The notes under the pieces were generated by a model. It searched no databases and was not told where the DNA came from. It saw nothing but the letters and a program-made list of their open reading frames with translations. Below are positions 1 to 64,000 of a stretch of 64,000 nucleotides of DNA, in pieces. Source of the stretch: an uncultured delta proteobacterium (GTDB taxonomy: Bacteria; Myxococcota_A; Polyangia; Fen-1088); NCBI GenBank assembly GCA_963737265.1, contig CAVTRY010000011.1, forward strand, positions 160,001-224,000. Reading direction: 5' to 3'. A program made the position numbers and the translations under genes. Within the stretch, counting starts at the first letter, position 1. Each line of letters begins with the position of its first letter.

Positions 1-852
1 GGTGAGGTTGGCGCCTCCGCACGCGTGCGCGCGGGTCGCGCAGCGCAAGCTGGCCGACTCATTCGCGAGCGTCGTATTTAGGCTTGAGCTGAACAGTCCG
101 TCGTCGGGCGCGGCCGAACAGTCATCCTCGTCGCTGAGGAAGACAAGGCCAAGATACGCGGAGGCGCGAAGCATCTGTTGCTGGGCCGTCAAAGCTGTAT
201 CGTCGGCACCCGTCAAGATGTGAGGTCGAAGTGCGAATTCGAAGGCCTGCAACTGATGCTCGAAACCGCACCCCTGAGTGCCGAGCCCACTGGCCAAACA
301 GGTGAACACGGTGTTGATGTCGGCTTTGGGATTCGTGGAATTGAAGTTCGCTACGATACCAGTCTTTGTGTTTTGATAGTCGATCCAGAGCGCATTGGGA
401 TCCTTCATGTTACACCCCGTTGCGCCGATCATACGGAACTTGCCCGCGTCGCCGAAGGGATCGTTGCCGTTGCTCGCATTGGGGCCGCAGGATCCGCTGC
501 CGATGGCGCCCGCGGTGCCGAGGTCGCTATCGATGATCGCGACCCGCAAATCCGGTAGAGTGCCGTCGTTGGGATCCTGGAGCGCCGCTATCAGCGTGGG
601 AAAGTTGGCTTGCAGCTTGGCTTGCTTGGGCGCCATGGAGGGCGAGTTGTCGATCATGAACACCAGGTCTAGCTGCCGGACGGGAGAGATGGGAATGTAA
701 AGGCTGGTCTGCTGCTGCGGCTGAGGCGTGGGCTGCGCGAGCGGGTGCGAGGTGCAGGCCCACCAGACGAGCGGCAACGTTGGGATGATCATTGCCCAGC
801 GGAGGCATCGCCAGCTCAAAAGGTGAGTGATGCGGAGTGAATTGCGAACCAT
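1..852 (-). CDS. myxobacterial vWA-domain lipoprotein (3' end runs off the window)
   Basis: Manual translation from ATG 852, with GGAGGG upstream: MVRNSLR...LVWWACTSHP (lipobox-like Cys), then LDLVFMIDNSPSM (MIDAS DxSxS) and DLRVAIIDSDLG. It is absent from the ORF track, consistent with no stop before the window edge. Confidence 0.8.
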   Translation of the reverse strand, partial: MVRNSLRITHLLSWRCLRWAMIIPTLPLVWWACTSHPLAQPTPQPQQQTSLYIPISPVRQLDLVFMIDNSPSMAPKQAKLQANFPTLIAALQDPNDGTLPDLRVAIIDSDLGTAGAIGSGSCGPNASNGNDPFGDAGKFRMIGATGCNMKDPNALWIDYQNTKTGIVANFNSTNPKADINTVFTCLASGLGTQGCGFEHQLQAFEFALRPHILTGADDTALTAQQQMLRASAYLGLVFLSDEDDCSAAPDDGLFSSSLNTTLANESASLRCATRAHACGGANLT

Positions 853-908
853 GGGAACCCTCCTAGTGCAACGACCGAGATGGTGTTGCGTCTCGATGGC
901 TACCTTAC

Positions 909-924
909 AGCAAGAGGCGGGCCG
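909..924 (-). promoter_or_regulatory. putative sigma54 -24/-12 promoter of the vWA lipoprotein gene
   Basis: Minus strand CGGCCCG-CCTC-TTGCT fits TGGCACG-N4-TTGCW with correct GG/GC spacing, about 57 bp upstream of the ATG. Confidence 0.55.
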
Positions 925-1104
925 AAGGAAACTCTAGAAAACATTCGGAATCACAAGACTTCAGCCCACCCCAAGCCAACAAACTTGGCCTCCGCGGCAA
1001 CTAAGTTGACATCCCTGCGTCGGACCAACCACCTCAAAACCACCTCAGGCAGCGCAAGGAATCTACCACGCTCGGAACTTGCGGCCAGCGTGTATTGTGT
1101 CGGT

Positions 1105-2835
1105 ATGAGGCGAACCCGCCACCACCGAAGGAGCCAGTCCCGGGAACAACCTGGCGCCGCGGCGTCGTCTGCTGTGACCAATATCGTCGGCAGTTGGGGA
1201 CGACGGGATCGCGACGCCCTGGTGGTCATCATCGGCGCGATTGTCGCGTGCTGCTTCCCGGTTTTCGGGGCCGGTTTCACCAACTGGGATGACGATCGCT
1301 TCATCACCGGTAATCCACTCTTTCATGGGTCGGTGACCAGCTACGTGGTCGCGGCCTTCACCCGGGTGCAGTTTCAGGCCTATCACCCGCTGCACCTGCT
1401 GTCCTACTTGCCTGACCGCCTGCTCTGGCCAACCCAGCCGGCTGGGTTTCATGCCCTAAATGTGGCGCTTTTCGCGCTGGCGCTGGTGCTGGTTTTTCTC
1501 CTGTTGCGGCGTTGCGTGGCAACATGGCCGGCGGTGGCGGCGACCTTGCTGGTGGGCCTCCATCCCATGGCGGTCGAGTCGGTGGCTTGGGTGGTGGGGC
1601 GCAAGGACATCCTGGCGCTGCTGCTGCTTGTGTCGACCTTGCTGGTTGCCGATCGCGAACCGCGCACGACCAGGTCCACGGTCGTGGCATGCGGGCTCGC
1701 GCTCGCGGCATGTTTGGCCAAAACCTCGGCTGTCGTGCTCCCCATCGTGCTGTTCGCGTGGCTCCATTTCGCGCGCCAGGTACCTGTGCGGGCGGCGCTT
1801 CGTCGTTGCTTGCCGTTCGCCGGCATCGCGCTGCTGTTCGCGCTGCCCGTTCCCCTGATCTGGCGGCACAACCAGATGATTCCGCCTGGCCGGCCGCTGC
1901 CCTTCGTGCTGGACGTCTTGGGCACGCTCGGCATCTACGCCCGCCGGGTAGTCGTGCCGGTCGACCTGTCGCCGGTGTATCCAGCCATGGTGTCGGGGCA
2001 GGTGCTGGCTGGGCTCGTCACGGGGGCGGTGCTGCTGGCCGCGGTCGCGTTTTGGCACCGACTGCCGCCGGCGGCGAAGTTTGCCCTGGTCGGATTCATC
2101 GGCTGCCTGCTGCCGGTCGCCAACATTACGCCACTCTATTTTCGCTTCGCCGACCGCTACGCGCTGCTCGCCGTCGCGGTGCTGGCCTGGCCGGTGGCGG
2201 CGCTGCTGGCTTGGCCGCGGGTCGCTGCGCGTAGGATCGGCTACGTCCTGGTGCCGTTGCTTCTCGGCCTCGAATTGTGGACGACCTCGCACCTTGCTCT
2301 TGCGTGGAAGGATTCGCTTTCTCTCTGGCAACACGCCGTGGAGGCGCAGCCGAGGGCGGTGTTTGCCCACTTGAAGCTGGGCGAAACCTTGCTCCAGCAG
2401 GGGCTCTTTCGCGAGGCCGCGGCCAGCTACTTGAACGCCGGGCAGCTCGAACCCGGCGGCCTCAAGGGCCCGGCGGGATTTCTGCGCACCATGGGCGAGA
2501 AAGCAGAGGCCGAGGGTCGCATTTCAGCCGGCAGCTATCGACAGTGGGAGCAGGCCATCGCCAAACCCGGCTTCGATGCGCGCCAGATGGACGCGCTCAT
2601 CGCTTCGGTCGACCAGTCGAAGTGTCACTCGTGCGCCGAGGGGCTGCTGTGGCTCGCACTGCGCATGTTTCCACAGCCCGACCCGACGCTCGTGGCACGC
2701 GCGCGCATGGCGCTCGACCGCGGTCGGACCAGCACGGCCATGGTCTACCTCGGAGAGGTGCGCGACGCGAACGCCGAAGGGCTGGCCGAGATCGTTCGGG
2801 CACTCAGCTCACCAGGGGGCGACGCTACTCGATAA
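1105..2835 (+). CDS. TMTC-like GT-C membrane glycosyltransferase with C-terminal TPRs
   Basis: GFTNWDDDRFITGNP (DD motif after TM1), YHPL, HPMAVESVAWVVGRKDIL, ADRY and WKDSLSLW, followed by TPR-like helices. Start is uncertain (ORF open from 880). Confidence 0.8.
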   Translation: MRRTRHHRRSQSREQPGAAASSAVTNIVGSWGRRDRDALVVIIGAIVACCFPVFGAGFTNWDDDRFITGNPLFHGSVTSYVVAAFTRVQFQAYHPLHLLSYLPDRLLWPTQPAGFHALNVALFALALVLVFLLLRRCVATWPAVAATLLVGLHPMAVESVAWVVGRKDILALLLLVSTLLVADREPRTTRSTVVACGLALAACLAKTSAVVLPIVLFAWLHFARQVPVRAALRRCLPFAGIALLFALPVPLIWRHNQMIPPGRPLPFVLDVLGTLGIYARRVVVPVDLSPVYPAMVSGQVLAGLVTGAVLLAAVAFWHRLPPAAKFALVGFIGCLLPVANITPLYFRFADRYALLAVAVLAWPVAALLAWPRVAARRIGYVLVPLLLGLELWTTSHLALAWKDSLSLWQHAVEAQPRAVFAHLKLGETLLQQGLFREAAASYLNAGQLEPGGLKGPAGFLRTMGEKAEAEGRISAGSYRQWEQAIAKPGFDARQMDALIASVDQSKCHSCAEGLLWLALRMFPQPDPTLVARARMALDRGRTSTAMVYLGEVRDANAEGLAEIVRALSSPGGDATR

Positions 2836-2846
2836 GGACTTCTAGT

Positions 2847-3965
2847 CTAGTTCGTGTCCGCCGCCCCCGCGTCGGGCGGCAGGGCGAGGATGGTTTCGGG
2901 CGGGGGCGGGCCTTGCGGCGCGCTGGATGTGACGCGCTTGGGCTTGTGGGTGACGATCCAGTCCGCGACCCGGGCGACGTCGCCAAAACGTGTGAGCTCA
3001 CCCTCGGTGCCGAGGAACGACATGCCGTAGTTGTGGCCGTCAATGGCGGCCGCAAGCACGAGACAGTAGCGTGCGGAATCATTGTAGCCGGTCTTGCCGC
3101 CGAGGATCTGGACATTGGCGCGAGCGGCTGGATGGTTGGTGTTGGCATAGTGGATGGGCGGTCGCGAAACCGGATGGGCGTTGTACTCGGGCTTGCGCAC
3201 GATGGGGCCGAGCACCGGCTGGGCCATGGCGGCCTTGAGCAGCTCGATGGTTTCGCGCGGGGTCGATTGATTGTCGCTGGAGAGTCCGGTGGGCTCTCGA
3301 AAGCGGGTGAAACGCAGACCCAGGGATGCGACCTTGCGATTCATGGCGGTGGTGAATTGCGACGTGCCGAGCCCCACGGCGCGGCCGAGGGCTGAGATGG
3401 CGCGATTGTCGGAGCCGAGCAGGGCGGCGTGCAGGAGATCCCGGTTCGACAGCGTCATTCCTTCGAGCAGGCGCGACTTGGCGCCGCCGCGGGCGACGTC
3501 CATGTCGACTTTCTTGATGGTCGTCAGCCCGTCGAGATCCAGGTTCTTGTCCATCACGGTCAGGGTGGCGGCCAGCTTGGAGATGGACGCAATCGCGTGC
3601 GGGCCGTCGGGCCGTCGCGCGAATAGCTCCTGCCCGCTGTCGAGATCGACGACCAGCGCGCCGGTCGACTGGACGTTGGGCTGGTTGCCCTTCATCGCGA
3701 CCACGTGCACTTCGGTGGGGTGGTGATGTTTCTTGGCTGGCTTGCCCGTCTTGCTCGGCTTGCCCGCCTTTTTCCCGGACTTCTTGCTCTTGGTTTTCCT
3801 CGTGGCGCTCGCCGCCGGCTTGCCGGTTTTCTTGGCCGGCTTCTTCTTGGCCTGGGTCGTGGCCGCGGTCGCCGGAGCCGTCGGCGCCAGCGCGAGCAAG
3901 GCCGCGAAGGTCGCCAGCGTGGCAAGCAGTCCGGCGCGCCGAGGGGTCGAGAAGTTTCGTGTCAT
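2847..3965 (-). CDS. D-alanyl-D-alanine endo/carboxypeptidase, peptidase S11 (PbpG-like)
   Basis: ASISK (SxxK), SDN (SxN) and KTG motifs; signal peptide and Lys-rich N-terminal linker. Confidence 0.88.
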   Translation of the reverse strand: MTRNFSTPRRAGLLATLATFAALLALAPTAPATAATTQAKKKPAKKTGKPAASATRKTKSKKSGKKAGKPSKTGKPAKKHHHPTEVHVVAMKGNQPNVQSTGALVVDLDSGQELFARRPDGPHAIASISKLAATLTVMDKNLDLDGLTTIKKVDMDVARGGAKSRLLEGMTLSNRDLLHAALLGSDNRAISALGRAVGLGTSQFTTAMNRKVASLGLRFTRFREPTGLSSDNQSTPRETIELLKAAMAQPVLGPIVRKPEYNAHPVSRPPIHYANTNHPAARANVQILGGKTGYNDSARYCLVLAAAIDGHNYGMSFLGTEGELTRFGDVARVADWIVTHKPKRVTSSAPQGPPPPETILALPPDAGAADTN

Positions 3966-3999
3966 TGCGTCCATCGGTTGCGGTTGGTGGGCTGTCGTA

Positions 4000-5103
4000 T
4001 CACGCCAGGCGCATCGAGCGAAAGCGCGCACGCAACCAATCGACCGCCTGACGGCTGAAGCGGGTCTTGAGCAAGGACACCCCGAGCATGAGCAGGGTGA
4101 GCGCCGCCATCAGCAGCGCGGCGGCGGGCAGATGGAATTTTCCGCGCAGGGCATAGACCAAGCTGCCGTAGCAGAGCTCGACGTGAATCCAGTAGACGAG
4201 CAGCGAGGTTCGCCCGAGTTGGCGCAGCACCGAGAAGCGGCCGTGCAGCGCGCGGCACCACACAAAGCCAATCCCGGCCAGGATGCCGATGATGCCGAGG
4301 CGATGAAAGAAGGTGCCAGGCCCCATCTGCTGCACGACTTCCGACGGATAGCGAATGATGAACGGGTCGATGCGGCGGACGATCGCCACGGCGGAGGCCA
4401 TCACGGCGCCAGCCAGAAAGGTGAAGAGAAAACAGCGCGCAAGTAGCCGCGCGTCGCGATTGGCTCGTAGCCAGAGGTGTCCCACGGCAACGCCGACCAA
4501 CGCCCACGTGCCCCACGGGAAAAGCGAAAACCAGGCCATCGGCCGCTGTCCGCCGACGTAGGAAGTCAGCGGCCGAGGCAACCAAGCGGGAAAGTGAGCG
4601 GGGCCGATGAAAGGTCCGAGCCCAAGAAAAATCCCGGCCAGCACCAGCGATGGAAATATCTGTCGCCGCCCGTTGCGCGGTGTCGCGACCAGCGCGACCA
4701 CCAGCATGGACGCGCCGATGGCGTTTAAAATGTCGATGCGAAAAAGGGCTTCCCAGCCGCCATAAAAGCGGGAAAGCAGCCATTCCTGTAGGCGAAACAG
4801 ATAGGCCAGGGCGATGACTTGCAGCCCGCGGTTGGCCAGGCGCGCGCGCATGGTTCGGCCCTCCACGCCGCCAGCCAGGCCAGACTCGAACTGAATCGCG
4901 GCCGAGACACCGACGAGCAGAAGAAACAGGCGGGCAGGAATTCCGCTGGCGATCTTGATGATGGCGTAGGCCGCCCCACTTTTCGCCGCGGGTAAAAGCC
5001 AGGCATCGGATCCGTGCGCCACGATCATCAGGACCACGGCCACGCCGCGCAACCAGTCCACGACTTCGATCCGGCGCGGCTTGGCGGAAGGAGGGGACTG
5101 CAT
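4000..5103 (-). CDS. DUF1624 / HGSNAT-like membrane acyltransferase
   Basis: RIEVVDWLRGVAVVLMIVAH N-terminal motif, FRIDILNAIG, LGRTSLLVYWIH; multiple TM helices. Confidence 0.8.
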   Translation of the reverse strand: MQSPPSAKPRRIEVVDWLRGVAVVLMIVAHGSDAWLLPAAKSGAAYAIIKIASGIPARLFLLLVGVSAAIQFESGLAGGVEGRTMRARLANRGLQVIALAYLFRLQEWLLSRFYGGWEALFRIDILNAIGASMLVVALVATPRNGRRQIFPSLVLAGIFLGLGPFIGPAHFPAWLPRPLTSYVGGQRPMAWFSLFPWGTWALVGVAVGHLWLRANRDARLLARCFLFTFLAGAVMASAVAIVRRIDPFIIRYPSEVVQQMGPGTFFHRLGIIGILAGIGFVWCRALHGRFSVLRQLGRTSLLVYWIHVELCYGSLVYALRGKFHLPAAALLMAALTLLMLGVSLLKTRFSRQAVDWLRARFRSMRLA

Positions 5104-5152
5104 TGCGCTGGCAGACTACCAGGGCAGCGGTGGAAAAAGGTAGAGTAGGGCG

Positions 5153-6001
5153 GTGGAAATTTCGCTCGCCTATTCGGTCGATGCCGATGATGCATTCATG
5201 TTCCATGCGCTGGCCCGAGGCGCTGTCGATGCGCGCGGGCTCACCTTCGTTCATTGTCGAGGAGACACGGCCTGGCTGAACGAGCTTGCGCAGTCGGGCG
5301 GGGCGGATGTGGTGGCGATTTCCGCTGGCGCCTATCCGCGGGTGGCCGATAGGTATTTGCTGCTGCCCCATGGCGCGTCGGTGGGGCGTGGTTTTGGCCC
5401 GGTGGTGGTGGCGAAACGGCCTATGACGCTGGCCGATCTGGCCGGGCGACGCGTCGCCATCCCCGGTCTTTCCACGACCGCGTTTCTGGTGTTGCGCCTG
5501 ATGCAACCCGAGGTCGTGCCGGTCGTGGTGCCCATCGCCCCGTTTGCACGCGTCTTCGAAGCGCTCGAGCGTGGCGAGGTCGACGCCGCCCTGCTCATCC
5601 ACGAAGGCCGCCTGATCTACCAAAACCGTGGCTGCGTGCGCGTGGCCGAGCTCGGCGAGTGGTGGTTGCAGGAAACCGGGCTGCCCTTGCCCCTCGGCGT
5701 GAATGTGATCAGGCGCGCCTTGGGCGCGGCGACGGTCGGGCTGGTTTCGGACATCTTGCGTGAGGCCATCGCGTATGCCTTCAGCCACCGCGCCGAAGTA
5801 ATTCGCGCAATTGCCAGCGAGGTCCGGGGCGAGGCCGCCCTGGCGGAAACGGCATTGCTCGATCGTTACCTCGGCATGTACGCCAACGAAGACACCCGAG
5901 CCATGGCGCCGGACGTGCGCAACGCCATCGACGTGCTCTTCGCGCGGGCCGCACGAGCCGGCCTGATGCCGGCAGGCTGCCAAGTCGATTGGGCGCCGTA
6001 G
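5153..6001 (+). CDS. mqnD: 1,4-dihydroxy-6-naphthoate synthase (MqnA/MqnD family)
   Basis: SxDADDAFMF, GASVGRGFGP, IPGLSTTA, LLIHEGRL and ELGEWWLQETGLPLPLG motifs. Confidence 0.85.
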   Translation: MEISLAYSVDADDAFMFHALARGAVDARGLTFVHCRGDTAWLNELAQSGGADVVAISAGAYPRVADRYLLLPHGASVGRGFGPVVVAKRPMTLADLAGRRVAIPGLSTTAFLVLRLMQPEVVPVVVPIAPFARVFEALERGEVDAALLIHEGRLIYQNRGCVRVAELGEWWLQETGLPLPLGVNVIRRALGAATVGLVSDILREAIAYAFSHRAEVIRAIASEVRGEAALAETALLDRYLGMYANEDTRAMAPDVRNAIDVLFARAARAGLMPAGCQVDWAP

Positions 6002-6005
6002 CGGG

Positions 6006-6683
6006 CTATTTCGTCAGCACCGCCAGCGCCGCCTGGCACGCGGCCGCCGCAGCCTGCTTCGCGTGTCGTTGCCACTCGCGATGTCCGGCGGGTCCGACGT
6101 GATTGGCGATGCCCAGCACGGCGGCGAACGAAACCTTCGCGAGCGCGGCGGCGCGGGCGACGGCAAAGGCCTCCAGGTTTTCGAGCGCGCAGCCGGAGAG
6201 CTCGCCAGCGGCAGCGGCTGCTCTGGCGGTGGCGGTAATGCCGAGCGGGCACGCGACATCGGCGCGTGGAAGCCCGACAGTCTTTTGCAGTGTGCGAACA
6301 AGGGCAGCGGACGAGCTTGTCGCTTTCGGCAGAACCGCCGGCAGGAAGGCATGATGGCCGGGAAGGATCTCGGGCAGCAGCGCAATCTTGCCGGCGACGG
6401 CAGCCGTGCCGATTGCGAGCGCCGCCGTGAAATTCGGATAGACGCCAGCCGTCCCAATCAGCATGACCGCGTCCGGAGAATGCTCGGCGATGAGCCGGCT
6501 GGCACCGATCGCTGCTTCGACCAGGCCCACGCCGACGGATTTCAAGGTTACACGCGGTCGCAGGGCAGCCGGCAGCGCCGATTCGAGGTGCGCCAGCTCA
6601 GGCGGCCAAGCCGAGACGACCAGCCAGCGCCGGGATTGTTTTGAAGATGTGGTTCGTGTGCGAGGTCGGTGCATCTGTTCCAC
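6006..6683 (-). CDS. mqnB: futalosine hydrolase-like nucleosidase (PNP_UDP family)
   Basis: GVGLVEAA, IGTAG, ENLEAFAVA and GIANHVG..HREW motifs; adjacent to mqnD. Confidence 0.65.
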   Translation of the reverse strand: MEQMHRPRTRTTSSKQSRRWLVVSAWPPELAHLESALPAALRPRVTLKSVGVGLVEAAIGASRLIAEHSPDAVMLIGTAGVYPNFTAALAIGTAAVAGKIALLPEILPGHHAFLPAVLPKATSSSAALVRTLQKTVGLPRADVACPLGITATARAAAAAGELSGCALENLEAFAVARAAALAKVSFAAVLGIANHVGPAGHREWQRHAKQAAAAACQAALAVLTK

Positions 6684-6739
6684 AAGTGTTGCGTTTCAAG
6701 CCTCGCTGGTATATTGCCGGTTTCGAGCCGCAAGCGTCC

Positions 6740-7420
6740 ATGGCCCAACGGATCATCGTCATACCCGCCTTCAACGAGGAACGCACGATAGCCGAGGTCG
6801 TGCGCGGGGCGGTGAAAATTGCGGAGCGCGTGGTGGTCGTCGACGATGGCTCGCGCGATCGCACCGGGGCGCTCGCCAGGGAAGCCGGAGCGCTGGTGGT
6901 CCGGCACGCGGTCAACCGCGGCGTCGGCGCCGCCCTCGGCACCGGCATCGAGGCCGCGGTTTACTTGAACGCCGACGCCGTGGTCACCATGGATGCCGAC
7001 GGCCAGCATCTCGCCGAGGATGCCGCGCGCGTTTTTGAACGGCTGGCACGCGGCGATGTGGATTTCGTGATCGGCTCGCGCATGAAGAGGGGCGACCAGC
7101 CGGGCAACATGCCCGCCCACCGCGTGCTCTTCAACACCATTGGCAACCTGCTCACCTTCGCGCTCTTCGGCGTGTGGGTCAGCGACAGCCAAAGCGGCCT
7201 GCGCGGGCTTTCGCACCAGGCGGCTCGCACCATCGAGCTGCGTACCAACGGGATGGAATCGCTGTCCGAGTTCATCAAAGAGATGAAGGACAGGCGTTGG
7301 CGCTTCGACGAGGTTCCCATCAAGGCCGTCTACACCGATTATTCGCTGTCCAAGGGGCAGAACTTCTTCGTCGGCGTGAAGGTGGCCATCAAGCTCATCT
7401 TCAGGCGGTTCATCGGCTAG
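6740..7420 (+). CDS. GT2 glycosyltransferase (polyprenol-phosphate sugar synthase, DPM1-like)
   Basis: IPAFNEE, VVDDGSRD, TMDADGQH and DSQSGLR motifs. Confidence 0.88.
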   Translation: MAQRIIVIPAFNEERTIAEVVRGAVKIAERVVVVDDGSRDRTGALAREAGALVVRHAVNRGVGAALGTGIEAAVYLNADAVVTMDADGQHLAEDAARVFERLARGDVDFVIGSRMKRGDQPGNMPAHRVLFNTIGNLLTFALFGVWVSDSQSGLRGLSHQAARTIELRTNGMESLSEFIKEMKDRRWRFDEVPIKAVYTDYSLSKGQNFFVGVKVAIKLIFRRFIG

Positions 7421-7423
7421 TCC

Positions 7424-7807
7424 ATGCACGCCATCCAAATCGTTCTGACTTGTTTTGCGGTCTTTGCCGTTTCGCGCGTCTTGATCCGCTACCGGCGCGG
7501 CGGCCTACGCATGCTGCACCTCGGGCTGTGGTTGCTGTTCTGGGCGGGCGTCATTGTTGTGGCCTTGCGGCCCGAGACCACCAACCTGTTTGCCAACTGG
7601 CTCGGCGTCGGCCGCGGCGTCGACACCGCGATGTACCTGGCGCTGCTGATGATCTTCTATTTGCTCTTTCGCTCGTTCGGCAAGATCGAAGACCTCGACC
7701 GCCAGCTCACCCGCGTGGTGCGCGCGAACGCCCTTCGCGAAATGGAAACCGATTTGGCTGCTGTCCGGGATGGGGCGAAGCCGCCGGACAAGAGCGGCGT
7801 GGAGTAG
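7424..7807 (+). CDS. DUF2304-family membrane protein
   Basis: Three TM segments, LGVGRGVD and a C-terminal coiled coil (LTRVVRANAL); usual partner of DPM1-like GT2. Confidence 0.8.
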   Translation: MHAIQIVLTCFAVFAVSRVLIRYRRGGLRMLHLGLWLLFWAGVIVVALRPETTNLFANWLGVGRGVDTAMYLALLMIFYLLFRSFGKIEDLDRQLTRVVRANALREMETDLAAVRDGAKPPDKSGVE

Positions 7808-7840
7808 AGAGTGCGGGCGGGCGGACTTGGGTGGTGCTAG

Positions 7841-8866
7841 CTAGCGCAGGATTCCCTGCACGTCGCCAAGCATGGTTCCCGCGTCGGACGACAGCTTGAA
7901 CCAGCCGAGCGATCGTTCGCTGCGGGCGTAGAGCGTGTCCTTCGCGTCTTTCTCTACCGATGAGGCCACAGCGGCCACTTTCGCGATCTCGACAAAACCA
8001 AGGCGGCGGCCACGCGCGCTGTAGTCGATGCGCAGGTCGAGCTGGGGCGCTCCCTCGGCCGGAGCTTCGTCCTTGCCCAGCACCTCGACGGGCCAGACCG
8101 AGAAGATGCGGTCGTGCCAGGTTTTTGCCGCCGCGTCCGGCTTGTCGGGCGTGCCCGCCGCGGCCAAGCGCACGCCGTCTTCGCTATTGGAAATCAGGAA
8201 TTCGCGGCGAGTCGTTCCGCGCGTAACGACCATGCGGTCGGCATCTTCAAGTCGGAAAGTATGCACGCGGCGTTCGACCAGGAGTGACGTCGCGCTGGCG
8301 AAGTCCGACAAGAACGAACGCCCGACCACATAGACGCGACCGTCCTGCTCGTCGCGCAGGTAGGGCTCGCCGCCGCCGGGTGGAGCGGGCGCGATGGCGA
8401 AGGTTCGCTTGCCGTTGCGCAGGGTGAGCGAGATTCGCTTCTGTGAGGAGGCGAGTCCCAGATCCTTGAGCTTGTCGGCGGCGAGAACACCGAGGCCGCA
8501 GCTGGCGCGCAGGGGCGCGAAGCTGGCGAACAGCTTTTCCGCGGCGTCACTGCCGCGCACCACGCGGTCGGGTGTCTTGCTTCCCGCGGCGGCCGGCTCT
8601 TTCGCCCCAGCCGTCTTTTTTGCCTCCTCCTGCGGCGAAAGGTGCACCGAGATAAACGGTCCATTGTCGTCGGCGGCACGGCCGAGCTCGACCCAGGTGG
8701 ATTTTTCCTGGTCCGCGAAGCGCACGCCGACGAGCTCGCCCTTGCTCACGTCCACGACCACCACCTCGCCGGGGGCCAATTCGGCGTCGCGCTGCCAGGT
8801 GAAATACGCGGCGACGAGCGCAGCCAGCGCCAAGGCCCCCTGCACGGCGACTTGACGGTACGTCAT
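7841..8866 (-). CDS. DUF4340-like ABC accessory protein
   Basis: N-terminal anchor, LKDLGL and YLRDEQDGRVYVV; ATGA-coupled to the GldG-like gene. Confidence 0.7.
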   Translation of the reverse strand: MTYRQVAVQGALALAALVAAYFTWQRDAELAPGEVVVVDVSKGELVGVRFADQEKSTWVELGRAADDNGPFISVHLSPQEEAKKTAGAKEPAAAGSKTPDRVVRGSDAAEKLFASFAPLRASCGLGVLAADKLKDLGLASSQKRISLTLRNGKRTFAIAPAPPGGGEPYLRDEQDGRVYVVGRSFLSDFASATSLLVERRVHTFRLEDADRMVVTRGTTRREFLISNSEDGVRLAAAGTPDKPDAAAKTWHDRIFSVWPVEVLGKDEAPAEGAPQLDLRIDYSARGRRLGFVEIAKVAAVASSVEKDAKDTLYARSERSLGWFKLSSDAGTMLGDVQGILR

Positions 8867-10734
8867 GGCTTCACCTCTCGCCTCACCTGCACTTGGTTCC
8901 GCCTGCGTCGCTTGTGTGTGACGGCCCAGCCGGCGAGCAACACCAAGATCGGCGCCAGAAACACCGACGAGTAAAACCAAACTACATCTTGCTTGCGAGT
9001 GTGGCGCACGGGCACGTCTTCCTCGTTGTTGGCAATCCCCGACACCTCGGTTTCGCCTAGCAACCAGCGCACGGCATCCAGGGCCAGGATGGCGTTGGCG
9101 CGGTTGACGATGATGAGGTCGGACAGGGCGTCGGAGTCGCCCAGCACAAAGGCTCGGCCTTCTTCGCTTGGCCGATCTTTCTCGCCTGGCGTCGCCTTGG
9201 CCTTGCGCAAAGTGACCGCGGCGGCCACGGCGTAGGCCTTGCGCTGCTCGCTGCCAGGGTCGAATTCCAGGTTACCGTTCTTGTCGTCCCACGTGCCGGG
9301 GTCGGTATGAATGATGAGATCGACCGTCGGCGCCGGGCTCGGCAGGTCGGATGCTTTCGTGAGAGCGCCGGCCCCCGACATCACGATGGGCATCTGCGCC
9401 CCGAACGGCGCCAAGGTTGCCAGTGCGGCGTGACTTGCGTAGGTCGCGGGGGCGATTCCCATGCGGTCGGACTTTTGGTGCGTGCGCGCCCAGTAGATCC
9501 GATCGTTGGCCAGCGCGGTTTCAGAAAGCTCCAGGCCCAGCCCCTTTAGCACCGGTGCCGCTGCGGCCGCGGCATCGGGATCCGCGGCAACCAGCAAACG
9601 CCCACCGCGCTGGAAGTAGCGCAGCAGTGCCGCCGTTTCCTCGGCCAGCATGGGCCGTTGCGGGCCCACCAGCAACACCATGGCGGCATCGGCGGGAACT
9701 TCGTTGCCGAGGCCTTGCGCAAGGCCGAGGTCGCGCGTTTCCAGGTTTTGCGACTGGAGCAATTCGCGCAGGTGGCTGAGTGCGGCGCTTGGATCGCCAT
9801 CGCGGGGAGGCGTGAAGCCTTTTTCTTCGTGGCCTTGGACGCGATAGACGATGCGCTTGCCGTGCGAAAGGGTGAGGATGCGTTTGTGGACGTCCTGGTC
9901 GAGGGTGCGCAGCTTGGGCCGCGCGCTTTCGAGTTTGACAGGGATCTGCAGCTGCTCGTGCATGGTCCCGCGGGCGATGGCCACGGCGCCGTTGCTCGAA
10001 ACCCCCAGCGCCTTGGCCCGGCTGGGCTCGACCGCTTGGTCGAGCTGGGTGACGGTGACTTTCGCCGACGCGCGTTCGAGGTCGGCGAAATAGCTAGCTA
10101 GCTCCTCGGCCACTTCATTGCCGGGCGGATAGAACAAGGTCACTTCGACCGGCTTGTCGAGCGCGGCCACCAGCTTCTTGGTCGCCACGCTGGCGCGTGC
10201 GGTGCGGAAGAAGGAGAGGTCGGCCTTGATGTTGCGCTCGGCTGCCACGTAGGCGATGGCGAAGCAGAAAATGAGGGCGAATGAAATTCCCAACCCCGAT
10301 CTCATGGCGGCGTGCACGCGCCGGCTGTCGACCACCGGCGCGCGCGCCATGCCTGCCAGCGCAAGCTCGACCAACAACACCGGCAGCGTGCTTGCCAGCA
10401 TGACCGCGGGCCACAGCACCGACAGCGCGCCATCGATTTTTGGCGAGCTGACTTCCAGCGCACGGTGCCCGAACCAGGCGGGCAGGGTGTCGCGCGAGAA
10501 ATGCAGGGCGAGAGCCAAAAGTCCGAGTCCGTAGAGTAACGGCAGCACTCGCCCGACGGCTTGGCGTTTACCCTGGCGCAGCCCCAGCCCCACGGCCAGA
10601 GCAACGGCGGCGACACCAACAATCGTGGCGGTTGCACCGTTTCGCCCCGGCTCGAACACGCGCTCGCCGAGATAGACGGCGGCGAGGCCGGCGGCATAGC
10701 AGATGGACGGTGCCCTCTTGTGTGCTAGCGCCAT
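8863..10734 (-). CDS. GldG-like ABC transporter auxiliary protein with extra N-terminal TM helices
   Basis: ADLS..ATKKLVAALDKPVEV, YRVQGHEEK, LLVGPQRP, YFQRGGRLL and VLGDSD motifs; C-terminal TM. Confidence 0.8.
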   Translation of the reverse strand: MALAHKRAPSICYAAGLAAVYLGERVFEPGRNGATATIVGVAAVALAVGLGLRQGKRQAVGRVLPLLYGLGLLALALHFSRDTLPAWFGHRALEVSSPKIDGALSVLWPAVMLASTLPVLLVELALAGMARAPVVDSRRVHAAMRSGLGISFALIFCFAIAYVAAERNIKADLSFFRTARASVATKKLVAALDKPVEVTLFYPPGNEVAEELASYFADLERASAKVTVTQLDQAVEPSRAKALGVSSNGAVAIARGTMHEQLQIPVKLESARPKLRTLDQDVHKRILTLSHGKRIVYRVQGHEEKGFTPPRDGDPSAALSHLRELLQSQNLETRDLGLAQGLGNEVPADAAMVLLVGPQRPMLAEETAALLRYFQRGGRLLVAADPDAAAAAAPVLKGLGLELSETALANDRIYWARTHQKSDRMGIAPATYASHAALATLAPFGAQMPIVMSGAGALTKASDLPSPAPTVDLIIHTDPGTWDDKNGNLEFDPGSEQRKAYAVAAAVTLRKAKATPGEKDRPSEEGRAFVLGDSDALSDLIIVNRANAILALDAVRWLLGETEVSGIANNEEDVPVRHTRKQDVVWFYSSVFLAPILVLLAGWAVTHKRRRRNQVQVRREVKP

Positions 10735-11453
10735 CGTCGTGCCTCCAACACGCGGATGGAGATGAACAGCGCCGCGTAGCTGACCACGAGGTAGTAAACC
10801 ACGTCGCGCAGGTGGACGATGCCCGCCTGAAAGGGCGGAAAGTGCCGGCCCCACAGCGCGAGGGCAAGGAAGACTTCGTTGAGCGGCCGCTCGGTCACGC
10901 TGCCCAGCAGCCACACGATGACCATGCCCACGACCATGCCGCCCGAGATGATCGCAGCCAGAACCTGCGATCGCGCCAGCGCGGATCCGAGGGTGCCGAT
11001 GGCGAGCGCGGCGCTGCCGAGCAGAAGCAATCCGAGATAGCCGGCGGCGACGTGCCCGACCGAGAGCTTTCCGTTCACCAAGATGAGCAGCGGCATGAAC
11101 GAGCCCGCCAACGTCATCAGGGCGAGAAAGATGAGCGACGAGGCAAACTTGCCAAGCACGATTTCGCGCTCGCGCACCGGCGACGAGGCCAACAGAACCA
11201 TGGTCCCAGTTTGCCGCTCTTCCGCCAGCAGGCGCATGGACAGGAAGACCGAGGCGATCATGGTCGTGCCGCTTGAAAAATAGAAGAACTGGCTAAGCAC
11301 CTCGGTGGACAATCGGTCGTGCTGGCTGCCCAGGGCAAAGGCGTTGAAGAGGATGCCGTTCACGAGCAGCACGGCGGCGGCGATGACGTAGCCACTCATG
11401 GTGCGCAGGTAGGCGCCGAGCTCGCGCCGAGCGATGAGCCACGCGCCGGTCAT
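10725..11453 (-). CDS. ABC-2 permease (GldF-like)
   Basis: IARRELGAY, MRLLAEERQTGT and IVLGKF motifs. Confidence 0.88.
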   Translation of the reverse strand: MTGAWLIARRELGAYLRTMSGYVIAAAVLLVNGILFNAFALGSQHDRLSTEVLSQFFYFSSGTTMIASVFLSMRLLAEERQTGTMVLLASSPVREREIVLGKFASSLIFLALMTLAGSFMPLLILVNGKLSVGHVAAGYLGLLLLGSAALAIGTLGSALARSQVLAAIISGGMVVGMVIVWLLGSVTERPLNEVFLALALWGRHFPPFQAGIVHLRDVVYYLVVSYAALFISIRVLEARRWR

Positions 11454-12421
11454 TGTGGATCTCCCGAGGGTCGCTCTCCCGACGGTCGGTCGCCCGATGT
11501 TGGATGGGTCAGGGTCATGAAAATGGACTCCAGGCGCGAGGTGCTCTTTTCCAGCCGCAGCAGATCGCAGCCGGCCGCGACCAGCATCCTTGCCACCTCG
11601 GGCCGAATGTCGGAGCTGGACGCGATTTCGAACACCGTGCCGGCCGCCGATGTGCTTCGGCTGTATGCGCGGGTCACGCCCGAAAGTTGGGCCAAGCGCT
11701 CGGCGATGCCGACGGGCTGGCCGCGTACTTCGGCTTCGATGATTCCGCCCTCGCCCATGGCGGTCGCGAGCTCGTCCTCGCTTCCTTGCCCCACCAGTTC
11801 GCCCGCTTGAATGACCAGCAGGCGATCGCAGGTTTGGCTGATCTCGGTGAGAAAGTGGCTAGAGATGAGCACGGTGTGCAGGCCGCGCAAGCCGTGCAGC
11901 AGGTTGCGCATCTCGATGATTTGTGCCGGATCGAGGCCGGCGGAGGGCTCGTCGAGAATGAGTAGCGCCGGTTTGTGAACGATGGCCTGGGCCACGCCCA
12001 CGCGCTGGCGATAGCCGTGCGACAGCTCGCCGATGACTTCGCGGTGCATGTCGCGCAGGGCGGTCTTTTCCTCGGCCTCGGCGACGCGAGCGGCGGCGTC
12101 GCGGCCGAGCACCTGGCGCAGTCGCGCCGCGAAGGTCAGGTAGGCGCCCACGGTCATCTCGGGATAGAGCGGCGGCGTGTCGGGCAGAAACCCGATTCTG
12201 CGGCGGATTTCGTAGGGATTTTCGCCGACATCGAGACCGTCCACGCGCACGGTTCCCGAGGTCGGGAGGAGCAGACAGCCGAGAATTCGCAGGGTCGTGG
12301 TCTTCCCCGCGCCGTTCAGCCCGAGGAATCCGACCACTTCGCCCTGGGCGATGGAGAAGGAGATCTCGCGGATGGCTGCCCGCTCGCCGAAGTATTTGGA
12401 CAGCTTATGCACTTCGATCAT
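11450..12421 (-). CDS. ABC transporter ATP-binding protein (GldA-like)
   Basis: GLNGAGKTT, LSHGYRQRVG and LILDEP motifs. Confidence 0.92.
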   Translation of the reverse strand: MIEVHKLSKYFGERAAIREISFSIAQGEVVGFLGLNGAGKTTTLRILGCLLLPTSGTVRVDGLDVGENPYEIRRRIGFLPDTPPLYPEMTVGAYLTFAARLRQVLGRDAAARVAEAEEKTALRDMHREVIGELSHGYRQRVGVAQAIVHKPALLILDEPSAGLDPAQIIEMRNLLHGLRGLHTVLISSHFLTEISQTCDRLLVIQAGELVGQGSEDELATAMGEGGIIEAEVRGQPVGIAERLAQLSGVTRAYSRSTSAAGTVFEIASSSDIRPEVARMLVAAGCDLLRLEKSTSRLESIFMTLTHPTSGDRPSGERPSGDPQ

Positions 12422-12501
12422 GGCAGGGAAGTACAAGTACACAGCTTTGGCCCATCAATCAAGAGGCGGCAAACTGGGCGCGAACCCGGTACAATCAGCC
12501 C

Positions 12502-13602
12502 GTGGCGCGCGACCTCGGGATGTCATGGCTAGCCTTGCTCGTCGTGGGCGGACTTGCCTGTGCCGACGTGGACGATCCGGCCGCGGGTGGCCAGCGCTCG
12601 GACGCAAGCGCCTCTCAGCTCGACGCGGATGATCGGGGCTTGTGCCATGTCGAGGCATCGGTCGCTCTCCTCCAGCCGAAGCAGGCAGATGTGCTGATTC
12701 TGCTCGATCGATCGGGCTCGATGGGCACGGCTTTTGGAGCCGACACACGCTACCAGGCCGTCACGGCGCTCCTGTCGGATATGGTCGCGAGCTATGCGAA
12801 CCACCTGCGTTTCGGGCTGCAGGAAATGCCAGGTAGCGAGATATGTGGACCACAGTCGGTCCCTGGCTGCTGCGTATCCCCGCCCTCGATCGTGACCGCG
12901 CCAAACAATGCCCAGGCGATACTGACGACCCTCGGTGTCGCGGGGACACTCGACGGGAACTCACCCACGGCGGCTGCGCTGCAGGCGGCGCACGCGTATT
13001 TCGCTGGCCTTGACGACGGCGTCGAGAATCGTTACGTCCTGCTGGCCACCGACGGAGCACCCAACTGCACGGTGACGGGGCAACTGATGAACGCCGACAC
13101 CTTGGACTCCCAGGGCACGCGTATCGCCGGCCCATGTTTCGATGCCTTGAAGGAAGTGGATGACCTGGTTGCCGACGGCGTGGACGTGATCGTGCTGGGC
13201 GTCGACTCCGATCTTGGCGATGACCTCGACGGACAGCTAGGCTGCCTCGATGCTCTGGGCCAGGCTGGTGGGGTTTCGGCGGGCAGTCCGGCGTTTTATG
13301 GCGTGAGCGACCCGCTGCCGTTGCAATTGAAGCTCGAACAAATCTTCGGTGGCGTCACGCGCGCGTCCTGCTCGTTGTCATTGCCATACGCCACGCCAAA
13401 TTCGAAACCTTTCGTCTTCCTTGACGGGCAAGAGATTCCGAGCGACCCGACTGGCCAGTCGGGTGACGGTTGGTTCCTCGACGCGACGCAAGTCCCACCC
13501 GCGGTTCACATCACTGGCGCGTACTGCTTCCAGATACAGCGTTTCGACGCCACGCAGATCCTGGCGCGCTACCAATGCGAGCCGGGGCCGCCATCCTACT
13601 AG
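12502..13602 (+). CDS. vWA-domain lipoprotein
   Basis: Lipobox GLAC, DVLILLDRSGSM (MIDAS), LLATDGAPNC. Confidence 0.8.
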   Translation: MARDLGMSWLALLVVGGLACADVDDPAAGGQRSDASASQLDADDRGLCHVEASVALLQPKQADVLILLDRSGSMGTAFGADTRYQAVTALLSDMVASYANHLRFGLQEMPGSEICGPQSVPGCCVSPPSIVTAPNNAQAILTTLGVAGTLDGNSPTAAALQAAHAYFAGLDDGVENRYVLLATDGAPNCTVTGQLMNADTLDSQGTRIAGPCFDALKEVDDLVADGVDVIVLGVDSDLGDDLDGQLGCLDALGQAGGVSAGSPAFYGVSDPLPLQLKLEQIFGGVTRASCSLSLPYATPNSKPFVFLDGQEIPSDPTGQSGDGWFLDATQVPPAVHITGAYCFQIQRFDATQILARYQCEPGPPSY

Positions 13603-13622
13603 CGTTGCGCGCCGCGCTCCTG

Positions 13623-15563
13623 TCACGGCTCCGCGAGACTGGCCAGGAACGAATGCAACTCGGCGGAGGACTTCTCCCAGTCTGCCATGCGCTTAGCCAG
13701 AAGCGAGTCGAGCTCGGGCTCCTTGTCGGCGAGCTCGTGCAGCTTCTTCCAGTCGCCGCCGTGATCCTCGCCGAGCTTCGCGCGCAAAGCCGCGAGCTCG
13801 CCCTCGACGCGCGCGATTTCCTCCTCCAGCGAGGCCACCAGGCGTTCGAGCCGGCGCTGCTGGCGCTCGCGGTCCTTTTTGGCCACGCGCACCGTTTCCG
13901 ACGACGACTGGGTTGGGCGCGGGGCGGGCGCGATCTCGACCGGTGGCTTGCTGGTCGCGGTCTGCTGGCGCCGATAGTCGCGCCAGTCGGAGTAGTTGCC
14001 GATGTGGGGCTCGAGGCCGTCGCCCGTGAACACGTAGAGCCGCTTGCAAATCCGATCGAGAAAGTAACGATCGTGGCTGATGACGACGAGAGTGCCCTCG
14101 AATCCGTCGAGGGCGCGCTCCAGCGTCTCGCGCGCGGGAATGTCGAGGTGGTTGGTGGGCTCGTCCATGACCAAGACGTTGCGCGGAAAGAGCAGCATCT
14201 TGGCCAGCGCCAGTCGACTGCGCTCGCCGCCGGAAAAGCCACGCACGGTGCGAAAACCGTCGTCGCCGAAAAAGCGAAACTTGGCCAAGTACTGGCGTAC
14301 GACTTCGGGCGAAAGATCGTTGCGAATGGCCTGGATTTCCTCGATGGCGGTGCGGTCTTCCGACAGCGAGCTGAGTTTTTGATCGAAGTAGCCCAGGCGC
14401 ACGCCAGCGCCGCGCTCGATGGTGCCGGCGAGTGGGGGCAGCTCGCCGACCAGGGTCTTGACCAGCGTGCTCTTGCCGCAGCCGTTCGGGCCCACGATGC
14501 CAACGCGATCGCCGCGGTAGATGTTGATTGTGACGTCGTTGAGAATGGGCTTGCCCGGATAGCCGACGGAAATCCGAGGCGCGCGGATGATCTCCTTGCC
14601 GCCTAAGTCGCCGCCGGTGGAAAAGCGCAGGGCGATCTTGCCCGCGAGCTGCCAATTGTCTTCGGGGCGCTCCAACCGGTCGAGTTTTTCCAGCATGCGG
14701 CGCCGGCTCTGCGCCTGTTTGGTATTCTGCCCGGCGAGGTTCTTGCGGATGAAGTTCTCGGTCTTCTCGACGTGTTCCTTCTGCCGCTCGTACTCGACGC
14801 GGGCGCGCTCCAGGCGGGCGTCGCGTTCCACCACGTACTTGTCGTAGGGATAGGCATAGCGGACGAATTCGCCGTCCTCGAGCTCGATGATTTCGCGACA
14901 GGTGCGCTGGATGAACGCCCGGTCGTGCGAGACCACCAAGAACGCGCCCGGATAGTCGCCAAGGTGCGCCTCCAGGCGCTCGATGGCGGCCAAGTCGAGG
15001 TGGTTGGTGGGCTCGTCGAGCAGAAGCAAGTCGGGCCGGCGCGCGAGCACCTTGGCCAGCTCCAGCCGGCCGCGTTCGCCGCCGGATAGCGTGGTCACGG
15101 AGCGGGACAGATCCGCCGTGGAGAGCCCGACCTCCTCGGTGAGCATGCGCACGCGGTTTTCGATGTCGTAGCCATTTTCGATGCGATAGCGTTCTTGCAG
15201 CTCGCCGTAGCGCCGAAGCTCGGCGGGATCCGCGGCGCCCAAGCGCGCTTCGAGCTGCGCCATCTCGTCGTGCATGGCACGCAGATGCGCGAAGGGCTCG
15301 AGCAGGGCATCGAGCACTGTGCCGTCGCCTGTTTGCTGCTGCGACTGTTCGAGGTAGGCCACGCTGGCGCGCCCGAGCACGCGCGCGTCGCCGGCGTCCG
15401 CCGCCAGCTTGCCGGCGAGAAGCTTGAGCACGGTGGACTTGCCGGTTCCGTTGGGACCGAGCAAGGCCAGCCGATCGCCGGGTCGGATGAGCAGGGACGC
15501 GCCGGTTAGGATCTCCTTGCCTGGAAAGGCAAAGTGAACGTCGGCGAACTGGGCAAGGGACAT
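13623..15563 (-). CDS. ABC-F family ATPase (Uup/YheS-like)
   Basis: Two ABC domains (GPNGTGKS and GPNGCGKS, LSGGE/FSGGE, DEPTNHLD twice), no TM, C-terminal coiled coil. Confidence 0.93.
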   Translation of the reverse strand: MSLAQFADVHFAFPGKEILTGASLLIRPGDRLALLGPNGTGKSTVLKLLAGKLAADAGDARVLGRASVAYLEQSQQQTGDGTVLDALLEPFAHLRAMHDEMAQLEARLGAADPAELRRYGELQERYRIENGYDIENRVRMLTEEVGLSTADLSRSVTTLSGGERGRLELAKVLARRPDLLLLDEPTNHLDLAAIERLEAHLGDYPGAFLVVSHDRAFIQRTCREIIELEDGEFVRYAYPYDKYVVERDARLERARVEYERQKEHVEKTENFIRKNLAGQNTKQAQSRRRMLEKLDRLERPEDNWQLAGKIALRFSTGGDLGGKEIIRAPRISVGYPGKPILNDVTINIYRGDRVGIVGPNGCGKSTLVKTLVGELPPLAGTIERGAGVRLGYFDQKLSSLSEDRTAIEEIQAIRNDLSPEVVRQYLAKFRFFGDDGFRTVRGFSGGERSRLALAKMLLFPRNVLVMDEPTNHLDIPARETLERALDGFEGTLVVISHDRYFLDRICKRLYVFTGDGLEPHIGNYSDWRDYRRQQTATSKPPVEIAPAPRPTQSSSETVRVAKKDRERQQRRLERLVASLEEEIARVEGELAALRAKLGEDHGGDWKKLHELADKEPELDSLLAKRMADWEKSSAELHSFLASLAEP

Positions 15564-15564
15564 A

Positions 15565-15690
15565 AGAAGAATACTTTTTCACCACAGAGACACAGAGGCC
15601 GCAGAGACCGGAAAGGGAAGGGGTTCCGGATCCCAAATCCGAGCCCTTCTTTTCTCCTCGCCTCTGTGTTCTCTGTGCTCTCTGTGGTAA
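15565..15690. repeat. palindromic dispersed element, copy 1 (intergenic)
   Basis: ACCACAGAGA (15581-90) and TCTCTGTGGT (15679-88) arms with CACAGAG-type periodicity; flank and interior homologous to the copy at 48561-48718. Confidence 0.85.
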
Positions 15691-15703
15691 TTTCCGCGAG
15701 TCG

Positions 15704-16783
15704 CTACCCGTTCTTGTGGGCGAACTCGCGCATGTGGGTGGCGAGGGCCTGGCACCCCTCGACGGGCATTCCGTTGTAGATGGAGGCGCGGATGCCGCCG
15801 ACCGTGCGGTAGCCCTTGAGCGCCAGCATGTCCTTGGCCGAGGCTTCCTTGAGAAACTTGTCGGTCAGCTCGTCGCTCGGCAGCTTGAAGGTGACGTTCA
15901 TGTGGCTGCGCACGGCCTTGTCGGACACCGTTCCCTTATAATAGCCGCTCGATTCGTCGATGGCGTCGTAGATGAGCTTGGCCTTTTCGGCGTTACGCTT
16001 CTCGATGGCGCCGAGGCCGCCCTGTCGTTCCATCCAGCGGAAGGTTTCGAGCAGCACGTAGATGCCGAAGGTCGGCGGCGTGTTGAGGCAGCTCTTGGCG
16101 TCGGCGTGCGCCTTGTAGTTGAAAATTTTGGGCACGCTTTTGGGGATGCGATCGTAGAGATCCTTGCGCACGATCATCAGCACCACGCCCGACGGGCCGA
16201 GGTTTTTCTGGGCACCCGCGTAGATGACGCCGGTGCGCGCCACGGGGTGGGGACGCGACATGATTTCCGAGCTGGCGTCGACCACCAAGGTCGGGTGCGA
16301 CGGCCACTCGACGAAGCGGTTGCCGTGCACGGTCTCGTTGGAGCAGATGTGCAGATAGGCTGCGCCGGGATCGGCGGCGATGGGAGCGGGCAGCCGGTCG
16401 AACGCAGTCGCGTCGCTGGATGCGACGACGCGGATCTTGTCGCTGGCCAGGCTCTTCGCGACATCAGCTGCCTTCTTCGACCATTCGCCGCTGACGACAT
16501 AGTCAGCGGGGCCGGACAGAAAATTCATCGGGATGACAGCGAACTGCTGGGTGGCACCGCCTTGAAGAAAGAGCACGTCGTGGGTGTCGGGAATGCCGAG
16601 CAGACTTCGGCAGCGGGCGATAGTCTCATCGAGAACACCGTCGAACTCCTTGCCGCGGTGACTGCATTCGGCGATGCCGAAACCCTTGCCTTGGTAGTCC
16701 AGCAGGGCGGCGGCCGAAGCCTCAAGGACTTCGTGAGGAAGCGTGGCGGGGCCGGCGGCGAAGTTGAAGACGCGCTTTTTCAT
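15704..16783 (-). CDS. serC: phosphoserine aminotransferase
   Basis: RVFNFAAGPATLP, SHRG, LQGGAT, AGAQKNLGPSG, NTPP and GYRTVGGIRAS motifs. Confidence 0.96.
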   Translation of the reverse strand: MKKRVFNFAAGPATLPHEVLEASAAALLDYQGKGFGIAECSHRGKEFDGVLDETIARCRSLLGIPDTHDVLFLQGGATQQFAVIPMNFLSGPADYVVSGEWSKKAADVAKSLASDKIRVVASSDATAFDRLPAPIAADPGAAYLHICSNETVHGNRFVEWPSHPTLVVDASSEIMSRPHPVARTGVIYAGAQKNLGPSGVVLMIVRKDLYDRIPKSVPKIFNYKAHADAKSCLNTPPTFGIYVLLETFRWMERQGGLGAIEKRNAEKAKLIYDAIDESSGYYKGTVSDKAVRSHMNVTFKLPSDELTDKFLKEASAKDMLALKGYRTVGGIRASIYNGMPVEGCQALATHMREFAHKNG

Positions 16784-16938
16784 CCGGCTAGCATAGTCGA
16801 AGCGCCCTGTCCTTTCCAGCCCTGGCAGGTGGATCCCGCATTTGACAGCGGGGCCCTTTAGTACGTAGATAGACAGCGGATTTTCCCAACAGGGGCGCGT
16901 CAGTGCGCGCCTCGAACCTATGCAATGAAGGAGATCTC

Positions 16939-17238
16939 ATGACCCGTACACTCAAGGCGCTATCGGCTCTGGTACTCGGTGGAATGCTTCTCGTCGGCAC
17001 CGGCTGCGAGGACAAGGAGTGCAAGGACGCTCTCGCCAAGGCGACTTCCGCGCAGGCCGCTTCCGAGACGGCGGCGAAGGCCAAGGACGCCGAAATTGGC
17101 GCGCTCAGGGCCAGGCTTTCGGCTTCCGAGCAAGCTCTTGCCGCGGCTCGGAAGGAAGTCGAAGCTGCCAAGGCCGCCCCGAAGCCGGAGGAGCCCGCTC
17201 CGGTCGCTCCCGCGAAGAAAGCCGGCAAGAAGAAGTAG
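16939..17238 (+). CDS. small coiled-coil lipoprotein
   Basis: AAGGAG RBS, lipobox GTGC, Ala/Lys-rich heptads. Confidence 0.7.
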   Translation: MTRTLKALSALVLGGMLLVGTGCEDKECKDALAKATSAQAASETAAKAKDAEIGALRARLSASEQALAAARKEVEAAKAAPKPEEPAPVAPAKKAGKKK

Positions 17239-17274
17239 TTGCTGGACGCGCCCCTGACGGGCGCGGTGTCCGCG

Positions 17275-17311
17275 AAAAGGGGCCTCACCTAGCGGTGAGC
17301 GCCCCTTTTTT
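17275..17311. terminator. bidirectional intrinsic terminator
   Basis: AAAAGGGGC-CTCACC-tagc-GGTGAG-c-GCCCCTTTTTT between convergent genes. Confidence 0.75.
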
Positions 17312-17316
17312 GCAGG

Positions 17317-19101
17317 CTACTTTCTCGCCGCGAGAACTCGCGTGCGCAAAGCCTCGTTCTGCTGCCACAGCTCTTCCGGCATGCGCGTGCCGAAGGTCTC
17401 GAAAAACTGCCCGACGGCATCGATTTCGGCCAGCCAATCCTTGGGATGAATCGCGAGCAATTTGGTCATGGTCTCCCGCGGAAGATCGAGCCCTGTCATG
17501 TCGATGTCCTTGGGATTGGGCACGATGCCGATGGGGGTTTCCACGCCATCGACTTCATTGCGATAGCGCGCCAGGATCCATTCCAGGATGCGCAGGTTCT
17601 CGCCGAATCCAGGCCACAGGAACTTGCCATTCTCGTCGGTGCGGAACCAATTCACGTGGAAGATTTTCGGCGGCCGGCGAATGCGCGTTCCCATGTCCAG
17701 CCAGTGCCCGAAGTAGTCTGCCATGTTGTAGCCGCAGAACGGCAGCATGGCCATCGGGTCGCGGCGAACCTCGCCGACGGCGCCGACCTGAGCGGCCGTG
17801 CGCTCGCTGGCCATGCTCGCCCCCATGTACACGCCATGCTCCCAGTTGAAAGCTTCATAGACGAGCGGGGCCAAGGTGGCGCGACGGCCACCGAAGATAA
17901 TGGCCGAGATGGGCACGCCGTGGTGGTGCTCGAAGCGGAACGAGTGGGTCGGACAGTTGGTGAATGGTGCGGTAAAGCGGCTGTTGGGATGGGCCGCAAG
18001 CACGGGTTTGTCGTCCTTTCCGACCATGCCCGCCTTCCATGGCTTGCCCTGCCAGTCGATCGCCTCGGCGGGCGGTGGATCGTCGTGGCCTTCCCACCAA
18101 ACCGTACCGTCAGGCTTGAGCGCGACGTTGGTGTAGATGGTGTCGTTCTTGATGGTGGCCATCGCGTTGTAGTTGGTCTTTGAGTTGGTGCCCGGCACGA
18201 CGCCGAAGTAGCCCATCTCGGGGTTGACCGCCCAAAGCCGGCCATCCGTGTCGACTTTCATCCAGGCGATGTCGTCACCCACCGTCCAGATGCGATAGCC
18301 CTTCATCTTCAGGCCTTCCGGCGGCAGGAGCATGGCCAGGTTGGTCTTGCCGCACGCGCTGGGGAAGGCTGCCGCGATATACTGGACTCGGCCGACGGGT
18401 TCTTCGATGCCGAGGATGAGCATGTGCTCGGCCAACCACTTTTCCCGTTGCGCTTGCACCGAGGCGATGCGCAGGGCGAGGCATTTCTTGCCGAGCAGCA
18501 CGTTCCCGCCGTAGCCCGAGCCCACCGACCAGATGGCATTGTCCTCGGGAAAATGGAGGATGAGGCGGCGATTGACGTCGAGCTCCGCCTTGCTGTGCAG
18601 GCACCGCGTAAATTCGCCGTTGGGACCCAGGGCATCGAGGACACCTTCCCCCATGCGGGTCATGATGCGCATGTTGAGCACCACATAAATACTGTCGGTG
18701 AGCTCGATGCCGATCTTCGAGAACGGGGATCCGATGGGCCCCATGGCGAACGGCACGACATACATCGCGCGGCCCTTCATCGCGCCGGCGAAGAGCTCAC
18801 GCGCCTTGTGGTACGCCTCGCGCGGGCTCATCCAGTTGTTGGTCGGGCCCGCGTCGCCCTGAAAACTGGTGCAGATGTACGTCAGGTGCTCGGTGCGCGC
18901 GACATCGTTGGCCGCCGTGCGGTGCAGGTAACATCCCGGCAGCACTGTCTGATTTAGCTCCAAGATTTCACCCGACTTGAGCGCTTCGGCGGTCAGGTGC
19001 CGCTTCTCCTCCTCGGATCCGTCACACCAGTAGACGCTGCCGGGCTGGCACATGGCCGCCATGCGATCGACCCATTCTTGAACGTGCGCATACTTGATCA
19101 T
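17317..19101 (-). CDS. pckG: phosphoenolpyruvate carboxykinase [GTP]
   Basis: GSGYGGN, KKCLALR, WLAEHM, FPSACGKTNLAM, VGDDIAW, HPNSRF and RRDPMAMLPFCGY motifs; alternative TTG start at 19140. Confidence 0.96.
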   Translation of the reverse strand: MIKYAHVQEWVDRMAAMCQPGSVYWCDGSEEEKRHLTAEALKSGEILELNQTVLPGCYLHRTAANDVARTEHLTYICTSFQGDAGPTNNWMSPREAYHKARELFAGAMKGRAMYVVPFAMGPIGSPFSKIGIELTDSIYVVLNMRIMTRMGEGVLDALGPNGEFTRCLHSKAELDVNRRLILHFPEDNAIWSVGSGYGGNVLLGKKCLALRIASVQAQREKWLAEHMLILGIEEPVGRVQYIAAAFPSACGKTNLAMLLPPEGLKMKGYRIWTVGDDIAWMKVDTDGRLWAVNPEMGYFGVVPGTNSKTNYNAMATIKNDTIYTNVALKPDGTVWWEGHDDPPPAEAIDWQGKPWKAGMVGKDDKPVLAAHPNSRFTAPFTNCPTHSFRFEHHHGVPISAIIFGGRRATLAPLVYEAFNWEHGVYMGASMASERTAAQVGAVGEVRRDPMAMLPFCGYNMADYFGHWLDMGTRIRRPPKIFHVNWFRTDENGKFLWPGFGENLRILEWILARYRNEVDGVETPIGIVPNPKDIDMTGLDLPRETMTKLLAIHPKDWLAEIDAVGQFFETFGTRMPEELWQQNEALRTRVLAARK

Positions 19102-19164
19102 GTCGAGGGAATTTCTGGCACGCGGCGCGGTGCCGGTCAACAGCCGGATGCGGAAGGACTGGCG

Positions 19165-21681
19165 TTACTTGCGCTTCAGGCAACGAGCCGCGGCGGCCGA
19201 CGCGGGAACGGAGACCGATTCATCCCCGCTGTGGGCCGCGGCTCGCAAAGCGGCGGCACCAGCGCCAGGATCGCAGGCGAGGCCCAGCGCCTCGACCGCC
19301 ATTCTTTGCACCGATGAGCGCGCATCGGAAAGAAGACGAGCCAGGGCCGCTATCGCCTCGTTGCCGCCCCACGTAGCCAAGGTCATGGCCGTGTCCGCAA
19401 TGACGCCTTCAAGCGAGATGTCCGCCTGCGATTCCTCTACAAGCCGGGAAAGAATTTCCACCAAGGCATGTTCGGTGCTGGGATCCTTTCTGTCGGCCAG
19501 TAATCGGGCGGCGAGGGCGCGCATGTCGGCGCTTTCGGGCAGTCGACCGAGCACGCGCAGCAACAGCGGCGTGGCGCGTGCGCCGTAGCAGTGCGCGAGC
19601 CCGACCAGCGCCGCCTGGCGGACATCATCCACATCTTTTTGTAACGCGCGAAGCATAAGCTCGCTGCCCTGGGGAACGCACAGCTCGCCGAGGGCCGCGA
19701 TCTCGGCCCGGCGGACCTGCGGCCATGGCTCCTGTTTTGCGCCGGAGATCAGCCGGTCTGCCGCGATCTTGTCACCCCTGTGGCCGAGACCCGCGGCGGC
19801 GCTTTCGCGCACGCGTGGATCGGTATCGTCCAAAGCCGCTCGCAGGGCGGGCAAGACGCCAGGTCCGTCCGCGCCCGCCAATTCGTCGACGGCAAGACTT
19901 CGTAACACCCCGTCGCCATTGTGCGCGCGCACCTCGATGAGCTCGTCGAGCGCGGCGGCGTCGTGCACAAGGCCGAGTCCCTGAATCGCGCGCGCCCGTT
20001 CTTCAAACGAGGCCTCGCTATGCAGAGGGGCTCGCAAGGCAGCCAGAACGGCGGGGTGCGCGTCGGTCTCGTGCGCCGAGAGCGCGCCGAGAATGGGAAG
20101 AAAGTCGGCCCGCCGTCCCGGGTCGGTCGCAGGCGTCGCCTCGGCGGCCGCCAGCACCGCCGCCAGCGCCGGCGTCTTCAGCCGAGAGGCAATCGAACGC
20201 ATGGTCCTGCGGATTTCAGCGCTGCCATGGCCGATGGCCACCAGCAGCTTGGCGCGTGCTTCGGGGCTGTCCAGCGCTGCAAGCAGGCGTGCCGCGCGCT
20301 CGCGATCCGCGTCGGGCCGCTTGTATTCGAGTAGGACCGACGCGATGGCTTCGACCGGAGATGCGGGCAAAACCGGCACCAACTTGAAAATGGCCTTTTC
20401 CTCCGTCGCCGACGATCCTTGCAAAGCGGCCACCAAGGCGGTTGCCGTGTCGGCGGTGGGCGCGATTCCGGCGCTCAACAGCGCCGCCAGTGCTTCAACC
20501 AGACACTCGCGTCCACTTCCGGGCGCGAGGCGTGGAATGGTCGTCGAAACCTTGGCAAGGGCAGGCGCGCCCAATCGGACCAGCAAGGGCTGGCGGGCCG
20601 CGCACGACGTGCCTTGCGACAGGCTTGCCACCAAACGGTCGATGGCGTCGGGACCATCGAGCTCGGTCATCACATCGATATCGGCGATAGACATGGCTGC
20701 TTTGGGCGAGGTCACGTCGCTTACGACGACGGTCACGCACGACGATGCCACCGGTTTGGGCAGAGCGATCCAGAACGGTTCGCGAAAGCGACGAGCGCCG
20801 CTGTCCGCGTCTTCCGCCAGCTCGACCTCCACGTTTTGCGCCGGATCGTGGCCGAAGATCAAGGTGAGCCGGCGTGGTCTCGCACTTGTGCGATAGCTTT
20901 TCTCGCTGCTGGCGTCGCCGGGCAACACGCGCAGTCCCGTGATGGCAAACCCGCCGCTCGAACGCGCAGTAAGCAGCTGGCCGCGACCGTCGCCCGCCGT
21001 CGACCACGTGGTGGCGGGATTGCCGTCGTTGACCGCCGTGGGTGGAGTGATTCGCGCCGCGTTCCCAGCCACCGACGGTGAGCTCGATGCGGCGGTGAAG
21101 AAGAAACCGCCCAACGGCTTGCCGGTGGGCATGCGTGCGTCGCCGCGCCGGGCTCGTAGCGAGGTCGCGGGTCGCGGGGGCAGGACGGGGTCGGCATTTT
21201 TGAATGTGCGGCTCGCAAAATCCCAGGTTCGGCGGAACAAGGGAACGGCCACGCCGTCGCAGCGGGAGAGCCGCGCTGCGGTCTGGTACTCCTCCACACC
21301 TTGGTCCGAGATGTTCGCGACCAGGCTGGTTTCGCTGTCGGCATCCTGCGCGCCGGCGATATTCCACCAAATAGGCCGGGGCACGCCAGCCGAAAGCTCG
21401 GCGATCCAGACCTCTTCGCGGGCGGGGCCGTCGCCGAGCACGGGGATGCGAACTTCAACCAGGCTGCGTCCGGACGCCGCGGCCGTGCGTACTTTCGCCT
21501 GGCCCCGCTGATTCTTCTCCGTGCGGGGAACAAAGGAAGCCACCGGCCTATCGCCCTCACGCAGGGTGAGCGCACCGTCGGCCTCCGTGGCTACGGAAAC
21601 ACCACCGACCTGTGCGCGAGCGGGACTGGCCGAGGCAGCCGCGAAGGCCGCGCTGATTGCAAACAGACGAAGGAAGATCAC
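19165..21681 (-). CDS. secreted discoidin-like plus HEAT-repeat protein
   Basis: Signal peptide, AVNDGNPATTW (F5/8 type C-like), C-terminal HEAT repeats (ALDDTDPRVRESAAAGLG). Confidence 0.75.
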   Translation of the reverse strand: MIFLRLFAISAAFAAASASPARAQVGGVSVATEADGALTLREGDRPVASFVPRTEKNQRGQAKVRTAAASGRSLVEVRIPVLGDGPAREEVWIAELSAGVPRPIWWNIAGAQDADSETSLVANISDQGVEEYQTAARLSRCDGVAVPLFRRTWDFASRTFKNADPVLPPRPATSLRARRGDARMPTGKPLGGFFFTAASSSPSVAGNAARITPPTAVNDGNPATTWSTAGDGRGQLLTARSSGGFAITGLRVLPGDASSEKSYRTSARPRRLTLIFGHDPAQNVEVELAEDADSGARRFREPFWIALPKPVASSCVTVVVSDVTSPKAAMSIADIDVMTELDGPDAIDRLVASLSQGTSCAARQPLLVRLGAPALAKVSTTIPRLAPGSGRECLVEALAALLSAGIAPTADTATALVAALQGSSATEEKAIFKLVPVLPASPVEAIASVLLEYKRPDADRERAARLLAALDSPEARAKLLVAIGHGSAEIRRTMRSIASRLKTPALAAVLAAAEATPATDPGRRADFLPILGALSAHETDAHPAVLAALRAPLHSEASFEERARAIQGLGLVHDAAALDELIEVRAHNGDGVLRSLAVDELAGADGPGVLPALRAALDDTDPRVRESAAAGLGHRGDKIAADRLISGAKQEPWPQVRRAEIAALGELCVPQGSELMLRALQKDVDDVRQAALVGLAHCYGARATPLLLRVLGRLPESADMRALAARLLADRKDPSTEHALVEILSRLVEESQADISLEGVIADTAMTLATWGGNEAIAALARLLSDARSSVQRMAVEALGLACDPGAGAAALRAAAHSGDESVSVPASAAAARCLKRK

Positions 21682-21749
21682 GATGTCTCTCGATACTGCC
21701 GTCGACGTCGGGGCGTCAAGGACAGATGCGGTCCACGGGAAAACCCCAG

Positions 21750-22271
21750 CTAGAACACGCGGGCCAGGTGCGCTCCCACCGTGATCTGGGTCGGCGTGGT
21801 CTCATGCCCGCCAGCCAAGCGAAGGGCGAAATAGTCGACGCGCGCGAGCAGCGAAAGGGTCAGGTGGCGCGAAACCAGGTAATCGGCGCCGATCCCGCCC
21901 TGCGGGCCCAGGTGCTGACCTTCGCGCATTCCGCCACCGCGAATATCGGCGACGGCAATTCCGAAATCGACGAAGGGCACCAGCCGTAGGACGTCGGCGG
22001 CCCACGTTAGGCCCGCCGACTGGGTGGTGAAATGGATGGCGGCGCCGGACGTCGGGATCCACGCGGTCTCAAGTCCAAGGCGAGCGGCCCACGAATCGCT
22101 GAGGCCGCGCAGCAGTCGGAATTCTACCTGTGCGCCAGCCCTCGACTGGTCTTGCACGGCGATGGCCAGGCCGACTCCGGCCGAAAGGCTGGCTTCGCCT
22201 TGACCGACGGCGCTGGCCGAGGCTGGCATGAGCCAGAGCGAGAACAGGGCAAAAGTCGGCCAAAAACGCAT
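21750..22271 (-). CDS. small outer-membrane beta-barrel protein
   Basis: Signal peptide, alternating amphipathic strands, terminal Phe. Confidence 0.65.
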   Translation of the reverse strand: MRFWPTFALFSLWLMPASASAVGQGEASLSAGVGLAIAVQDQSRAGAQVEFRLLRGLSDSWAARLGLETAWIPTSGAAIHFTTQSAGLTWAADVLRLVPFVDFGIAVADIRGGGMREGQHLGPQGGIGADYLVSRHLTLSLLARVDYFALRLAGGHETTPTQITVGAHLARVF

Positions 22272-22344
22272 TCGGCGGAAGGGACTTTACGCGAAAGGCG
22301 CGAGCTAGCCCAGATTGCATCTTGGTTTCAATCTGACGGCGGCA

Positions 22345-22373
22345 TTGACCCGCGGAGGTGCCTCTGTTATCTC
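22345..22373 (+). promoter_or_regulatory. sigma70-type promoter of yfgM-bamB
   Basis: TTGACC-17 bp-TATCTC with TG extension, ending 8 bp before the GTG start. Confidence 0.45.
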
Positions 22374-22381
22374 CACTAGCC

Positions 22382-23146
22382 GTGGCAAAGTCACTCAGCA
22401 AAGAACTGAAGCAGCCTGACGAGTTCGTAAGCTTCTGGACCCACCTGGGGGCCGCGATCGCCAAACACCGGCGAAAGGTGATCGGCGCGGTCGTCACCGT
22501 GGTCGTCGCAGGTGTCCTGGGGTGGGGAACCATGGTCTACCGCAACGGCCAGGCTGCCAAGGCAACCGCGGCGTTCGCTCGTATCGACCGCATTGCCACG
22601 GCCGGCTTGCTGCCGGAAAAGGCAAAAGGCGAGGATGCCAAGGCCGAGGACGCCAAACCTGAGGACGACGGCTTGCCTCACTTCAAGACCGAGAAGGAGC
22701 GTTTGGAGGCCGCGGTGAAGGAAGCCGACGCGTTTGTGGCGGCGTTCGGAGCCGATGGCCTCGGCCGAAAAGCGCTGTTCGGCAAGGCCGGCCGTCTGCT
22801 CGCCCTCGACCGCGCCGCGGAGGCCGCAACTATCTATGAAACCCTTTCGGCTGGCGAAACCGACCCGGACGTGAAGGCGATGGAGAGTGAAGGCTCCGCT
22901 GTCGCCAGCGAAGCGGAGGGCAAGCTGGACGATGCTCTGCGCGTCTACACCGCTCTTGCCGACGAAGGGCAGCACAATGGCAGCTTCTACGTGGACCGGG
23001 CGCTTTTCGCCAAGGCACGCGTCTTGGAAAAGCAGGGCAAGGCCAAGGACGCTGAAAAGGTCCTGCGCGAGATCCTGGACAAGGTGCCGAAGACCTCGTT
23101 GCGCCAGCAGATCGACGATCGCCTGGCGATCCTGGCCGAGAAATAG
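22382..23146 (+). CDS. YfgM-like TPR membrane-anchored protein
   Basis: KELKQPDEF, one TM, TPR helices; directly upstream of the BamB-like gene. Confidence 0.8.
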   Translation: MAKSLSKELKQPDEFVSFWTHLGAAIAKHRRKVIGAVVTVVVAGVLGWGTMVYRNGQAAKATAAFARIDRIATAGLLPEKAKGEDAKAEDAKPEDDGLPHFKTEKERLEAAVKEADAFVAAFGADGLGRKALFGKAGRLLALDRAAEAATIYETLSAGETDPDVKAMESEGSAVASEAEGKLDDALRVYTALADEGQHNGSFYVDRALFAKARVLEKQGKAKDAEKVLREILDKVPKTSLRQQIDDRLAILAEK

Positions 23147-23149
23147 GCA

Positions 23150-24323
23150 GTGGGCGCGCGCCGCACGGGCTTCGCAATGGGGATGACGTCGAGCCCGGGC
23201 TTGGGTTGTGCGCTGGCGTTGCTGCTCGTGGCGTGCTCGACCGCGACGGTTCGCCGCGAGATCACCGAACACCGCGATTATCCCGCGGGCGTGGCGCAGA
23301 TGCGCTGGCACACGCAAATCCATGCTTATCCACCGTCCGAATCGCACTCCGAGGAATGCGCGACCGGCGCCCTGGTGGGTTCACACCTGGTCCTGGGTTC
23401 GCGCGGTGGCGAGGTGGTCGGCGTGGACGTCGGATCGGGAGACGTGGTGTGGTCGACCCCGATTTCAGGAAGCGTCGACGGCGACGCTCGCTACGACAAG
23501 GGGCGCGGCCAAGTTTACGTCGGCAGCGACGACGGCTATCTGTACGCCTTCGATCCCGACCACGGCAAGATTCGTTGGGCGAGCAAGTTCAAGGGCGCCG
23601 TCGACCACGCGCCGGAAATCAGCGACCGCGGTCTCTTCCTCGCGACGGCGGCGGATCGTGTGTTCGCCGTGGACCCGAGCGATGGCAAGTCGCGCTGGCA
23701 GTACGAGCGCGAAACGCCCGAAGGGTTCACCATTCACGGCTATGCGGCACCGCGCATGCGCGACGGCGTGGTCTATGCCGGTTTCAGCGACGGTTACTTG
23801 ACCGCGCTGCAAGCCGATACCGGCGACCTCCTGTGGTCGCGTTCGCTCGCGGCGGCTTCGGATCAGTTCGTGGACGTGGATGCGACGCCCATCCTCCGGA
23901 GCGATCGGATCATCGCGGCTTCCTTTTCCGGCGGCGTTTACGCGCTCCGGCCCAAGGACGGCGACGTCCTCTGGCACATCCTTCTCGACGGCTGCAGCGC
24001 GCTGGCCATGGGGGCGACGAACTTTTATGCGGTCTCGCCGCGAGATGGCCTGGCGGCGGTGAGCTGGCAGGGGAATGTGCTGTGGCGGCAGGGCTTGCCC
24101 GATGCCGGAGACCTCACGGTTCCGGTCGAGGTCGGTCCCTACCTCGTGTTCAGCGGCAGTCGCGAAGGGCTGTTCGTTGTCGATCGCCGCGGCGGACAAG
24201 CTGCTGCAAATCTTCGACCCAGGACGGGGCATGTGCGCCGCTCCCACGGTGGACCAAGACGGCAAGGCGCTCTACGTGCTTGCCAACAGCGGTGTTCTTT
24301 ACGCTCTCGACTTGATTTGGTAG
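23150..24323 (+). CDS. BamB-like PQQ beta-propeller lipoprotein (frameshift near 24196)
   Basis: Lipobox VAC, repeated G..LW propeller blades, DVDATP; the C-terminus KLLQIFDPGRG...LYALDLIW lies in another frame. Confidence 0.8.
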
Positions 24324-24327
24324 GGAG

Positions 24328-24484
24328 TCAAGACGAGTCCATTTATGGACACGTCTTGAAGATTGTTGAAGGGAGGGCCGCGGCCCTCCCCTCGTCCGCG
24401 AAGTAAATTCGCGGACTTCACGCCACCTGCGGCCGAGCCCTTGGCTCGGCTGCTGAAGAACCCCCCCTTGTCCAACTGATGGAC
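24328..24484. repeat. cluster of five hairpins between convergent genes
   Basis: Stems at 24328-59, 24371-90 (perfect 20-bp palindrome), 24394-416, 24432-50 and 24470-84. Confidence 0.6.
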
Positions 24485-24491
24485 TGGTTCT

Positions 24492-25203
24492 TTAGTGCAA
24501 TCGGGCGGGACTTGGACCCGTGGTTAGGCGGCGTACCAGCTCCTTGATGCGCCGGCCGCCGCCAGCGTCGCGGGCGCGCCATTCGATACCGAAGACATTC
24601 TCTTCGCCTGTCTTGCCGGTCCAGGCAACACGGCCGATGAACGCCATCGGCACCTCGGCGCCCGGCGGTGCGATTTCGAGCACGACCTGGGAACCGTGGG
24701 GTACGGTGGCGGGCGACAGCACGAAAGCGCCGCCGCGGCCCACGTCGCGCAGCTTGCCCTGCAGACCCTCGTTGCTGCCGACCGGTCGCCAGCTGATGAG
24801 CAAGTCGACGGGAATGCGCTCGTGGCGTCGCCGGCTGTGGATGCTTGCACCCGAACGCGCCATCTCGAGCAGGTACTCGCATTTGGCCTGTTCGTCGGGC
24901 AGGAATTCAACGCCGATGCCGGCGCGGATTTTGAGCAGATGACGACCAGGGCGGCGCCAGGCGACACGCCCGTAAACGATCACCGGTGGCTGGCGGCGTC
25001 CCAAACGGACCTTCACCCTGACCATGTCGCCCACTTGAAGCTTTCCGCGCGTCGGACAGAACACGCCTCCGTTTCCTCCCGATGGCTGGTACCCCGTGAG
25101 AAACTCGCGCACATTCTTGATGACGAACTCGGGCGCCGAATCACTCGAACCGTTGGCATTCCCGTCTTGCTTGTGAAGGCTTGATTTTGTGTGCGCAGAA
25201 GGC

Positions 25204-25205
<2 letters not shown>
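24492..25205 (-). CDS. tandem PilZ-domain protein
   Basis: GGVFCPT...GRVAWRR...GIGVEF, then RRRHERIPV (RxxxR) and DVGRGG (DxxxxG). Confidence 0.85.
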
Positions 25206-27449
<2,244 letters not shown>

Positions 27450-27497
27450 TGCAGTCAGGGTTGGCGACTGGGGTGTTTTTCTGGTAGCGGTGTCTGT

Positions 27498-28304
27498 ATG
27501 GCAACCCGAGTTGGAGTGGTCCTGTCTGGCTGCGGCTCCGCGGATGGCTCCGAGATCAACGAGGCGGTGCTGGCGATGTACTGGATCGAGCGATGCGGTG
27601 GGCGGGTCGTGTGCATGGCCCCGGACGTCGCGCAAGCTCGTGTGGTCGACCATCTGACGCGGACGCAGGAGACGCAAGCGTCCCCACGTCGGGTGATGTC
27701 CGAGTCGGCGCGCATCGCGCGCGGTCAGGTGAGCGAGATTTCCACCGTGCGCGATACCGATCTCGACGCGCTTGTTTTTCCCGGCGGCAACGGCGTTGCC
27801 ACGGTGCTGTCGAACTACGCCGAAAAAGGCGTCGTCTGCGAAGTCCATCCCGAGGTCGCGCGTCTCCTGAAGGCGATGCTTGCCCGGCGGCGGCCGATGG
27901 GATTCATCTGCCTGGCCCCGATCCTGGCGGCGCGTGTGCTTGGGCCGGCGGCGGGCGTGCGCATCACCCTTGGCACCAAGGCATCGGTCGAATCCAAACA
28001 CGCGGCGGTCATGGGCGCGGATGTTCGGCCCTGCCCGGTGCGAGAGATCCTGGTCGACCAGAAGAACCGGGTGGTGTCGACGCCAGCCTACATGGTGGAC
28101 GACGTGCGGCTCTCCGAGGTGGCCATGGGCATCGAACGGCTGGTCCGCCAGGTTGTGGCGCTCACGCGCGACCGCCAGCCGCGCCCGCAAGCGGGGCCGA
28201 GCCAGGCCGCCACGAAACGCCCGCCAGCCGGCGTCCAGACCGCCCCTGGTGGCGTCGTGGTCCGCCGCCCGGGAAACCATCGGGACGGCCAGCGAACCGC
28301 GTAG
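27498..28304 (+). CDS. elbB: ElbB / ES1-family DJ-1-like glyoxalase
   Basis: VVLSGCGSADGSEINEAV, ESARIARG, PGGNG, GFICLAP and VSTPAYM motifs. Confidence 0.88.
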   Translation: MATRVGVVLSGCGSADGSEINEAVLAMYWIERCGGRVVCMAPDVAQARVVDHLTRTQETQASPRRVMSESARIARGQVSEISTVRDTDLDALVFPGGNGVATVLSNYAEKGVVCEVHPEVARLLKAMLARRRPMGFICLAPILAARVLGPAAGVRITLGTKASVESKHAAVMGADVRPCPVREILVDQKNRVVSTPAYMVDDVRLSEVAMGIERLVRQVVALTRDRQPRPQAGPSQAATKRPPAGVQTAPGGVVVRRPGNHRDGQRTA

Positions 28305-28335
28305 GAGCCGGGGTAAGCCCGGAGCGGGCTGGCGC

Positions 28336-28851
28336 CTAATCGTCCAGTCGGCGATTCTTCTTAATCTGGCCGAGCGCTTTCTGGTACTCGACTTCCCAGG
28401 TTGCGGTCCCTTCTTCCAGATTTTTGATGCGGCGGCGGACCTCGGCGTCGATTTCGTCGTCGATCTGCATGTGCCGCTTGAGGATGTCCGTCATCCGCTT
28501 GCGCAGGGTCGCGTCGTCGGCGAAAACCTCTTCCACATGAGGCGATTGCATGAATGACTCGATCATTTGCGTCGTCATCCAGTCGAGTCCCTCGTCGCCC
28601 AGCCCCAAGCCCTTTTCGGCCGCTAGTTGACGCTTGATCTTGCCGAAATGCTCGTAGGGCAGATTGCGCTTCTGCAGGAGATCCTTCGCCTTGTCGGTCA
28701 CTTCCCGCTCCAGGCGCAGGTATTCCTTGAGCACGGCCTGCACATCGAGCTCAGCTTCGGCTTGGTTGAGGACAGACAGGTCTTTGCTGTCGATCAGGGC
28801 CTTGACGATCTCGGACCCGATGACCGGAATCTTGCCAGTATAGAGACGCAT
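28336..28851 (-). CDS. DUF507-family protein
   Basis: MRLYTGK..., IDDEIDAEVRRRIKNLEEGTATWEVEY. Confidence 0.75.
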   Translation of the reverse strand: MRLYTGKIPVIGSEIVKALIDSKDLSVLNQAEAELDVQAVLKEYLRLEREVTDKAKDLLQKRNLPYEHFGKIKRQLAAEKGLGLGDEGLDWMTTQMIESFMQSPHVEEVFADDATLRKRMTDILKRHMQIDDEIDAEVRRRIKNLEEGTATWEVEYQKALGQIKKNRRLDD

Positions 28852-28936
28852 TTCTCCGCGGCTTCTATAAGAGGGCAAGGAGGCAGTCAAGGACGACCGC
28901 AAGACAAAGTTCGTGTCGCTTTGTTGTTCTCGGCCC

Positions 28937-28964
28937 TTGACAGGTGCCTCGCGGCAAGCAAAAT
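28937..28964 (+). promoter_or_regulatory. putative sigma70 promoter of tRNA-Met
   Basis: TTGACA-16 bp-CAAAAT followed by a GC-rich discriminator. Confidence 0.45.
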
Positions 28965-29017
28965 CGCCCGGCGTCGCTCGGCAGGCGTCCTAGAAGTAGC
29001 CGATGATACGAAAACAT

Positions 29018-29091
29018 GGCGGGTTAGCTCAGTTGGTTAGAGCAGGCGTTTCATACGCGCCGGGCCCTCGGTTCGAGTCCGAGATCCGCCA
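29018..29091 (+). tRNA. tRNA-Met(CAT), probably elongator; CCA not encoded
   Basis: Acceptor GGCGGGT/ATCCGCC, D arm AGCTCAGTTGGTTAGAGC, anticodon loop TTCATAC, T loop GTTCGAG. Ile2 cannot be excluded. Confidence 0.92.
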
Positions 29092-29139
29092 CTATCGAGA
29101 GTTCCGCTGCTGTTCGCGCGAGTCCGCGGTGCCTAGCAA

Positions 29140-29152
29140 AATCAGCAACTTA
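29140..29152 (+). promoter_or_regulatory. IHF-binding consensus in the att arm
   Basis: AATCAG-CAAC-TTA matches WATCAR-N4-TTR; followed by TGTTTTGA x3 and GGGGACCGGGG x2. Confidence 0.55.
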
Positions 29153-29263
29153 TCGCTGTTTTGATGTTTTGATGTTTTGACTCTGCCAATGTCCGGGGGA
29201 CCGGGGTGGGGACCGGGGAGAGGCGGCCATCCCCCGCCGCAAAATCTGGTACACTTGGGGCTC

Positions 29264-29527
29264 GTGACCCTTTCTATCGAGATACCAGAGGCGACCCTTC
29301 GGGCGCTGGGGCCTTCTTCTTCCGAGGCAGAGGGCAGGGTGCGCCTTGCGGCGGCCATGAAGCTACACGAGCTGGGGCAGTTGTCGTCCGGCGCCGCGGC
29401 TGCCCTGGCTGGCATTACCAGGGTCGAGTTCCTGTACAGGCCGGGGGAGTTCGGCGTCAACGCCTTCCAAGAAAGCCCGGAAGAGCTGGCCCGCGAACTG
29501 GCGGCGTTGCGATCCACCCGTGCCTGA
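29264..29527 (+). CDS. UPF0175-family antitoxin
   Basis: RLAAAMKLHELGQLSSGAAAALAGITRVEF; overlaps a DUF3368-like start. Confidence 0.85.
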   Translation: MTLSIEIPEATLRALGPSSSEAEGRVRLAAAMKLHELGQLSSGAAAALAGITRVEFLYRPGEFGVNAFQESPEELARELAALRSTRA

Positions 29528-29610
29528 AACCGTCTCGAATACGTCGCCGCTGATCTACCTGCACCTACTGCGCCGTCTTGAGCTGCTGCCGCTTCTGTTT
29601 GGCAAGGCAG
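29520..29610 (+). pseudogene. truncated DUF3368 (PIN-like) toxin
   Basis: MPETVSNTSPLIYLHLLRRLELLPLLFG matches the family N-terminus, then similarity stops. Confidence 0.75.
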
Positions 29611-29697
29611 GCGGCAATCGCTGCGCTGGCCGGGGAGGTGAAACCGTGAAGAACTTCGCACAGGCGAAGGCTAAAAGACCGCTGTCGGATCGTCTCA

Positions 29698-29949
29698 CTA
29701 CCGGAGGCGTTCGATTTGAGTCCTCGCGCATTCCATGATGCCGAGGTGTCTGACCATCTGCTTGACCTTGCCAACCTGTATTTCTGGATTCTTTCGCGCC
29801 CCATGTTCGCCAACCGGGAGACCTGGGAACGTCTTCTCGCCGAAAGTCACGACCCAGTTGTGCGTGCGCTCTTTCCGGGTATGCCCTGGGGCACAGTGGT
29901 CAAGCATCGCCCAGATGTCGGCCAGGGCTATGGTCCCTGACGAAGACAC
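29698..29949 (-). CDS. HicA-like small toxin candidate
   Basis: 83 aa, basic, with helix-beta3-helix pattern (RTHNWVV...PVGEHG...EIQVGKVKQMVRHLGI). Confidence 0.55.
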   Translation of the reverse strand: MSSSGTIALADIWAMLDHCAPGHTRKERTHNWVVTFGEKTFPGLPVGEHGARKNPEIQVGKVKQMVRHLGIMECARTQIERLR

Positions 29950-29955
29950 GAAAGG

Positions 29956-30429
29956 CTAAGCAGCCTCTCGTATTTCGTCGAAGGAATTGTCGCTTGCGGT
30001 GGCCTGCGTGTCGATCCGCCTGACCTCGATTTTGGGTGGGCATGAATCGGCATCCATTGCCTTCAGATCCGATAGCGATAGTTTGCCCGCCCGAACAGCC
30101 GCGACGGATTGAGCCCACACGTCCAGATTTGGTTCATTCACCTCCGAGAAGAACAGTTTGACTGACTCCTCGAAAGCCTCGAATGAGGTGGCGTCCGCAG
30201 CGATGTCGAAGAAGACGGATAGATAGCTCTTCTTGAATTCGCGGAATGCTTCCGACCGCTCGCGCCCGCCTCCAGCGACACCGCCTGGCTGGACGCCAAA
30301 CATCCAGATATCCCCGTCACCTTCATCTGTCAGCAGGACTCGTCCGCACACAGCCACATAGGCGACGAAACCGTTTCCAGAAACCGCGTCTCGAAAGGAA
30401 AAAACCAGTGGGTAGGTAGTAGCGTTCAA
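29956..30429 (-). CDS. HicB-like antitoxin candidate
   Basis: 157 aa, acidic, DEGDGDIWMFGVQPGGVAGGGRERSEAFREFK resembles the HicB partial RNase H fold; 6 bp upstream of the HicA-like gene. Confidence 0.5.
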   Translation of the reverse strand: MNATTYPLVFSFRDAVSGNGFVAYVAVCGRVLLTDEGDGDIWMFGVQPGGVAGGGRERSEAFREFKKSYLSVFFDIAADATSFEAFEESVKLFFSEVNEPNLDVWAQSVAAVRAGKLSLSDLKAMDADSCPPKIEVRRIDTQATASDNSFDEIREAA

Positions 30430-30648
30430 TGGTTCCCTCTGTTCTTTAGATTCGGCACTTCTTCATGCGTTCCTAAGAATACGCCCGTTTCCCTACGTCG
30501 GAAACGCCAGAAAGGCAAGGTAGGAAAGGGCAAGGGGCGTAAGTCTGGGGGTAACTGTGGGGGTAACTGTCCAAGCGCATCGACATAAACCAGAGTAGTT
30601 TCAGCTCGTTGCGTCGCCAGTTCGATGGCGAGATCCGCCACTCCTATC

Positions 30649-30981
30649 TCAACCCGCCGCAAGGCGGGCGCACAGCGCATTCCAGTCGGGGCCGGACGAG
30701 ATCAGCAGAATGCCCGCCCGCGCGGTGAAGCGCGGATCCACGTTCTCGTTTGAATTGCAATGCACGATGATTCCCGAGACCTTGATCTCGGTGGGTTCTC
30801 CATCGAGCTGAACCAGGACGTGAATCCGAGTTCCCACCGGGCGCGCGTCCGGCATGACGAGGAGCATGCCGCGGCTGCTGGCGTTCACGATGCGCGAGTG
30901 AATCGCCGGCCCTTGCATATCCAGGCGAATAATCGCGGTGGCGTCGAGCTCCATCCGCGGTCCATCCCAGCGTCGGTCCAT
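30649..30981 (-). CDS. PilZ-domain protein
   Basis: DRRWDGPR, NASSRGMLL, VSGIIVH and AGILL motifs. Confidence 0.75.
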   Translation of the reverse strand: MDRRWDGPRMELDATAIIRLDMQGPAIHSRIVNASSRGMLLVMPDARPVGTRIHVLVQLDGEPTEIKVSGIIVHCNSNENVDPRFTARAGILLISSGPDWNALCARLAAG

Positions 30982-31023
30982 ATCAGTCAGGGAAAACCTC
31001 TGCCGTCGTCCGGGGTCGAAGCG

Positions 31024-31854
31024 CTACTTGCCGCTCGTTTCGGGCTTGGCTCCGCTCTTGGGCGCGGGGGCGCTGCGCGAGGCAGCGTCGGCGGCAGCGG
31101 CAGCGGCGGCGGCGGCGTCGGCGGCGCCCGCCGCGGTGGTGGGCAGGGCGACTCCGGCGCCACCGCCACCCGCTTGGGCGACCGGCGTTTCCGGGGTTCC
31201 CTCGGGGTTGCGATCCCACTTGTCGACGCGGCCCGAGCCGGTGGTGTCGTAGCCAACCCGGTCGAGGTGTCCGTTCTCGAAGTACTGCCATTCGTCAATC
31301 CTGCCGTCGCCGTTGCTATCCCGCTCGACCCGCACCAACTTGCCGCCCTCGTAGAACTCGAAATAGTCCGGCCTGCCGTCGAAATCCATGTCCTTCTCGG
31401 CCCGAACCTTCTTGCCCTCCTGGTAGAACGTGCGGCCGTTGAACTTGCCGTTGTAGTTCATGGAATACTCGTCCATGACCAGGTCGCCCGCCGGCCCGTA
31501 GTACTGGATGAGGTCGATCTTGCCGTCGAAGTCCAGGTCGGTCTGCTTGCAGACCAGCTGCTGCACCGAATGGCCGTCCTGGGTCGCGGAAACGAATATT
31601 TTGATGACGTCGGGCTTGCCGTCGCCGTTGGCATCCAGGGAAACCACCTGCTTTCCCCGGTCGTCGCAGCGCGAGCGGTCGAACTTGGCGCCGAAATCGC
31701 CTTGGGAAACATTAGGGTCGGAACCCGGATTCCCCGTCGGCGGCGTTTGGGTGCCCGCGCAGCCAGCAGAAACGGCGGCAATGGCGAGTCCGATCGACAG
31801 AAGACGCGCGGTCCAACCGGACGCGCGGATAGAGGGTGCGTGGAATGGGCGCAT
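31024..31854 (-). CDS. lipoprotein with DxDxDG (Ca-binding-type) repeats
   Basis: Lipobox AGC; DANGDGKPD, DLDFDGKID, DMDFDGRPD, DSNGDGRID and DTTGSGRVD repeats. Confidence 0.8.
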   Translation of the reverse strand: MRPFHAPSIRASGWTARLLSIGLAIAAVSAGCAGTQTPPTGNPGSDPNVSQGDFGAKFDRSRCDDRGKQVVSLDANGDGKPDVIKIFVSATQDGHSVQQLVCKQTDLDFDGKIDLIQYYGPAGDLVMDEYSMNYNGKFNGRTFYQEGKKVRAEKDMDFDGRPDYFEFYEGGKLVRVERDSNGDGRIDEWQYFENGHLDRVGYDTTGSGRVDKWDRNPEGTPETPVAQAGGGGAGVALPTTAAGAADAAAAAAAAADAASRSAPAPKSGAKPETSGK

Positions 31855-31943
31855 AAGCGGTAGGCTAGGCCAAGTGGACGATTGCGGCAAGGGGCAGTGA
31901 CACTTCAATTGACTATCGACATATGGTCATGCAAGGTCTTGCC

Positions 31944-32129
31944 ATGGCACGGAACAAGATTTCCACGACCGTGTACATCACCGCGGAACAGAACGAGCAG
32001 CTAAAGCTCCTGCATCACAAGACGAAGGTGCCGGTCGCGGAATACATTCGCCAAGGAATCGACTTGGTGCTGGAGCGAGAGAAAGCGCATCTTCCAGGGC
32101 AGCTCTCGCTCGATGTGGTACGCAAATAG
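31944..32129 (+). CDS. ribbon-helix-helix DNA-binding protein
   Basis: KISTTVYITAEQNEQLKLLHHKTKVPVAEYIRQGID. Confidence 0.8.
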   Translation: MARNKISTTVYITAEQNEQLKLLHHKTKVPVAEYIRQGIDLVLEREKAHLPGQLSLDVVRK

Positions 32130-32183
32130 CCCGACCAGCGCCCCCGCAAGTCCCGCAGCCAGTTCCGTAGAAGGTGTAACGAA

Positions 32184-33986
32184 GTGCCGACCCCGACCCA
32201 TCTGATTCGCAATTTCTCCATCATCGCCCACATCGACCACGGAAAATCGACGCTGGCCGATCGCCTGATCGAGTTCACCGGCGCGCTCACCCAGCGCGAA
32301 CAGAAGGACCAGTTTCTCGACAACATGGAGCTCGAGCGCGAGCGAGGCATCACCATCAAGGCAGCCACCGTGCGCCTGTCGTACAAGGCGCAGGACGGAC
32401 AAACCTACGAGCTCAACCTCATCGATACGCCGGGGCACGTGGACTTTCACTACGAAGTGTCGCGCTCGCTGGCGGCGTGCGAAGGTGCGCTGTTGGTGGT
32501 GGATGCCTCGCAGGGCGTGGAGGCGCAAACCCTGGCCAACGTCTACATGGCCGCGGAGCACAACCTGGCCATCGTTCCCGTGATCAACAAGATCGACCTG
32601 CCGTCCGCCGATCCCGAGAACGCCAGACGCGAGATTGAGGAAATCATCGGCATCGATGCCTCCGGGGCCATTCTTGCCTCGGCCAAGGACGGACGCGGCA
32701 TCGAAGAAACCTTGGAGGCCGTGGTCAAACGCATTCCGCCGCCGCAAGGAGATGCGCAACGGCCACTCAAGGTGCTCTTGCTCGACAGCTGGTACGACAG
32801 CTACCGGGGCGTGGTGTTGCTGGTGCGGGTGTTCGACGGAACCTTGCGCCTCAAACAAAAGATTCGCCTGGTCGCGGCCGGGCGCGATCACGAGATCGTC
32901 GGCCTCGGCGCGTTCGCCCCTTTCGCCAAGGACGTGGAAGAGCTCGGCCCGGGCGAGGTGGGCTTTCTCACCGCCGCCATCAAGGATGTCGCCGACGCGC
33001 GCGTGGGCGACACCATCACCGAGGCGAGCAAGCCCTGCGAAACGCCGTTGCCGGGCTTCCAGCCCGCCAAGCCCATGGTGTTCGCCGGGATTTTTCCGAC
33101 CGATCCGGCGCGCTACGTGGACTTTCGCGATGCCCTCGACAAGTTACGGCTCAACGACGCCTCGTTCAGCCGCGAGCCCGAGGTGTCGGCCGCGCTCGGC
33201 TTCGGCTTCCGCTGCGGCTTCCTCGGCCTTCTGCACATGGAGATCATCCAGGAACGCCTGGAGCGCGAGTACGATCTCGACCTCATCACCACGGCGCCCA
33301 CCGTGCGTTTTCAGGTCATCGGACGCGATGGCACGGTCACGGAGCTCGACAATCCCGCCAAATTCCCGTCGGAGGGCGACATCGAGCGCATCGAAGAGCC
33401 CATGATCGCCGCGGTCATTCACACGCCGCCCGAGTTCGTCGGCGGCATGCTCAAGCTGTGCGAGGAACGGCGCGGAACCCAGACCGGGCTAAGCTACGCC
33501 GGCGAACGCCGGGTCATGATCCGCTACGACCTGCCCCTGACCGAGGTCGTGTTCGGCTTCTACGACCGCATGAAATCCATCTCGCGCGGCTACGCCTCGC
33601 TCGACTACGAGCCCAAGGGCTACCGTGCCGCCGACCTCATTCGCCTCGATCTCCTGGTGAACGGCGATCGCGTGGATTCGCTTTCCGCTATCGTCCACCG
33701 CGAAACCTCGTATATCAAGGGTCGCGATCTGTGCGTGAAGATGAAGGAGCTTATTCCCATGCAGCAGTTCGAGGTCGCCATTCAGGCGTCGATCGGATCG
33801 CGTGTGATCGCGAAAACGGTGGTAAAAGCCCTGCGCAAGAACGTCACGGCAAAGTGCTACGGTGGCGACATCAGTCGGAAACGCAAACTTCTCGAACGGC
33901 AGAAAGAGGGGAAGAAACGCATGAAACAGGTGGGAAACGTGGAGATCCCGCAAGAGGCGTTCCTGGCCATCTTGAAGGTCGACTAG
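32184..33986 (+). CDS. lepA: elongation factor 4
   Basis: [32 protein letters not shown] and [14 protein letters not shown] motifs. Confidence 0.98.
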
Positions 33987-33988
33987 CC

Positions 33989-34966
33989 ATGCTTTTAAAT
34001 CTTCTCAAAGCCTGGCGTAACCACCGACAGTGGAGCCGCGCCAAAGCCGAAGCCAAACAACTGGTGGGCGAGACCAAGCGCATTCTCAAAAAGAAACGCT
34101 ACCGCATCCCCGAGTCGGTCGCGAGCGCGATGATGGCATCGGTCGCCGAGGTGGCGGCGGCTCGCAAGGGCGATGCCTTCGAGCGCCTGCGTTTGGCCAT
34201 CGTCGATCTGGACGGAAAGATGGACCAGCACCTGGCATTCGCGCGCAAGTCGGCCACGCGCCAGTACGCCGAATCCATCGGCCTCGCGCTCGGCGTGGCG
34301 CTACTCCTGCGCGCCTTTGTCGTCGAGGCCTTCCAGATTCCGTCGGGATCGATGATTCCCACCCTGGAAGTGGGCGATCACATTTTTGTTTCGAAGTTCT
34401 CCTACGCCGTGGGTATCCCGTTCACCAACGCCAAGATCGCCGAGCTTGGCTTGCCCAAGCGGGGCGACATCATCGTCTTCAAATACCCGCCCGATCAGAG
34501 CGTGGACTACATCAAGCGCGTGGTGGGCCTGCCCGGTGAGACCATCGAAGTCCGCCGCAACGAGGTGTTCATCGACGGTCGCCCCATGGCGCGCGAGCGC
34601 GTGCCCGGGCAGTGCACGTCGAACGACGGCCCAGGCTTCGAGGGTGAAGATGACCGCCACGACTGCGAGGTGTGGCTGGAGCATCTCGATGACAAAACCC
34701 ACGTGACCCATCAAGACCCGCGTCTCGGCCCGTCGGATTTCGGCCCGGTCAAGATCCCGCAGGGGCACTTCTTCGCCATGGGCGACAATCGCGACAACTC
34801 GCGCGACTCGCGCGTGTGGGGCTTCGTCCCCTACGAGCTCATCAAGGGCCGTGCCCTAATCGTCTGGTGGTCGCGCGATCCGGCCCGCGGCGGCCTGTCC
34901 GCCGATGGCGTGGCCGATTGGTTCAAGTCCATCCGCTGGCGCAGGTTCTTTCAGCGGATTGAGTAG
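33989..34966 (+). CDS. lepB: signal peptidase I
   Basis: IPSGSMIPTL, DYIKRVVG and GDNRDNSRDSR motifs; N-terminal helical extension. Confidence 0.95.
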   Translation: MLLNLLKAWRNHRQWSRAKAEAKQLVGETKRILKKKRYRIPESVASAMMASVAEVAAARKGDAFERLRLAIVDLDGKMDQHLAFARKSATRQYAESIGLALGVALLLRAFVVEAFQIPSGSMIPTLEVGDHIFVSKFSYAVGIPFTNAKIAELGLPKRGDIIVFKYPPDQSVDYIKRVVGLPGETIEVRRNEVFIDGRPMARERVPGQCTSNDGPGFEGEDDRHDCEVWLEHLDDKTHVTHQDPRLGPSDFGPVKIPQGHFFAMGDNRDNSRDSRVWGFVPYELIKGRALIVWWSRDPARGGLSADGVADWFKSIRWRRFFQRIE

Positions 34967-34999
34967 CGTGCCTTGGGGGCGGATGTGCCGCAACCCAGG

Positions 35000-37318
35000 T
35001 CAGGTCGAGCCTGAGGAGAAGTCGCGGAGAAAGTCTACGAGGAAGGATTCCATGGGCGACGTCGGGTGCGAGGGAATCATCCCGGTGGTGTAGCCGCGGG
35101 CCACGAACGGCGCAACCAGCGAAGGATCGCGGCTGATCACGTGGACCGGGACGGCCCAGGACGGCGAATTGTCCGTGATCTCCGAGACCGGTTGGTGGTC
35201 TCCCAAGATGACGAACAGCGAATCGTCGTCGACGAAGATCGTCAGGTAATCGTCGAGGACCTGCAGGTCGTAAAGGATGCTGGTTAGGTACGGCTCCGCC
35301 GCATTCGAGAAGTCGGGCCAGTTGGTGTGGGCCCGCTTGAGTGGATGCGTGTTGTAGATACTGCCGTCGCCGATTTGCGACCAGTCTTCGACCATGGTCG
35401 GGATGTGGCTCCAGGGGGCGTGGCTTGACACCAACACGTAGGTGACAAAGAGCGGGCCAGTTCGCTTGGCAAGAACGTTGCGGCGGGCGTAATCCATGAC
35501 GTACTGGTCGGGCATGGACGCCCACGCGAAGGCCGGGCCGGCATAGTCGAAATCCCAATTCCTGTAGACTCGATCGAAATCGTAGAAGTCGGCGGTGGGC
35601 GATGGTCGGTTGGTATTGGGCTCGACCATCGTCGTGTAATAGCCGGTATCGTGCATGAGGCGCGCCATGCTGCGTGGGTGGCTCACGCCAAGCAGGTCGT
35701 ATTGCAATTGATCGGTCGTGCGCACGCCGGTGAGTAGCGTCGCGTGTGCCAGCCACGACATTCCTCCGTAGGTCGCCGACTCCATTAGGCCCGAGGCCGA
35801 CGCGAACCCGTGACGGTCGAGGTCCGACTGCATAGCCTTGAGCGCGGGCAGGGCCTTTTCGGCGAAGGAGGGCCGATCGAGCACCGTTGCGCCGTACGAC
35901 TCGACGAAGATCAGATACACGTTCGCGTGGTGCAGGCGCTCGAGATGCGAGGGCGTGTGGTTGAGGACGTCCTGGGTTCGGGCAATGTTGCGCATTCCAC
36001 TTAAACGATGGTCATAGACATTGAGCAGGAAGGTCGCCTCGCGCTGTAGTCGCGGCACCGTGCTGGCCGCGAAGGCGCCAGCGTAGCGTTCGTTGTAGCG
36101 GGGATCCTGATCGAGAAATGCTGAAGCGATGGCAAAGGGCATTGCCAGAGCCACCAACAGCAGCACCCGGCGGCGGCGCTGGAGGTACGCCGCCGAAAAC
36201 GCGACGGCGCGATCGACGGCCAGCACCAGCAGCCCGACGACAGCGAGCGCGCCCACGACGCCCGCGTAGAACTTCCACGCGGCGAAGGTCGAATGCGCGT
36301 AACGAACCAAATCGGGGGCGAGCGGCAAGTCGATATAGAGATTGAAGAGCTTGCCGAAGTAGCGGCCGGTGACCCCGTCCCCAATGCGCAGGCCGCGAAT
36401 AAGGACGAAGAGGGCGACGATCGGAATCCGCGCGCCCCAGGGCAGTCGCCACCCGGCAAGCCCAAGGAGAGCGAACAGCGCCAACAGCAGGGTCACATCG
36501 AGAGACGGCAGAAAATACCATCCCGTCGGCTCGGTCGCGGGGTAGCGGACATTCACCATGAGATTGAGGAACGACCACGCCAGCAGGAAGAAGAGCGTCG
36601 GAGACACGTAACGCCAAGCCGCCTGCCCCGCGGCCAGCATGGACCGCGGGAGACGCCACGGACGAGGGTAGGATTGCATAAACGAATACGTGAACGACGC
36701 GCCGACGATCGCGCTGGCGAGGGCGGCAGCTAGAGTGCGGGCAAAGATGCCGCCCACGAGGAGAGCGCCCAGAAACAGGGTCGTGCTGGTAAGAAACGCC
36801 CGCCGTCCGAAGCGCGAACGCTGCGCCGCCACGCCGGTTGGAGGTGCAAGCACTAGAATCAGCACGTAGGCATAGCGAAGAGTGCCCGGGACCAGTACCC
36901 ATTCGCCCACCCCGCGGCGCAGCCAAAGGACGAGACCAAGGACGACCACCAGGGTGGCATCGGTCTCGCAGTCAAAGATCGCCCCGAATTCCGAGGCACA
37001 GCCAAAGCGGCGTGCTACCACGCCATCCACGGCGTCCAGCAAAAAGGCGGCCAGGAGCGCCACGAAAGGGACGTTCTGGCCGAGCAGCGGGAGCGCGGCC
37101 GCCACTGCCAACAGCAGCGCCAGCCGGAACAGCGTGATGAGATTGGCTGGTCCAAAGCCACCGGTCGGTGTCCAGCGACCGGCCGCACTGGCAATGAGCG
37201 CAAGCAAGGACAAGCCAGCCCCCACGCTCACCGGCCAGGCTGCGTTCAAAACCAGGGAAACCGCGTAGGCCGTCAGCACCGCAACCGCATGCATGGGCAA
37301 AGTCCAACCGCCTCTCAC
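35000..37318 (-). CDS. CDP-alcohol phosphotransferase fused to a membrane-anchored sulfatase/alkaline-phosphatase-like domain
   Basis: PANLITLFR and DAVDGVVARRFGCASEFGAIFDCETD (CDP-AP motif); C-terminal FVESYG, GGMSWLAH, SSHAPW and GDHQP; GGAGG before the GTG. Confidence 0.8.
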   Translation of the reverse strand: MRGGWTLPMHAVAVLTAYAVSLVLNAAWPVSVGAGLSLLALIASAAGRWTPTGGFGPANLITLFRLALLLAVAAALPLLGQNVPFVALLAAFLLDAVDGVVARRFGCASEFGAIFDCETDATLVVVLGLVLWLRRGVGEWVLVPGTLRYAYVLILVLAPPTGVAAQRSRFGRRAFLTSTTLFLGALLVGGIFARTLAAALASAIVGASFTYSFMQSYPRPWRLPRSMLAAGQAAWRYVSPTLFFLLAWSFLNLMVNVRYPATEPTGWYFLPSLDVTLLLALFALLGLAGWRLPWGARIPIVALFVLIRGLRIGDGVTGRYFGKLFNLYIDLPLAPDLVRYAHSTFAAWKFYAGVVGALAVVGLLVLAVDRAVAFSAAYLQRRRRVLLLVALAMPFAIASAFLDQDPRYNERYAGAFAASTVPRLQREATFLLNVYDHRLSGMRNIARTQDVLNHTPSHLERLHHANVYLIFVESYGATVLDRPSFAEKALPALKAMQSDLDRHGFASASGLMESATYGGMSWLAHATLLTGVRTTDQLQYDLLGVSHPRSMARLMHDTGYYTTMVEPNTNRPSPTADFYDFDRVYRNWDFDYAGPAFAWASMPDQYVMDYARRNVLAKRTGPLFVTYVLVSSHAPWSHIPTMVEDWSQIGDGSIYNTHPLKRAHTNWPDFSNAAEPYLTSILYDLQVLDDYLTIFVDDDSLFVILGDHQPVSEITDNSPSWAVPVHVISRDPSLVAPFVARGYTTGMIPSHPTSPMESFLVDFLRDFSSGST

Positions 37319-37725
37319 GCCCCACCTCCAAGCCGAAGCACTTGGGTTGGACCGGAGATGGCGTATGTCGCCGCTGCGTTGTGTTCCACGGCCCGCCTGG
37401 CCTTTCTTGCGTCGCGAATAGCCTTAGGATGTTCCTGACCGTGATTGGTCGCCGCGCAACACGGAACCCATGTTTTCCGGCCAAGGTGGCGTCTTGTCCA
37501 GCTTGCCGGTCACCACGTTTCCGTCGGGATGCGATCCGTTGTTCGTTTCCTGCGAACCCGCGCTATGCGGGCTCGTCGCACCTCGCGGTTTCGACCCGGA
37601 TCGCAAGTCTTTCTGCGCTAAGCCACGAATGCTCCTTCAAGCCCTTCGCGTGCGAGGTAGTGCCGACAGTGGTCAGTGCGAGATCCTGTTGCTTTGGGGT
37701 AGGTGTCACGGGAAAGTAAGCCGCT

Positions 37726-38085
37726 GTGGAGGTCATTCTCGATCAGAACGCGGACGGGACGTGGTCGTCCGTCACGTTGCCCACGGGGGCCAGGCACAAG
37801 ATCATCCTGCGGCGGCGCAAGCTGGAAATCGAGCGCCGGTACCACGACGATCGGCCGGTCGAAGGGGCGCCGTTCACTGTCGAGCTCGCGGACGGCAACA
37901 AGATCGAGGGCAAGCTGGACGAGGCTGGCAAGGCGAGTGTGAAGCTGACCGCGCCGGCCAAGCGCATTCAGTTCGGCCCCGACGAACGCGACTGGACGCG
38001 CGTCGACCAGGAAAAGAACCCCGACCACAAGGACGAGCTCGGCGATGTCGACGCCTTCGTGAACGAGCGGTTTTCGCAAACATGA
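37726..38085 (+). CDS. small adaptor-like protein (VgrG/PAAR-tail, transthyretin-like module)
   Basis: YHDDRPVEGAPFTVELADGNKIEGKLDEAGKA...IQFGPDERDW; ATGA-coupled to the toxin gene. Start uncertain. Confidence 0.6.
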   Translation: MEVILDQNADGTWSSVTLPTGARHKIILRRRKLEIERRYHDDRPVEGAPFTVELADGNKIEGKLDEAGKASVKLTAPAKRIQFGPDERDWTRVDQEKNPDHKDELGDVDAFVNERFSQT

Positions 38086-39500
38086 GCGACGCCGAGCAAC
38101 AGTCCACCGTGAGCCAGGTGGGCAGCTGGATTTGGGGCACCATCGAAGGTGGCTTCAACGAGCAGCAATCCATCAGCCAGATCATCGTCGACGCCATCAT
38201 CGGCATGATCCCGCTGCTCGGCGACGTAACCGCTGTCCGCGATCTGGTGGCGGTCATCCTGCGGCTGGTCGAGCATCCCGAAAAGCGCCAGGACAAGCTG
38301 GAATGGCTGACCCTGGTGTTGCTGCTGTTCGCGCTGATTCCGGTCTTCGGCGGCGTCATCAAGGGCGTGGGGCGGCTGGTGCTCAAGGCTGGCGGGGAGG
38401 TGGGCAAGCACGCCGAGATCGTTCGCGACATCATCCAGTTGCTCAACCGGCTGGGCGAGGGCAACGCGGTCAAGTTCTTCCGCGCCCTCGATTTCGAGCA
38501 GTACACCGCTGAGATCGTCGGGCAATGGCGCAAGCTGACCCAGCGCCTGGACGACGTGATCGGTGGCGTCCTCCGCCGCGCGCGCTTTGCGATTCCAGAC
38601 GGCATGGTCAAGCGCCTGGAACAGCTCCAAACCGGCATTTGCGATCTTAAGCAAATCGGCGAGCGCATGATTCCCGACTCGCTCAAAGAGCTGAACCGGC
38701 GTCTCAAGACCCTGCAAAAGCACGTCTACGAAGGCGAGTGGCACGAGATCCCCGACGCCCTCAAGAGCGCCACGCGCGAGACCGAGGCGCGCCTGGTGGA
38801 GACGGAGGTCAAGGGCAAGCCCAAGAAGGTGTGGGAGCTTCACGATGTGCCCTTTCCGCCGGACGGCGCGGAGATGTATCACCATGTCGAAGGATGGCCG
38901 GACCTTGGAGATCCTCCTTGGACAAAGGAAGAAAATGCCTGGGTGATCGCATCCTTCAGTGGGCCGATTCGCCCCGTCAAGATTCCCGCTGGCACGAAGA
39001 TTCGTCGAATCGTGACCGACAAATCGAACAAGGCCGGTCCCTTTTGGAGCTACGAGCTCGCCCGCGACGGCAAGAGTTGGCGCGAGGACTGCGCCGTTCT
39101 CGAAAGCTGGAGCGGCAACGGATTCTTCGTCGAGCTGACTGTTCCGGAGGGCGGAATCTGGGCCTGGGAAGGCAAGATAGCCTCACAGGTCGAAGGTGCG
39201 GCGGAGGCTGCAACCTCTGGCCAGTTCCTGCGTGGCGGTGCAACTCAGGTCTTCATCGACTTCACCTTCCCGGCGCACGTGGGGCTGAAGGAGATGGTCG
39301 ATATGCTCGACCGCATCCCAACGAACTGGACGGGACATACGAACGTGAACGTTCCAGAAAAGATAGTTACGATTCAGAAGCTGGGCGTGAACGAGGTGGC
39401 GCCCAAGAGCGCCGCTGAGACTGGAGCGGCGGCAGGGCAACGAGCGGTGCGCGCGGAAGGTCGCGACGACCAGCAATCGCAGGCAGGGGGCGCACCATGA
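38082..39500 (+). CDS. polymorphic toxin / T6SS-type effector
   Basis: N-terminal DAIIGMIPLLGDVTAVRDL...LFALIPVFGG (pre-toxin TG-like); C-terminal R..GPFW..WREDCAVLESW..WEGKIASQ..LRGGATQ; immunity gene follows. Confidence 0.75.
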   Translation: MSDAEQQSTVSQVGSWIWGTIEGGFNEQQSISQIIVDAIIGMIPLLGDVTAVRDLVAVILRLVEHPEKRQDKLEWLTLVLLLFALIPVFGGVIKGVGRLVLKAGGEVGKHAEIVRDIIQLLNRLGEGNAVKFFRALDFEQYTAEIVGQWRKLTQRLDDVIGGVLRRARFAIPDGMVKRLEQLQTGICDLKQIGERMIPDSLKELNRRLKTLQKHVYEGEWHEIPDALKSATRETEARLVETEVKGKPKKVWELHDVPFPPDGAEMYHHVEGWPDLGDPPWTKEENAWVIASFSGPIRPVKIPAGTKIRRIVTDKSNKAGPFWSYELARDGKSWREDCAVLESWSGNGFFVELTVPEGGIWAWEGKIASQVEGAAEAATSGQFLRGGATQVFIDFTFPAHVGLKEMVDMLDRIPTNWTGHTNVNVPEKIVTIQKLGVNEVAPKSAAETGAAAGQRAVRAEGRDDQQSQAGGAP

Positions 39501-40378
39501 AGGACTTGGGACCGACGGTCACGAAGATCAGCGGACGTGAAATACAAGTTACTGAGCTGGATCGTGCGCGGGCCTTCTGGCTGCTGCAGAAGTACACCTC
39601 AGTCAGCTATCTACGGCGCATGTTTTCCCTATACGCTAACTTCGTGGCCGGCTACGAGGACTTCTCTCGGCGCGAAAAGGAACGCGTCGAATTCCACCGT
39701 GAGAACCTCACCCACTACTACACGTATCAAGCCTACTTGAGGGAGGGGCTCGATCTTCTTGAGCGCGGTTACAAGAGCGGTTACTCACGTATCGAGAGCG
39801 GCTGTTTTTTCGAAGAGTATCTAACCGGCCGACGTTTCGACGGTGGCTTCGAGCACGAAGAGATCGGTTTCCGCGCCCGCACGCCTCACGTCGACCTGTA
39901 CGCGTGGGGCGATGTGGCTTCGGGGCTGCGGACCAAGGTTTGGTACACGCTTAACGCAAAGTGGGCTTTTCCCCGCATTCTCGATCCAATCTATATCACC
40001 TTCCCCTTTCCCGCGACCCTTCCGCCCGCACCTGCACCGCAGGGTGCCGCCGTTACCACCGGGAAGGAAATTCCAAAATCGGGCATCTGGCAGCCCACGA
40101 CCACGCCTGCCGGCAGCCCGCAGTACCTGTGGGCCGGCCTCTACGCCCCTCGTGGCACCCGTCCCACCGAACGCCTCGACTATCCAGAGAGGCCTGCTGG
40201 GCATGGGTACAAGCTGAAGCCCGCGCACACCAACTACGAATACGCCGCCGAACCGACGGAGTGGCGGCTACTTTGGGAGGATCATCGCTACGAGGGCGGC
40301 CACATTCCCGACGAATCCGAATACCTCGACCCCAGCACCGAACCTCCGCCCTGGCCGCCGCTGGTTCCGCAGCCGTAG
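39497..40378 (+). CDS. Imm71/Imm72-type immunity protein
   Basis: RAFWLLQKYTSVSY, GKEIPKSGIWQP and WRLLWEDHRY (WxDxRY); ATGA overlap with the toxin. Confidence 0.75.
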   Translation: MKDLGPTVTKISGREIQVTELDRARAFWLLQKYTSVSYLRRMFSLYANFVAGYEDFSRREKERVEFHRENLTHYYTYQAYLREGLDLLERGYKSGYSRIESGCFFEEYLTGRRFDGGFEHEEIGFRARTPHVDLYAWGDVASGLRTKVWYTLNAKWAFPRILDPIYITFPFPATLPPAPAPQGAAVTTGKEIPKSGIWQPTTTPAGSPQYLWAGLYAPRGTRPTERLDYPERPAGHGYKLKPAHTNYEYAAEPTEWRLLWEDHRYEGGHIPDESEYLDPSTEPPPWPPLVPQP

Positions 40379-40390
40379 GCGCCGCGCCGG

Positions 40391-41281
40391 TTACGTGGCT
40401 GCGTCCTTGTCTTTGAAGGAGATGGTTGCATCGCCAGGTTCGATGTTCTCGACGTGAACGATCCCTTCAGGATCGGCGGCCGTGCCGCGTGAAGCGCCGT
40501 CGGAGAAAAACATGTCGACTTTTCCCTTCCAGGGCTGCTCCGATTCTTCCACGCACTCGATCGCGATCCAGCCGAGCTTGAGCTTGCGCATCTGCGACGG
40601 GGTAATGGCCGGTCCGGTGTCCTTCTCTGGCGCGCGCTCGACCGGCGCGCGGCGAAGAAGGATGAGTCCATCGGGCTCGGTGAGCGCGTGCCAGTCGCGC
40701 GTGATCTGATCGCGCGCCTTGACGAGAAGCTCGGCCAATTCCGTCGACGTGCCAGGTTGCTTGGCCAGCGCGTCCAGGATCTGCTTGGCCTCGTCCTGGC
40801 GGACCACGTGGTAGTAGTTGCGCTCGGGAAATTTCTCGAAGTCGATGTCGCGGATCAGGCGATAGTGCCGGCCCGCCTCGGTCAGTTTTCCACCCGTCTT
40901 GGCTTCGATCTCGCGAATCAGATGCCGCTTCGCCACCGCGGGATCGACGGGCCGCGCCGCCAGCACGGCCGGGTCGACCTTCTTGATGGCGACCAGGTCG
41001 CCAAGCCCTATCCCGTCCTTGATCAGATGGTTCACCGCGTACTCGTCCAGCGACGACAGCGGAAACCGCGACAGACCGGCGTCGGCGACGAAGCGCCGTA
41101 TAGCCCATCGGTTTTTCGGCCACAGGCGGCCAAAGTCCCACAACGCCTGGAAGGGACCGAGAGCCTCGTACTCGCCGTCGCGACACAGCCGACTCGCATC
41201 GAGCCTACCGACCAAGATGACCTTGCTTTCGATCTGCCAAAAAGGCGAGATGCCAAGAGAGGGGCCAAACATCAAATCCAT
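40391..41281 (-). CDS. hypothetical protein with C-terminal transthyretin/CarboxypepD-like module
   Basis: WIAIECVEESEQPW...FSDG...ADPEGIVHVENIEPGDATISF. Confidence 0.65.
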   Translation of the reverse strand: MDLMFGPSLGISPFWQIESKVILVGRLDASRLCRDGEYEALGPFQALWDFGRLWPKNRWAIRRFVADAGLSRFPLSSLDEYAVNHLIKDGIGLGDLVAIKKVDPAVLAARPVDPAVAKRHLIREIEAKTGGKLTEAGRHYRLIRDIDFEKFPERNYYHVVRQDEAKQILDALAKQPGTSTELAELLVKARDQITRDWHALTEPDGLILLRRAPVERAPEKDTGPAITPSQMRKLKLGWIAIECVEESEQPWKGKVDMFFSDGASRGTAADPEGIVHVENIEPGDATISFKDKDAAT

Positions 41282-41407
41282 GGCGCCATCCTATGCGTGA
41301 TTCGAAGGGCAGAGCAATTCGGATCCACGACGCGACACCGCCAAACCCTTGCGCGACGCCGTCCCATTCGAGTCTGGACGCCGCGGTGCCAAGCGCGCGA
41401 CGGCCGG

Positions 41408-43523
41408 TTACTTTGCAAGGCGCATGATCTTGGCGCCGTTCGACCAGTAGAGCGCGGTTGCGTCCTGATATAGGCCGTTTTGCGAAACCTGGCCGGTGGC
41501 GAGAGCCTTCTTCGTTCCGGCGCAGCTCGACGGCGAGCACTTGAACAGGCTGCCGTCGCTTTGCAGCCAGTAGACTCCGCCTGCATCTTCGGTTGCGCCG
41601 TTTAGGCTTGCACCTCCGAGATCGATGAGGGACGGCGGCACCGCGGCGGCGTCTCCGGGCAAAGCCACTCGGTAGAGCCCGGCCGGACCGGTGAGCAGTA
41701 CGGACACCGCGTTCACGTCGACGATTGCATAGGTGTCGACGTACAGGTAGCCCGAGAGTGCCAGCAAGTTGGGACTGGATTCACTGACGGAATACAGGAC
41801 AGAATCGTCGACGCTACCGTCCGTCTGGTAGAGTGTTCGAAGAAAATAGACGGCGTCGCCAGACGCGAAAGGCGTGCCGTAGCTCCAGGTAGGTGGAATT
41901 GAATCGGTAAATGTTTGCACGGCGGTGGTGCTGTTGAGCGGGTACCATGTGACCGACGGGGTGCTCGCGGTATACAAGTTGAGCGTCGCGATGTACGGCT
42001 GCGAGGTGCTCTTGAAGGGGACGAGCAGCCCGGCGCCAGGCCCGGTACCCGGAACTGCAACTCTTGTGCTCGCGCACTCGGAGGGATTGGTGGAGCTAAA
42101 CGCGCACACATTGCTGAAATTGTAGTTGCCTCCTAAGAAAAGCTGGTTGCCGATCACCCCTTGGTAGGCGGACACGAGACCGGCGGTGTCGATGATTGAC
42201 CCAGTCCCACCTGTGAGTGTCTTTTGGACTTGGAAGGCGCTGGGGAGATTGGTCACCGCATTCATGACGTAGTAGTATACATAGCTCACGTCGACTCCGA
42301 GAATTGGGGAATACGTCTGCCCAGTATTTCCGACCACCGCGGCTGGCTGGCACTGTCCGGAAACGCACGTTCCTCCGAGGCAACCATGACCACAGGTGCC
42401 ACAGTTGCTCGCGTCGTTGCCGGACGTATTGACACACGAATTTCCGCACACCGTTTGGGAGCAGGCACAACTTCCCGTTCGAGCAGGTGTAGCCGGTCTG
42501 ACATGCGGTCTGGTCTTGCCAGGCGCCACTCGAAGTGCAGATCTGAGGAACCCCGGTCGTCGGATTGCACCGAGTTTTGGTTGGGACGCAGACACCCGTG
42601 CAACCACCGGAAGCCACCACGCAGGCGGAGTCGCAGGTCGTTGCTTGAGGAGTGTTGCAAGTACCGCTAGCGCAAGTCCCGGCGGCTTGGTAGCTGCTGC
42701 CGTTGCAAGACGCGGTTCCACACGCCGAGCTTGGGTAGAAGCATGCGGCGCTCGTTCCGTCGCACTTGCCGGCGCAGGCGAAACCCGCACCCGCACAGGC
42801 CATGTGGTTGATGTTCGGTGTCGAATTGGCTGCCAGCGTTGTGCAGGTTCCGGGCGAGGCGGCAAGGTTGCACGCCTCGCAGGATCCGGTGCAAACCTTG
42901 TCGCAGCACACACCATCGACGCATTTGCCGAGGACGCAGTCGGTGCCCGCGGAACACGCCTTCCCCAAGGGCAAGAGTGCCGGAGCGTCGCTCGGACCGT
43001 CGAGAGCCACGTCAAAAGCCGCATCGAGCGTCGCATCGAGGCCGCTGCCTCCAGCACTCGAGCCACCGCCACCGCTCGCGCTGCCACCTGCGCCGCCATC
43101 CGCGATTCCGCCTCCCGCGCCGCCAGCGCCGCTGTCTCCGGCACTCGTGCCACCGCCACCGCTTGTGATACCGCCGCTGGCGGGTGCGTCGGCGACAGTT
43201 CCGCCGTTGGCGCTGCCACCAGAGCCGCTACCCGCGATTCCGTCGCCCGCACCGCCGGATCCGCTGTCGACGGCACCGCCGCCGGTCCCACCGCTCGACG
43301 ACGCTCCATCGAACACAATTTTGACGTCCGCGATCAGTCCCGCCCCGTCGCTAGGCGCGGCTGCCTCGCTCGCGCCACCGCCCCCATCGCTCTGCTTGCC
43401 ACCGGCCGCGCTATCGCTTACGGGCAGGCTGACCGCCTTGCCGAAACACCCTGATAGGGTGACGATGATGACGAGGGACATGCCGCAAATAACGCGGGTG
43501 GCCGGCAAAGGATAGGGTCGCAT
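41408..43523 (-). CDS. Cys-rich surface lipoprotein with Gly/Ser linker and C-terminal beta-propeller (frameshift near 42475)
   Basis: Lipobox SGC, GS-rich linker, CVDGVCCDKVCTGSCEAC, then NCGTCGHGCLGGTC and propeller-like ALYWS in a second frame. Confidence 0.75.
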
Positions 43524-44298
43524 TAGAAACTTCCTTTCAGCATCATCGCCGCCCCATCCGGAGCCAGAATGGGCAAGAGGGCAACGCCACCCGTCCGGTC
43601 GTTTGGCCAGCCCACGATGTAGAGGACCGCGCCGGTGGCGATGGCGGCGGCGCCGAAGCCATAGCTGACCCATCCCCAGGTCTCCAGCGATTTGCGCTGG
43701 TTTTCCTTATCCACCGTGGCTCCGTGCTTTTGCTCGTCGGAAGAAATGCTCTGCGTCTTCACGGCCAAACCAACGCCGGTTCCGACGGCGGCCAATCCCA
43801 CCGCCGCGCAAACGATTCCATCCACCAGCTGTGGCGCCGGCTTGGCGGACACTGCGGGGTGCGCAACTTCGTCTGCTGGTACAGGCGGCTGCGTCTCCAC
43901 ATGAACTACCTGTTGTGAACTCGGGGCTGGCAATGGTAAAATGTCGCCAGATTGGCCGAGGGACGCTTCGCAGTCGTCGATCTGGCGTTCGGTTTCGGCC
44001 CGGTCGCCGTCCGAAAGATTCTTGGCTTTGCGCAAATATTCGCGGAAACGAAGGACAGCTTGCGACCATCGACCGTTTTGTTGGTAGCAGCGGGCCTGAT
44101 TATAGACATACGTGTAGTCGTTCGTCGAAAGAAAGAGGTCGGTGAGAATTTCAGCGCCCTTCTGGTAGTCCCCCAGGGCGCATGCCCTCTTGGCTGCCTT
44201 TTCCCTGGCGCCCGTCGACGCGACTTTTTCCGCGGAAGCAGTTCCGCCGAGGCAACCATCGCGAAAACAAGGACCAGAGAAGAGAATAAGCGCGCCAT
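43523..44298 (-). CDS. TPR protein with C-terminal hydrophobic hairpin (frameshift near 44250)
   Basis: Signal peptide MARLFSSLVLVFAMV, then ACALGDYQKGAEIL..YNQARCYQQNGRWSQAVLRFREYLRK in the frame of ORF 43523..44035. Confidence 0.7.
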
Positions 44299-44424
44299 GT
44301 TAATGGCATCGTATACCATGCCGTGATTTTCAGCGCATCGGAAAAACGACTTTCGAGGTTGATGACGGATGGCGCCGAAGACCGGTCCGACTTCCACCAC
44401 GGGCTGCTCGGCTCTCGGGGATCG

Positions 44425-45897
44425 TCAGGGGTGGGTCGCGTAGGTGTTTGGCGCCGCTAGACCATTCTTAACACCCGTCATGATTCCACTGACAATCGTC
44501 GGATACACCTGACCGCCCGTGCTTCGGTTGAAGAGGATGTAGTCGCCCCCGTCGTCCCACCAGATGGGGACGATGCCAGCCGTTGTTGTGTCTTGAGCAT
44601 AGGCCAGGGCGTGCGGGGCCCTTTGCGCCGTTAATTGGCCTTTCTGGGATCCCCATTCGCCGACGAAAATGACCTGGGTGGGCAACCAGACCCGGATCGC
44701 CTTGGTAATGGACTCTTCCATGGCGGTATAGTCCGCCGCCGTAGTTCCCCAGTTGACTTGGTTATTGCTCAGGCAGAAATTGGGATTCTGATTGGGGAAA
44801 TAGGTGTGCAGCGAGATCACGAGATTGGGGTCGTTGATAAAGCTCACCTTCTGTATCGACTTGATGCCACCCTCGTCGGGGCTAGCGCCGCACGGTTGGA
44901 TCATGACGATGCGCGTGGCATTGGCTCCGGCGGTGTTTCGGATCGCTTTGAAGCACGCCTCGAGGTACATGTTGAGATCGGTTTGCGCCGTCGGGGTGTT
45001 GTCGCCGTTGTTCACGTTGGGCTCATTGAAGCACTCGAACATCAGGTGACTATTGAAGGACTTGAAGGACGTGGCGATCTGGGTCCAGACCGCCGTGACC
45101 TCGTCCGCCACGCCCTGGGCCGCCGAGGTTGACGCGGGGAAGGTCACCCACCCGCTTCCATTCGCATCCGCTTCGTGGTGGGTGTTGACGAAGACGTACA
45201 TCCCGGCATCGACCGCCCACTGTGCCGTTCGCGTGACCTTGGCCATCCACGCCGAATCGATGGTGTAGGCGGGGCCGGCGCCGAGGTGCTTGGTCCAGGT
45301 TACCGGGAGCCTCAGCGTGTTGAACCCGGCCGAATGGACGGCGTTGATCAGGGCTTGCGTCGGTTCGGGGTTGCCCCAGCCGAGCTCGTCGGGGTCCGCA
45401 TCGAAGGAGTTGCCCAGATTCCAGCCCGGAGCCATGAGCTGGGCGGCCTGCTGCGGAGTGAGTTGCCCGGTTGTGCCGCCGCCGCTGACCGTGGTCCCGC
45501 CCGCACCCGTGGATCCGCCGGTGGTCGCGATTCCGCCGCTCGCCTGGCCTCCCGTGGTTGGCTGCGTCGTTCCGCCCGTGCCGGAAACGCCGCCAGTCCC
45601 AGAGCTTCCACCGGTTCCCGTCGCGCCCGCTCCGGCCGAGCCTCCCGTTGCCACGTTGCCGCCGGTTCCGGGCGCGCCACCTGAGCTGATCTTTCCGCCC
45701 GCTGCGGGTTGGGTCGCGCCGCCGGCGCTGGTCATGCCGCCCGAGCTGGTGCCTCCAGCGCTGGTCGCGCCACCCGTCGTTTGCGCGCCGCCACTGCCCA
45801 GGGCTCCTCCTTCGCCGGTCCCGCCGGCCGGCTTGGACGACGAGCATGCCGCGAGGGCAAGGCTCAAGATGGTAGCGAACATCCAACGTAGCTTCAT
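44425..45897 (-). CDS. GH5 glycoside hydrolase lipoprotein with Gly/Thr linker
   Basis: Lipobox AAC, GWNLGN, GFNTLRLPVTW, NTHHE, FNEP (acid/base), HTY, VGEWG (nucleophile) and WWDD motifs. Confidence 0.9.
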   Translation of the reverse strand: MKLRWMFATILSLALAACSSSKPAGGTGEGGALGSGGAQTTGGATSAGGTSSGGMTSAGGATQPAAGGKISSGGAPGTGGNVATGGSAGAGATGTGGSSGTGGVSGTGGTTQPTTGGQASGGIATTGGSTGAGGTTVSGGGTTGQLTPQQAAQLMAPGWNLGNSFDADPDELGWGNPEPTQALINAVHSAGFNTLRLPVTWTKHLGAGPAYTIDSAWMAKVTRTAQWAVDAGMYVFVNTHHEADANGSGWVTFPASTSAAQGVADEVTAVWTQIATSFKSFNSHLMFECFNEPNVNNGDNTPTAQTDLNMYLEACFKAIRNTAGANATRIVMIQPCGASPDEGGIKSIQKVSFINDPNLVISLHTYFPNQNPNFCLSNNQVNWGTTAADYTAMEESITKAIRVWLPTQVIFVGEWGSQKGQLTAQRAPHALAYAQDTTTAGIVPIWWDDGGDYILFNRSTGGQVYPTIVSGIMTGVKNGLAAPNTYATHP

Positions 45898-45962
45898 GAC
45901 TTCTCCTTGTGTCTGGCTTCCGGGACCCAGACTAAGGAATGTGGGGCCGTCATTGGAACCTT

Positions 45963-47995
45963 CTACTTCCACTGCGCGCGCAGGTGCCCGGCCACGTCGA
46001 CCCGGCTGGTGACGGCGGCCGCCATGGGGAGGTTCTCGCGGCGTTGTTGGGGCGCGACGTGGTCGAGGTGGGCAAGCACGCTGTCGGCCAGAAAACGACT
46101 GCGCGGCGTGATGACGTGGCGGTCACCGTGACGGCTTTGCTGGCGGATGAAGAAGCGCAACGGGTGGATCATGGTCAGCGTGTTTTTTGCGCGGGTCATG
46201 GCCACGTAGAGCAGGCGCCGCTCTTCTTCGATTTCGTCGGCGCGCCCGGTGGCCAAGTCCGACGGAATGCAGCCGTCGGCCACGCTGAGCACGTAGACGG
46301 TGTCCCATTCCTGGCCCTTGGCCGAATGAATGGTGGACAGAATCAGGAAGTCCTCGTCGAGGTGGGGCGGGCCAGCCAGGGCGCCGGCGCCTTCGGGCGG
46401 ATCCAGCGTGAGTTCGGAAAGGAAGCGCTCGCGCGACGGCGCGGCGTCGGCCAGGCGTTCGATTTGGTCGAGATCCGCCAGGCGCGCGCGCGCGTTGTCG
46501 TACAAACGTTCCAGGTGAGGTTCGTAGAACCGGCGTACGCGCGCGAGCTGGCCCGGCCAGGGCGTGCTGGGCTCGGTTAGGGTCCGCACCATTTCGGAAA
46601 GGGCAGGCCAGTCCTCGGCGGCGGCGGCCGGCGGCGGGAAACGGAGAATGGCCGAGGCGAGGGTTACCCGATCCGTCGCCACCGCGTCTTGAACCCGACG
46701 GGCCAGCACAGGGCCGACGCCGGGCAGAAGTTGCAGCACACGCGCCGATGCGAGGCCGTCGCGCGGATTTTCAGCCCAGCGCAGGCAGGCGAGGGCGTCC
46801 TTGACGTGCGCGGCTTCGAGAAAGCGCAGACCGCCGAACTTCACGAAGGGAATGTTCTGCGCCCGAGCTCGACTTCAAGCGCGTCGCTGTGGTGGGCGGT
46901 GCGGAAGAGCACTGCCTGCTGCTTGAGCAGAACGCCGGCCTCGCGCTGTTCGAGGACGCGATCCGCGACGAAGCTGGCCTGGGCGTCTTCGTCGTCGACG
47001 GTGACGAGCTTCGGTCGCGCGCCGCCCTTGCGCGTGGTGAAGAGATCCTTGGTGAAGCGTTCGGTGGCAAGTCCAATGACGGCGTTGGCCGCGGCAAGAA
47101 TCGGCTGGGTCGAACGGTAGTTCTGCGCCAGTGTCAGCACGGTGGCGGTGGGCGCGAACTGTTTGGGGAAATCCAGAATGTTGCGCACGGTGGCCGCGCG
47201 AAAGGCGTAAATCGATTGAGCGTCGTCGCCCACCACGCACACACCTTTTCCGTCGGGGCGCAGGCGGCGCAGGATCTCGGCTTGCAGTACGTTGGTGTCC
47301 TGGTATTCGTCGACCAGGATGTGATCGAAGAGGCCGGAAATCGCCGCCGCCACGCCCGGGTCGCCCACCAGATGGTACCAATAGAGCAGCAGATCGTCGT
47401 AATCGAGCACCTGGCGGCCGAGCTTGGCCTCCACATAGCCCGCGAACAGCCCGCGCAGGGCATCTTCCCATTCGAGGCACCAGGGAAAGGCATGTTCGAG
47501 ACAAGCGCGCAGCGACGATTGTGTGTTCACTACCCGCGAATAGATGGCCAGCGCGGTGCCTTTACGCGGAAAGCGCCGCTGCTGCTGAGCCAGGCCGGAC
47601 TCGGCGCGCACGGCATCGATCAAATCCGCGGAATCCTCGCGGTCGAGCAGGGTGAAGCTTGGGTCCAGCCCGACGACTTGGGCGTGCTGGCGCAAGAATC
47701 GATTGGCCATGGCATGGAAGGTGCCGGCCCAAGGCAAGGTTCCGTCGAGGTCGCGCTGCCGTCCCGCCAGGCGCGCTGCCCGCCGGATCATCTCGACCGC
47801 CGCTCTACGCGTGAAGGTGAGCAAGAGAATCCGCCGCGGATCCACGCCGCGCTCGATGAGCGCCGCCACCCTATGTGCGAGCGTCTGCGTCTTGCCCGAC
47901 CCCGCACCCGCGATGACCAGCAGTGGCCCGTTGCCGTGCGCACATGCCGCGGCCTGCGCTTCGTTGAGGGGAGCTGCGCTACTTGTCGGGGCCAT
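45963..47995 (-). CDS. UvrD/Rep-family SF1 helicase (frameshift near 46857)
   Basis: AGAGSGKT, VDEYQD, VGDDAQSIY and NYRS; second frame continues KFGG, STIHSAKGQEW and EERRLLYVAMTRA. Confidence 0.9.
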
Positions 47996-48005
47996 CCAAC
48001 GTATA

Positions 48006-48021
48006 CTAGGCAAATGTTCAG
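48006..48021. promoter_or_regulatory. putative LexA box upstream of the helicase
   Basis: CTAGGC-AAAT-GTTCAG, one perfect half-site of the box at 53650, 10 bp from the ATG. Confidence 0.55.
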
Positions 48022-48125
48022 CTAGCGCAAGATTGCAGAAGCGTCTTTACATATTCGCTCTGCTTTCTCACGATGAAGGTGCGGCGCTTGTTGCGCAGTG
48101 GTCGCATCGAATGACGTCCAGCGTC

Positions 48126-51100
48126 TCATCTGAAATCGTGGGAGATGTCGCGGGCGCTCTCGGCGCTGTCGAGGAGCCAGAAGCGATCGGCTTTGAGCGA
48201 TGTAACTCCTTCGTGTTGTTGGACGAGGCCGCGTATGACCAGGGCGCGGGCGCTGACGATGAGGGAGCGTTGGGCGGCGAACAGGGCAGCGGGTACGATG
48301 GCGTTGGCGAAGCCGGTTTCGTCCTCGACGGTGACGAAGACGAAACCCTTGGCGGTGGATGGCTGCTGGCGGACTATCACCAAGCCGGCGACCACAGCGT
48401 GTCGGCCGCCGGCTGTCTGTTGCAGCTCGGCCGCCGAGAGCACGCCACGCGCTTGCAAGCGCTCGCGCACGAACGACATGGGATGCGCGCCGGCAGTTAG
48501 CCCGGTGCCGCGAAAGTCGGCGGCGACTTCTTCGCCGGGGGTCATTTCAGGCAGGGGCGAAGAAGAGTGCTTTTTCACCACAGAGAGCACGGAGGGCACA
48601 GAGGGGACAGAGGTCGGAAGGGAATGGGTTCTCGGATACTGAATCCGAGCTCCTTCTAGATCCGTGCCCACTGCATCCTCTGTTCTCTCCGCGCTCTCTG
48701 TGCTCTCTGTGGTGAAAACATCTGGCTGCGCATCTCCAGCTTCCACGCCGGCGAACAGCTCGCCGGCGCTGCCGAAGGCTTCCAGTTGCCACATCGTCTG
48801 CCGACGCGTGCTACCGAGGGCCGCGAAGGCGCCGACCTCGGCCAACGTGGCGCGCTCGCTGGCCTTCAAGTCCACGCGGCGGCACAGATCGCCGAGCGAC
48901 GAAAACGGACGCGCCGCCGTCAATTGCTGGGCCATCTCCGCGCGCAGGCCGCGCACGTATTTCAATCCCACGCGAATGGCGGTGACCGGAGCGCCATTTT
49001 CCCCGCGCACATCTTCCAAGGTGCACGCCCACTGCGAGCGGGTGACGTCCACCGGCAGGCAGGGCACGCCGTGGCGTTGGGCATCCTTCACCAGCGTGGC
49101 CGGGTGATAGAAGCCCATGGGAAAGTTGTTCAGCAGCGCGCACGCGAACGCGGCCGGGTGATGGGCCTTGAGATAGGCCGAGGCGTAGGCGATGAGCGCG
49201 AACGAGGCGGCGTGCGATTCGGGAAAGCCATAGAGCGCGAACGACTTGATGCCCTGGACGATTTCTTCCTGCGCCTTGCGCGCGATTCCCTTGCGGGTCA
49301 TGCCGGCGTACAGCTCGCCCTCGATGACCTGCATGCGCTCGAACGGAGCGCTTGAATCCCATGGCCCGGCGCAATTCCTCGGCCTGCCCGCCGCTGAAGC
49401 CGGCCGCGGTCATGGCGATGCGAATGAGTTGCTCCTGAAACAAAGGGATCCCGAGCGTGCGGCGCAAGATGGGTTCCAGCGACGGGTGGGGATAGCGCAC
49501 GGGCTCCTGACCGTTGCGGCGGGCGAGGTAGGGATTCACCATTTTTCCGACGATGGGACCGGGGCGGATGATGGCCACCTCGACCACCAGATCGTAGAAG
49601 CGTTCGGGGCGCATGCGCGGCAGCGTGGCCATCTGCGCGCGCGATTCAACCTGGAACACGCCCACCGTGTCGGCGGCTCTGAGCATGCGGTAGACAGTCG
49701 GATCGTCGGGCGGCAGATGGGCGAAGTCGATGGCGATGCCGTGGTGGGAACGCAGCAGCGCGGCGGATTCTTCCAGCACGGCCAGCATGCCGAGGCCCAG
49801 CAGATCCACCTTGACGATGCCGAGGTCGGCGCAGTCGTCCTTATCCCATTGCACGACCACCCGGCCAGGCATGGTCGCCGGTTCCAGCGGTACGATTTCG
49901 TCGAGGCGGCCGGATGCGATCACCATGCCACCCGAGTGCTGGCCGAGATGCCGAGGCAAATTCAACATGGCGGTGGCAATGTCGGCGAGCAAGCGCGTGC
50001 GAGCATCGTCGGCGGGAAATCCCGCTTCGGTGATGAAAGCGGACAGCGGTTTGTCGTCAGGCACAACCCAGCCCGGCAAGTGGCGCGCGATGCGATCCAA
50101 TTGCTCTTCGGCGAAACCCAAGGCGCGGCCGCAGTCGCGCACTGCCAAACGCGGGCGGTAGGTGATCACGTTGGCGGTCATGGCGGCACCGCGCGCGCCG
50201 TACTTGCGGTACACGTACTGAATCACTTCCTCGCGCTGGTCGCCCGACGGCAGATCCAGGTCGATGTCGGGCATGCGATCGGTTGCGTTGCTGGCGCTTC
50301 TGACTCGCTCCTCGGACAGGAAGCGTTCAAAAAGTAATTCCATGCCCACGGGATCGACGGCGGTGATGCCAAGGGCATAGCAGGTGGCGCTGTTGGCGGC
50401 CGACCCGCGCCCTTGCACCATGATGTCCCGCTCGCGCGCGAAGCGCACGATGTCCCAGACCACCAGGAAGTACCCGGCAAGTTCCAGCTTGCCGATCACC
50501 CGCAGCTCGTGTTCAAGCTGCGCGCGTACTTTGTTGGTCACGGGTCGGTAGCGGCCGGCGGCGCCTTGCCAGGTCATCTTTTCGAGGAAGCTCTGCTGGG
50601 TTTCGCCCTCGGGTACGGGATAGAGCGGGAAGGTGTAGCCGAGGTCGGCCAGGGTAAAGGCGCAACGTTCGGCGATGGCGCGCGTCGCGTGCATGGCCGC
50701 CGGCACATCGCGGAACAGCGCGGCCATGTCGGCGGGACGCTTGAGGAAGCGTTCGCTGTTACAGGACAACCGACGTCCGATTTCGTCCACGCTGACTTTT
50801 GCGCGCAGGCAGGTCAGCACGTCGTGAACGCGTTGTTGCTTAACTGAAGCGTAGCGGACGTCGTTGGTCGCCACCACCGGCAGGCGATGCGCGGCGGCCA
50901 GCGCCAGCATGACCCGATTACGCTGCTCTTCCTCGGCGTCGAGGTGGCGTTGTACTTCCAGGTACAGTCGTCCCGGAAAGATACCGGCCAGCGCCGGCAA
51001 GTCGTCGCGCGGGTGCGCCCCCGCGAGGGCGACAAGTCCCGCGGCGTGCTCGGCCAGCAGGGCGTGGGTGGCGGCGCCTTCTCCCTTGGGGCGCCCCACC

Positions 51101-51411
51101 TTGGTGGCGGTGAGCAAACGACACAGATTGCGGTAGCCGCGCCGATCTTCCACCAGCAACAGCAGCGGCGGAGCTGGCGTGGCCGCTGCGAGCGCGACCT
51201 CCGCGCCCACGATGGGCCGCAGCCCCAGCTTGCTGGCCGCCTTGAAAAAGCGCGGCGCCCCGCAAAGACCGTCTCTATCGGCAAGCGCCAGCGCCTGGTG
51301 GCCCGAGGCGGCGGCGACCCCGGCCAAGTCCTCCGGTAGCGAAGCCCCGTCGAGAAAGCTGAAGGCCGAGCGGCAGCGCAACTCCACGTAGGGCGTGCAA
51401 GAGTCAGTCAT
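48126..51411 (-). CDS. dnaE2: error-prone DNA polymerase DnaE2 (frameshift near 49342; in-frame palindromic insertion)
   Basis: SAFSFLDGAS, QGRGSAANS, PDIDLD, HLGQHSGG, FQVESRAQ, YGFPESHA and C-terminal SHDFR. Confidence 0.95.
48572..48718. repeat. palindromic dispersed element, copy 2 (in-frame in dnaE2)
   Basis: Perfect 19-bp terminal inverted repeat TTTTCACCACAGAGAGCAC, extending to a ~42-bp stem; 147 bp equals 49 codons. Confidence 0.9.
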
Positions 51412-52897
51412 AGTAGCCGTCCAGAAACCACTGCCCGCTGGCGCGTTCTTTGTGCATGCGATACACGGCGCCGTCCGAGGCGTGCACGTCCCAGTATTCA
51501 CGGTGCAGCGGACTGCCGGTCCACCATTCCCCGCTGATGCGGTAGGGACCAGCGGCGATGAGCACGCGCGCCGCGGTCTCTTTTCCGCGAAACGCCGTCG
51601 GGCCATCGCGATTCACCAGCACTTCCACTTCCTGTGGCGGACGAAAGCGGCGCATGCCGAGTGCTGCCGCATCGCCGGGATTCGATTTCGCACCGTCGAG
51701 AATTGTTTCGGTCTGCAAATTCGGAGCATCGATCATCATCGCTTCTTCCCGCCACGTGTCCGCAACCCGCGGCGTACCGATGTATTCGGGCCCCACCATG
51801 GCGCCAAGGCGCGCCACCGTTGCCGCCAGTCGATCCGGGGCCGGGCCGTTTTGCCGTAGCATATCGAGTTGCATCGCCCGCACGCGCGCGGGGCGAACCA
51901 AGATGGTCATACCAGTCACGGGCGCCGAGGGCGCACGGCGTGACAACTCCAGCCGGATCAGCTGCAACAGAATACCGGGCTCGCGCGTGGGCGATTGCAG
52001 CGGCACCTCGCGCACCTCGAAGCCGCGCGGCTCGACGCCAAGGCGCAAGGTCAGCCCGGCGCAGGCCAGCCCGCGCCAGGCCAGCCGCGCCAGCGCCCGA
52101 TCGACAAGCCCGCGCAGCACGAAGGTCAGGGGATCGAGCGAATCGATGGCGTAGTCGAGATCGGTACCTTCCTCGACGGCGTCCGCGGGTGTCTGCGGCA
52201 AGAACGGCTCGTCATCTTGAGCGCGCGCAAGCCGCGCAAGCTTCGCGCCGGTCGCGCCCAGGCGAAGCGTGACGTCCTCCGCGCGTAGGCGGGCAAGCTC
52301 CCCCACCGTGTGCAGTCCCCAACGCGCGAGTGCCTGGGCGATTTCAGGCGGCGGTGCCAGCATGGCCAGCGGCAACGGCGCTAAAAACGCGCGAGCGGCG
52401 GCGGGCGACGGAGGAACGATGGCGATCTCGGCCGTGCGGCACGCGACGCGCGCCAGCCCCTTCGACGTGGCGATGCCCACGCGCACGTCCAATCCCAAGC
52501 GCGCGGCCCGCGTGCGCGCGGCGTGGGCCACGGCGGAAAGGTCGGGATAAAGCTGTCCCAGATCGCCCGCCTCGAAGAACACGCGTTCGACCTCGCTCTC
52601 GACCCGCGGTGCGAACCCGAGCCCCAGGTCGGCCAGCGCCGCCGCGGCCGCGTCCACGTCGGGCTGGCGCGCCGTCACCACCCGCAAGGAAGGCAGCACG
52701 CTTAGCGCCTGTCCCACGGTCATGGCTGGACGAACGCCAGCCGCGGCAGCCGTTACCGCCAGCACTTGCGCCCGCCCGCCCGCGCCCGCGGCCAGCGCGA
52801 ATGCCCCTGTGCGCTCCTGCGCACAGCCAAGAGCGCGCAGCACCGCCTGCAACGCCAGGTCGGGAGCATGAACGCAGGCAATACTGGACACGTGCAT
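51404..52897 (-). CDS. imuB: ImuB, Y-family polymerase-like protein
   Basis: GVRPAMTVGQA, FAPRVE, WGLHTVGELA, clamp motif QLDML, C-terminal GPYRISGEWW..REYWDV..WFLDGYYD. Confidence 0.88.
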   Translation of the reverse strand: MHVSSIACVHAPDLALQAVLRALGCAQERTGAFALAAGAGGRAQVLAVTAAAAGVRPAMTVGQALSVLPSLRVVTARQPDVDAAAAALADLGLGFAPRVESEVERVFFEAGDLGQLYPDLSAVAHAARTRAARLGLDVRVGIATSKGLARVACRTAEIAIVPPSPAAARAFLAPLPLAMLAPPPEIAQALARWGLHTVGELARLRAEDVTLRLGATGAKLARLARAQDDEPFLPQTPADAVEEGTDLDYAIDSLDPLTFVLRGLVDRALARLAWRGLACAGLTLRLGVEPRGFEVREVPLQSPTREPGILLQLIRLELSRRAPSAPVTGMTILVRPARVRAMQLDMLRQNGPAPDRLAATVARLGAMVGPEYIGTPRVADTWREEAMMIDAPNLQTETILDGAKSNPGDAAALGMRRFRPPQEVEVLVNRDGPTAFRGKETAARVLIAAGPYRISGEWWTGSPLHREYWDVHASDGAVYRMHKERASGQWFLDGYYD

Positions 52898-52908
52898 CTC
52901 GCGGACAT

Positions 52909-53634
52909 CTATTTCTTGCGCCGCGCTTGCGGTCGGCCGCGATCGCGCGCGGCCGCGTCGTTGTCGGGCAATTGCGCCGCCACCGAAAATTCGATGGAAC
53001 AGCAGGCGTCGTCGGCGTGGCCGCGGCTGATCTCCGCCTCGCTGCGCAGCCCTGTCAGCAGCGGCGGTGTCACGCCGAAGTTTGCCTTCCGCCGGGCGAG
53101 GTGCACCGCCACCGAAGCGAAAGCACGGACCAGCGGAAAGGCCACCACCACCAGCGCCGCCGTTTGCTGGCGTTCTGCCCCGTGGCGCAGCCGAACCCAC
53201 GCGGCGTCGGGCAGACGAGGATTCCTGTCGCCCAGATCCACCGCGACCAGATCGAAGCCGCCCGCGTCGATCAGCAACTCGGCCGCGCGCAAGGCCTGCT
53301 TGTCCGCCGCATGCACCCACAACAAGCGTTCGAGGGGCACGCCCGCCCGCGCCGCCAGGCGAGCGTCAAAGGCCTTCTCGGCATCCACCAGCGCCGCCGC
53401 GCCACCCCCCTTCAACACGCTCGCCAGCGACGCATACAAAATCGAAGTGCGCCCCGACGAGCGCGGTCCCGCAAGCTCGCTCACCCCGCCGCGCGGCCAG
53501 CCGCCGCCGAGGAGCGCATCCAGCGCGGGCAAAGTTGTTGCCACAATCCCGCGCTTCTCCTCCAGACGGCGGGCCGGGATGAGATAAGCCGACAGCGCGG
53601 CCGGAAGCTGGTCGAGCAAGAGTGCAGCAGTCAC
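52909..53634 (-). CDS. imuA: ImuA / RecA-like protein
   Basis: ALDALLGGGWPRGGVSELAGPRSSGRTS, ALVD and GVPLERLLWV; first gene of the cassette. Confidence 0.82.
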   Translation of the reverse strand: MTAALLLDQLPAALSAYLIPARRLEEKRGIVATTLPALDALLGGGWPRGGVSELAGPRSSGRTSILYASLASVLKGGGAAALVDAEKAFDARLAARAGVPLERLLWVHAADKQALRAAELLIDAGGFDLVAVDLGDRNPRLPDAAWVRLRHGAERQQTAALVVVAFPLVRAFASVAVHLARRKANFGVTPPLLTGLRSEAEISRGHADDACCSIEFSVAAQLPDNDAAARDRGRPQARRKK

Positions 53635-53649
53635 AACGGATTAGAGTAA

Positions 53650-53665
53650 CTGAACGTAAGTTCAG
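53650..53665. promoter_or_regulatory. LexA (SOS) box
   Basis: CTGAAC-GTAA-GTTCAG inverted repeat 15 bp upstream of imuA; resembles the Myxococcus LexA consensus ending in GTTCAG. Confidence 0.8.
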
Positions 53666-53690
53666 TATCAAGGCCTGGCCCGTCACGGTC

Positions 53691-54596
53691 TCAGCGCTCG
53701 GCCAGCAGCAACGCGATCCCCACCAAGACGCCGGCGAGGGCAAAGGCTTTCTTGAGGCGCTGGCGTTCGCCAAACGCGAGACTGCCCAGCGCGAAGCTAA
53801 TCACCACGTTGCCGCGACGGAGGGTGGACACCACGCTGACCAGCGCGCCGGGCGTCGCCAACGCCTTGAAATAGAGCGCGTCCGCCAGCAGCAGGAGCAG
53901 GCCCACCGCGGGGATGGCCAAGCGCATGCGAAAGGGCGTGGTGCGTGCCCGGCCAGGCAGCCAAAAGACCAGCACGAGCAAGCCCTGCAAAATCGTGTTG
54001 TCCAGGGTGAACCAGAACTGCACGTCGAGGGCCGGCAGGCGCACGGACTGAAGCAGGTGCTTGTCGTAAAGGCCGCTCCCGGCGCCCACCAAAGTGCCAA
54101 GGAACAGCGACCACACCCAAAGGTTGCGTCCGAAGTGGATCCCTTCGTCGCGGCCGATGACCGAAAAGGCAAAGTACGCGACCAGAATGACGGCGATGCC
54201 TGCCCACTGCGCCCCGCTGGGATGTTCGCCAAATAGCAGCACTGCCCCAAGCAGCGTGAACAGCGGCGCGCTCGCGCGCACGGGCGCCGCCAGCGACAAG
54301 GGCAAGTGCTTGAGCGCGAAGAAGGTCAGCACCCACGACAGCGTCACCAGCGCCGCCTTGGCCAAAATAAGCGCGTGCCCCACGGTCGACAATCCGTGCA
54401 CACGCATTCCCCACCCAGCCGCCGCGTGCGGCGCCAGCAGCGAAAACACCCCGATGGGCGCCAGCAGCACGAGCCCGCTCGCGCTGCACGCGAACAGCAC
54501 CACCAGCACCGCGTTGCCGTTTACGGAAGCCTTCTTGGCGACGTCGTAAACGCCGAGAAAAATCGCCGACAGCAGCGCGAGCAGAATCCAGGACAT
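53691..54596 (-). CDS. EamA/DMT transporter
   Basis: About 10 TM helices, YDVAKK, ALKHLPLS..P and FGE motif twice. Confidence 0.88.
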   Translation of the reverse strand: MSWILLALLSAIFLGVYDVAKKASVNGNAVLVVLFACSASGLVLLAPIGVFSLLAPHAAAGWGMRVHGLSTVGHALILAKAALVTLSWVLTFFALKHLPLSLAAPVRASAPLFTLLGAVLLFGEHPSGAQWAGIAVILVAYFAFSVIGRDEGIHFGRNLWVWSLFLGTLVGAGSGLYDKHLLQSVRLPALDVQFWFTLDNTILQGLLVLVFWLPGRARTTPFRMRLAIPAVGLLLLLADALYFKALATPGALVSVVSTLRRGNVVISFALGSLAFGERQRLKKAFALAGVLVGIALLLAER

Positions 54597-55049
54597 GAGC
54601 GCGGGCTTTATACCGGGCCTAGGCTGCGCTGAGGCGGAAAGAATCTGAGTTTTCCACCACGCGCTGCCGCCAAAGGATTCCCGTGAGGCGAGTGGCTGAC
54701 CCTCTCCAGCGTCCGAACGCCGCCGCCCCCCGACGACTCGGCCCCTCGGCGCGAGCGCTTGGACGCCGACGATCCCGGCGGAACCATCAAACTTTAGGCT
54801 CGGTTCTACTTTAGACGCGTCGACCTCGCTGCCCACCGGCCCTATTGTACGGTGCCCTCGGGCTGCTGCGCGGCTGGCGGGGCCGTGTCCTTCACCGCTA
54901 CCAGTTGACCGAGCTCTACACGTCGGTCATCCTCGCAACATGATCCATGTTTCGAAGGACACCCACCGATTCCTCGCGCGAAGGCTTCGCCTGTGGACCG
55001 GCTTCCGCAACTGCCTATGCGCTCAACAAGAAGGAAAGGAGTACGCGAG

Positions 55050-55493
55050 ATGAAACTTCTTGGCTCCGTCCTCGTTCTCTTGATGCTGACTTCGGCTTCA
55101 CTAGCGAAGAAAGCAGAAAGACGCGAGAAGAAATCCGACCCTGTTCACACGGTCAATACCCTAAAAGCCAAGGGAAAGAGTATTTCGTTTACGTGCAGTC
55201 CCACCAATTGTAGGGAACAACAAGACGGCAGTCTCTTGTTCAACTTGAGTTGTCAGACCAACAGGGAAAACGACAAGTTGGAAGTATCTGTGGGAGACAA
55301 GAGCCAAACCATCCAGTCCTACGGGTTCGTTGACATTCCCGGGGAGATAAAGGCGCCCAAGAAAGGATCTGTCCCGATCAAGATATCCGTCAGCGAGGAT
55401 GAAGGCTCCCCCCAAACGACGTTCACGTTCAAATACACCGTAGAGCAAATAAAGCGGCCCACCTGTCGAAAGTACGGTGATGTAGAGCTATAG
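55050..55493 (+). CDS. secreted hypothetical protein (lower GC)
   Basis: AAGGAG RBS, signal peptide MKLLGSVLVLLMLTSASLA, beta-rich, 4 Cys. Confidence 0.6.
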   Translation: MKLLGSVLVLLMLTSASLAKKAERREKKSDPVHTVNTLKAKGKSISFTCSPTNCREQQDGSLLFNLSCQTNRENDKLEVSVGDKSQTIQSYGFVDIPGEIKAPKKGSVPIKISVSEDEGSPQTTFTFKYTVEQIKRPTCRKYGDVEL

Positions 55494-56212
55494 CGGCCCG
55501 AATACCTTTCCCGGCTGCGGCGCGGATGACGTCAGCAGACCCCATCTTATCTCGGGCGGCGTGGGTGGCGATGGTCTCATGCGCGGGATGCTGAAGCGGG
55601 CCAATCTGCTGTTCGACGTGGACGTTCATGATGACCGCGAGATCGAGGATCGTCTCGACTCAAGGAAATCGGACGGACTACCGGTCGCAGATCTTGTGCG
55701 TGCGCCTCGAGAAAGAATCTCGGTTGGTCGGCCATTTCCGTGTGCATCGTACTACTAACGGCGGGCTTTTCCATCGGCGCGGTGGCGGGAGTGGCGGGAA
55801 GACGGGTGGGGCGGCTTCTGTCTTTGTGCGGGGACGACCATCGAACTGGCGACGTAACCAGTCGAGATGTCTAGAGTTTCTATCGATGCCATCGGGCGGA
55901 TACCCCACGGTTACCCCCAAACCCTGACCCCTTGCCCGCCAATACCTTCTCGGCAGTTTCCTTCCTCTCAAAGGTCCGAGTCTTGCGCTCGCTGTTACCG
56001 ACCCACCTCGCCAACACCGGGGCCGCAGAAGGTGCGCGCGGACCCACCCGTCGGGGATCGGCCGCCAGGGTGCCCGGACAGTCCCGCGCCTGCGCGTGAG
56101 GCCGCGCGATTCGAGGGGCGGCGGCGTGCTATGCCTCTATGCCTGCGTACCTTGAACTCTATCTTTCGGATTCACCACACTCTAAAAGTTTTTTCTTTAG
56201 AAGAAGAGTTGA

Positions 56213-56230
56213 TGCTATACTCGTATAGCA
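56213..56230. promoter_or_regulatory. TA operator palindrome
   Basis: TGCTATAC-tc-GTATAGCA overlapping a TATACT -10, just upstream of the antitoxin. Confidence 0.75.
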
Positions 56231-56243
56231 CTTAAACGGAGAC

Positions 56244-56465
56244 ATGCTCATGCTTGCTATTCGACTCCCGGAAGATGTGGAGCGGCGCCTTGCGGTTCTG
56301 GCGAAGAGAACTGGGAGGACGAAGACGTTCTACGCACGCGAAGCCATCATCGAGCACCTAGAAGACCTTGAGGACGTCTACCTTGCAGAAGCGAGCTACG
56401 CCGAGATCCGCGCGGGCGCCAAGACCATCCCTCTCGAAGACGTGTTGAAGGAATACGGGCTGTAG
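56244..56465 (+). CDS. RHH antitoxin (RelB-like)
   Basis: MLAIRLPEDVERRLAVLAKRTGRTKTFYAREAI..LEDLED. Confidence 0.88.
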   Translation: MLMLAIRLPEDVERRLAVLAKRTGRTKTFYAREAIIEHLEDLEDVYLAEASYAEIRAGAKTIPLEDVLKEYGL

Positions 56466-56477
56466 CTCTCAGCAAAG

Positions 56478-56765
56478 ATGGGCAACCGCGCCTGGACCAT
56501 CGAGTTTTCCCGTGAGGGTAAGCGGAACCTCGACGACCTGGACCGCTCGATCAGTAGGCGCATTCTAGGCTTTCTCCGTGAGCGTTTGGTGAAGCTCGAA
56601 GATCCGCGAAGTCTTGGCGAGGCACTGCACGGTCCGCAGTGGGGGGAGTTCTGGAAGTATCGGGTTGGTGACTACCGCATCGTGGCCAAAATCGAGGATC
56701 AACTGATCCGGATTCTTGTAGTCCGGATTGGGCACAGAAGTGAAGTTTACCGGGACAAGGGCTGA
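56478..56765 (+). CDS. relE: RelE/ParE-family toxin
   Basis: DPRSLGEALHG, WKYRVGDYRI and IGHRSEVY motifs. Confidence 0.9.
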   Translation: MGNRAWTIEFSREGKRNLDDLDRSISRRILGFLRERLVKLEDPRSLGEALHGPQWGEFWKYRVGDYRIVAKIEDQLIRILVVRIGHRSEVYRDKG

Positions 56766-57129
56766 ACGCCCCTGGTGTGCGACGGCGCCCAAGTGCCCTC
56801 AAAACGCGCCAGCCACTCCTCGCCAAGTCCTGTAGTGTGTTTATCGCCGAGTCGGCGCGGGAGGCCCTCAGCGCCTTCCTGTGCGCACTGGGGTCGATAC
56901 CATCGCGAAGCAACTTGCGCGCCTCGTTCCGCTTCTCGCGGGCCTCGGCCAAGGTCACCTCGGGGTACGTGCCAAGGGACAGCAGCTTCTCCTTCTTGGC
57001 GATGCGGTACTTGAGCCTCCACCACTTGCCGCCGGCCGGGGCGACCTCCAGGTACATCCCGCCGGCGTCGTAGAGGCGTGTCCGTTTCCCCGTGGGCTTG
57101 GCCTTCTTGCAAGCGGTGTCTGTGAGCAT
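56766..57129 (-). pseudogene. truncated P4-type tyrosine integrase (arm-binding domain only)
   Basis: MLTDTACKKAKP..LYDAGGMYLEV..GGKWWRLKYR..KEKLLSLGTYPEVTLAEAR..GIDP; frameshifted EEWL..WAPSH; no catalytic domain. Confidence 0.88.
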
Positions 57130-57310
57130 TTCAGGACTCCAATTGGGGGTAACTCGTTTTCGATCCTGCGAGTTACCCCCAAGGCTACCCCCCACGCGCC
57201 TGCGGCTGTCAACGAACGCAAGCGGACGTTGACGGAGCCAAAACGGCGCCAAGATGCTGGTTTCTCTGGCGGCTGCGAACGTGCGCGGCCGGGTGCGGAC
57301 CTTGGCACTG

Positions 57311-57395
57311 TGCCGGGGACGGGATTCGAACCCGTACGCCGCTTTCGCGACAGCGGATTTTAAGTCCGCGGCGTCTACCATTTCGCCACCCCGGC
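57311..57395 (-). tRNA. tRNA-Leu(TAA)
   Basis: GCCGGGG/CCCCGGC acceptor, anticodon loop CTTAAAA, long variable arm, GGTTCGAATCC. Confidence 0.95.
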
Positions 57396-57410
57396 GGGGG
57401 TGGGGCGATT

Positions 57411-58019
57411 TTACACCGACTCGAGGCGAACGCGGCGGCCTTCGACGGTGACCTGGCCGCTGGCAACGGCGCGGACCACGGCGGGAAGCAGGCGGTGCTC
57501 TTCGGCGAGGATGCGCTGGCGCAGGCGGTCCTCGTCGTCGTCGGGCAGGACGGGGACGGCGGCCTGGGCGATGATGGGGCCGGTGTCGGTGCCGGCGTCG
57601 ACGAAATGCACGGTGCAGCCGGCGAGCTTGACCCCATAATCGAGTGCCTGTTTCTGCGCGTGCGTGCCGGGAAAGGCCGGCAGGAGGGCAGGGTGGATGT
57701 TGATCACGCGTTGGGGAAAGGCGCCAAGAAACACGGGCGTCAGGACGCGCATAAAGCCGGCCAGCACAACTAGCTCGACGTGGCGGCTGCGTAACTCGGC
57801 GACCAAGGCGCGGTCGAAGTCCTCGCGGGCGGCGAAGGCCTTGTGCGACAGCACGAAGGTGTCGATGCCGGCGGTCTTCGCGCGCTCGAGCGCGAAGCAG
57901 CCAGCAACGTTGGCGCCGACCGCGACAAGCTGGGCGGGGTCAAGCTTGCCGCGTTTCCAAGTGTCGATGAGGGACTGAAGATTGGTGCCGCTGCCCGACA
58001 CCAAGACGCCGGTCCTCAT
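57411..58019 (-). CDS. purN: phosphoribosylglycinamide formyltransferase
   Basis: SGSGTNLQ, LAGFMR, NIHPALLP, GCTVHFV and DTGPII motifs. Confidence 0.96.
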   Translation of the reverse strand: MRTGVLVSGSGTNLQSLIDTWKRGKLDPAQLVAVGANVAGCFALERAKTAGIDTFVLSHKAFAAREDFDRALVAELRSRHVELVVLAGFMRVLTPVFLGAFPQRVINIHPALLPAFPGTHAQKQALDYGVKLAGCTVHFVDAGTDTGPIIAQAAVPVLPDDDEDRLRQRILAEEHRLLPAVVRAVASGQVTVEGRRVRLESV

Positions 58020-59086
58020 GCAAGGAACTCCACCGGCGCATCGACCTGGTCGGAGCGTTGCACGGAGCCGATGGTGAATACCTTTTCGCCTTCGAGCTCG
58101 AGGATGGACTGGGCGGCGTCGGCGGCGCCGGCGGGTACGGCGACGATCATGCCGATGCCCATGTTGAAGGTGCGGCGCATTTCTTCGGGCGCCACGCTTC
58201 CAAGGCGCGCCAGCATGCTGAACAGCGGTGGCGGCTGCCAGGTACGCAGGTCGATTTGCAGTTTTAGCTTGGCGCCCGTGGCGAACATGCGCGTGGGATT
58301 GTCGACCAGGCCGCCGCCCGTGATGTGGGCCGCGCCCTTCATCAGGCCCGAGGCGGCGAGGCGGCGCAGGGCGCGCACGTAGATGCGGGTGGGACGAAGC
58401 AAGGCCTCGCCGAGTGAGGCGTCGAGGTCGCCGGGTTTGCTGCCGAGATCCAAGCCCGCTTCGTCGAGAAACACGCGGCGCACAAGCGAATAGCCGTTGG
58501 AATGAAAGCCAGTGGAGGCGAGCCCGAGCAGGACGTCGCCGGGCTCGAGGGTGCTGCCGTTGATGACCTTCTCTTTGTCGACCACACCGACGCAGAACCC
58601 GGCCAGGTCGTATTCGCCCTTGGCGTAGAAGCCGGGGAGCTCGGCGGTTTCGCCGCCGATGAGGGCGCAGCCCGCTTGTTTGCAGCCGTCGGCGATGCCG
58701 GAGATGACCTGCTCGGCCACGCCGACCTCCAGGTGGCCGGCGGCGAAGTAGTCAAGAAAGAGCAGGGGCTCGGCGCCGCACACGACGAGGTCGTTGGCGT
58801 TCATGGCCACCAGATCGACGCCCACGGTGTCGTGCTTGTCCATCATGAACGCGAGCTTGAGCTTGGTTCCCACGCCGTCGGTGCATGCCACCAAGAGAGG
58901 GTTTTTGTAACCCTTGGGCAATCCGCACAGACCGGCGAATCCGCCCAGGTTGGTCAGCACCTCGGGGCGCATGGTGCGCTTGACGTGTCCCTTGATGCGT
59001 TCGACCAGGGCGTCGCCCGCGTCGATATCCACGCCGGCGTCCCGGTAGGTCAGACCCTTCCTTGGCTTGTCAGAATCGCTCGACAT
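58016..59086 (-). CDS. purM: phosphoribosylformylglycinamidine cyclo-ligase
   Basis: YRDAGVD, TDGVGTK, GGETAELP, HSNGYS, HITGGG and TFNMGIG motifs. Confidence 0.97.
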   Translation of the reverse strand: MSSDSDKPRKGLTYRDAGVDIDAGDALVERIKGHVKRTMRPEVLTNLGGFAGLCGLPKGYKNPLLVACTDGVGTKLKLAFMMDKHDTVGVDLVAMNANDLVVCGAEPLLFLDYFAAGHLEVGVAEQVISGIADGCKQAGCALIGGETAELPGFYAKGEYDLAGFCVGVVDKEKVINGSTLEPGDVLLGLASTGFHSNGYSLVRRVFLDEAGLDLGSKPGDLDASLGEALLRPTRIYVRALRRLAASGLMKGAAHITGGGLVDNPTRMFATGAKLKLQIDLRTWQPPPLFSMLARLGSVAPEEMRRTFNMGIGMIVAVPAGAADAAQSILELEGEKVFTIGSVQRSDQVDAPVEFLA

Positions 59087-59088
59087 GG

Positions 59089-59514
59089 CTACGCGTTCCC
59101 CCACAGTGTGGCAACGACGGTGCGGCTGCCACCATCGTCGCGATGTTCGCCAAGATAGAGGCCCTGCCAGGTGCCGAGGAGCAGCCGTCCATCGCGGACT
59201 GGAATGGTTTGCGATGCACCGAAAATGCCCGACTTCACGTGTGCGGGCATATCATCCGCGCCTTCCAACTGGTGCACGAAATAGCTCGCGCCGTCGGGAA
59301 TGGCCCGCTGGCTCCAGTGCTCAAAGTCGGCGCGAACGTCGGGGTCGGCGTTCTCGTTTAGGAAGAGCGAGGCCGAGGTGTGCTGCAAGAACAAATTGAC
59401 AAGACCCACGCGCAGCTGGGAAATCTCCGGGATGGCGGCAAGGATTTCGCTTGTCACGAGGTGGAACCCGCGCGAGCGCGCCTTGAGTCTGACTATGGCT
59501 TGGTGAAAGATCAC
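59089..59514 (-). CDS. yjbQ: YjbQ / UPF0047 protein
   Basis: HTSASL..NENADPDV, EGADDMPAHVK and LGTWQG motifs. Confidence 0.9.
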   Translation of the reverse strand: MIFHQAIVRLKARSRGFHLVTSEILAAIPEISQLRVGLVNLFLQHTSASLFLNENADPDVRADFEHWSQRAIPDGASYFVHQLEGADDMPAHVKSGIFGASQTIPVRDGRLLLGTWQGLYLGEHRDDGGSRTVVATLWGNA

Positions 59515-59647
59515 GGTCGGTCGACTTCTCGCGCGTCCGTGGGCATTTTGTAAAGAGTGGATTTGCGGGAAGAAATCACGCCCAGGGTGGGTTTTACGCC
59601 TAGGATTATTTCGACCGGGCCAGCCCGCGTGGCGCGGCACTCAAAGG

Positions 59648-61196
59648 ATGACGACTATGCGCAAGACACTGCTATTTTCCACGGGAATCGGAATCATGGG
59701 CCTGGCCTTGGGGCTGGGCGTGGGCATGCGGTCGACGCCCAGGGCAGCGGCGGAGTCGCAGACGGCGATTACGCCGAAGACGCAGGTGCCGCAGGAAGCG
59801 CGTTCGTTGTCCCAGGCTTTCGCGACCACGGCACGCGCGCTTCGGCCGAGCGTGGTGCGGCTGGATATCGAGCTCGAAAACCCGACCAAGGCCAACGGAC
59901 GGCGGCTGCGGCGCGACGACGTGCCGCCTGAGATGGAACGGTTCTTCGAACACTTCTTCGGCGGCGACCCGTCCGAAGGTGGATTTCCGCCCTCGTCGCC
60001 AGGGCGCGGCACGGGGTCGGGGGTGGTGATGGACGGCTCCGGCAACATCATCACCAACAGTCACGTGGCCGAGCACGCGGCCAAGGTGACCGTCATTTTT
60101 GCCGACGGGCGTGAGTTTTCCGCCAAGGTCGTGGGCGCGGATCCCAAGACCGACATCGCGGTGGTGCGCATCGAGAATCCGCCTCCCAATTTGGTTGCGG
60201 CACGCCTGGGCGATTCGACCAATCTCGAAGTCGGCGAGTGGGTGCTGGCCATCGGAAGTCCCTTGGGGCTCGACCAAAGCGTCACCGCCGGCATCATCAG
60301 CGGCAAGGGCAAGGTCACGCGCAACGTGCACATGTCGGGCGAGCGCATGCGCGAGTACATCCAGACCGACGCCAAGATCAATCCCGGCAACTCGGGCGGC
60401 CCCTTGGTCAACTTGCAGGGCGAGGTCATCGGCATCAACACCCTCATCAACGTCGGACCGGGCGGCGCCTATGGTTTCGCCATTCCCATCAATCAGGCGC
60501 GCCAAATGGCCAGGGCGATTATCACCGACGGCCGAGTACGCCATGCGTGGCTGGGCATCGGGCTTGGCGACGTCAAGGATAGCGTGAAGCTTGGGGACGA
60601 CGGCGAACCCGAGCACAAGGAGGGCGAAGGCAAACTGGCCAAAGGCCTGCCTGGCAAAGCTGCGTGGGTCAGCCGTGTGATGCCGAACAGTCCGGCCGAC
60701 AAGGCGGGCGTTCGCGTGGGGGATGTGATCACGCAGATCGATGGACAAAAAATCGAAGGCGCGGCGGATGTGGTGGATTACGTGTCGGCGCAGAAGGTTG
60801 GAAACAAGGTCACGGTTTCGTACACGCGCGACGGTAAGTCCGCAAGCTCGCACGTGACGCTGGGGGAATTGCCAGCGAATCCGTACGCACTGGCGGACTC
60901 GCAGGTGCAGAAGCACAAGATCGGGGCGCAGTTGCAAAGCCTGACGCCAGACATGTTCGAGCTATTTGGGACTCGGACCTGATGCCAAAGGCGCGGTGGT
61001 TACCGAGGTGGAGCCGGGCAGCAGCGCCTCCAAAGCCGGGCTTCTGCCCGAGGATCTCATCGTCGAGATCGATCGCAAGCCGATCGCCGGGGCGGACGAC
61101 GCGGTGGCGGCCTTGCACGGCAACGGCAAGTCCGCCCACCTGCTCAAGGTCCGCCGTGCCGGGACCTTCCGCTTCGTGACCGTCGTTGAACCCTAG
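59648..61196 (+). CDS. degP: HtrA/DegP serine protease with two PDZ domains (frameshift near 60956)
   Basis: TNSHV, DIAV and GNSGGPL triad motifs; second PDZ (GAVVTEVEPGSSASKAGL) in another frame. Confidence 0.85.
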
Positions 61197-61207
61197 CGTT
61201 TTCTGGC

Positions 61208-62668
61208 CTAGTGCGCGACCGAGTCCTCCTCCACAAGCGCGGGAGGGCTCGTCTTGGGCAGATCGAGGGTGAAGACCACGCGAGCATCGGCCCACGTCGA
61301 AACGCCGAGCGTGCCGCCCATCATGCGAACCAGTTCGCGCGACGCCCACAGCTCGACGGTCATGCGTTCGTAGTCAGACTCGCCAAAAGGACCGAAGGGC
61401 ATGGTGCGCACGCGTTCGCCGCTTTCCGACAGCACGGCCACGGGGGGCAGTCGAAATTCAAGCCGAATACGAACGAATTGACCGAGATCGTCGAAGCGCA
61501 ACTGGACACCGGTATCGTAGCCCTGGCCGCGCGCGGTGCGAATCAGGCAATAGAAGAGCCGGGTGAGCCGCAGCCTGTCCCACGAGCCGCGGATTTGTCC
61601 CGCGCCTTCCAAGAGGACATCGGCAGGTATTTCTGTTTGGTCGTCCTTGAGCTCCGCGATGGCCGCGTTGGCGACGGCGACGATGTCGAGCTCCTCGGGC
61701 CGAAGCACAACTTGCATTTGAAGGAAGCCGGAGATTTCCTCGAGGCCGCGGGCGAGACGCATCATCGACGACAAGTGTTCGCTGCACGTCTCCAGGGTAT
61801 CGTGGCCGGGTGTCAGACGTTGGTCGTTCGCCAGCTCGCCAAGGAGGCCCCACATGGCGGGCAGCGGACGTGACAGCCACCGACCGGCGGTGATGAGGAG
61901 ACGGTCGCGCGCTTCGATGGCGCGGGTAAGCGCGGCAACATGCCTTCGGTAAGCAGCCTCGCGCTTCCCGAGGCGCGATCCTTCGACGATCAAGGCAGCG
62001 CTTTCCGCTTCGAGAAACGCGCGACTCTCCGCGGTCTCGAGAATGTTGTTCACCATCCACGCGATGCGTTCGGCTCCGCCCGTGGCGGGCGCTTTGCCGG
62101 TAGGCTTGAAAAATGGATTGTGGCACAGGCGTCCCGCCACGATAGCGACCTCATGGGTGGCCAACGCCACCTCCAAGCACGAGGAATCAGCCATTCGCCG
62201 GTCAAAGGCACAAAGACCGGTGGCACGGCCTTCGTCGAGCAGCCCGCCAAACGAGGCCTCGAACGCCGCAAGTTGATCGTGATCTATCAACGCCCGCGTG
62301 CGCTCGTCGGGATCGCTCGCCACGCGCAATCCGGCGTACCCATCCGAGCGGGTTGCGCCGATGGCAGCGCGAATCGCGGCTGTCTGTTCGTCGGCATCGA
62401 ACCTCCTCAAGTGAGCGAGGTCGGCATCGGCGAACACCACCGCTTCGCCCTGGCGCAATGTGGCTCCGGGAACGCCTCTCGCCTCAAGGTGGCCGAGAAC
62501 AGCCGCGAAATGGTGCGAGTGACCCCAGTAGGCGCAACGTTCGCCGCGCCGAAGACCATCGTGCATGAATGCGGCGATCGCACTGTGATTCTCCCCGTCC
62601 TGTGAATACGGCAGGCAGACGTGCGACCCGGGTTTCAAGGACGGAAAATCATGTGGAGTTCCTTGCAT
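61208..62668 (-). CDS. MEDS-domain protein with degenerate histidine-kinase module
   Basis: GSHVCLPY, GLRRGERC, GYAGLRV and LCAFD..TH (MEDS); kinase-like WDRLRL and MGGTLGV..FTLDLP without H, N or G boxes. Confidence 0.75.
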   Translation of the reverse strand: MQGTPHDFPSLKPGSHVCLPYSQDGENHSAIAAFMHDGLRRGERCAYWGHSHHFAAVLGHLEARGVPGATLRQGEAVVFADADLAHLRRFDADEQTAAIRAAIGATRSDGYAGLRVASDPDERTRALIDHDQLAAFEASFGGLLDEGRATGLCAFDRRMADSSCLEVALATHEVAIVAGRLCHNPFFKPTGKAPATGGAERIAWMVNNILETAESRAFLEAESAALIVEGSRLGKREAAYRRHVAALTRAIEARDRLLITAGRWLSRPLPAMWGLLGELANDQRLTPGHDTLETCSEHLSSMMRLARGLEEISGFLQMQVVLRPEELDIVAVANAAIAELKDDQTEIPADVLLEGAGQIRGSWDRLRLTRLFYCLIRTARGQGYDTGVQLRFDDLGQFVRIRLEFRLPPVAVLSESGERVRTMPFGPFGESDYERMTVELWASRELVRMMGGTLGVSTWADARVVFTLDLPKTSPPALVEEDSVAH

Positions 62669-62812
62669 CCTTGCTCCCATACCCCCAAAGTGGCGCGCTA
62701 AGCCACTGTGACTAGCGCAGTCGGTCATGTGGCCTGCGCAACCGACCAGTATTTCGATTATCGGGGAACTCGGTTACATTGGTTAAGCACGGAACCCAGG
62801 AGAGGGCAATTG

Positions 62813-63391
62813 TCAAGTTATCGACAGTCCCCGTTTTTCTGTCTGGCTGCGGGCTTCGAGCGCTTTCATGGCCTCGCTCATGCCCTTGGTGGCCGACGGA
62901 ATGTCGATGACGGTCAGCCGCTCCAGCCAAGCGCCGCTCTGTCGCTGGTTTTGGTCGAGAACGGAGATGAGCTCACGCATGGCCTGCTCTGCCGGAATGC
63001 TGTCGATGTCGCGGCCGGGAAGTGCAATGGCGAGTGACGACACGCTGATCCCGTGCAGCGTCTTGAGAACGCTATCCACGGCGTTGCGGAATTCAACTTC
63101 TGAAAATGCTTGCGAGTCCCCCACGCCCACAACCAGAACGCGCTTCCACGGAATTCGGCTATTCGCGAGAAGAAGCTTTTCGCCGGCCGTGCCCGCCACT
63201 CGGCCTTCGCGGATCATCTTGGACAGCCTGCCGCACAGTCGCCAGTCGAGCAGCCCGGTGGCTCCGCGAAGAGGTCGGATGTCGGTCCACACGGGCACGA
63301 CCAGCACATCGGCGATCGGACCGAGATCCCACCGATGCAGATCCACGGGTAGGTAGGTGATTGGAAAAGGCAGCAAGGCCGACGACCTCAC
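62813..63391 (-). CDS. stand-alone M17 aminopeptidase N-terminal-domain protein
   Basis: DIRPLRGATGLLDWRLCGRLS, GEKLL and VVGVG motifs. Confidence 0.78.
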   Translation of the reverse strand: MRSSALLPFPITYLPVDLHRWDLGPIADVLVVPVWTDIRPLRGATGLLDWRLCGRLSKMIREGRVAGTAGEKLLLANSRIPWKRVLVVGVGDSQAFSEVEFRNAVDSVLKTLHGISVSSLAIALPGRDIDSIPAEQAMRELISVLDQNQRQSGAWLERLTVIDIPSATKGMSEAMKALEARSQTEKRGLSIT

Positions 63392-63401
63392 CTCACGCTA
63401 G

Positions 63402-63890
63402 CTAGGGACGTTGGCCGAGAAGCTCCAAGGCCGAGTCGAGCAGACCGTTGACGAAGGCAGGGGCTTCCTCGGCGCCGAAGCGCTTGGCCAATTCGATGGC
63501 TTCGCTCAAAGCAACCCGGGCGGGCGTGTCTTTGCGATGGGCCAGCTCGTAGACCCCGATGCGCAGAATGGTTCGATCCACGCGTGCCAGCCTCTCCACG
63601 CGCCACTTGCGCGAGAGTCGCGCCAGCATTTCGTCGATTTCGGGGCGATGGCTGCAGACGCCGCGAATCAAGTCGATGGCCAGATGTTCGTCGAAGGGCG
63701 CGATGGGCGCGGCATCGCTTTCGGCTGCGTAGCCGGAAACGGGCTCGGGCGTGAGATCGGTCTCTTCCTCGGGCACGCCGAACTGATGCAGGTGCTCGGC
63801 GAGCACGGCGCCCGGATCGACGGGTTCGACCCCATCCAGGGCGTAGAGCACCTGCATGGCGACGCAGCGGGCGCGGCGGCGTGGAGTCAT
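63402..63890 (-). CDS. nusB: transcription antitermination factor NusB
   Basis: RRRARCVAMQVLY, WRVERLARVDRTILR, EAIELAKRFG and FVNGLLD motifs. Confidence 0.95.
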   Translation of the reverse strand: MTPRRRARCVAMQVLYALDGVEPVDPGAVLAEHLHQFGVPEEETDLTPEPVSGYAAESDAAPIAPFDEHLAIDLIRGVCSHRPEIDEMLARLSRKWRVERLARVDRTILRIGVYELAHRKDTPARVALSEAIELAKRFGAEEAPAFVNGLLDSALELLGQRP

Positions 63891-63912
63891 TTCTCTCGCG
63901 TCATCTTGCGCG

Positions 63913-64000
63913 TCATTTCTTGCGTGACTTGGCCAGCGGCGCGGCTTCGCCCTTGGCGTCCCCGGCGAGCGCGGCATACAGGTTTGCCATCTCGATAGCC
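63913..64000 (-). CDS. ribH: 6,7-dimethyl-8-ribityllumazine synthase, C-terminal end
   Basis: AIEMANL C-terminal motif; usual position upstream of nusB. Confidence 0.8.
   Translation of the reverse strand, partial: AIEMANLYAALAGDAKGEAAPLAKSRKK

Follow-up and report, generated by a model that had tools for sequence, protein, structure and literature searches.

Two Small Loci Behind tRNA-Met and tRNA-Leu in an Uncultured Delta Proteobacterium as Probable Remnants of One P4-like Island Family

Introduction

P4-like integrases are described as targeting many different tRNAs within a single subfamily, with an att site that starts at the T-loop (bioRxiv 10.1101/2020.11.02.365908). CIMEs, as defined in PMC5704250, are decayed elements that have kept attL and attR and, following accretion, can be moved. 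We studied two loci, hereafter the Met and Leu relics, in a 64,000-nt window (the whole stretch of DNA analyzed, from contig CAVTRY010000011.1 of an uncultured delta proteobacterium; all positions refer to it). The original prediction regarded them as mini-islands carrying only toxin-antitoxin (TA) genes, belonging to one element family that had been retargeted to different tRNAs, and either moved in trans or persisting as two parallel decayed relics.

Results

tRNA Targets and Core Repeats

The target genes, tRNA-Met(cat) (29018–29092, plus strand; ARAGORN; Rfam RF00005, 61.9 bits) and tRNA-Leu(taa) (57310–57395, minus strand; ARAGORN; Rfam, 61.1 bits), were both intact. As predicted, each was followed by ~1.5 kb ending in a copy of that tRNA's own 3' end, exact over 14 nt at Met and degenerate at Leu, and GC content was 52–58% within the relics versus 64–71% in their flanks. 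At Met, sequence inspection and repeat searching identified the 14-mer CGAGATCCGCCACT as an exact direct repeat, present in the attL core (29080–29093, plus strand), where it comprises tRNA positions 62–74 and one further base, and in the attR core (30629–30642, plus strand), which was also supported by empty sites in relatives. Beyond the tRNA, the island measures 1,549 bp, and a host PilZ-domain gene (30649–30981, minus strand) follows the attR core. One metagenome contig, ~89% identical, joins 29079 to 30629, a comparison in which the 14 letters of the repeat fit either side.

The distal copy at Leu (55826–55837, minus strand), assigned from the sequence, reads TCGTCCCCGCAC versus CCGTCCCCGGCAC in the tRNA, with 8 nt exact and one substitution and one missing G in the remainder, and it was not found by an ungapped repeat search allowing ≤2 substitutions. 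It was counted as an attR core only because it lies directly 3' of the GTTCGATGG shared with the Met relic; by itself it is too degenerate for a repeat call. Its T-for-C first base also occurred in an independent metagenome arm (L130). The chromosome past the Leu attR was non-syntenic with every relative, and the Leu boundary therefore has no empty-site control.

The Shared P Arm

The P arms of the two attR sites were located at 30528–30628 (plus strand) by BLASTN, shuffles and alignments with relatives, phage S1 and a gammaproteobacterial island, and at 55838–55937 (minus strand) by BLASTN, shuffles and the arm alignment. They are identical at 74 of 101 positions (73%), with a pairwise E value of 3e-13 and one of 7.9e-9 in a search of the whole 6.55-Mb genome, in which BLASTN found these two copies only, each at a tRNA relic. 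Their local-alignment score of 63 was reached by none of 2000 dinucleotide shuffles (15.0 ± 2.2, maximum 29), and 1,045 further window stretches likewise gave a maximum of 29. The distal homology that had been predicted is thus real and significant against shuffled controls, its solid span being ~101 bp rather than ~125 bp.

The Met arm consists, in order, of GGCAAGGGG, two TGGGGGTAAC repeats (30546–30555 and 30558–30567), a spacer and the T-loop-like GTTCGATGG (30620–30628). The Leu arm consists of GGCAAGGGG, TGGGGGTAAC (reverse complement of 55910–55919), TGGGGTATC (reverse complement of 55899–55907), a spacer and GTTCGATGG (reverse complement of 55838–55846). The predicted GGCAAGGGG, doubled TGGGG(G)TA repeats and 17-mer were present in both arms. 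The 17-mer, CGTCGCCAGTTCGATGG, is identical at 30612–30628 and in the reverse complement of 55838–55854, and was absent from all other arms examined. A 17-mer common to this genome's own two arms only is not what independent decay would predict.

The P' Arms

An alignment of 12 P' arms, together with blastn to relatives, identified a P' arm remnant behind tRNA-Met (29094–29200, plus strand), with three GTCCGC-like repeats (29101–29127) and an IHF-like block (29136–29163). Intact islands continue with paired GGGGGTAAC repeats and the int promoter region, both of which were absent here, and the blastn match to relatives covered island positions 1–146 only. The Leu P' arm (57130–57309, minus strand; sequence and the same alignment) was complete, with GTCCGC-like repeats, an IHF-like block (57238–57266), TTGACA, two direct GGGGGTA repeats (57170–57193) and one inverted (57145–57154) just before the int start. 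As had been predicted, the two IHF-like blocks align (57238–57266 as reverse complement), and most of the 12 aligned islands have the block at an equal distance from the tRNA; it is weak in those at tRNA-Val, Thr and Lys.

Intact Islands and Empty Sites in Relatives

Comparison with 12 same-genus genomes showed that species of this genus carry islands of 7–16 kb at tRNA-Met, Arg, Leu, Val and Lys, with genes for AlpA, Prim-Pol+D5_N, D5_N/DUF5906/Pox_D5 and UPF0175+DUF3368. Islands at tRNA-Met (9,501–15,734 bp) were present in four of the 12 genomes, and each had a 406–431 aa integrase ~200 bp from the tRNA and ended in ...CAGTTCGATGG and then the Met core CGAGATCCGCCAC, beyond which lay the same PilZ flank as in the window. 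The core of the G004 island was CGAGACCCGCCAC, in agreement with that genome's own tRNA-Met. Corresponding ends were ...CAGTTCGATGG+CCGCCGCGCCCAC at tRNA-Arg(ccg) in G005 (10,830 bp), ...GATTCGGTGG+GCGTCCCCGGCAC at tRNA-Leu(taa) in G008 (11,896 bp) and ...GGTTCAGTAG+CTGTCCCGCCTAC at tRNA-Val(tac) in G010 (7,001 bp). In the 15.4-kb island at tRNA-Lys(ctt) of G012, tRNA identity begins at the T-loop and continues.

The far end in relatives has two TGGGGGTAAC repeats ~67 bp before GTTCGATGG and then ~13 nt matching the host tRNA. The family resides at different tRNAs, and its arm is conserved up to GTTCGATGG and then gives way to tRNA-specific sequence. Scanning metagenome contigs for the arm plus GTTCGATGG pattern yielded nine loci, whose next bases were Met-type in five, Arg in three and Leu-type in one; none of the nine ran into sequence unlike a tRNA 3' end. 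Since the arms of intact islands in related Myxococcales match, the shared arm is the ordinary attachment-site arm of an island family with P4-type integrases, not a new kind of mini-element. Empty tRNA-Met sites, with the tRNA joined directly to the PilZ flank, were found in G001, G003 and G009.

Integrases

Neither relic has a complete integrase, as predicted, and profile (PF13356) and protein searches of its own 99.5% complete genome found no intact integrase of the island family. The single PF13356 match was the fragment in the Leu relic, and the protein search added only a second integrase fragment, at tRNA-Val on contig C18. Without an intact family integrase in their own genome, the relics are probably immobile. 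The Leu fragment (56815–57129, minus strand; Pfam PF13356, 1.4e-29) comprises the first 105 codons, that is, the Arm DNA-binding domain, and the core-binding and catalytic domains are absent; it is 82% identical to residues 1–105 of the G008 Met integrase. P4-type integrases with a matching arm were found intact in the same-genus islands.

In the integrase tree, the Arg- and Leu-targeting enzymes were nested inside the Met-targeting ones. This nesting supports the proposal of retargeting within one family, and it is a reasonable inference that retargeting proceeded via the conserved T-loop.

Cargo of the Relics

The Met relic has an intact UPF0175-family antitoxin gene (29267–29527, plus strand; Pfam PF03683, 4.4e-16) with 85–90% nucleotide identity to the TA genes that precede the arm in three Met islands (G008, G002 and G010) and in the Arg island of G005. 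In four intact islands the UPF0175 gene, corresponding to Met relic positions 211–451, sits 0.5–0.7 kb before the arm, and UPF0175-DUF3368 lies beside the P arm in four of the eight full-length islands whose arm-side genes were examined. By sequence comparison, the Met relic antitoxin is the island family's own TA, a neighbor of the P arm in intact islands. The adjacent PIN/DUF3368 toxin gene (29520–29738, plus strand; BLASTP, and Pfam on a relative's full toxin) is gutted: residues 1–30 and 51–59 of the remnant correspond to residues 1–30 and 132–140 of the relatives' 162-aa toxin (BLASTP), and profile searches gave no family match for the remnant.

Two conserved open reading frames of no named family complete the Met relic, one of 83 aa (29698–29949, minus strand; 20 homologues; AF2 pLDDT 88.5) and its upstream partner of 157 aa (29956–30429, minus strand; 45 homologues; AF2 pLDDT 92.1). 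VIA-align matched the 83-aa model to 1whz_A (Z 7.3) and to the HicA chains 6g26_E (5.5), 5yrz_D (5.3), 4p78_D (5.2) and 6hpb_C (4.4), and Foldseek returned nothing at E≤0.001. There is moderate support for a HicA-like predicted fold, with all fold scores below Z 8. The 157-aa model had no clear fold match, HicB N-terminal domains appearing at Z 3.8–4.8 amid many unrelated rows; its nearest named clusters in the atlas were antitoxins (0.77–0.84), and a possible antitoxin-like role is only a lead.

The Leu relic retains an intact RelE/ParE-family toxin gene (56478–56765, plus strand; Pfam PF05016, 56.5 bits; TIGR02385, 36.3 bits) and an intact RelB-family (ribbon-helix-helix) antitoxin gene (56244–56465, plus strand; NF048017, 2.9e-30; Pfam TraY/DUF6290), both passing curated cut-offs. 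The description of the cargo as exclusively TA genes was partly confirmed: besides RelB/RelE in the Leu relic and UPF0175 and the gutted PIN gene in the Met relic, the latter has the conserved gene pair without a known family. For RelBE, blastn and tblastx found no counterpart in eight other islands, nor was one found for the 157/83-aa module in the relatives' islands searched, the Lys island not being among them in either case. These genes either arrived later or stem from family members outside the sample, and the history of the relics is not pure decay.

Discussion

We propose, with a probability of about 0.85, that each locus is what remains, from attL to attR, of an integrative island, and that both islands belonged to one P4-like family. 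Besides variable cargo, its intact members encode an AlpA regulator, a primase-helicase of Prim-Pol/D5 type and an integrase whose Arm DNA-binding domain is present. The P arm of their attP has two TGGGGGTAAC repeats, and ~67 bp downstream of these comes a T-loop-like sequence, which in the Met/Arg/Leu clade is GTTCGATGG. A core of ~13 nt is identical to target tRNA positions 62–74, and the P' arm contains three GTCCGC repeats, then an IHF-like site and the int promoter, with two direct and one inverted GGGGGTAAC before int. The repeats are putative integrase arm sites and the T-loop-like sequence a candidate core-type site. Crossover, which we place within the 13-nt core, would rebuild the tRNA at attL and leave the P arm at attR together with the displaced tRNA end. 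This would account for the shared arm and the host tRNA 3' sequence after it at the ends of both relics. In this genome, internal deletions took all of int at Met and all but 105 codons at Leu, along with alpA, the replication genes and most of the cargo; toxin-antitoxin genes remained.

It could be argued that the arms resemble each other by chance, as a generic genomic repeat or through tRNA-like sequence, as their last 9 nt look like a tRNA T-loop and the genome has a high GC content and runs of G. The genome BLASTN, arm alignment and shuffles refuted this reading, to which we assign a negligible probability: neither shuffles nor other window stretches came near the arm score, the genome has only two copies, the similarity is strongest at the TGGGGGTAAC repeats, ~70–100 nt from the tRNA-like part, and 10 aligned arms, a phage attP included, are in register. 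Copying of one arm onto the other within the genome, by gene conversion or an old rearrangement between loci 26 kb apart, in place of separate arrivals of two related islands, would agree with the private 17-mer and with the Leu arm being nearer to its own genome's Met arm (73%) than to the other aligned arms (46–66%). We consider it very unlikely, as 73% identity is well below what a recent conversion tract would show, the Met arm is nearer to other species' Met arms (78–83%) than to the Leu arm, an independent metagenome contig has a Leu-type arm with the identical first-base core change, and the Leu relic possesses an integrase remnant and a P' arm of its own.

Somewhat less improbable, although still unlikely, is that the two units are non-autonomous, CIME-like TA cassettes, mobilizable in cis or trans by the integrase of an incoming full-length relative. 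Both retain attL and attR with recognizable arms, the Met core repeat is exact and the Leu P' arm complete, relatives have empty sites, and full-length relatives whose integrases are 81–85% identical to the Leu fragment over the first 106 residues circulate in the genus. On the other hand, their own genome has neither an intact family integrase nor a second copy of either unit, and none of the islands and loci examined contained a copy with matching gene content. From the P' arm of the Met unit the three integrase-proximal GGGGGTAAC repeats are missing, and the Leu core differs from its tRNA by the substitution and deletion described above. Empty sites were found in three relatives and one metagenome contig; contigs of the best-matching run had the assembled form only, and contigs cannot exclude rare circles. 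The proposed movement in trans was therefore not borne out, and the alternative of parallel decayed relics of one island family is favored by the relatives' intact islands at tRNA-Met, the closely related antitoxin, the truncated int and the lack of an intact integrase.

The relics and their relatives resemble P4-type (CP4-57-like) islands and satellites in the Arm-DNA-bind_3 N-terminal domain of the integrase, in the AlpA and Prim-Pol/D5_N genes of intact relatives, in insertion at tRNA 3' ends with a short direct repeat and in targeting a variety of tRNAs with a single integrase subfamily. They differ in that the window's copies lack any mobility gene and that, in the Met/Arg/Leu clade, tRNA identity begins only at position 62, after a conserved non-tRNA TGG (TAG in the Val island, phage S1 and the gammaproteobacterial island); in the Lys island and phages Piluca and Attikon1, by contrast, the tRNA match runs from the T-loop on. 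Stenotrophomonas phage S1 (NC_011589) has a 52% identical integrase, an attP with two TGGGGGTA repeats of equal period at an equal distance from TAG plus a tRNA 3' end, and direct and inverted GGGGTA repeats just before int. It is, however, a temperate phage of 40 kb whose P and P' arms adjoin in one molecule, and its arm is only 41–49% identical outside the repeats.

Like CIMEs as presented in PMC5704250, the relics have lost integration and transfer genes and retain both att sites; CIMEs, however, are described for ICE/IME families of Firmicutes, where movement through accretion with an incoming element has been demonstrated, and both relics are defective in an arm or in the core. The RelB/RelE pair and the placement of UPF0175-DUF3368 beside the P arm are in keeping with type II TA systems on mobile elements (RelBE, UPF0175-PIN/DUF3368, HicAB), from which the Met relic departs in its gutted PIN toxin and in an 83-aa HicA-like assignment that stays below Z 8.

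Attachment sites and the arm shared by the two insertions

The tRNA-Met(cat) gene (29018-29092, plus strand) and the tRNA-Leu(taa) gene (57310-57395, minus strand) were identified by both ARAGORN and Rfam, and each is followed by an insertion that begins at the tRNA 3′ end and finishes in a direct repeat of that end. At the Met locus the repeat was an exact 14-mer, CGAGATCCGCCACT, present at 29080-29093 (attL) and 30629-30642 (attR). At the Leu locus it was degenerate: the distal copy (55826-55837, minus strand) reads TCGTCCCCGCAC, compared with CCGTCCCCGGCAC in the tRNA, with 8 nt exact, and was not recovered by an ungapped repeat search that tolerated up to two substitutions. No tRNA was found by Rfam at the distal copies. 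The GC content within both insertions was 52-58%, compared with 64-71% outside them. ARAGORN additionally called a 96-nt tRNA-Ala(ggc) at 28116-28211 (minus strand) within a long ORF; this call is probably false, since Rfam showed no tRNA there at gathering score.

At both loci the distal tRNA bases were preceded by GTTCGATGG and by an aligning stretch, the P arm. Alignment of 30528-30628 with the reverse complement of 55838-55937 gave 74 identities in 101 positions (E was 3e-13 for the pairwise comparison and 7.9e-9 when the genome was searched), and the arm had just two copies genome-wide. Its local score of 63 far exceeded those of 2,000 dinucleotide shuffles (15.0 ± 2.2, maximum 29) and of 1,045 stretches taken from the rest of the window (maximum 29). 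The E values, the two-copy count and both sets of controls confirmed the original observation that the distal ends are homologous, with the amendment that the similarity is solid over ~100 bp and not the 125 bp claimed. The alternative that the arm represents a chance similarity or a generic repeat was ruled out by the genome count and the shuffles. Within the arm, a 17-mer, CGTCGCCAGTTCGATGG (30612-30628 and 55838-55854), was common only to the two arms of the source genome, and the 8 nt before CAGTTCGATGG differed in all other arms examined; a common donor population and local sequence exchange are both possible sources of this 17-mer.

Gene content of the insertions

The Met insertion contained an intact UPF0175 antitoxin gene (29267-29527; PF03683, 58.8 bits) followed by a remnant of a PIN/DUF3368 toxin gene (29520-29738), recognized by its match to a 162-aa protein of related genomes. 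Residues 1-30 and 51-59 of the remnant correspond to residues 1-30 and ~132-140 of that toxin, so that the antitoxin of this module is intact and its toxin is not. A second UPF0175 gene copy, 82% identical, was detected outside the window, elsewhere in the source genome (contig C11:942566-942779), with no recognizable att arm adjoining it.

The Met insertion also contained two conserved ORFs on the minus strand, of 157 aa (30429-29956; 45 homologues) and 83 aa (29949-29698; 20 homologues), neither of which matched a family in Pfam, NCBIfam or PHROG searches. Several homologues of this module (29698-30429) were on contigs of matching length. The 83-aa protein had a confident predicted fold (pLDDT 88.5). 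Its best VIA-align match was 1whz_A (Z 7.3), with four HicA chains (Z 5.5, 5.3, 5.2 and 4.4) next among the top six, all below Z 8, the level above which the tool considers a match to exceed a common arrangement; Foldseek gave no match at E ≤ 0.001 and a PDB sequence profile gave none. For the 157-aa protein (pLDDT 92.1) the best Z was 5.1, with HicB domains at Z 3.8-4.8 amid unrelated folds and no clear neighbor; there was again no Foldseek match at E ≤ 0.001, two matches to the PDB sequence profile were at chance level, and the atlas leads were all below 0.9. A predicted complex of the two proteins scored 0.02, which is evidence in neither direction. The predicted fold of the small protein is HicA-like, and the module may represent an undescribed HicAB-like toxin-antitoxin family.

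The Leu insertion encoded an integrase remnant (57129-56815, minus strand) comprising the first 105 residues only (PF13356, 1.4e-29; 102.4 bits against a cut-off of 27). Homology stopped at residue 105 of ~409, and the complete core-binding and catalytic domains (R..HxxR..Y) were absent; the Met insertion had no PF13356 domain or other integrase sequence. As originally noted, neither insertion has a complete integrase, and on this basis both were classified as relics and not as functional P4-type islands. The Leu relic also carried an intact type II RelBE module, with adjacent genes for an RHH antitoxin (RelB, 56244-56465; NF048017, 104.3 bits, cut-off 50) and a RelE/ParE-fold toxin (RelE, 56478-56765; TIGR02385, 36.3 bits, cut-off 27.9; PF05016, 56.5 bits, cut-off 23), both above curated cut-offs.

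Intact islands in related genomes

The arm was searched for in 60 other genomes, 12 of them of the same genus, and matches were found in six, five of which were same-genus; the results included a 22-nt match in genome G024. In G004, G008, G002 and G010 the match extended through the Met core, the ~13 nt matching tRNA positions 62-74, into a common PilZ-gene flank, and the distance from tRNA-Met to the arm was 15,734, 9,501, 11,766 and 10,978 bp, respectively. An integrase of 406-431 aa began ~200 bp behind tRNA-Met in the first three, and that of the G010 Met island was frameshifted. Islands with the same far-end design were identified at tRNA-Arg(ccg) in G005 (10,830 bp; far end CAGTTCGATGG plus CCGCCGCGCCCAC), tRNA-Leu(taa) in G008 (11,896 bp; GATTCGGTGG plus GCGTCCCCGGCAC), tRNA-Val(tac) in G010 (7,001 bp; GGTTCAGTAG plus CTGTCCCGCCTAC) and tRNA-Lys(ctt) in G012 (15.4 kb; ATTCGATTC plus CTACTGTGCCCAC, with tRNA identity from the T-loop onward). 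The comparison with relatives, as originally proposed, revealed islands with intact integrases at several tRNAs.

The intact islands encoded AlpA, Prim-Pol+D5_N or D5_N/DUF5906/Pox_D5 proteins, and unnamed cargo. A UPF0175-DUF3368 pair lay directly before the arm in the Met islands of G008, G002 and G010 and in the G005 Arg island, and other genes were at the arm end in the remaining four full-length islands. The relics have homologous P arms, P′ arms (the arm behind the tRNA, ahead of int) and backbone genes in common with these islands and belong to the same family, and the Met arm was 78-83% identical to the Met arms of other species. In addition, a scan of metagenome contigs for the two arm repeats plus GTTCGATGG identified nine loci at which the next bases were Met-type (five), Arg (three) or Leu-type (one); at all nine, the bases after the arm resembled the 3′ end of a tRNA. 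A search for attR in more distant relatives covered 80 contig loci, 43 of which had, by our reading, a tRNA gene on the integrase strand and immediately upstream of it, and the repeat was found inside the 10-kb flank in only two of the 43, L023 (the G005 Arg contig) and L087.

Two further loci deserve description. At tRNA-Arg(ccg) in G008 there was a parallel relic (L018, C5:249929-251214) whose integrase was cut after ~residue 171, the stub being joined to a UPF0175-PIN pair 88% identical to that of the window, with a short internal PIN duplication. On a metagenome contig (L128, oriented 1184-1340) the P arm directly adjoined a Met core shortened to CGAGACCC, which in turn adjoined the P′ arm, and no integrase followed; the arrangement is a decayed attP-like junction or else what remains of a tandem.

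Decay by internal deletion

Positions 1-146 of the Met relic (the tRNA and ~70 nt behind it) were 86-88% identical to the same positions in relatives, positions 211-451 were 85-90% identical to the UPF0175 gene that, in four intact islands, precedes the arm by 0.5-0.7 kb, and the final 120 nt matched the relatives' arms. These segment matches indicated that the stretch from the start of the P′ arm to the toxin-antitoxin genes has been lost. The 157/83-aa module had no counterpart in the intact islands compared.

Alignment of 12 P′ arms showed the order behind the tRNA to be three GTCCGC-like repeats, an IHF-like block, a TTGACA-containing stretch and, ahead of the int start, a direct pair of GGGGGTAAC repeats together with a single inverted one. 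All these elements were present in the Leu relic, and the Met relic ended before the TTGACA stretch. The block, AATCAGCAACTTA, originally described as IHF-like, fits the IHF consensus, WATCAANNNNTTR, with G at the sixth position, and is a candidate site. The putative arm-type repeats were conserved at matching positions across 10 P arms and 12 P′ arms. On these sequence comparisons, both relics are deletion products of P4-like islands.

The single PF13356 match in the source genome (99.5% complete) was the Leu fragment, and PF13356 and protein searches found no family integrase there that would be functional. The protein search added one fragment (residues ~168-321) outside the window, directly behind tRNA-Val(tac) at C18:35741-36256, which makes a third relic of this family; its P′ arm, N-terminal domain and catalytic end were all missing, and the core did not recur within 20 kb.

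Occupancy of the tRNA sites

One explanation for Met-site relics and islands in several species would be a single ancient insertion, fixed and inherited genus-wide. This was ruled out because three of the 12 same-genus genomes (G001, G003 and G009) have empty sites, in which tRNA-Met is joined directly to the PilZ flank. The 12.6 kb at the tRNA-Met site of G006 lacked the family integrase, the arm and the repeated core. Among public sequencing runs, the best holder (X1) had short Logan contigs identical to the assembled junctions, and one contig of run X2, ~89% identical to the flank, joined 29079 to 30629, representing the empty site in a relative. No tandem of a relic and a full element was found in the source genome. 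The Logan contigs of runs X1-X5, informative only for the parts of the stretch that they cover, showed the assembled form only and no circle junction, a structure that contigs could not reveal in any case.

The sequences behind tRNA-Leu varied from genome to genome, and the relatives provided no empty-site control for the Leu boundary, the flank (54900-55511) being on other contigs in all of them. Beyond the Leu attR, 54900-55550 is a low-GC stretch (49-53%) with a 166-aa ORF that is 82-88% identical to sequence on other contigs of relatives, away from tRNA-Leu. Its location elsewhere in all relatives indicates that the tRNA-Leu neighborhood is rearranged or variable in the genus. In G001, G004, G006, G010 and G012, the last 52-56 nt of tRNA-Leu(taa) recurred 8-44 kb from the gene, which suggests that a different class of integrase, one directed to the anticodon-loop sublocation of this tRNA, has also left islands there.

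Target switching and a proposed integration mechanism

The Met, Arg and Leu integrases were 75-88% identical to one another. Extraction required a frame of 250 aa or more, free of interruptions, that carried the N-terminal motif of the family, and 18 of the 20 integrases extracted were used for a maximum-likelihood tree of full-length enzymes, the Leu fragment of the source genome and the G085_C1 fragment being dropped. No such frame was present at G010_Met (frameshifted), G008_Arg (truncated), G006_C56, G030_C137, G080_C162, G085_C35 or G000_C18, which are outside the tree. The Arg and Leu enzymes fell within a starred clade (100/98) that was otherwise Met; Met requires three changes on this tree, with a minimum of two imposed by the starred branches. 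This nesting upheld the proposal that one family has been retargeted among tRNAs.

Comparison by domain gave identities of 89/83/91% for G002-Met and G005-Arg, on a par with the 89/86/91% for G008-Met and G002-Met. In the G008 Leu enzyme, which is associated with the arm variant GATTCGGTGG, the core-binding region was the most diverged (68-76%, compared with 89-91% for the catalytic domain). The integrase fragment of the Leu relic shared 85% identity with the Arg enzyme, 81% with the Met enzymes and only 74% with the G008 Leu enzyme, and the arm of this relic was 73% identical to the Met arm of the source genome and 53% to the G008 Leu arm. The distance of both fragment and arm from G008 Leu indicates that tRNA-Leu(taa) has been taken at least twice by different lineages, or that modules have been exchanged.

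By analogy to lambda-type sites, the TGGGGGTAAC repeats would be arm-type sites bound by the conserved N-terminal domain, and the T-loop-like sequence would serve as the left core-type site. Strand exchange would occur inside the block common to attL and attR, tRNA positions 62-74, since positions 59-61 have element bases in attR and tRNA bases in attL. An inverted repeat of the T-loop-like site to the right of the core was considered in a by-eye comparison and rejected, being inconsistent across targets. We speculate, as a possibility we consider rather doubtful, that in this integrase clade the protein reads the T-loop-like site offered by every tRNA gene and that the ~13-nt attP core is a swappable address. 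The Met and Arg integrases that resemble each other as closely as two Met enzymes do, the repeated capture of tRNA-Leu and the homology of the P arm up to position 61 would fit this speculation. If it is correct, a core swap alone would suffice for retargeting, and relics that keep arm and core, such as these two, could readily serve a newly arriving relative as a landing pad or travel with it as passengers.

Significance and comparison with known systems

The two insertions are most likely the remains of P4-like islands belonging to one family, in a lineage of uncultured Myxococcales. This explains two puzzling 1.5-kb insertions and their common arm in the annotation, with the family active elsewhere in the genus, and the attP layout can now be used for delimiting such islands in these genomes. 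The parts outlasting island decay are the att sites and toxin-antitoxin genes. The islands also form a natural series of closely related integrases with five tRNA targets, conserved arms and a difference only in the short core, usable for experiments on how P4-type tyrosine integrases select a target and switch to a new one. Three features go slightly beyond the textbook description: a conserved TGG/TAG, not derived from the tRNA, immediately ahead of the core; integrases that are nearly identical yet serve different tRNAs; and the fixed toxin-antitoxin genes beside the P arm.

PMC5704250 applies the term CIMEs to decayed elements in which attL and attR persist. The relics resemble these in having lost integration and transfer genes while keeping attL and attR, and differ in that part of the P′ arm is missing in Met and the core is damaged in Leu. 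According to a preprint (bioRxiv 10.1101/2020.11.02.365908), the att site of P4-like integrases starts at the T-loop and many tRNAs are used within one subfamily. Phages Piluca and Attikon1 (47% identical) have a different repeat and a tRNA match from the T-loop onward. The layout described here was found where a tRNA-Ser island of a Methylococcaceae genome ends, and also, contiguous in one molecule, in the attP region of Stenotrophomonas phage S1, which has a 52% identical integrase.
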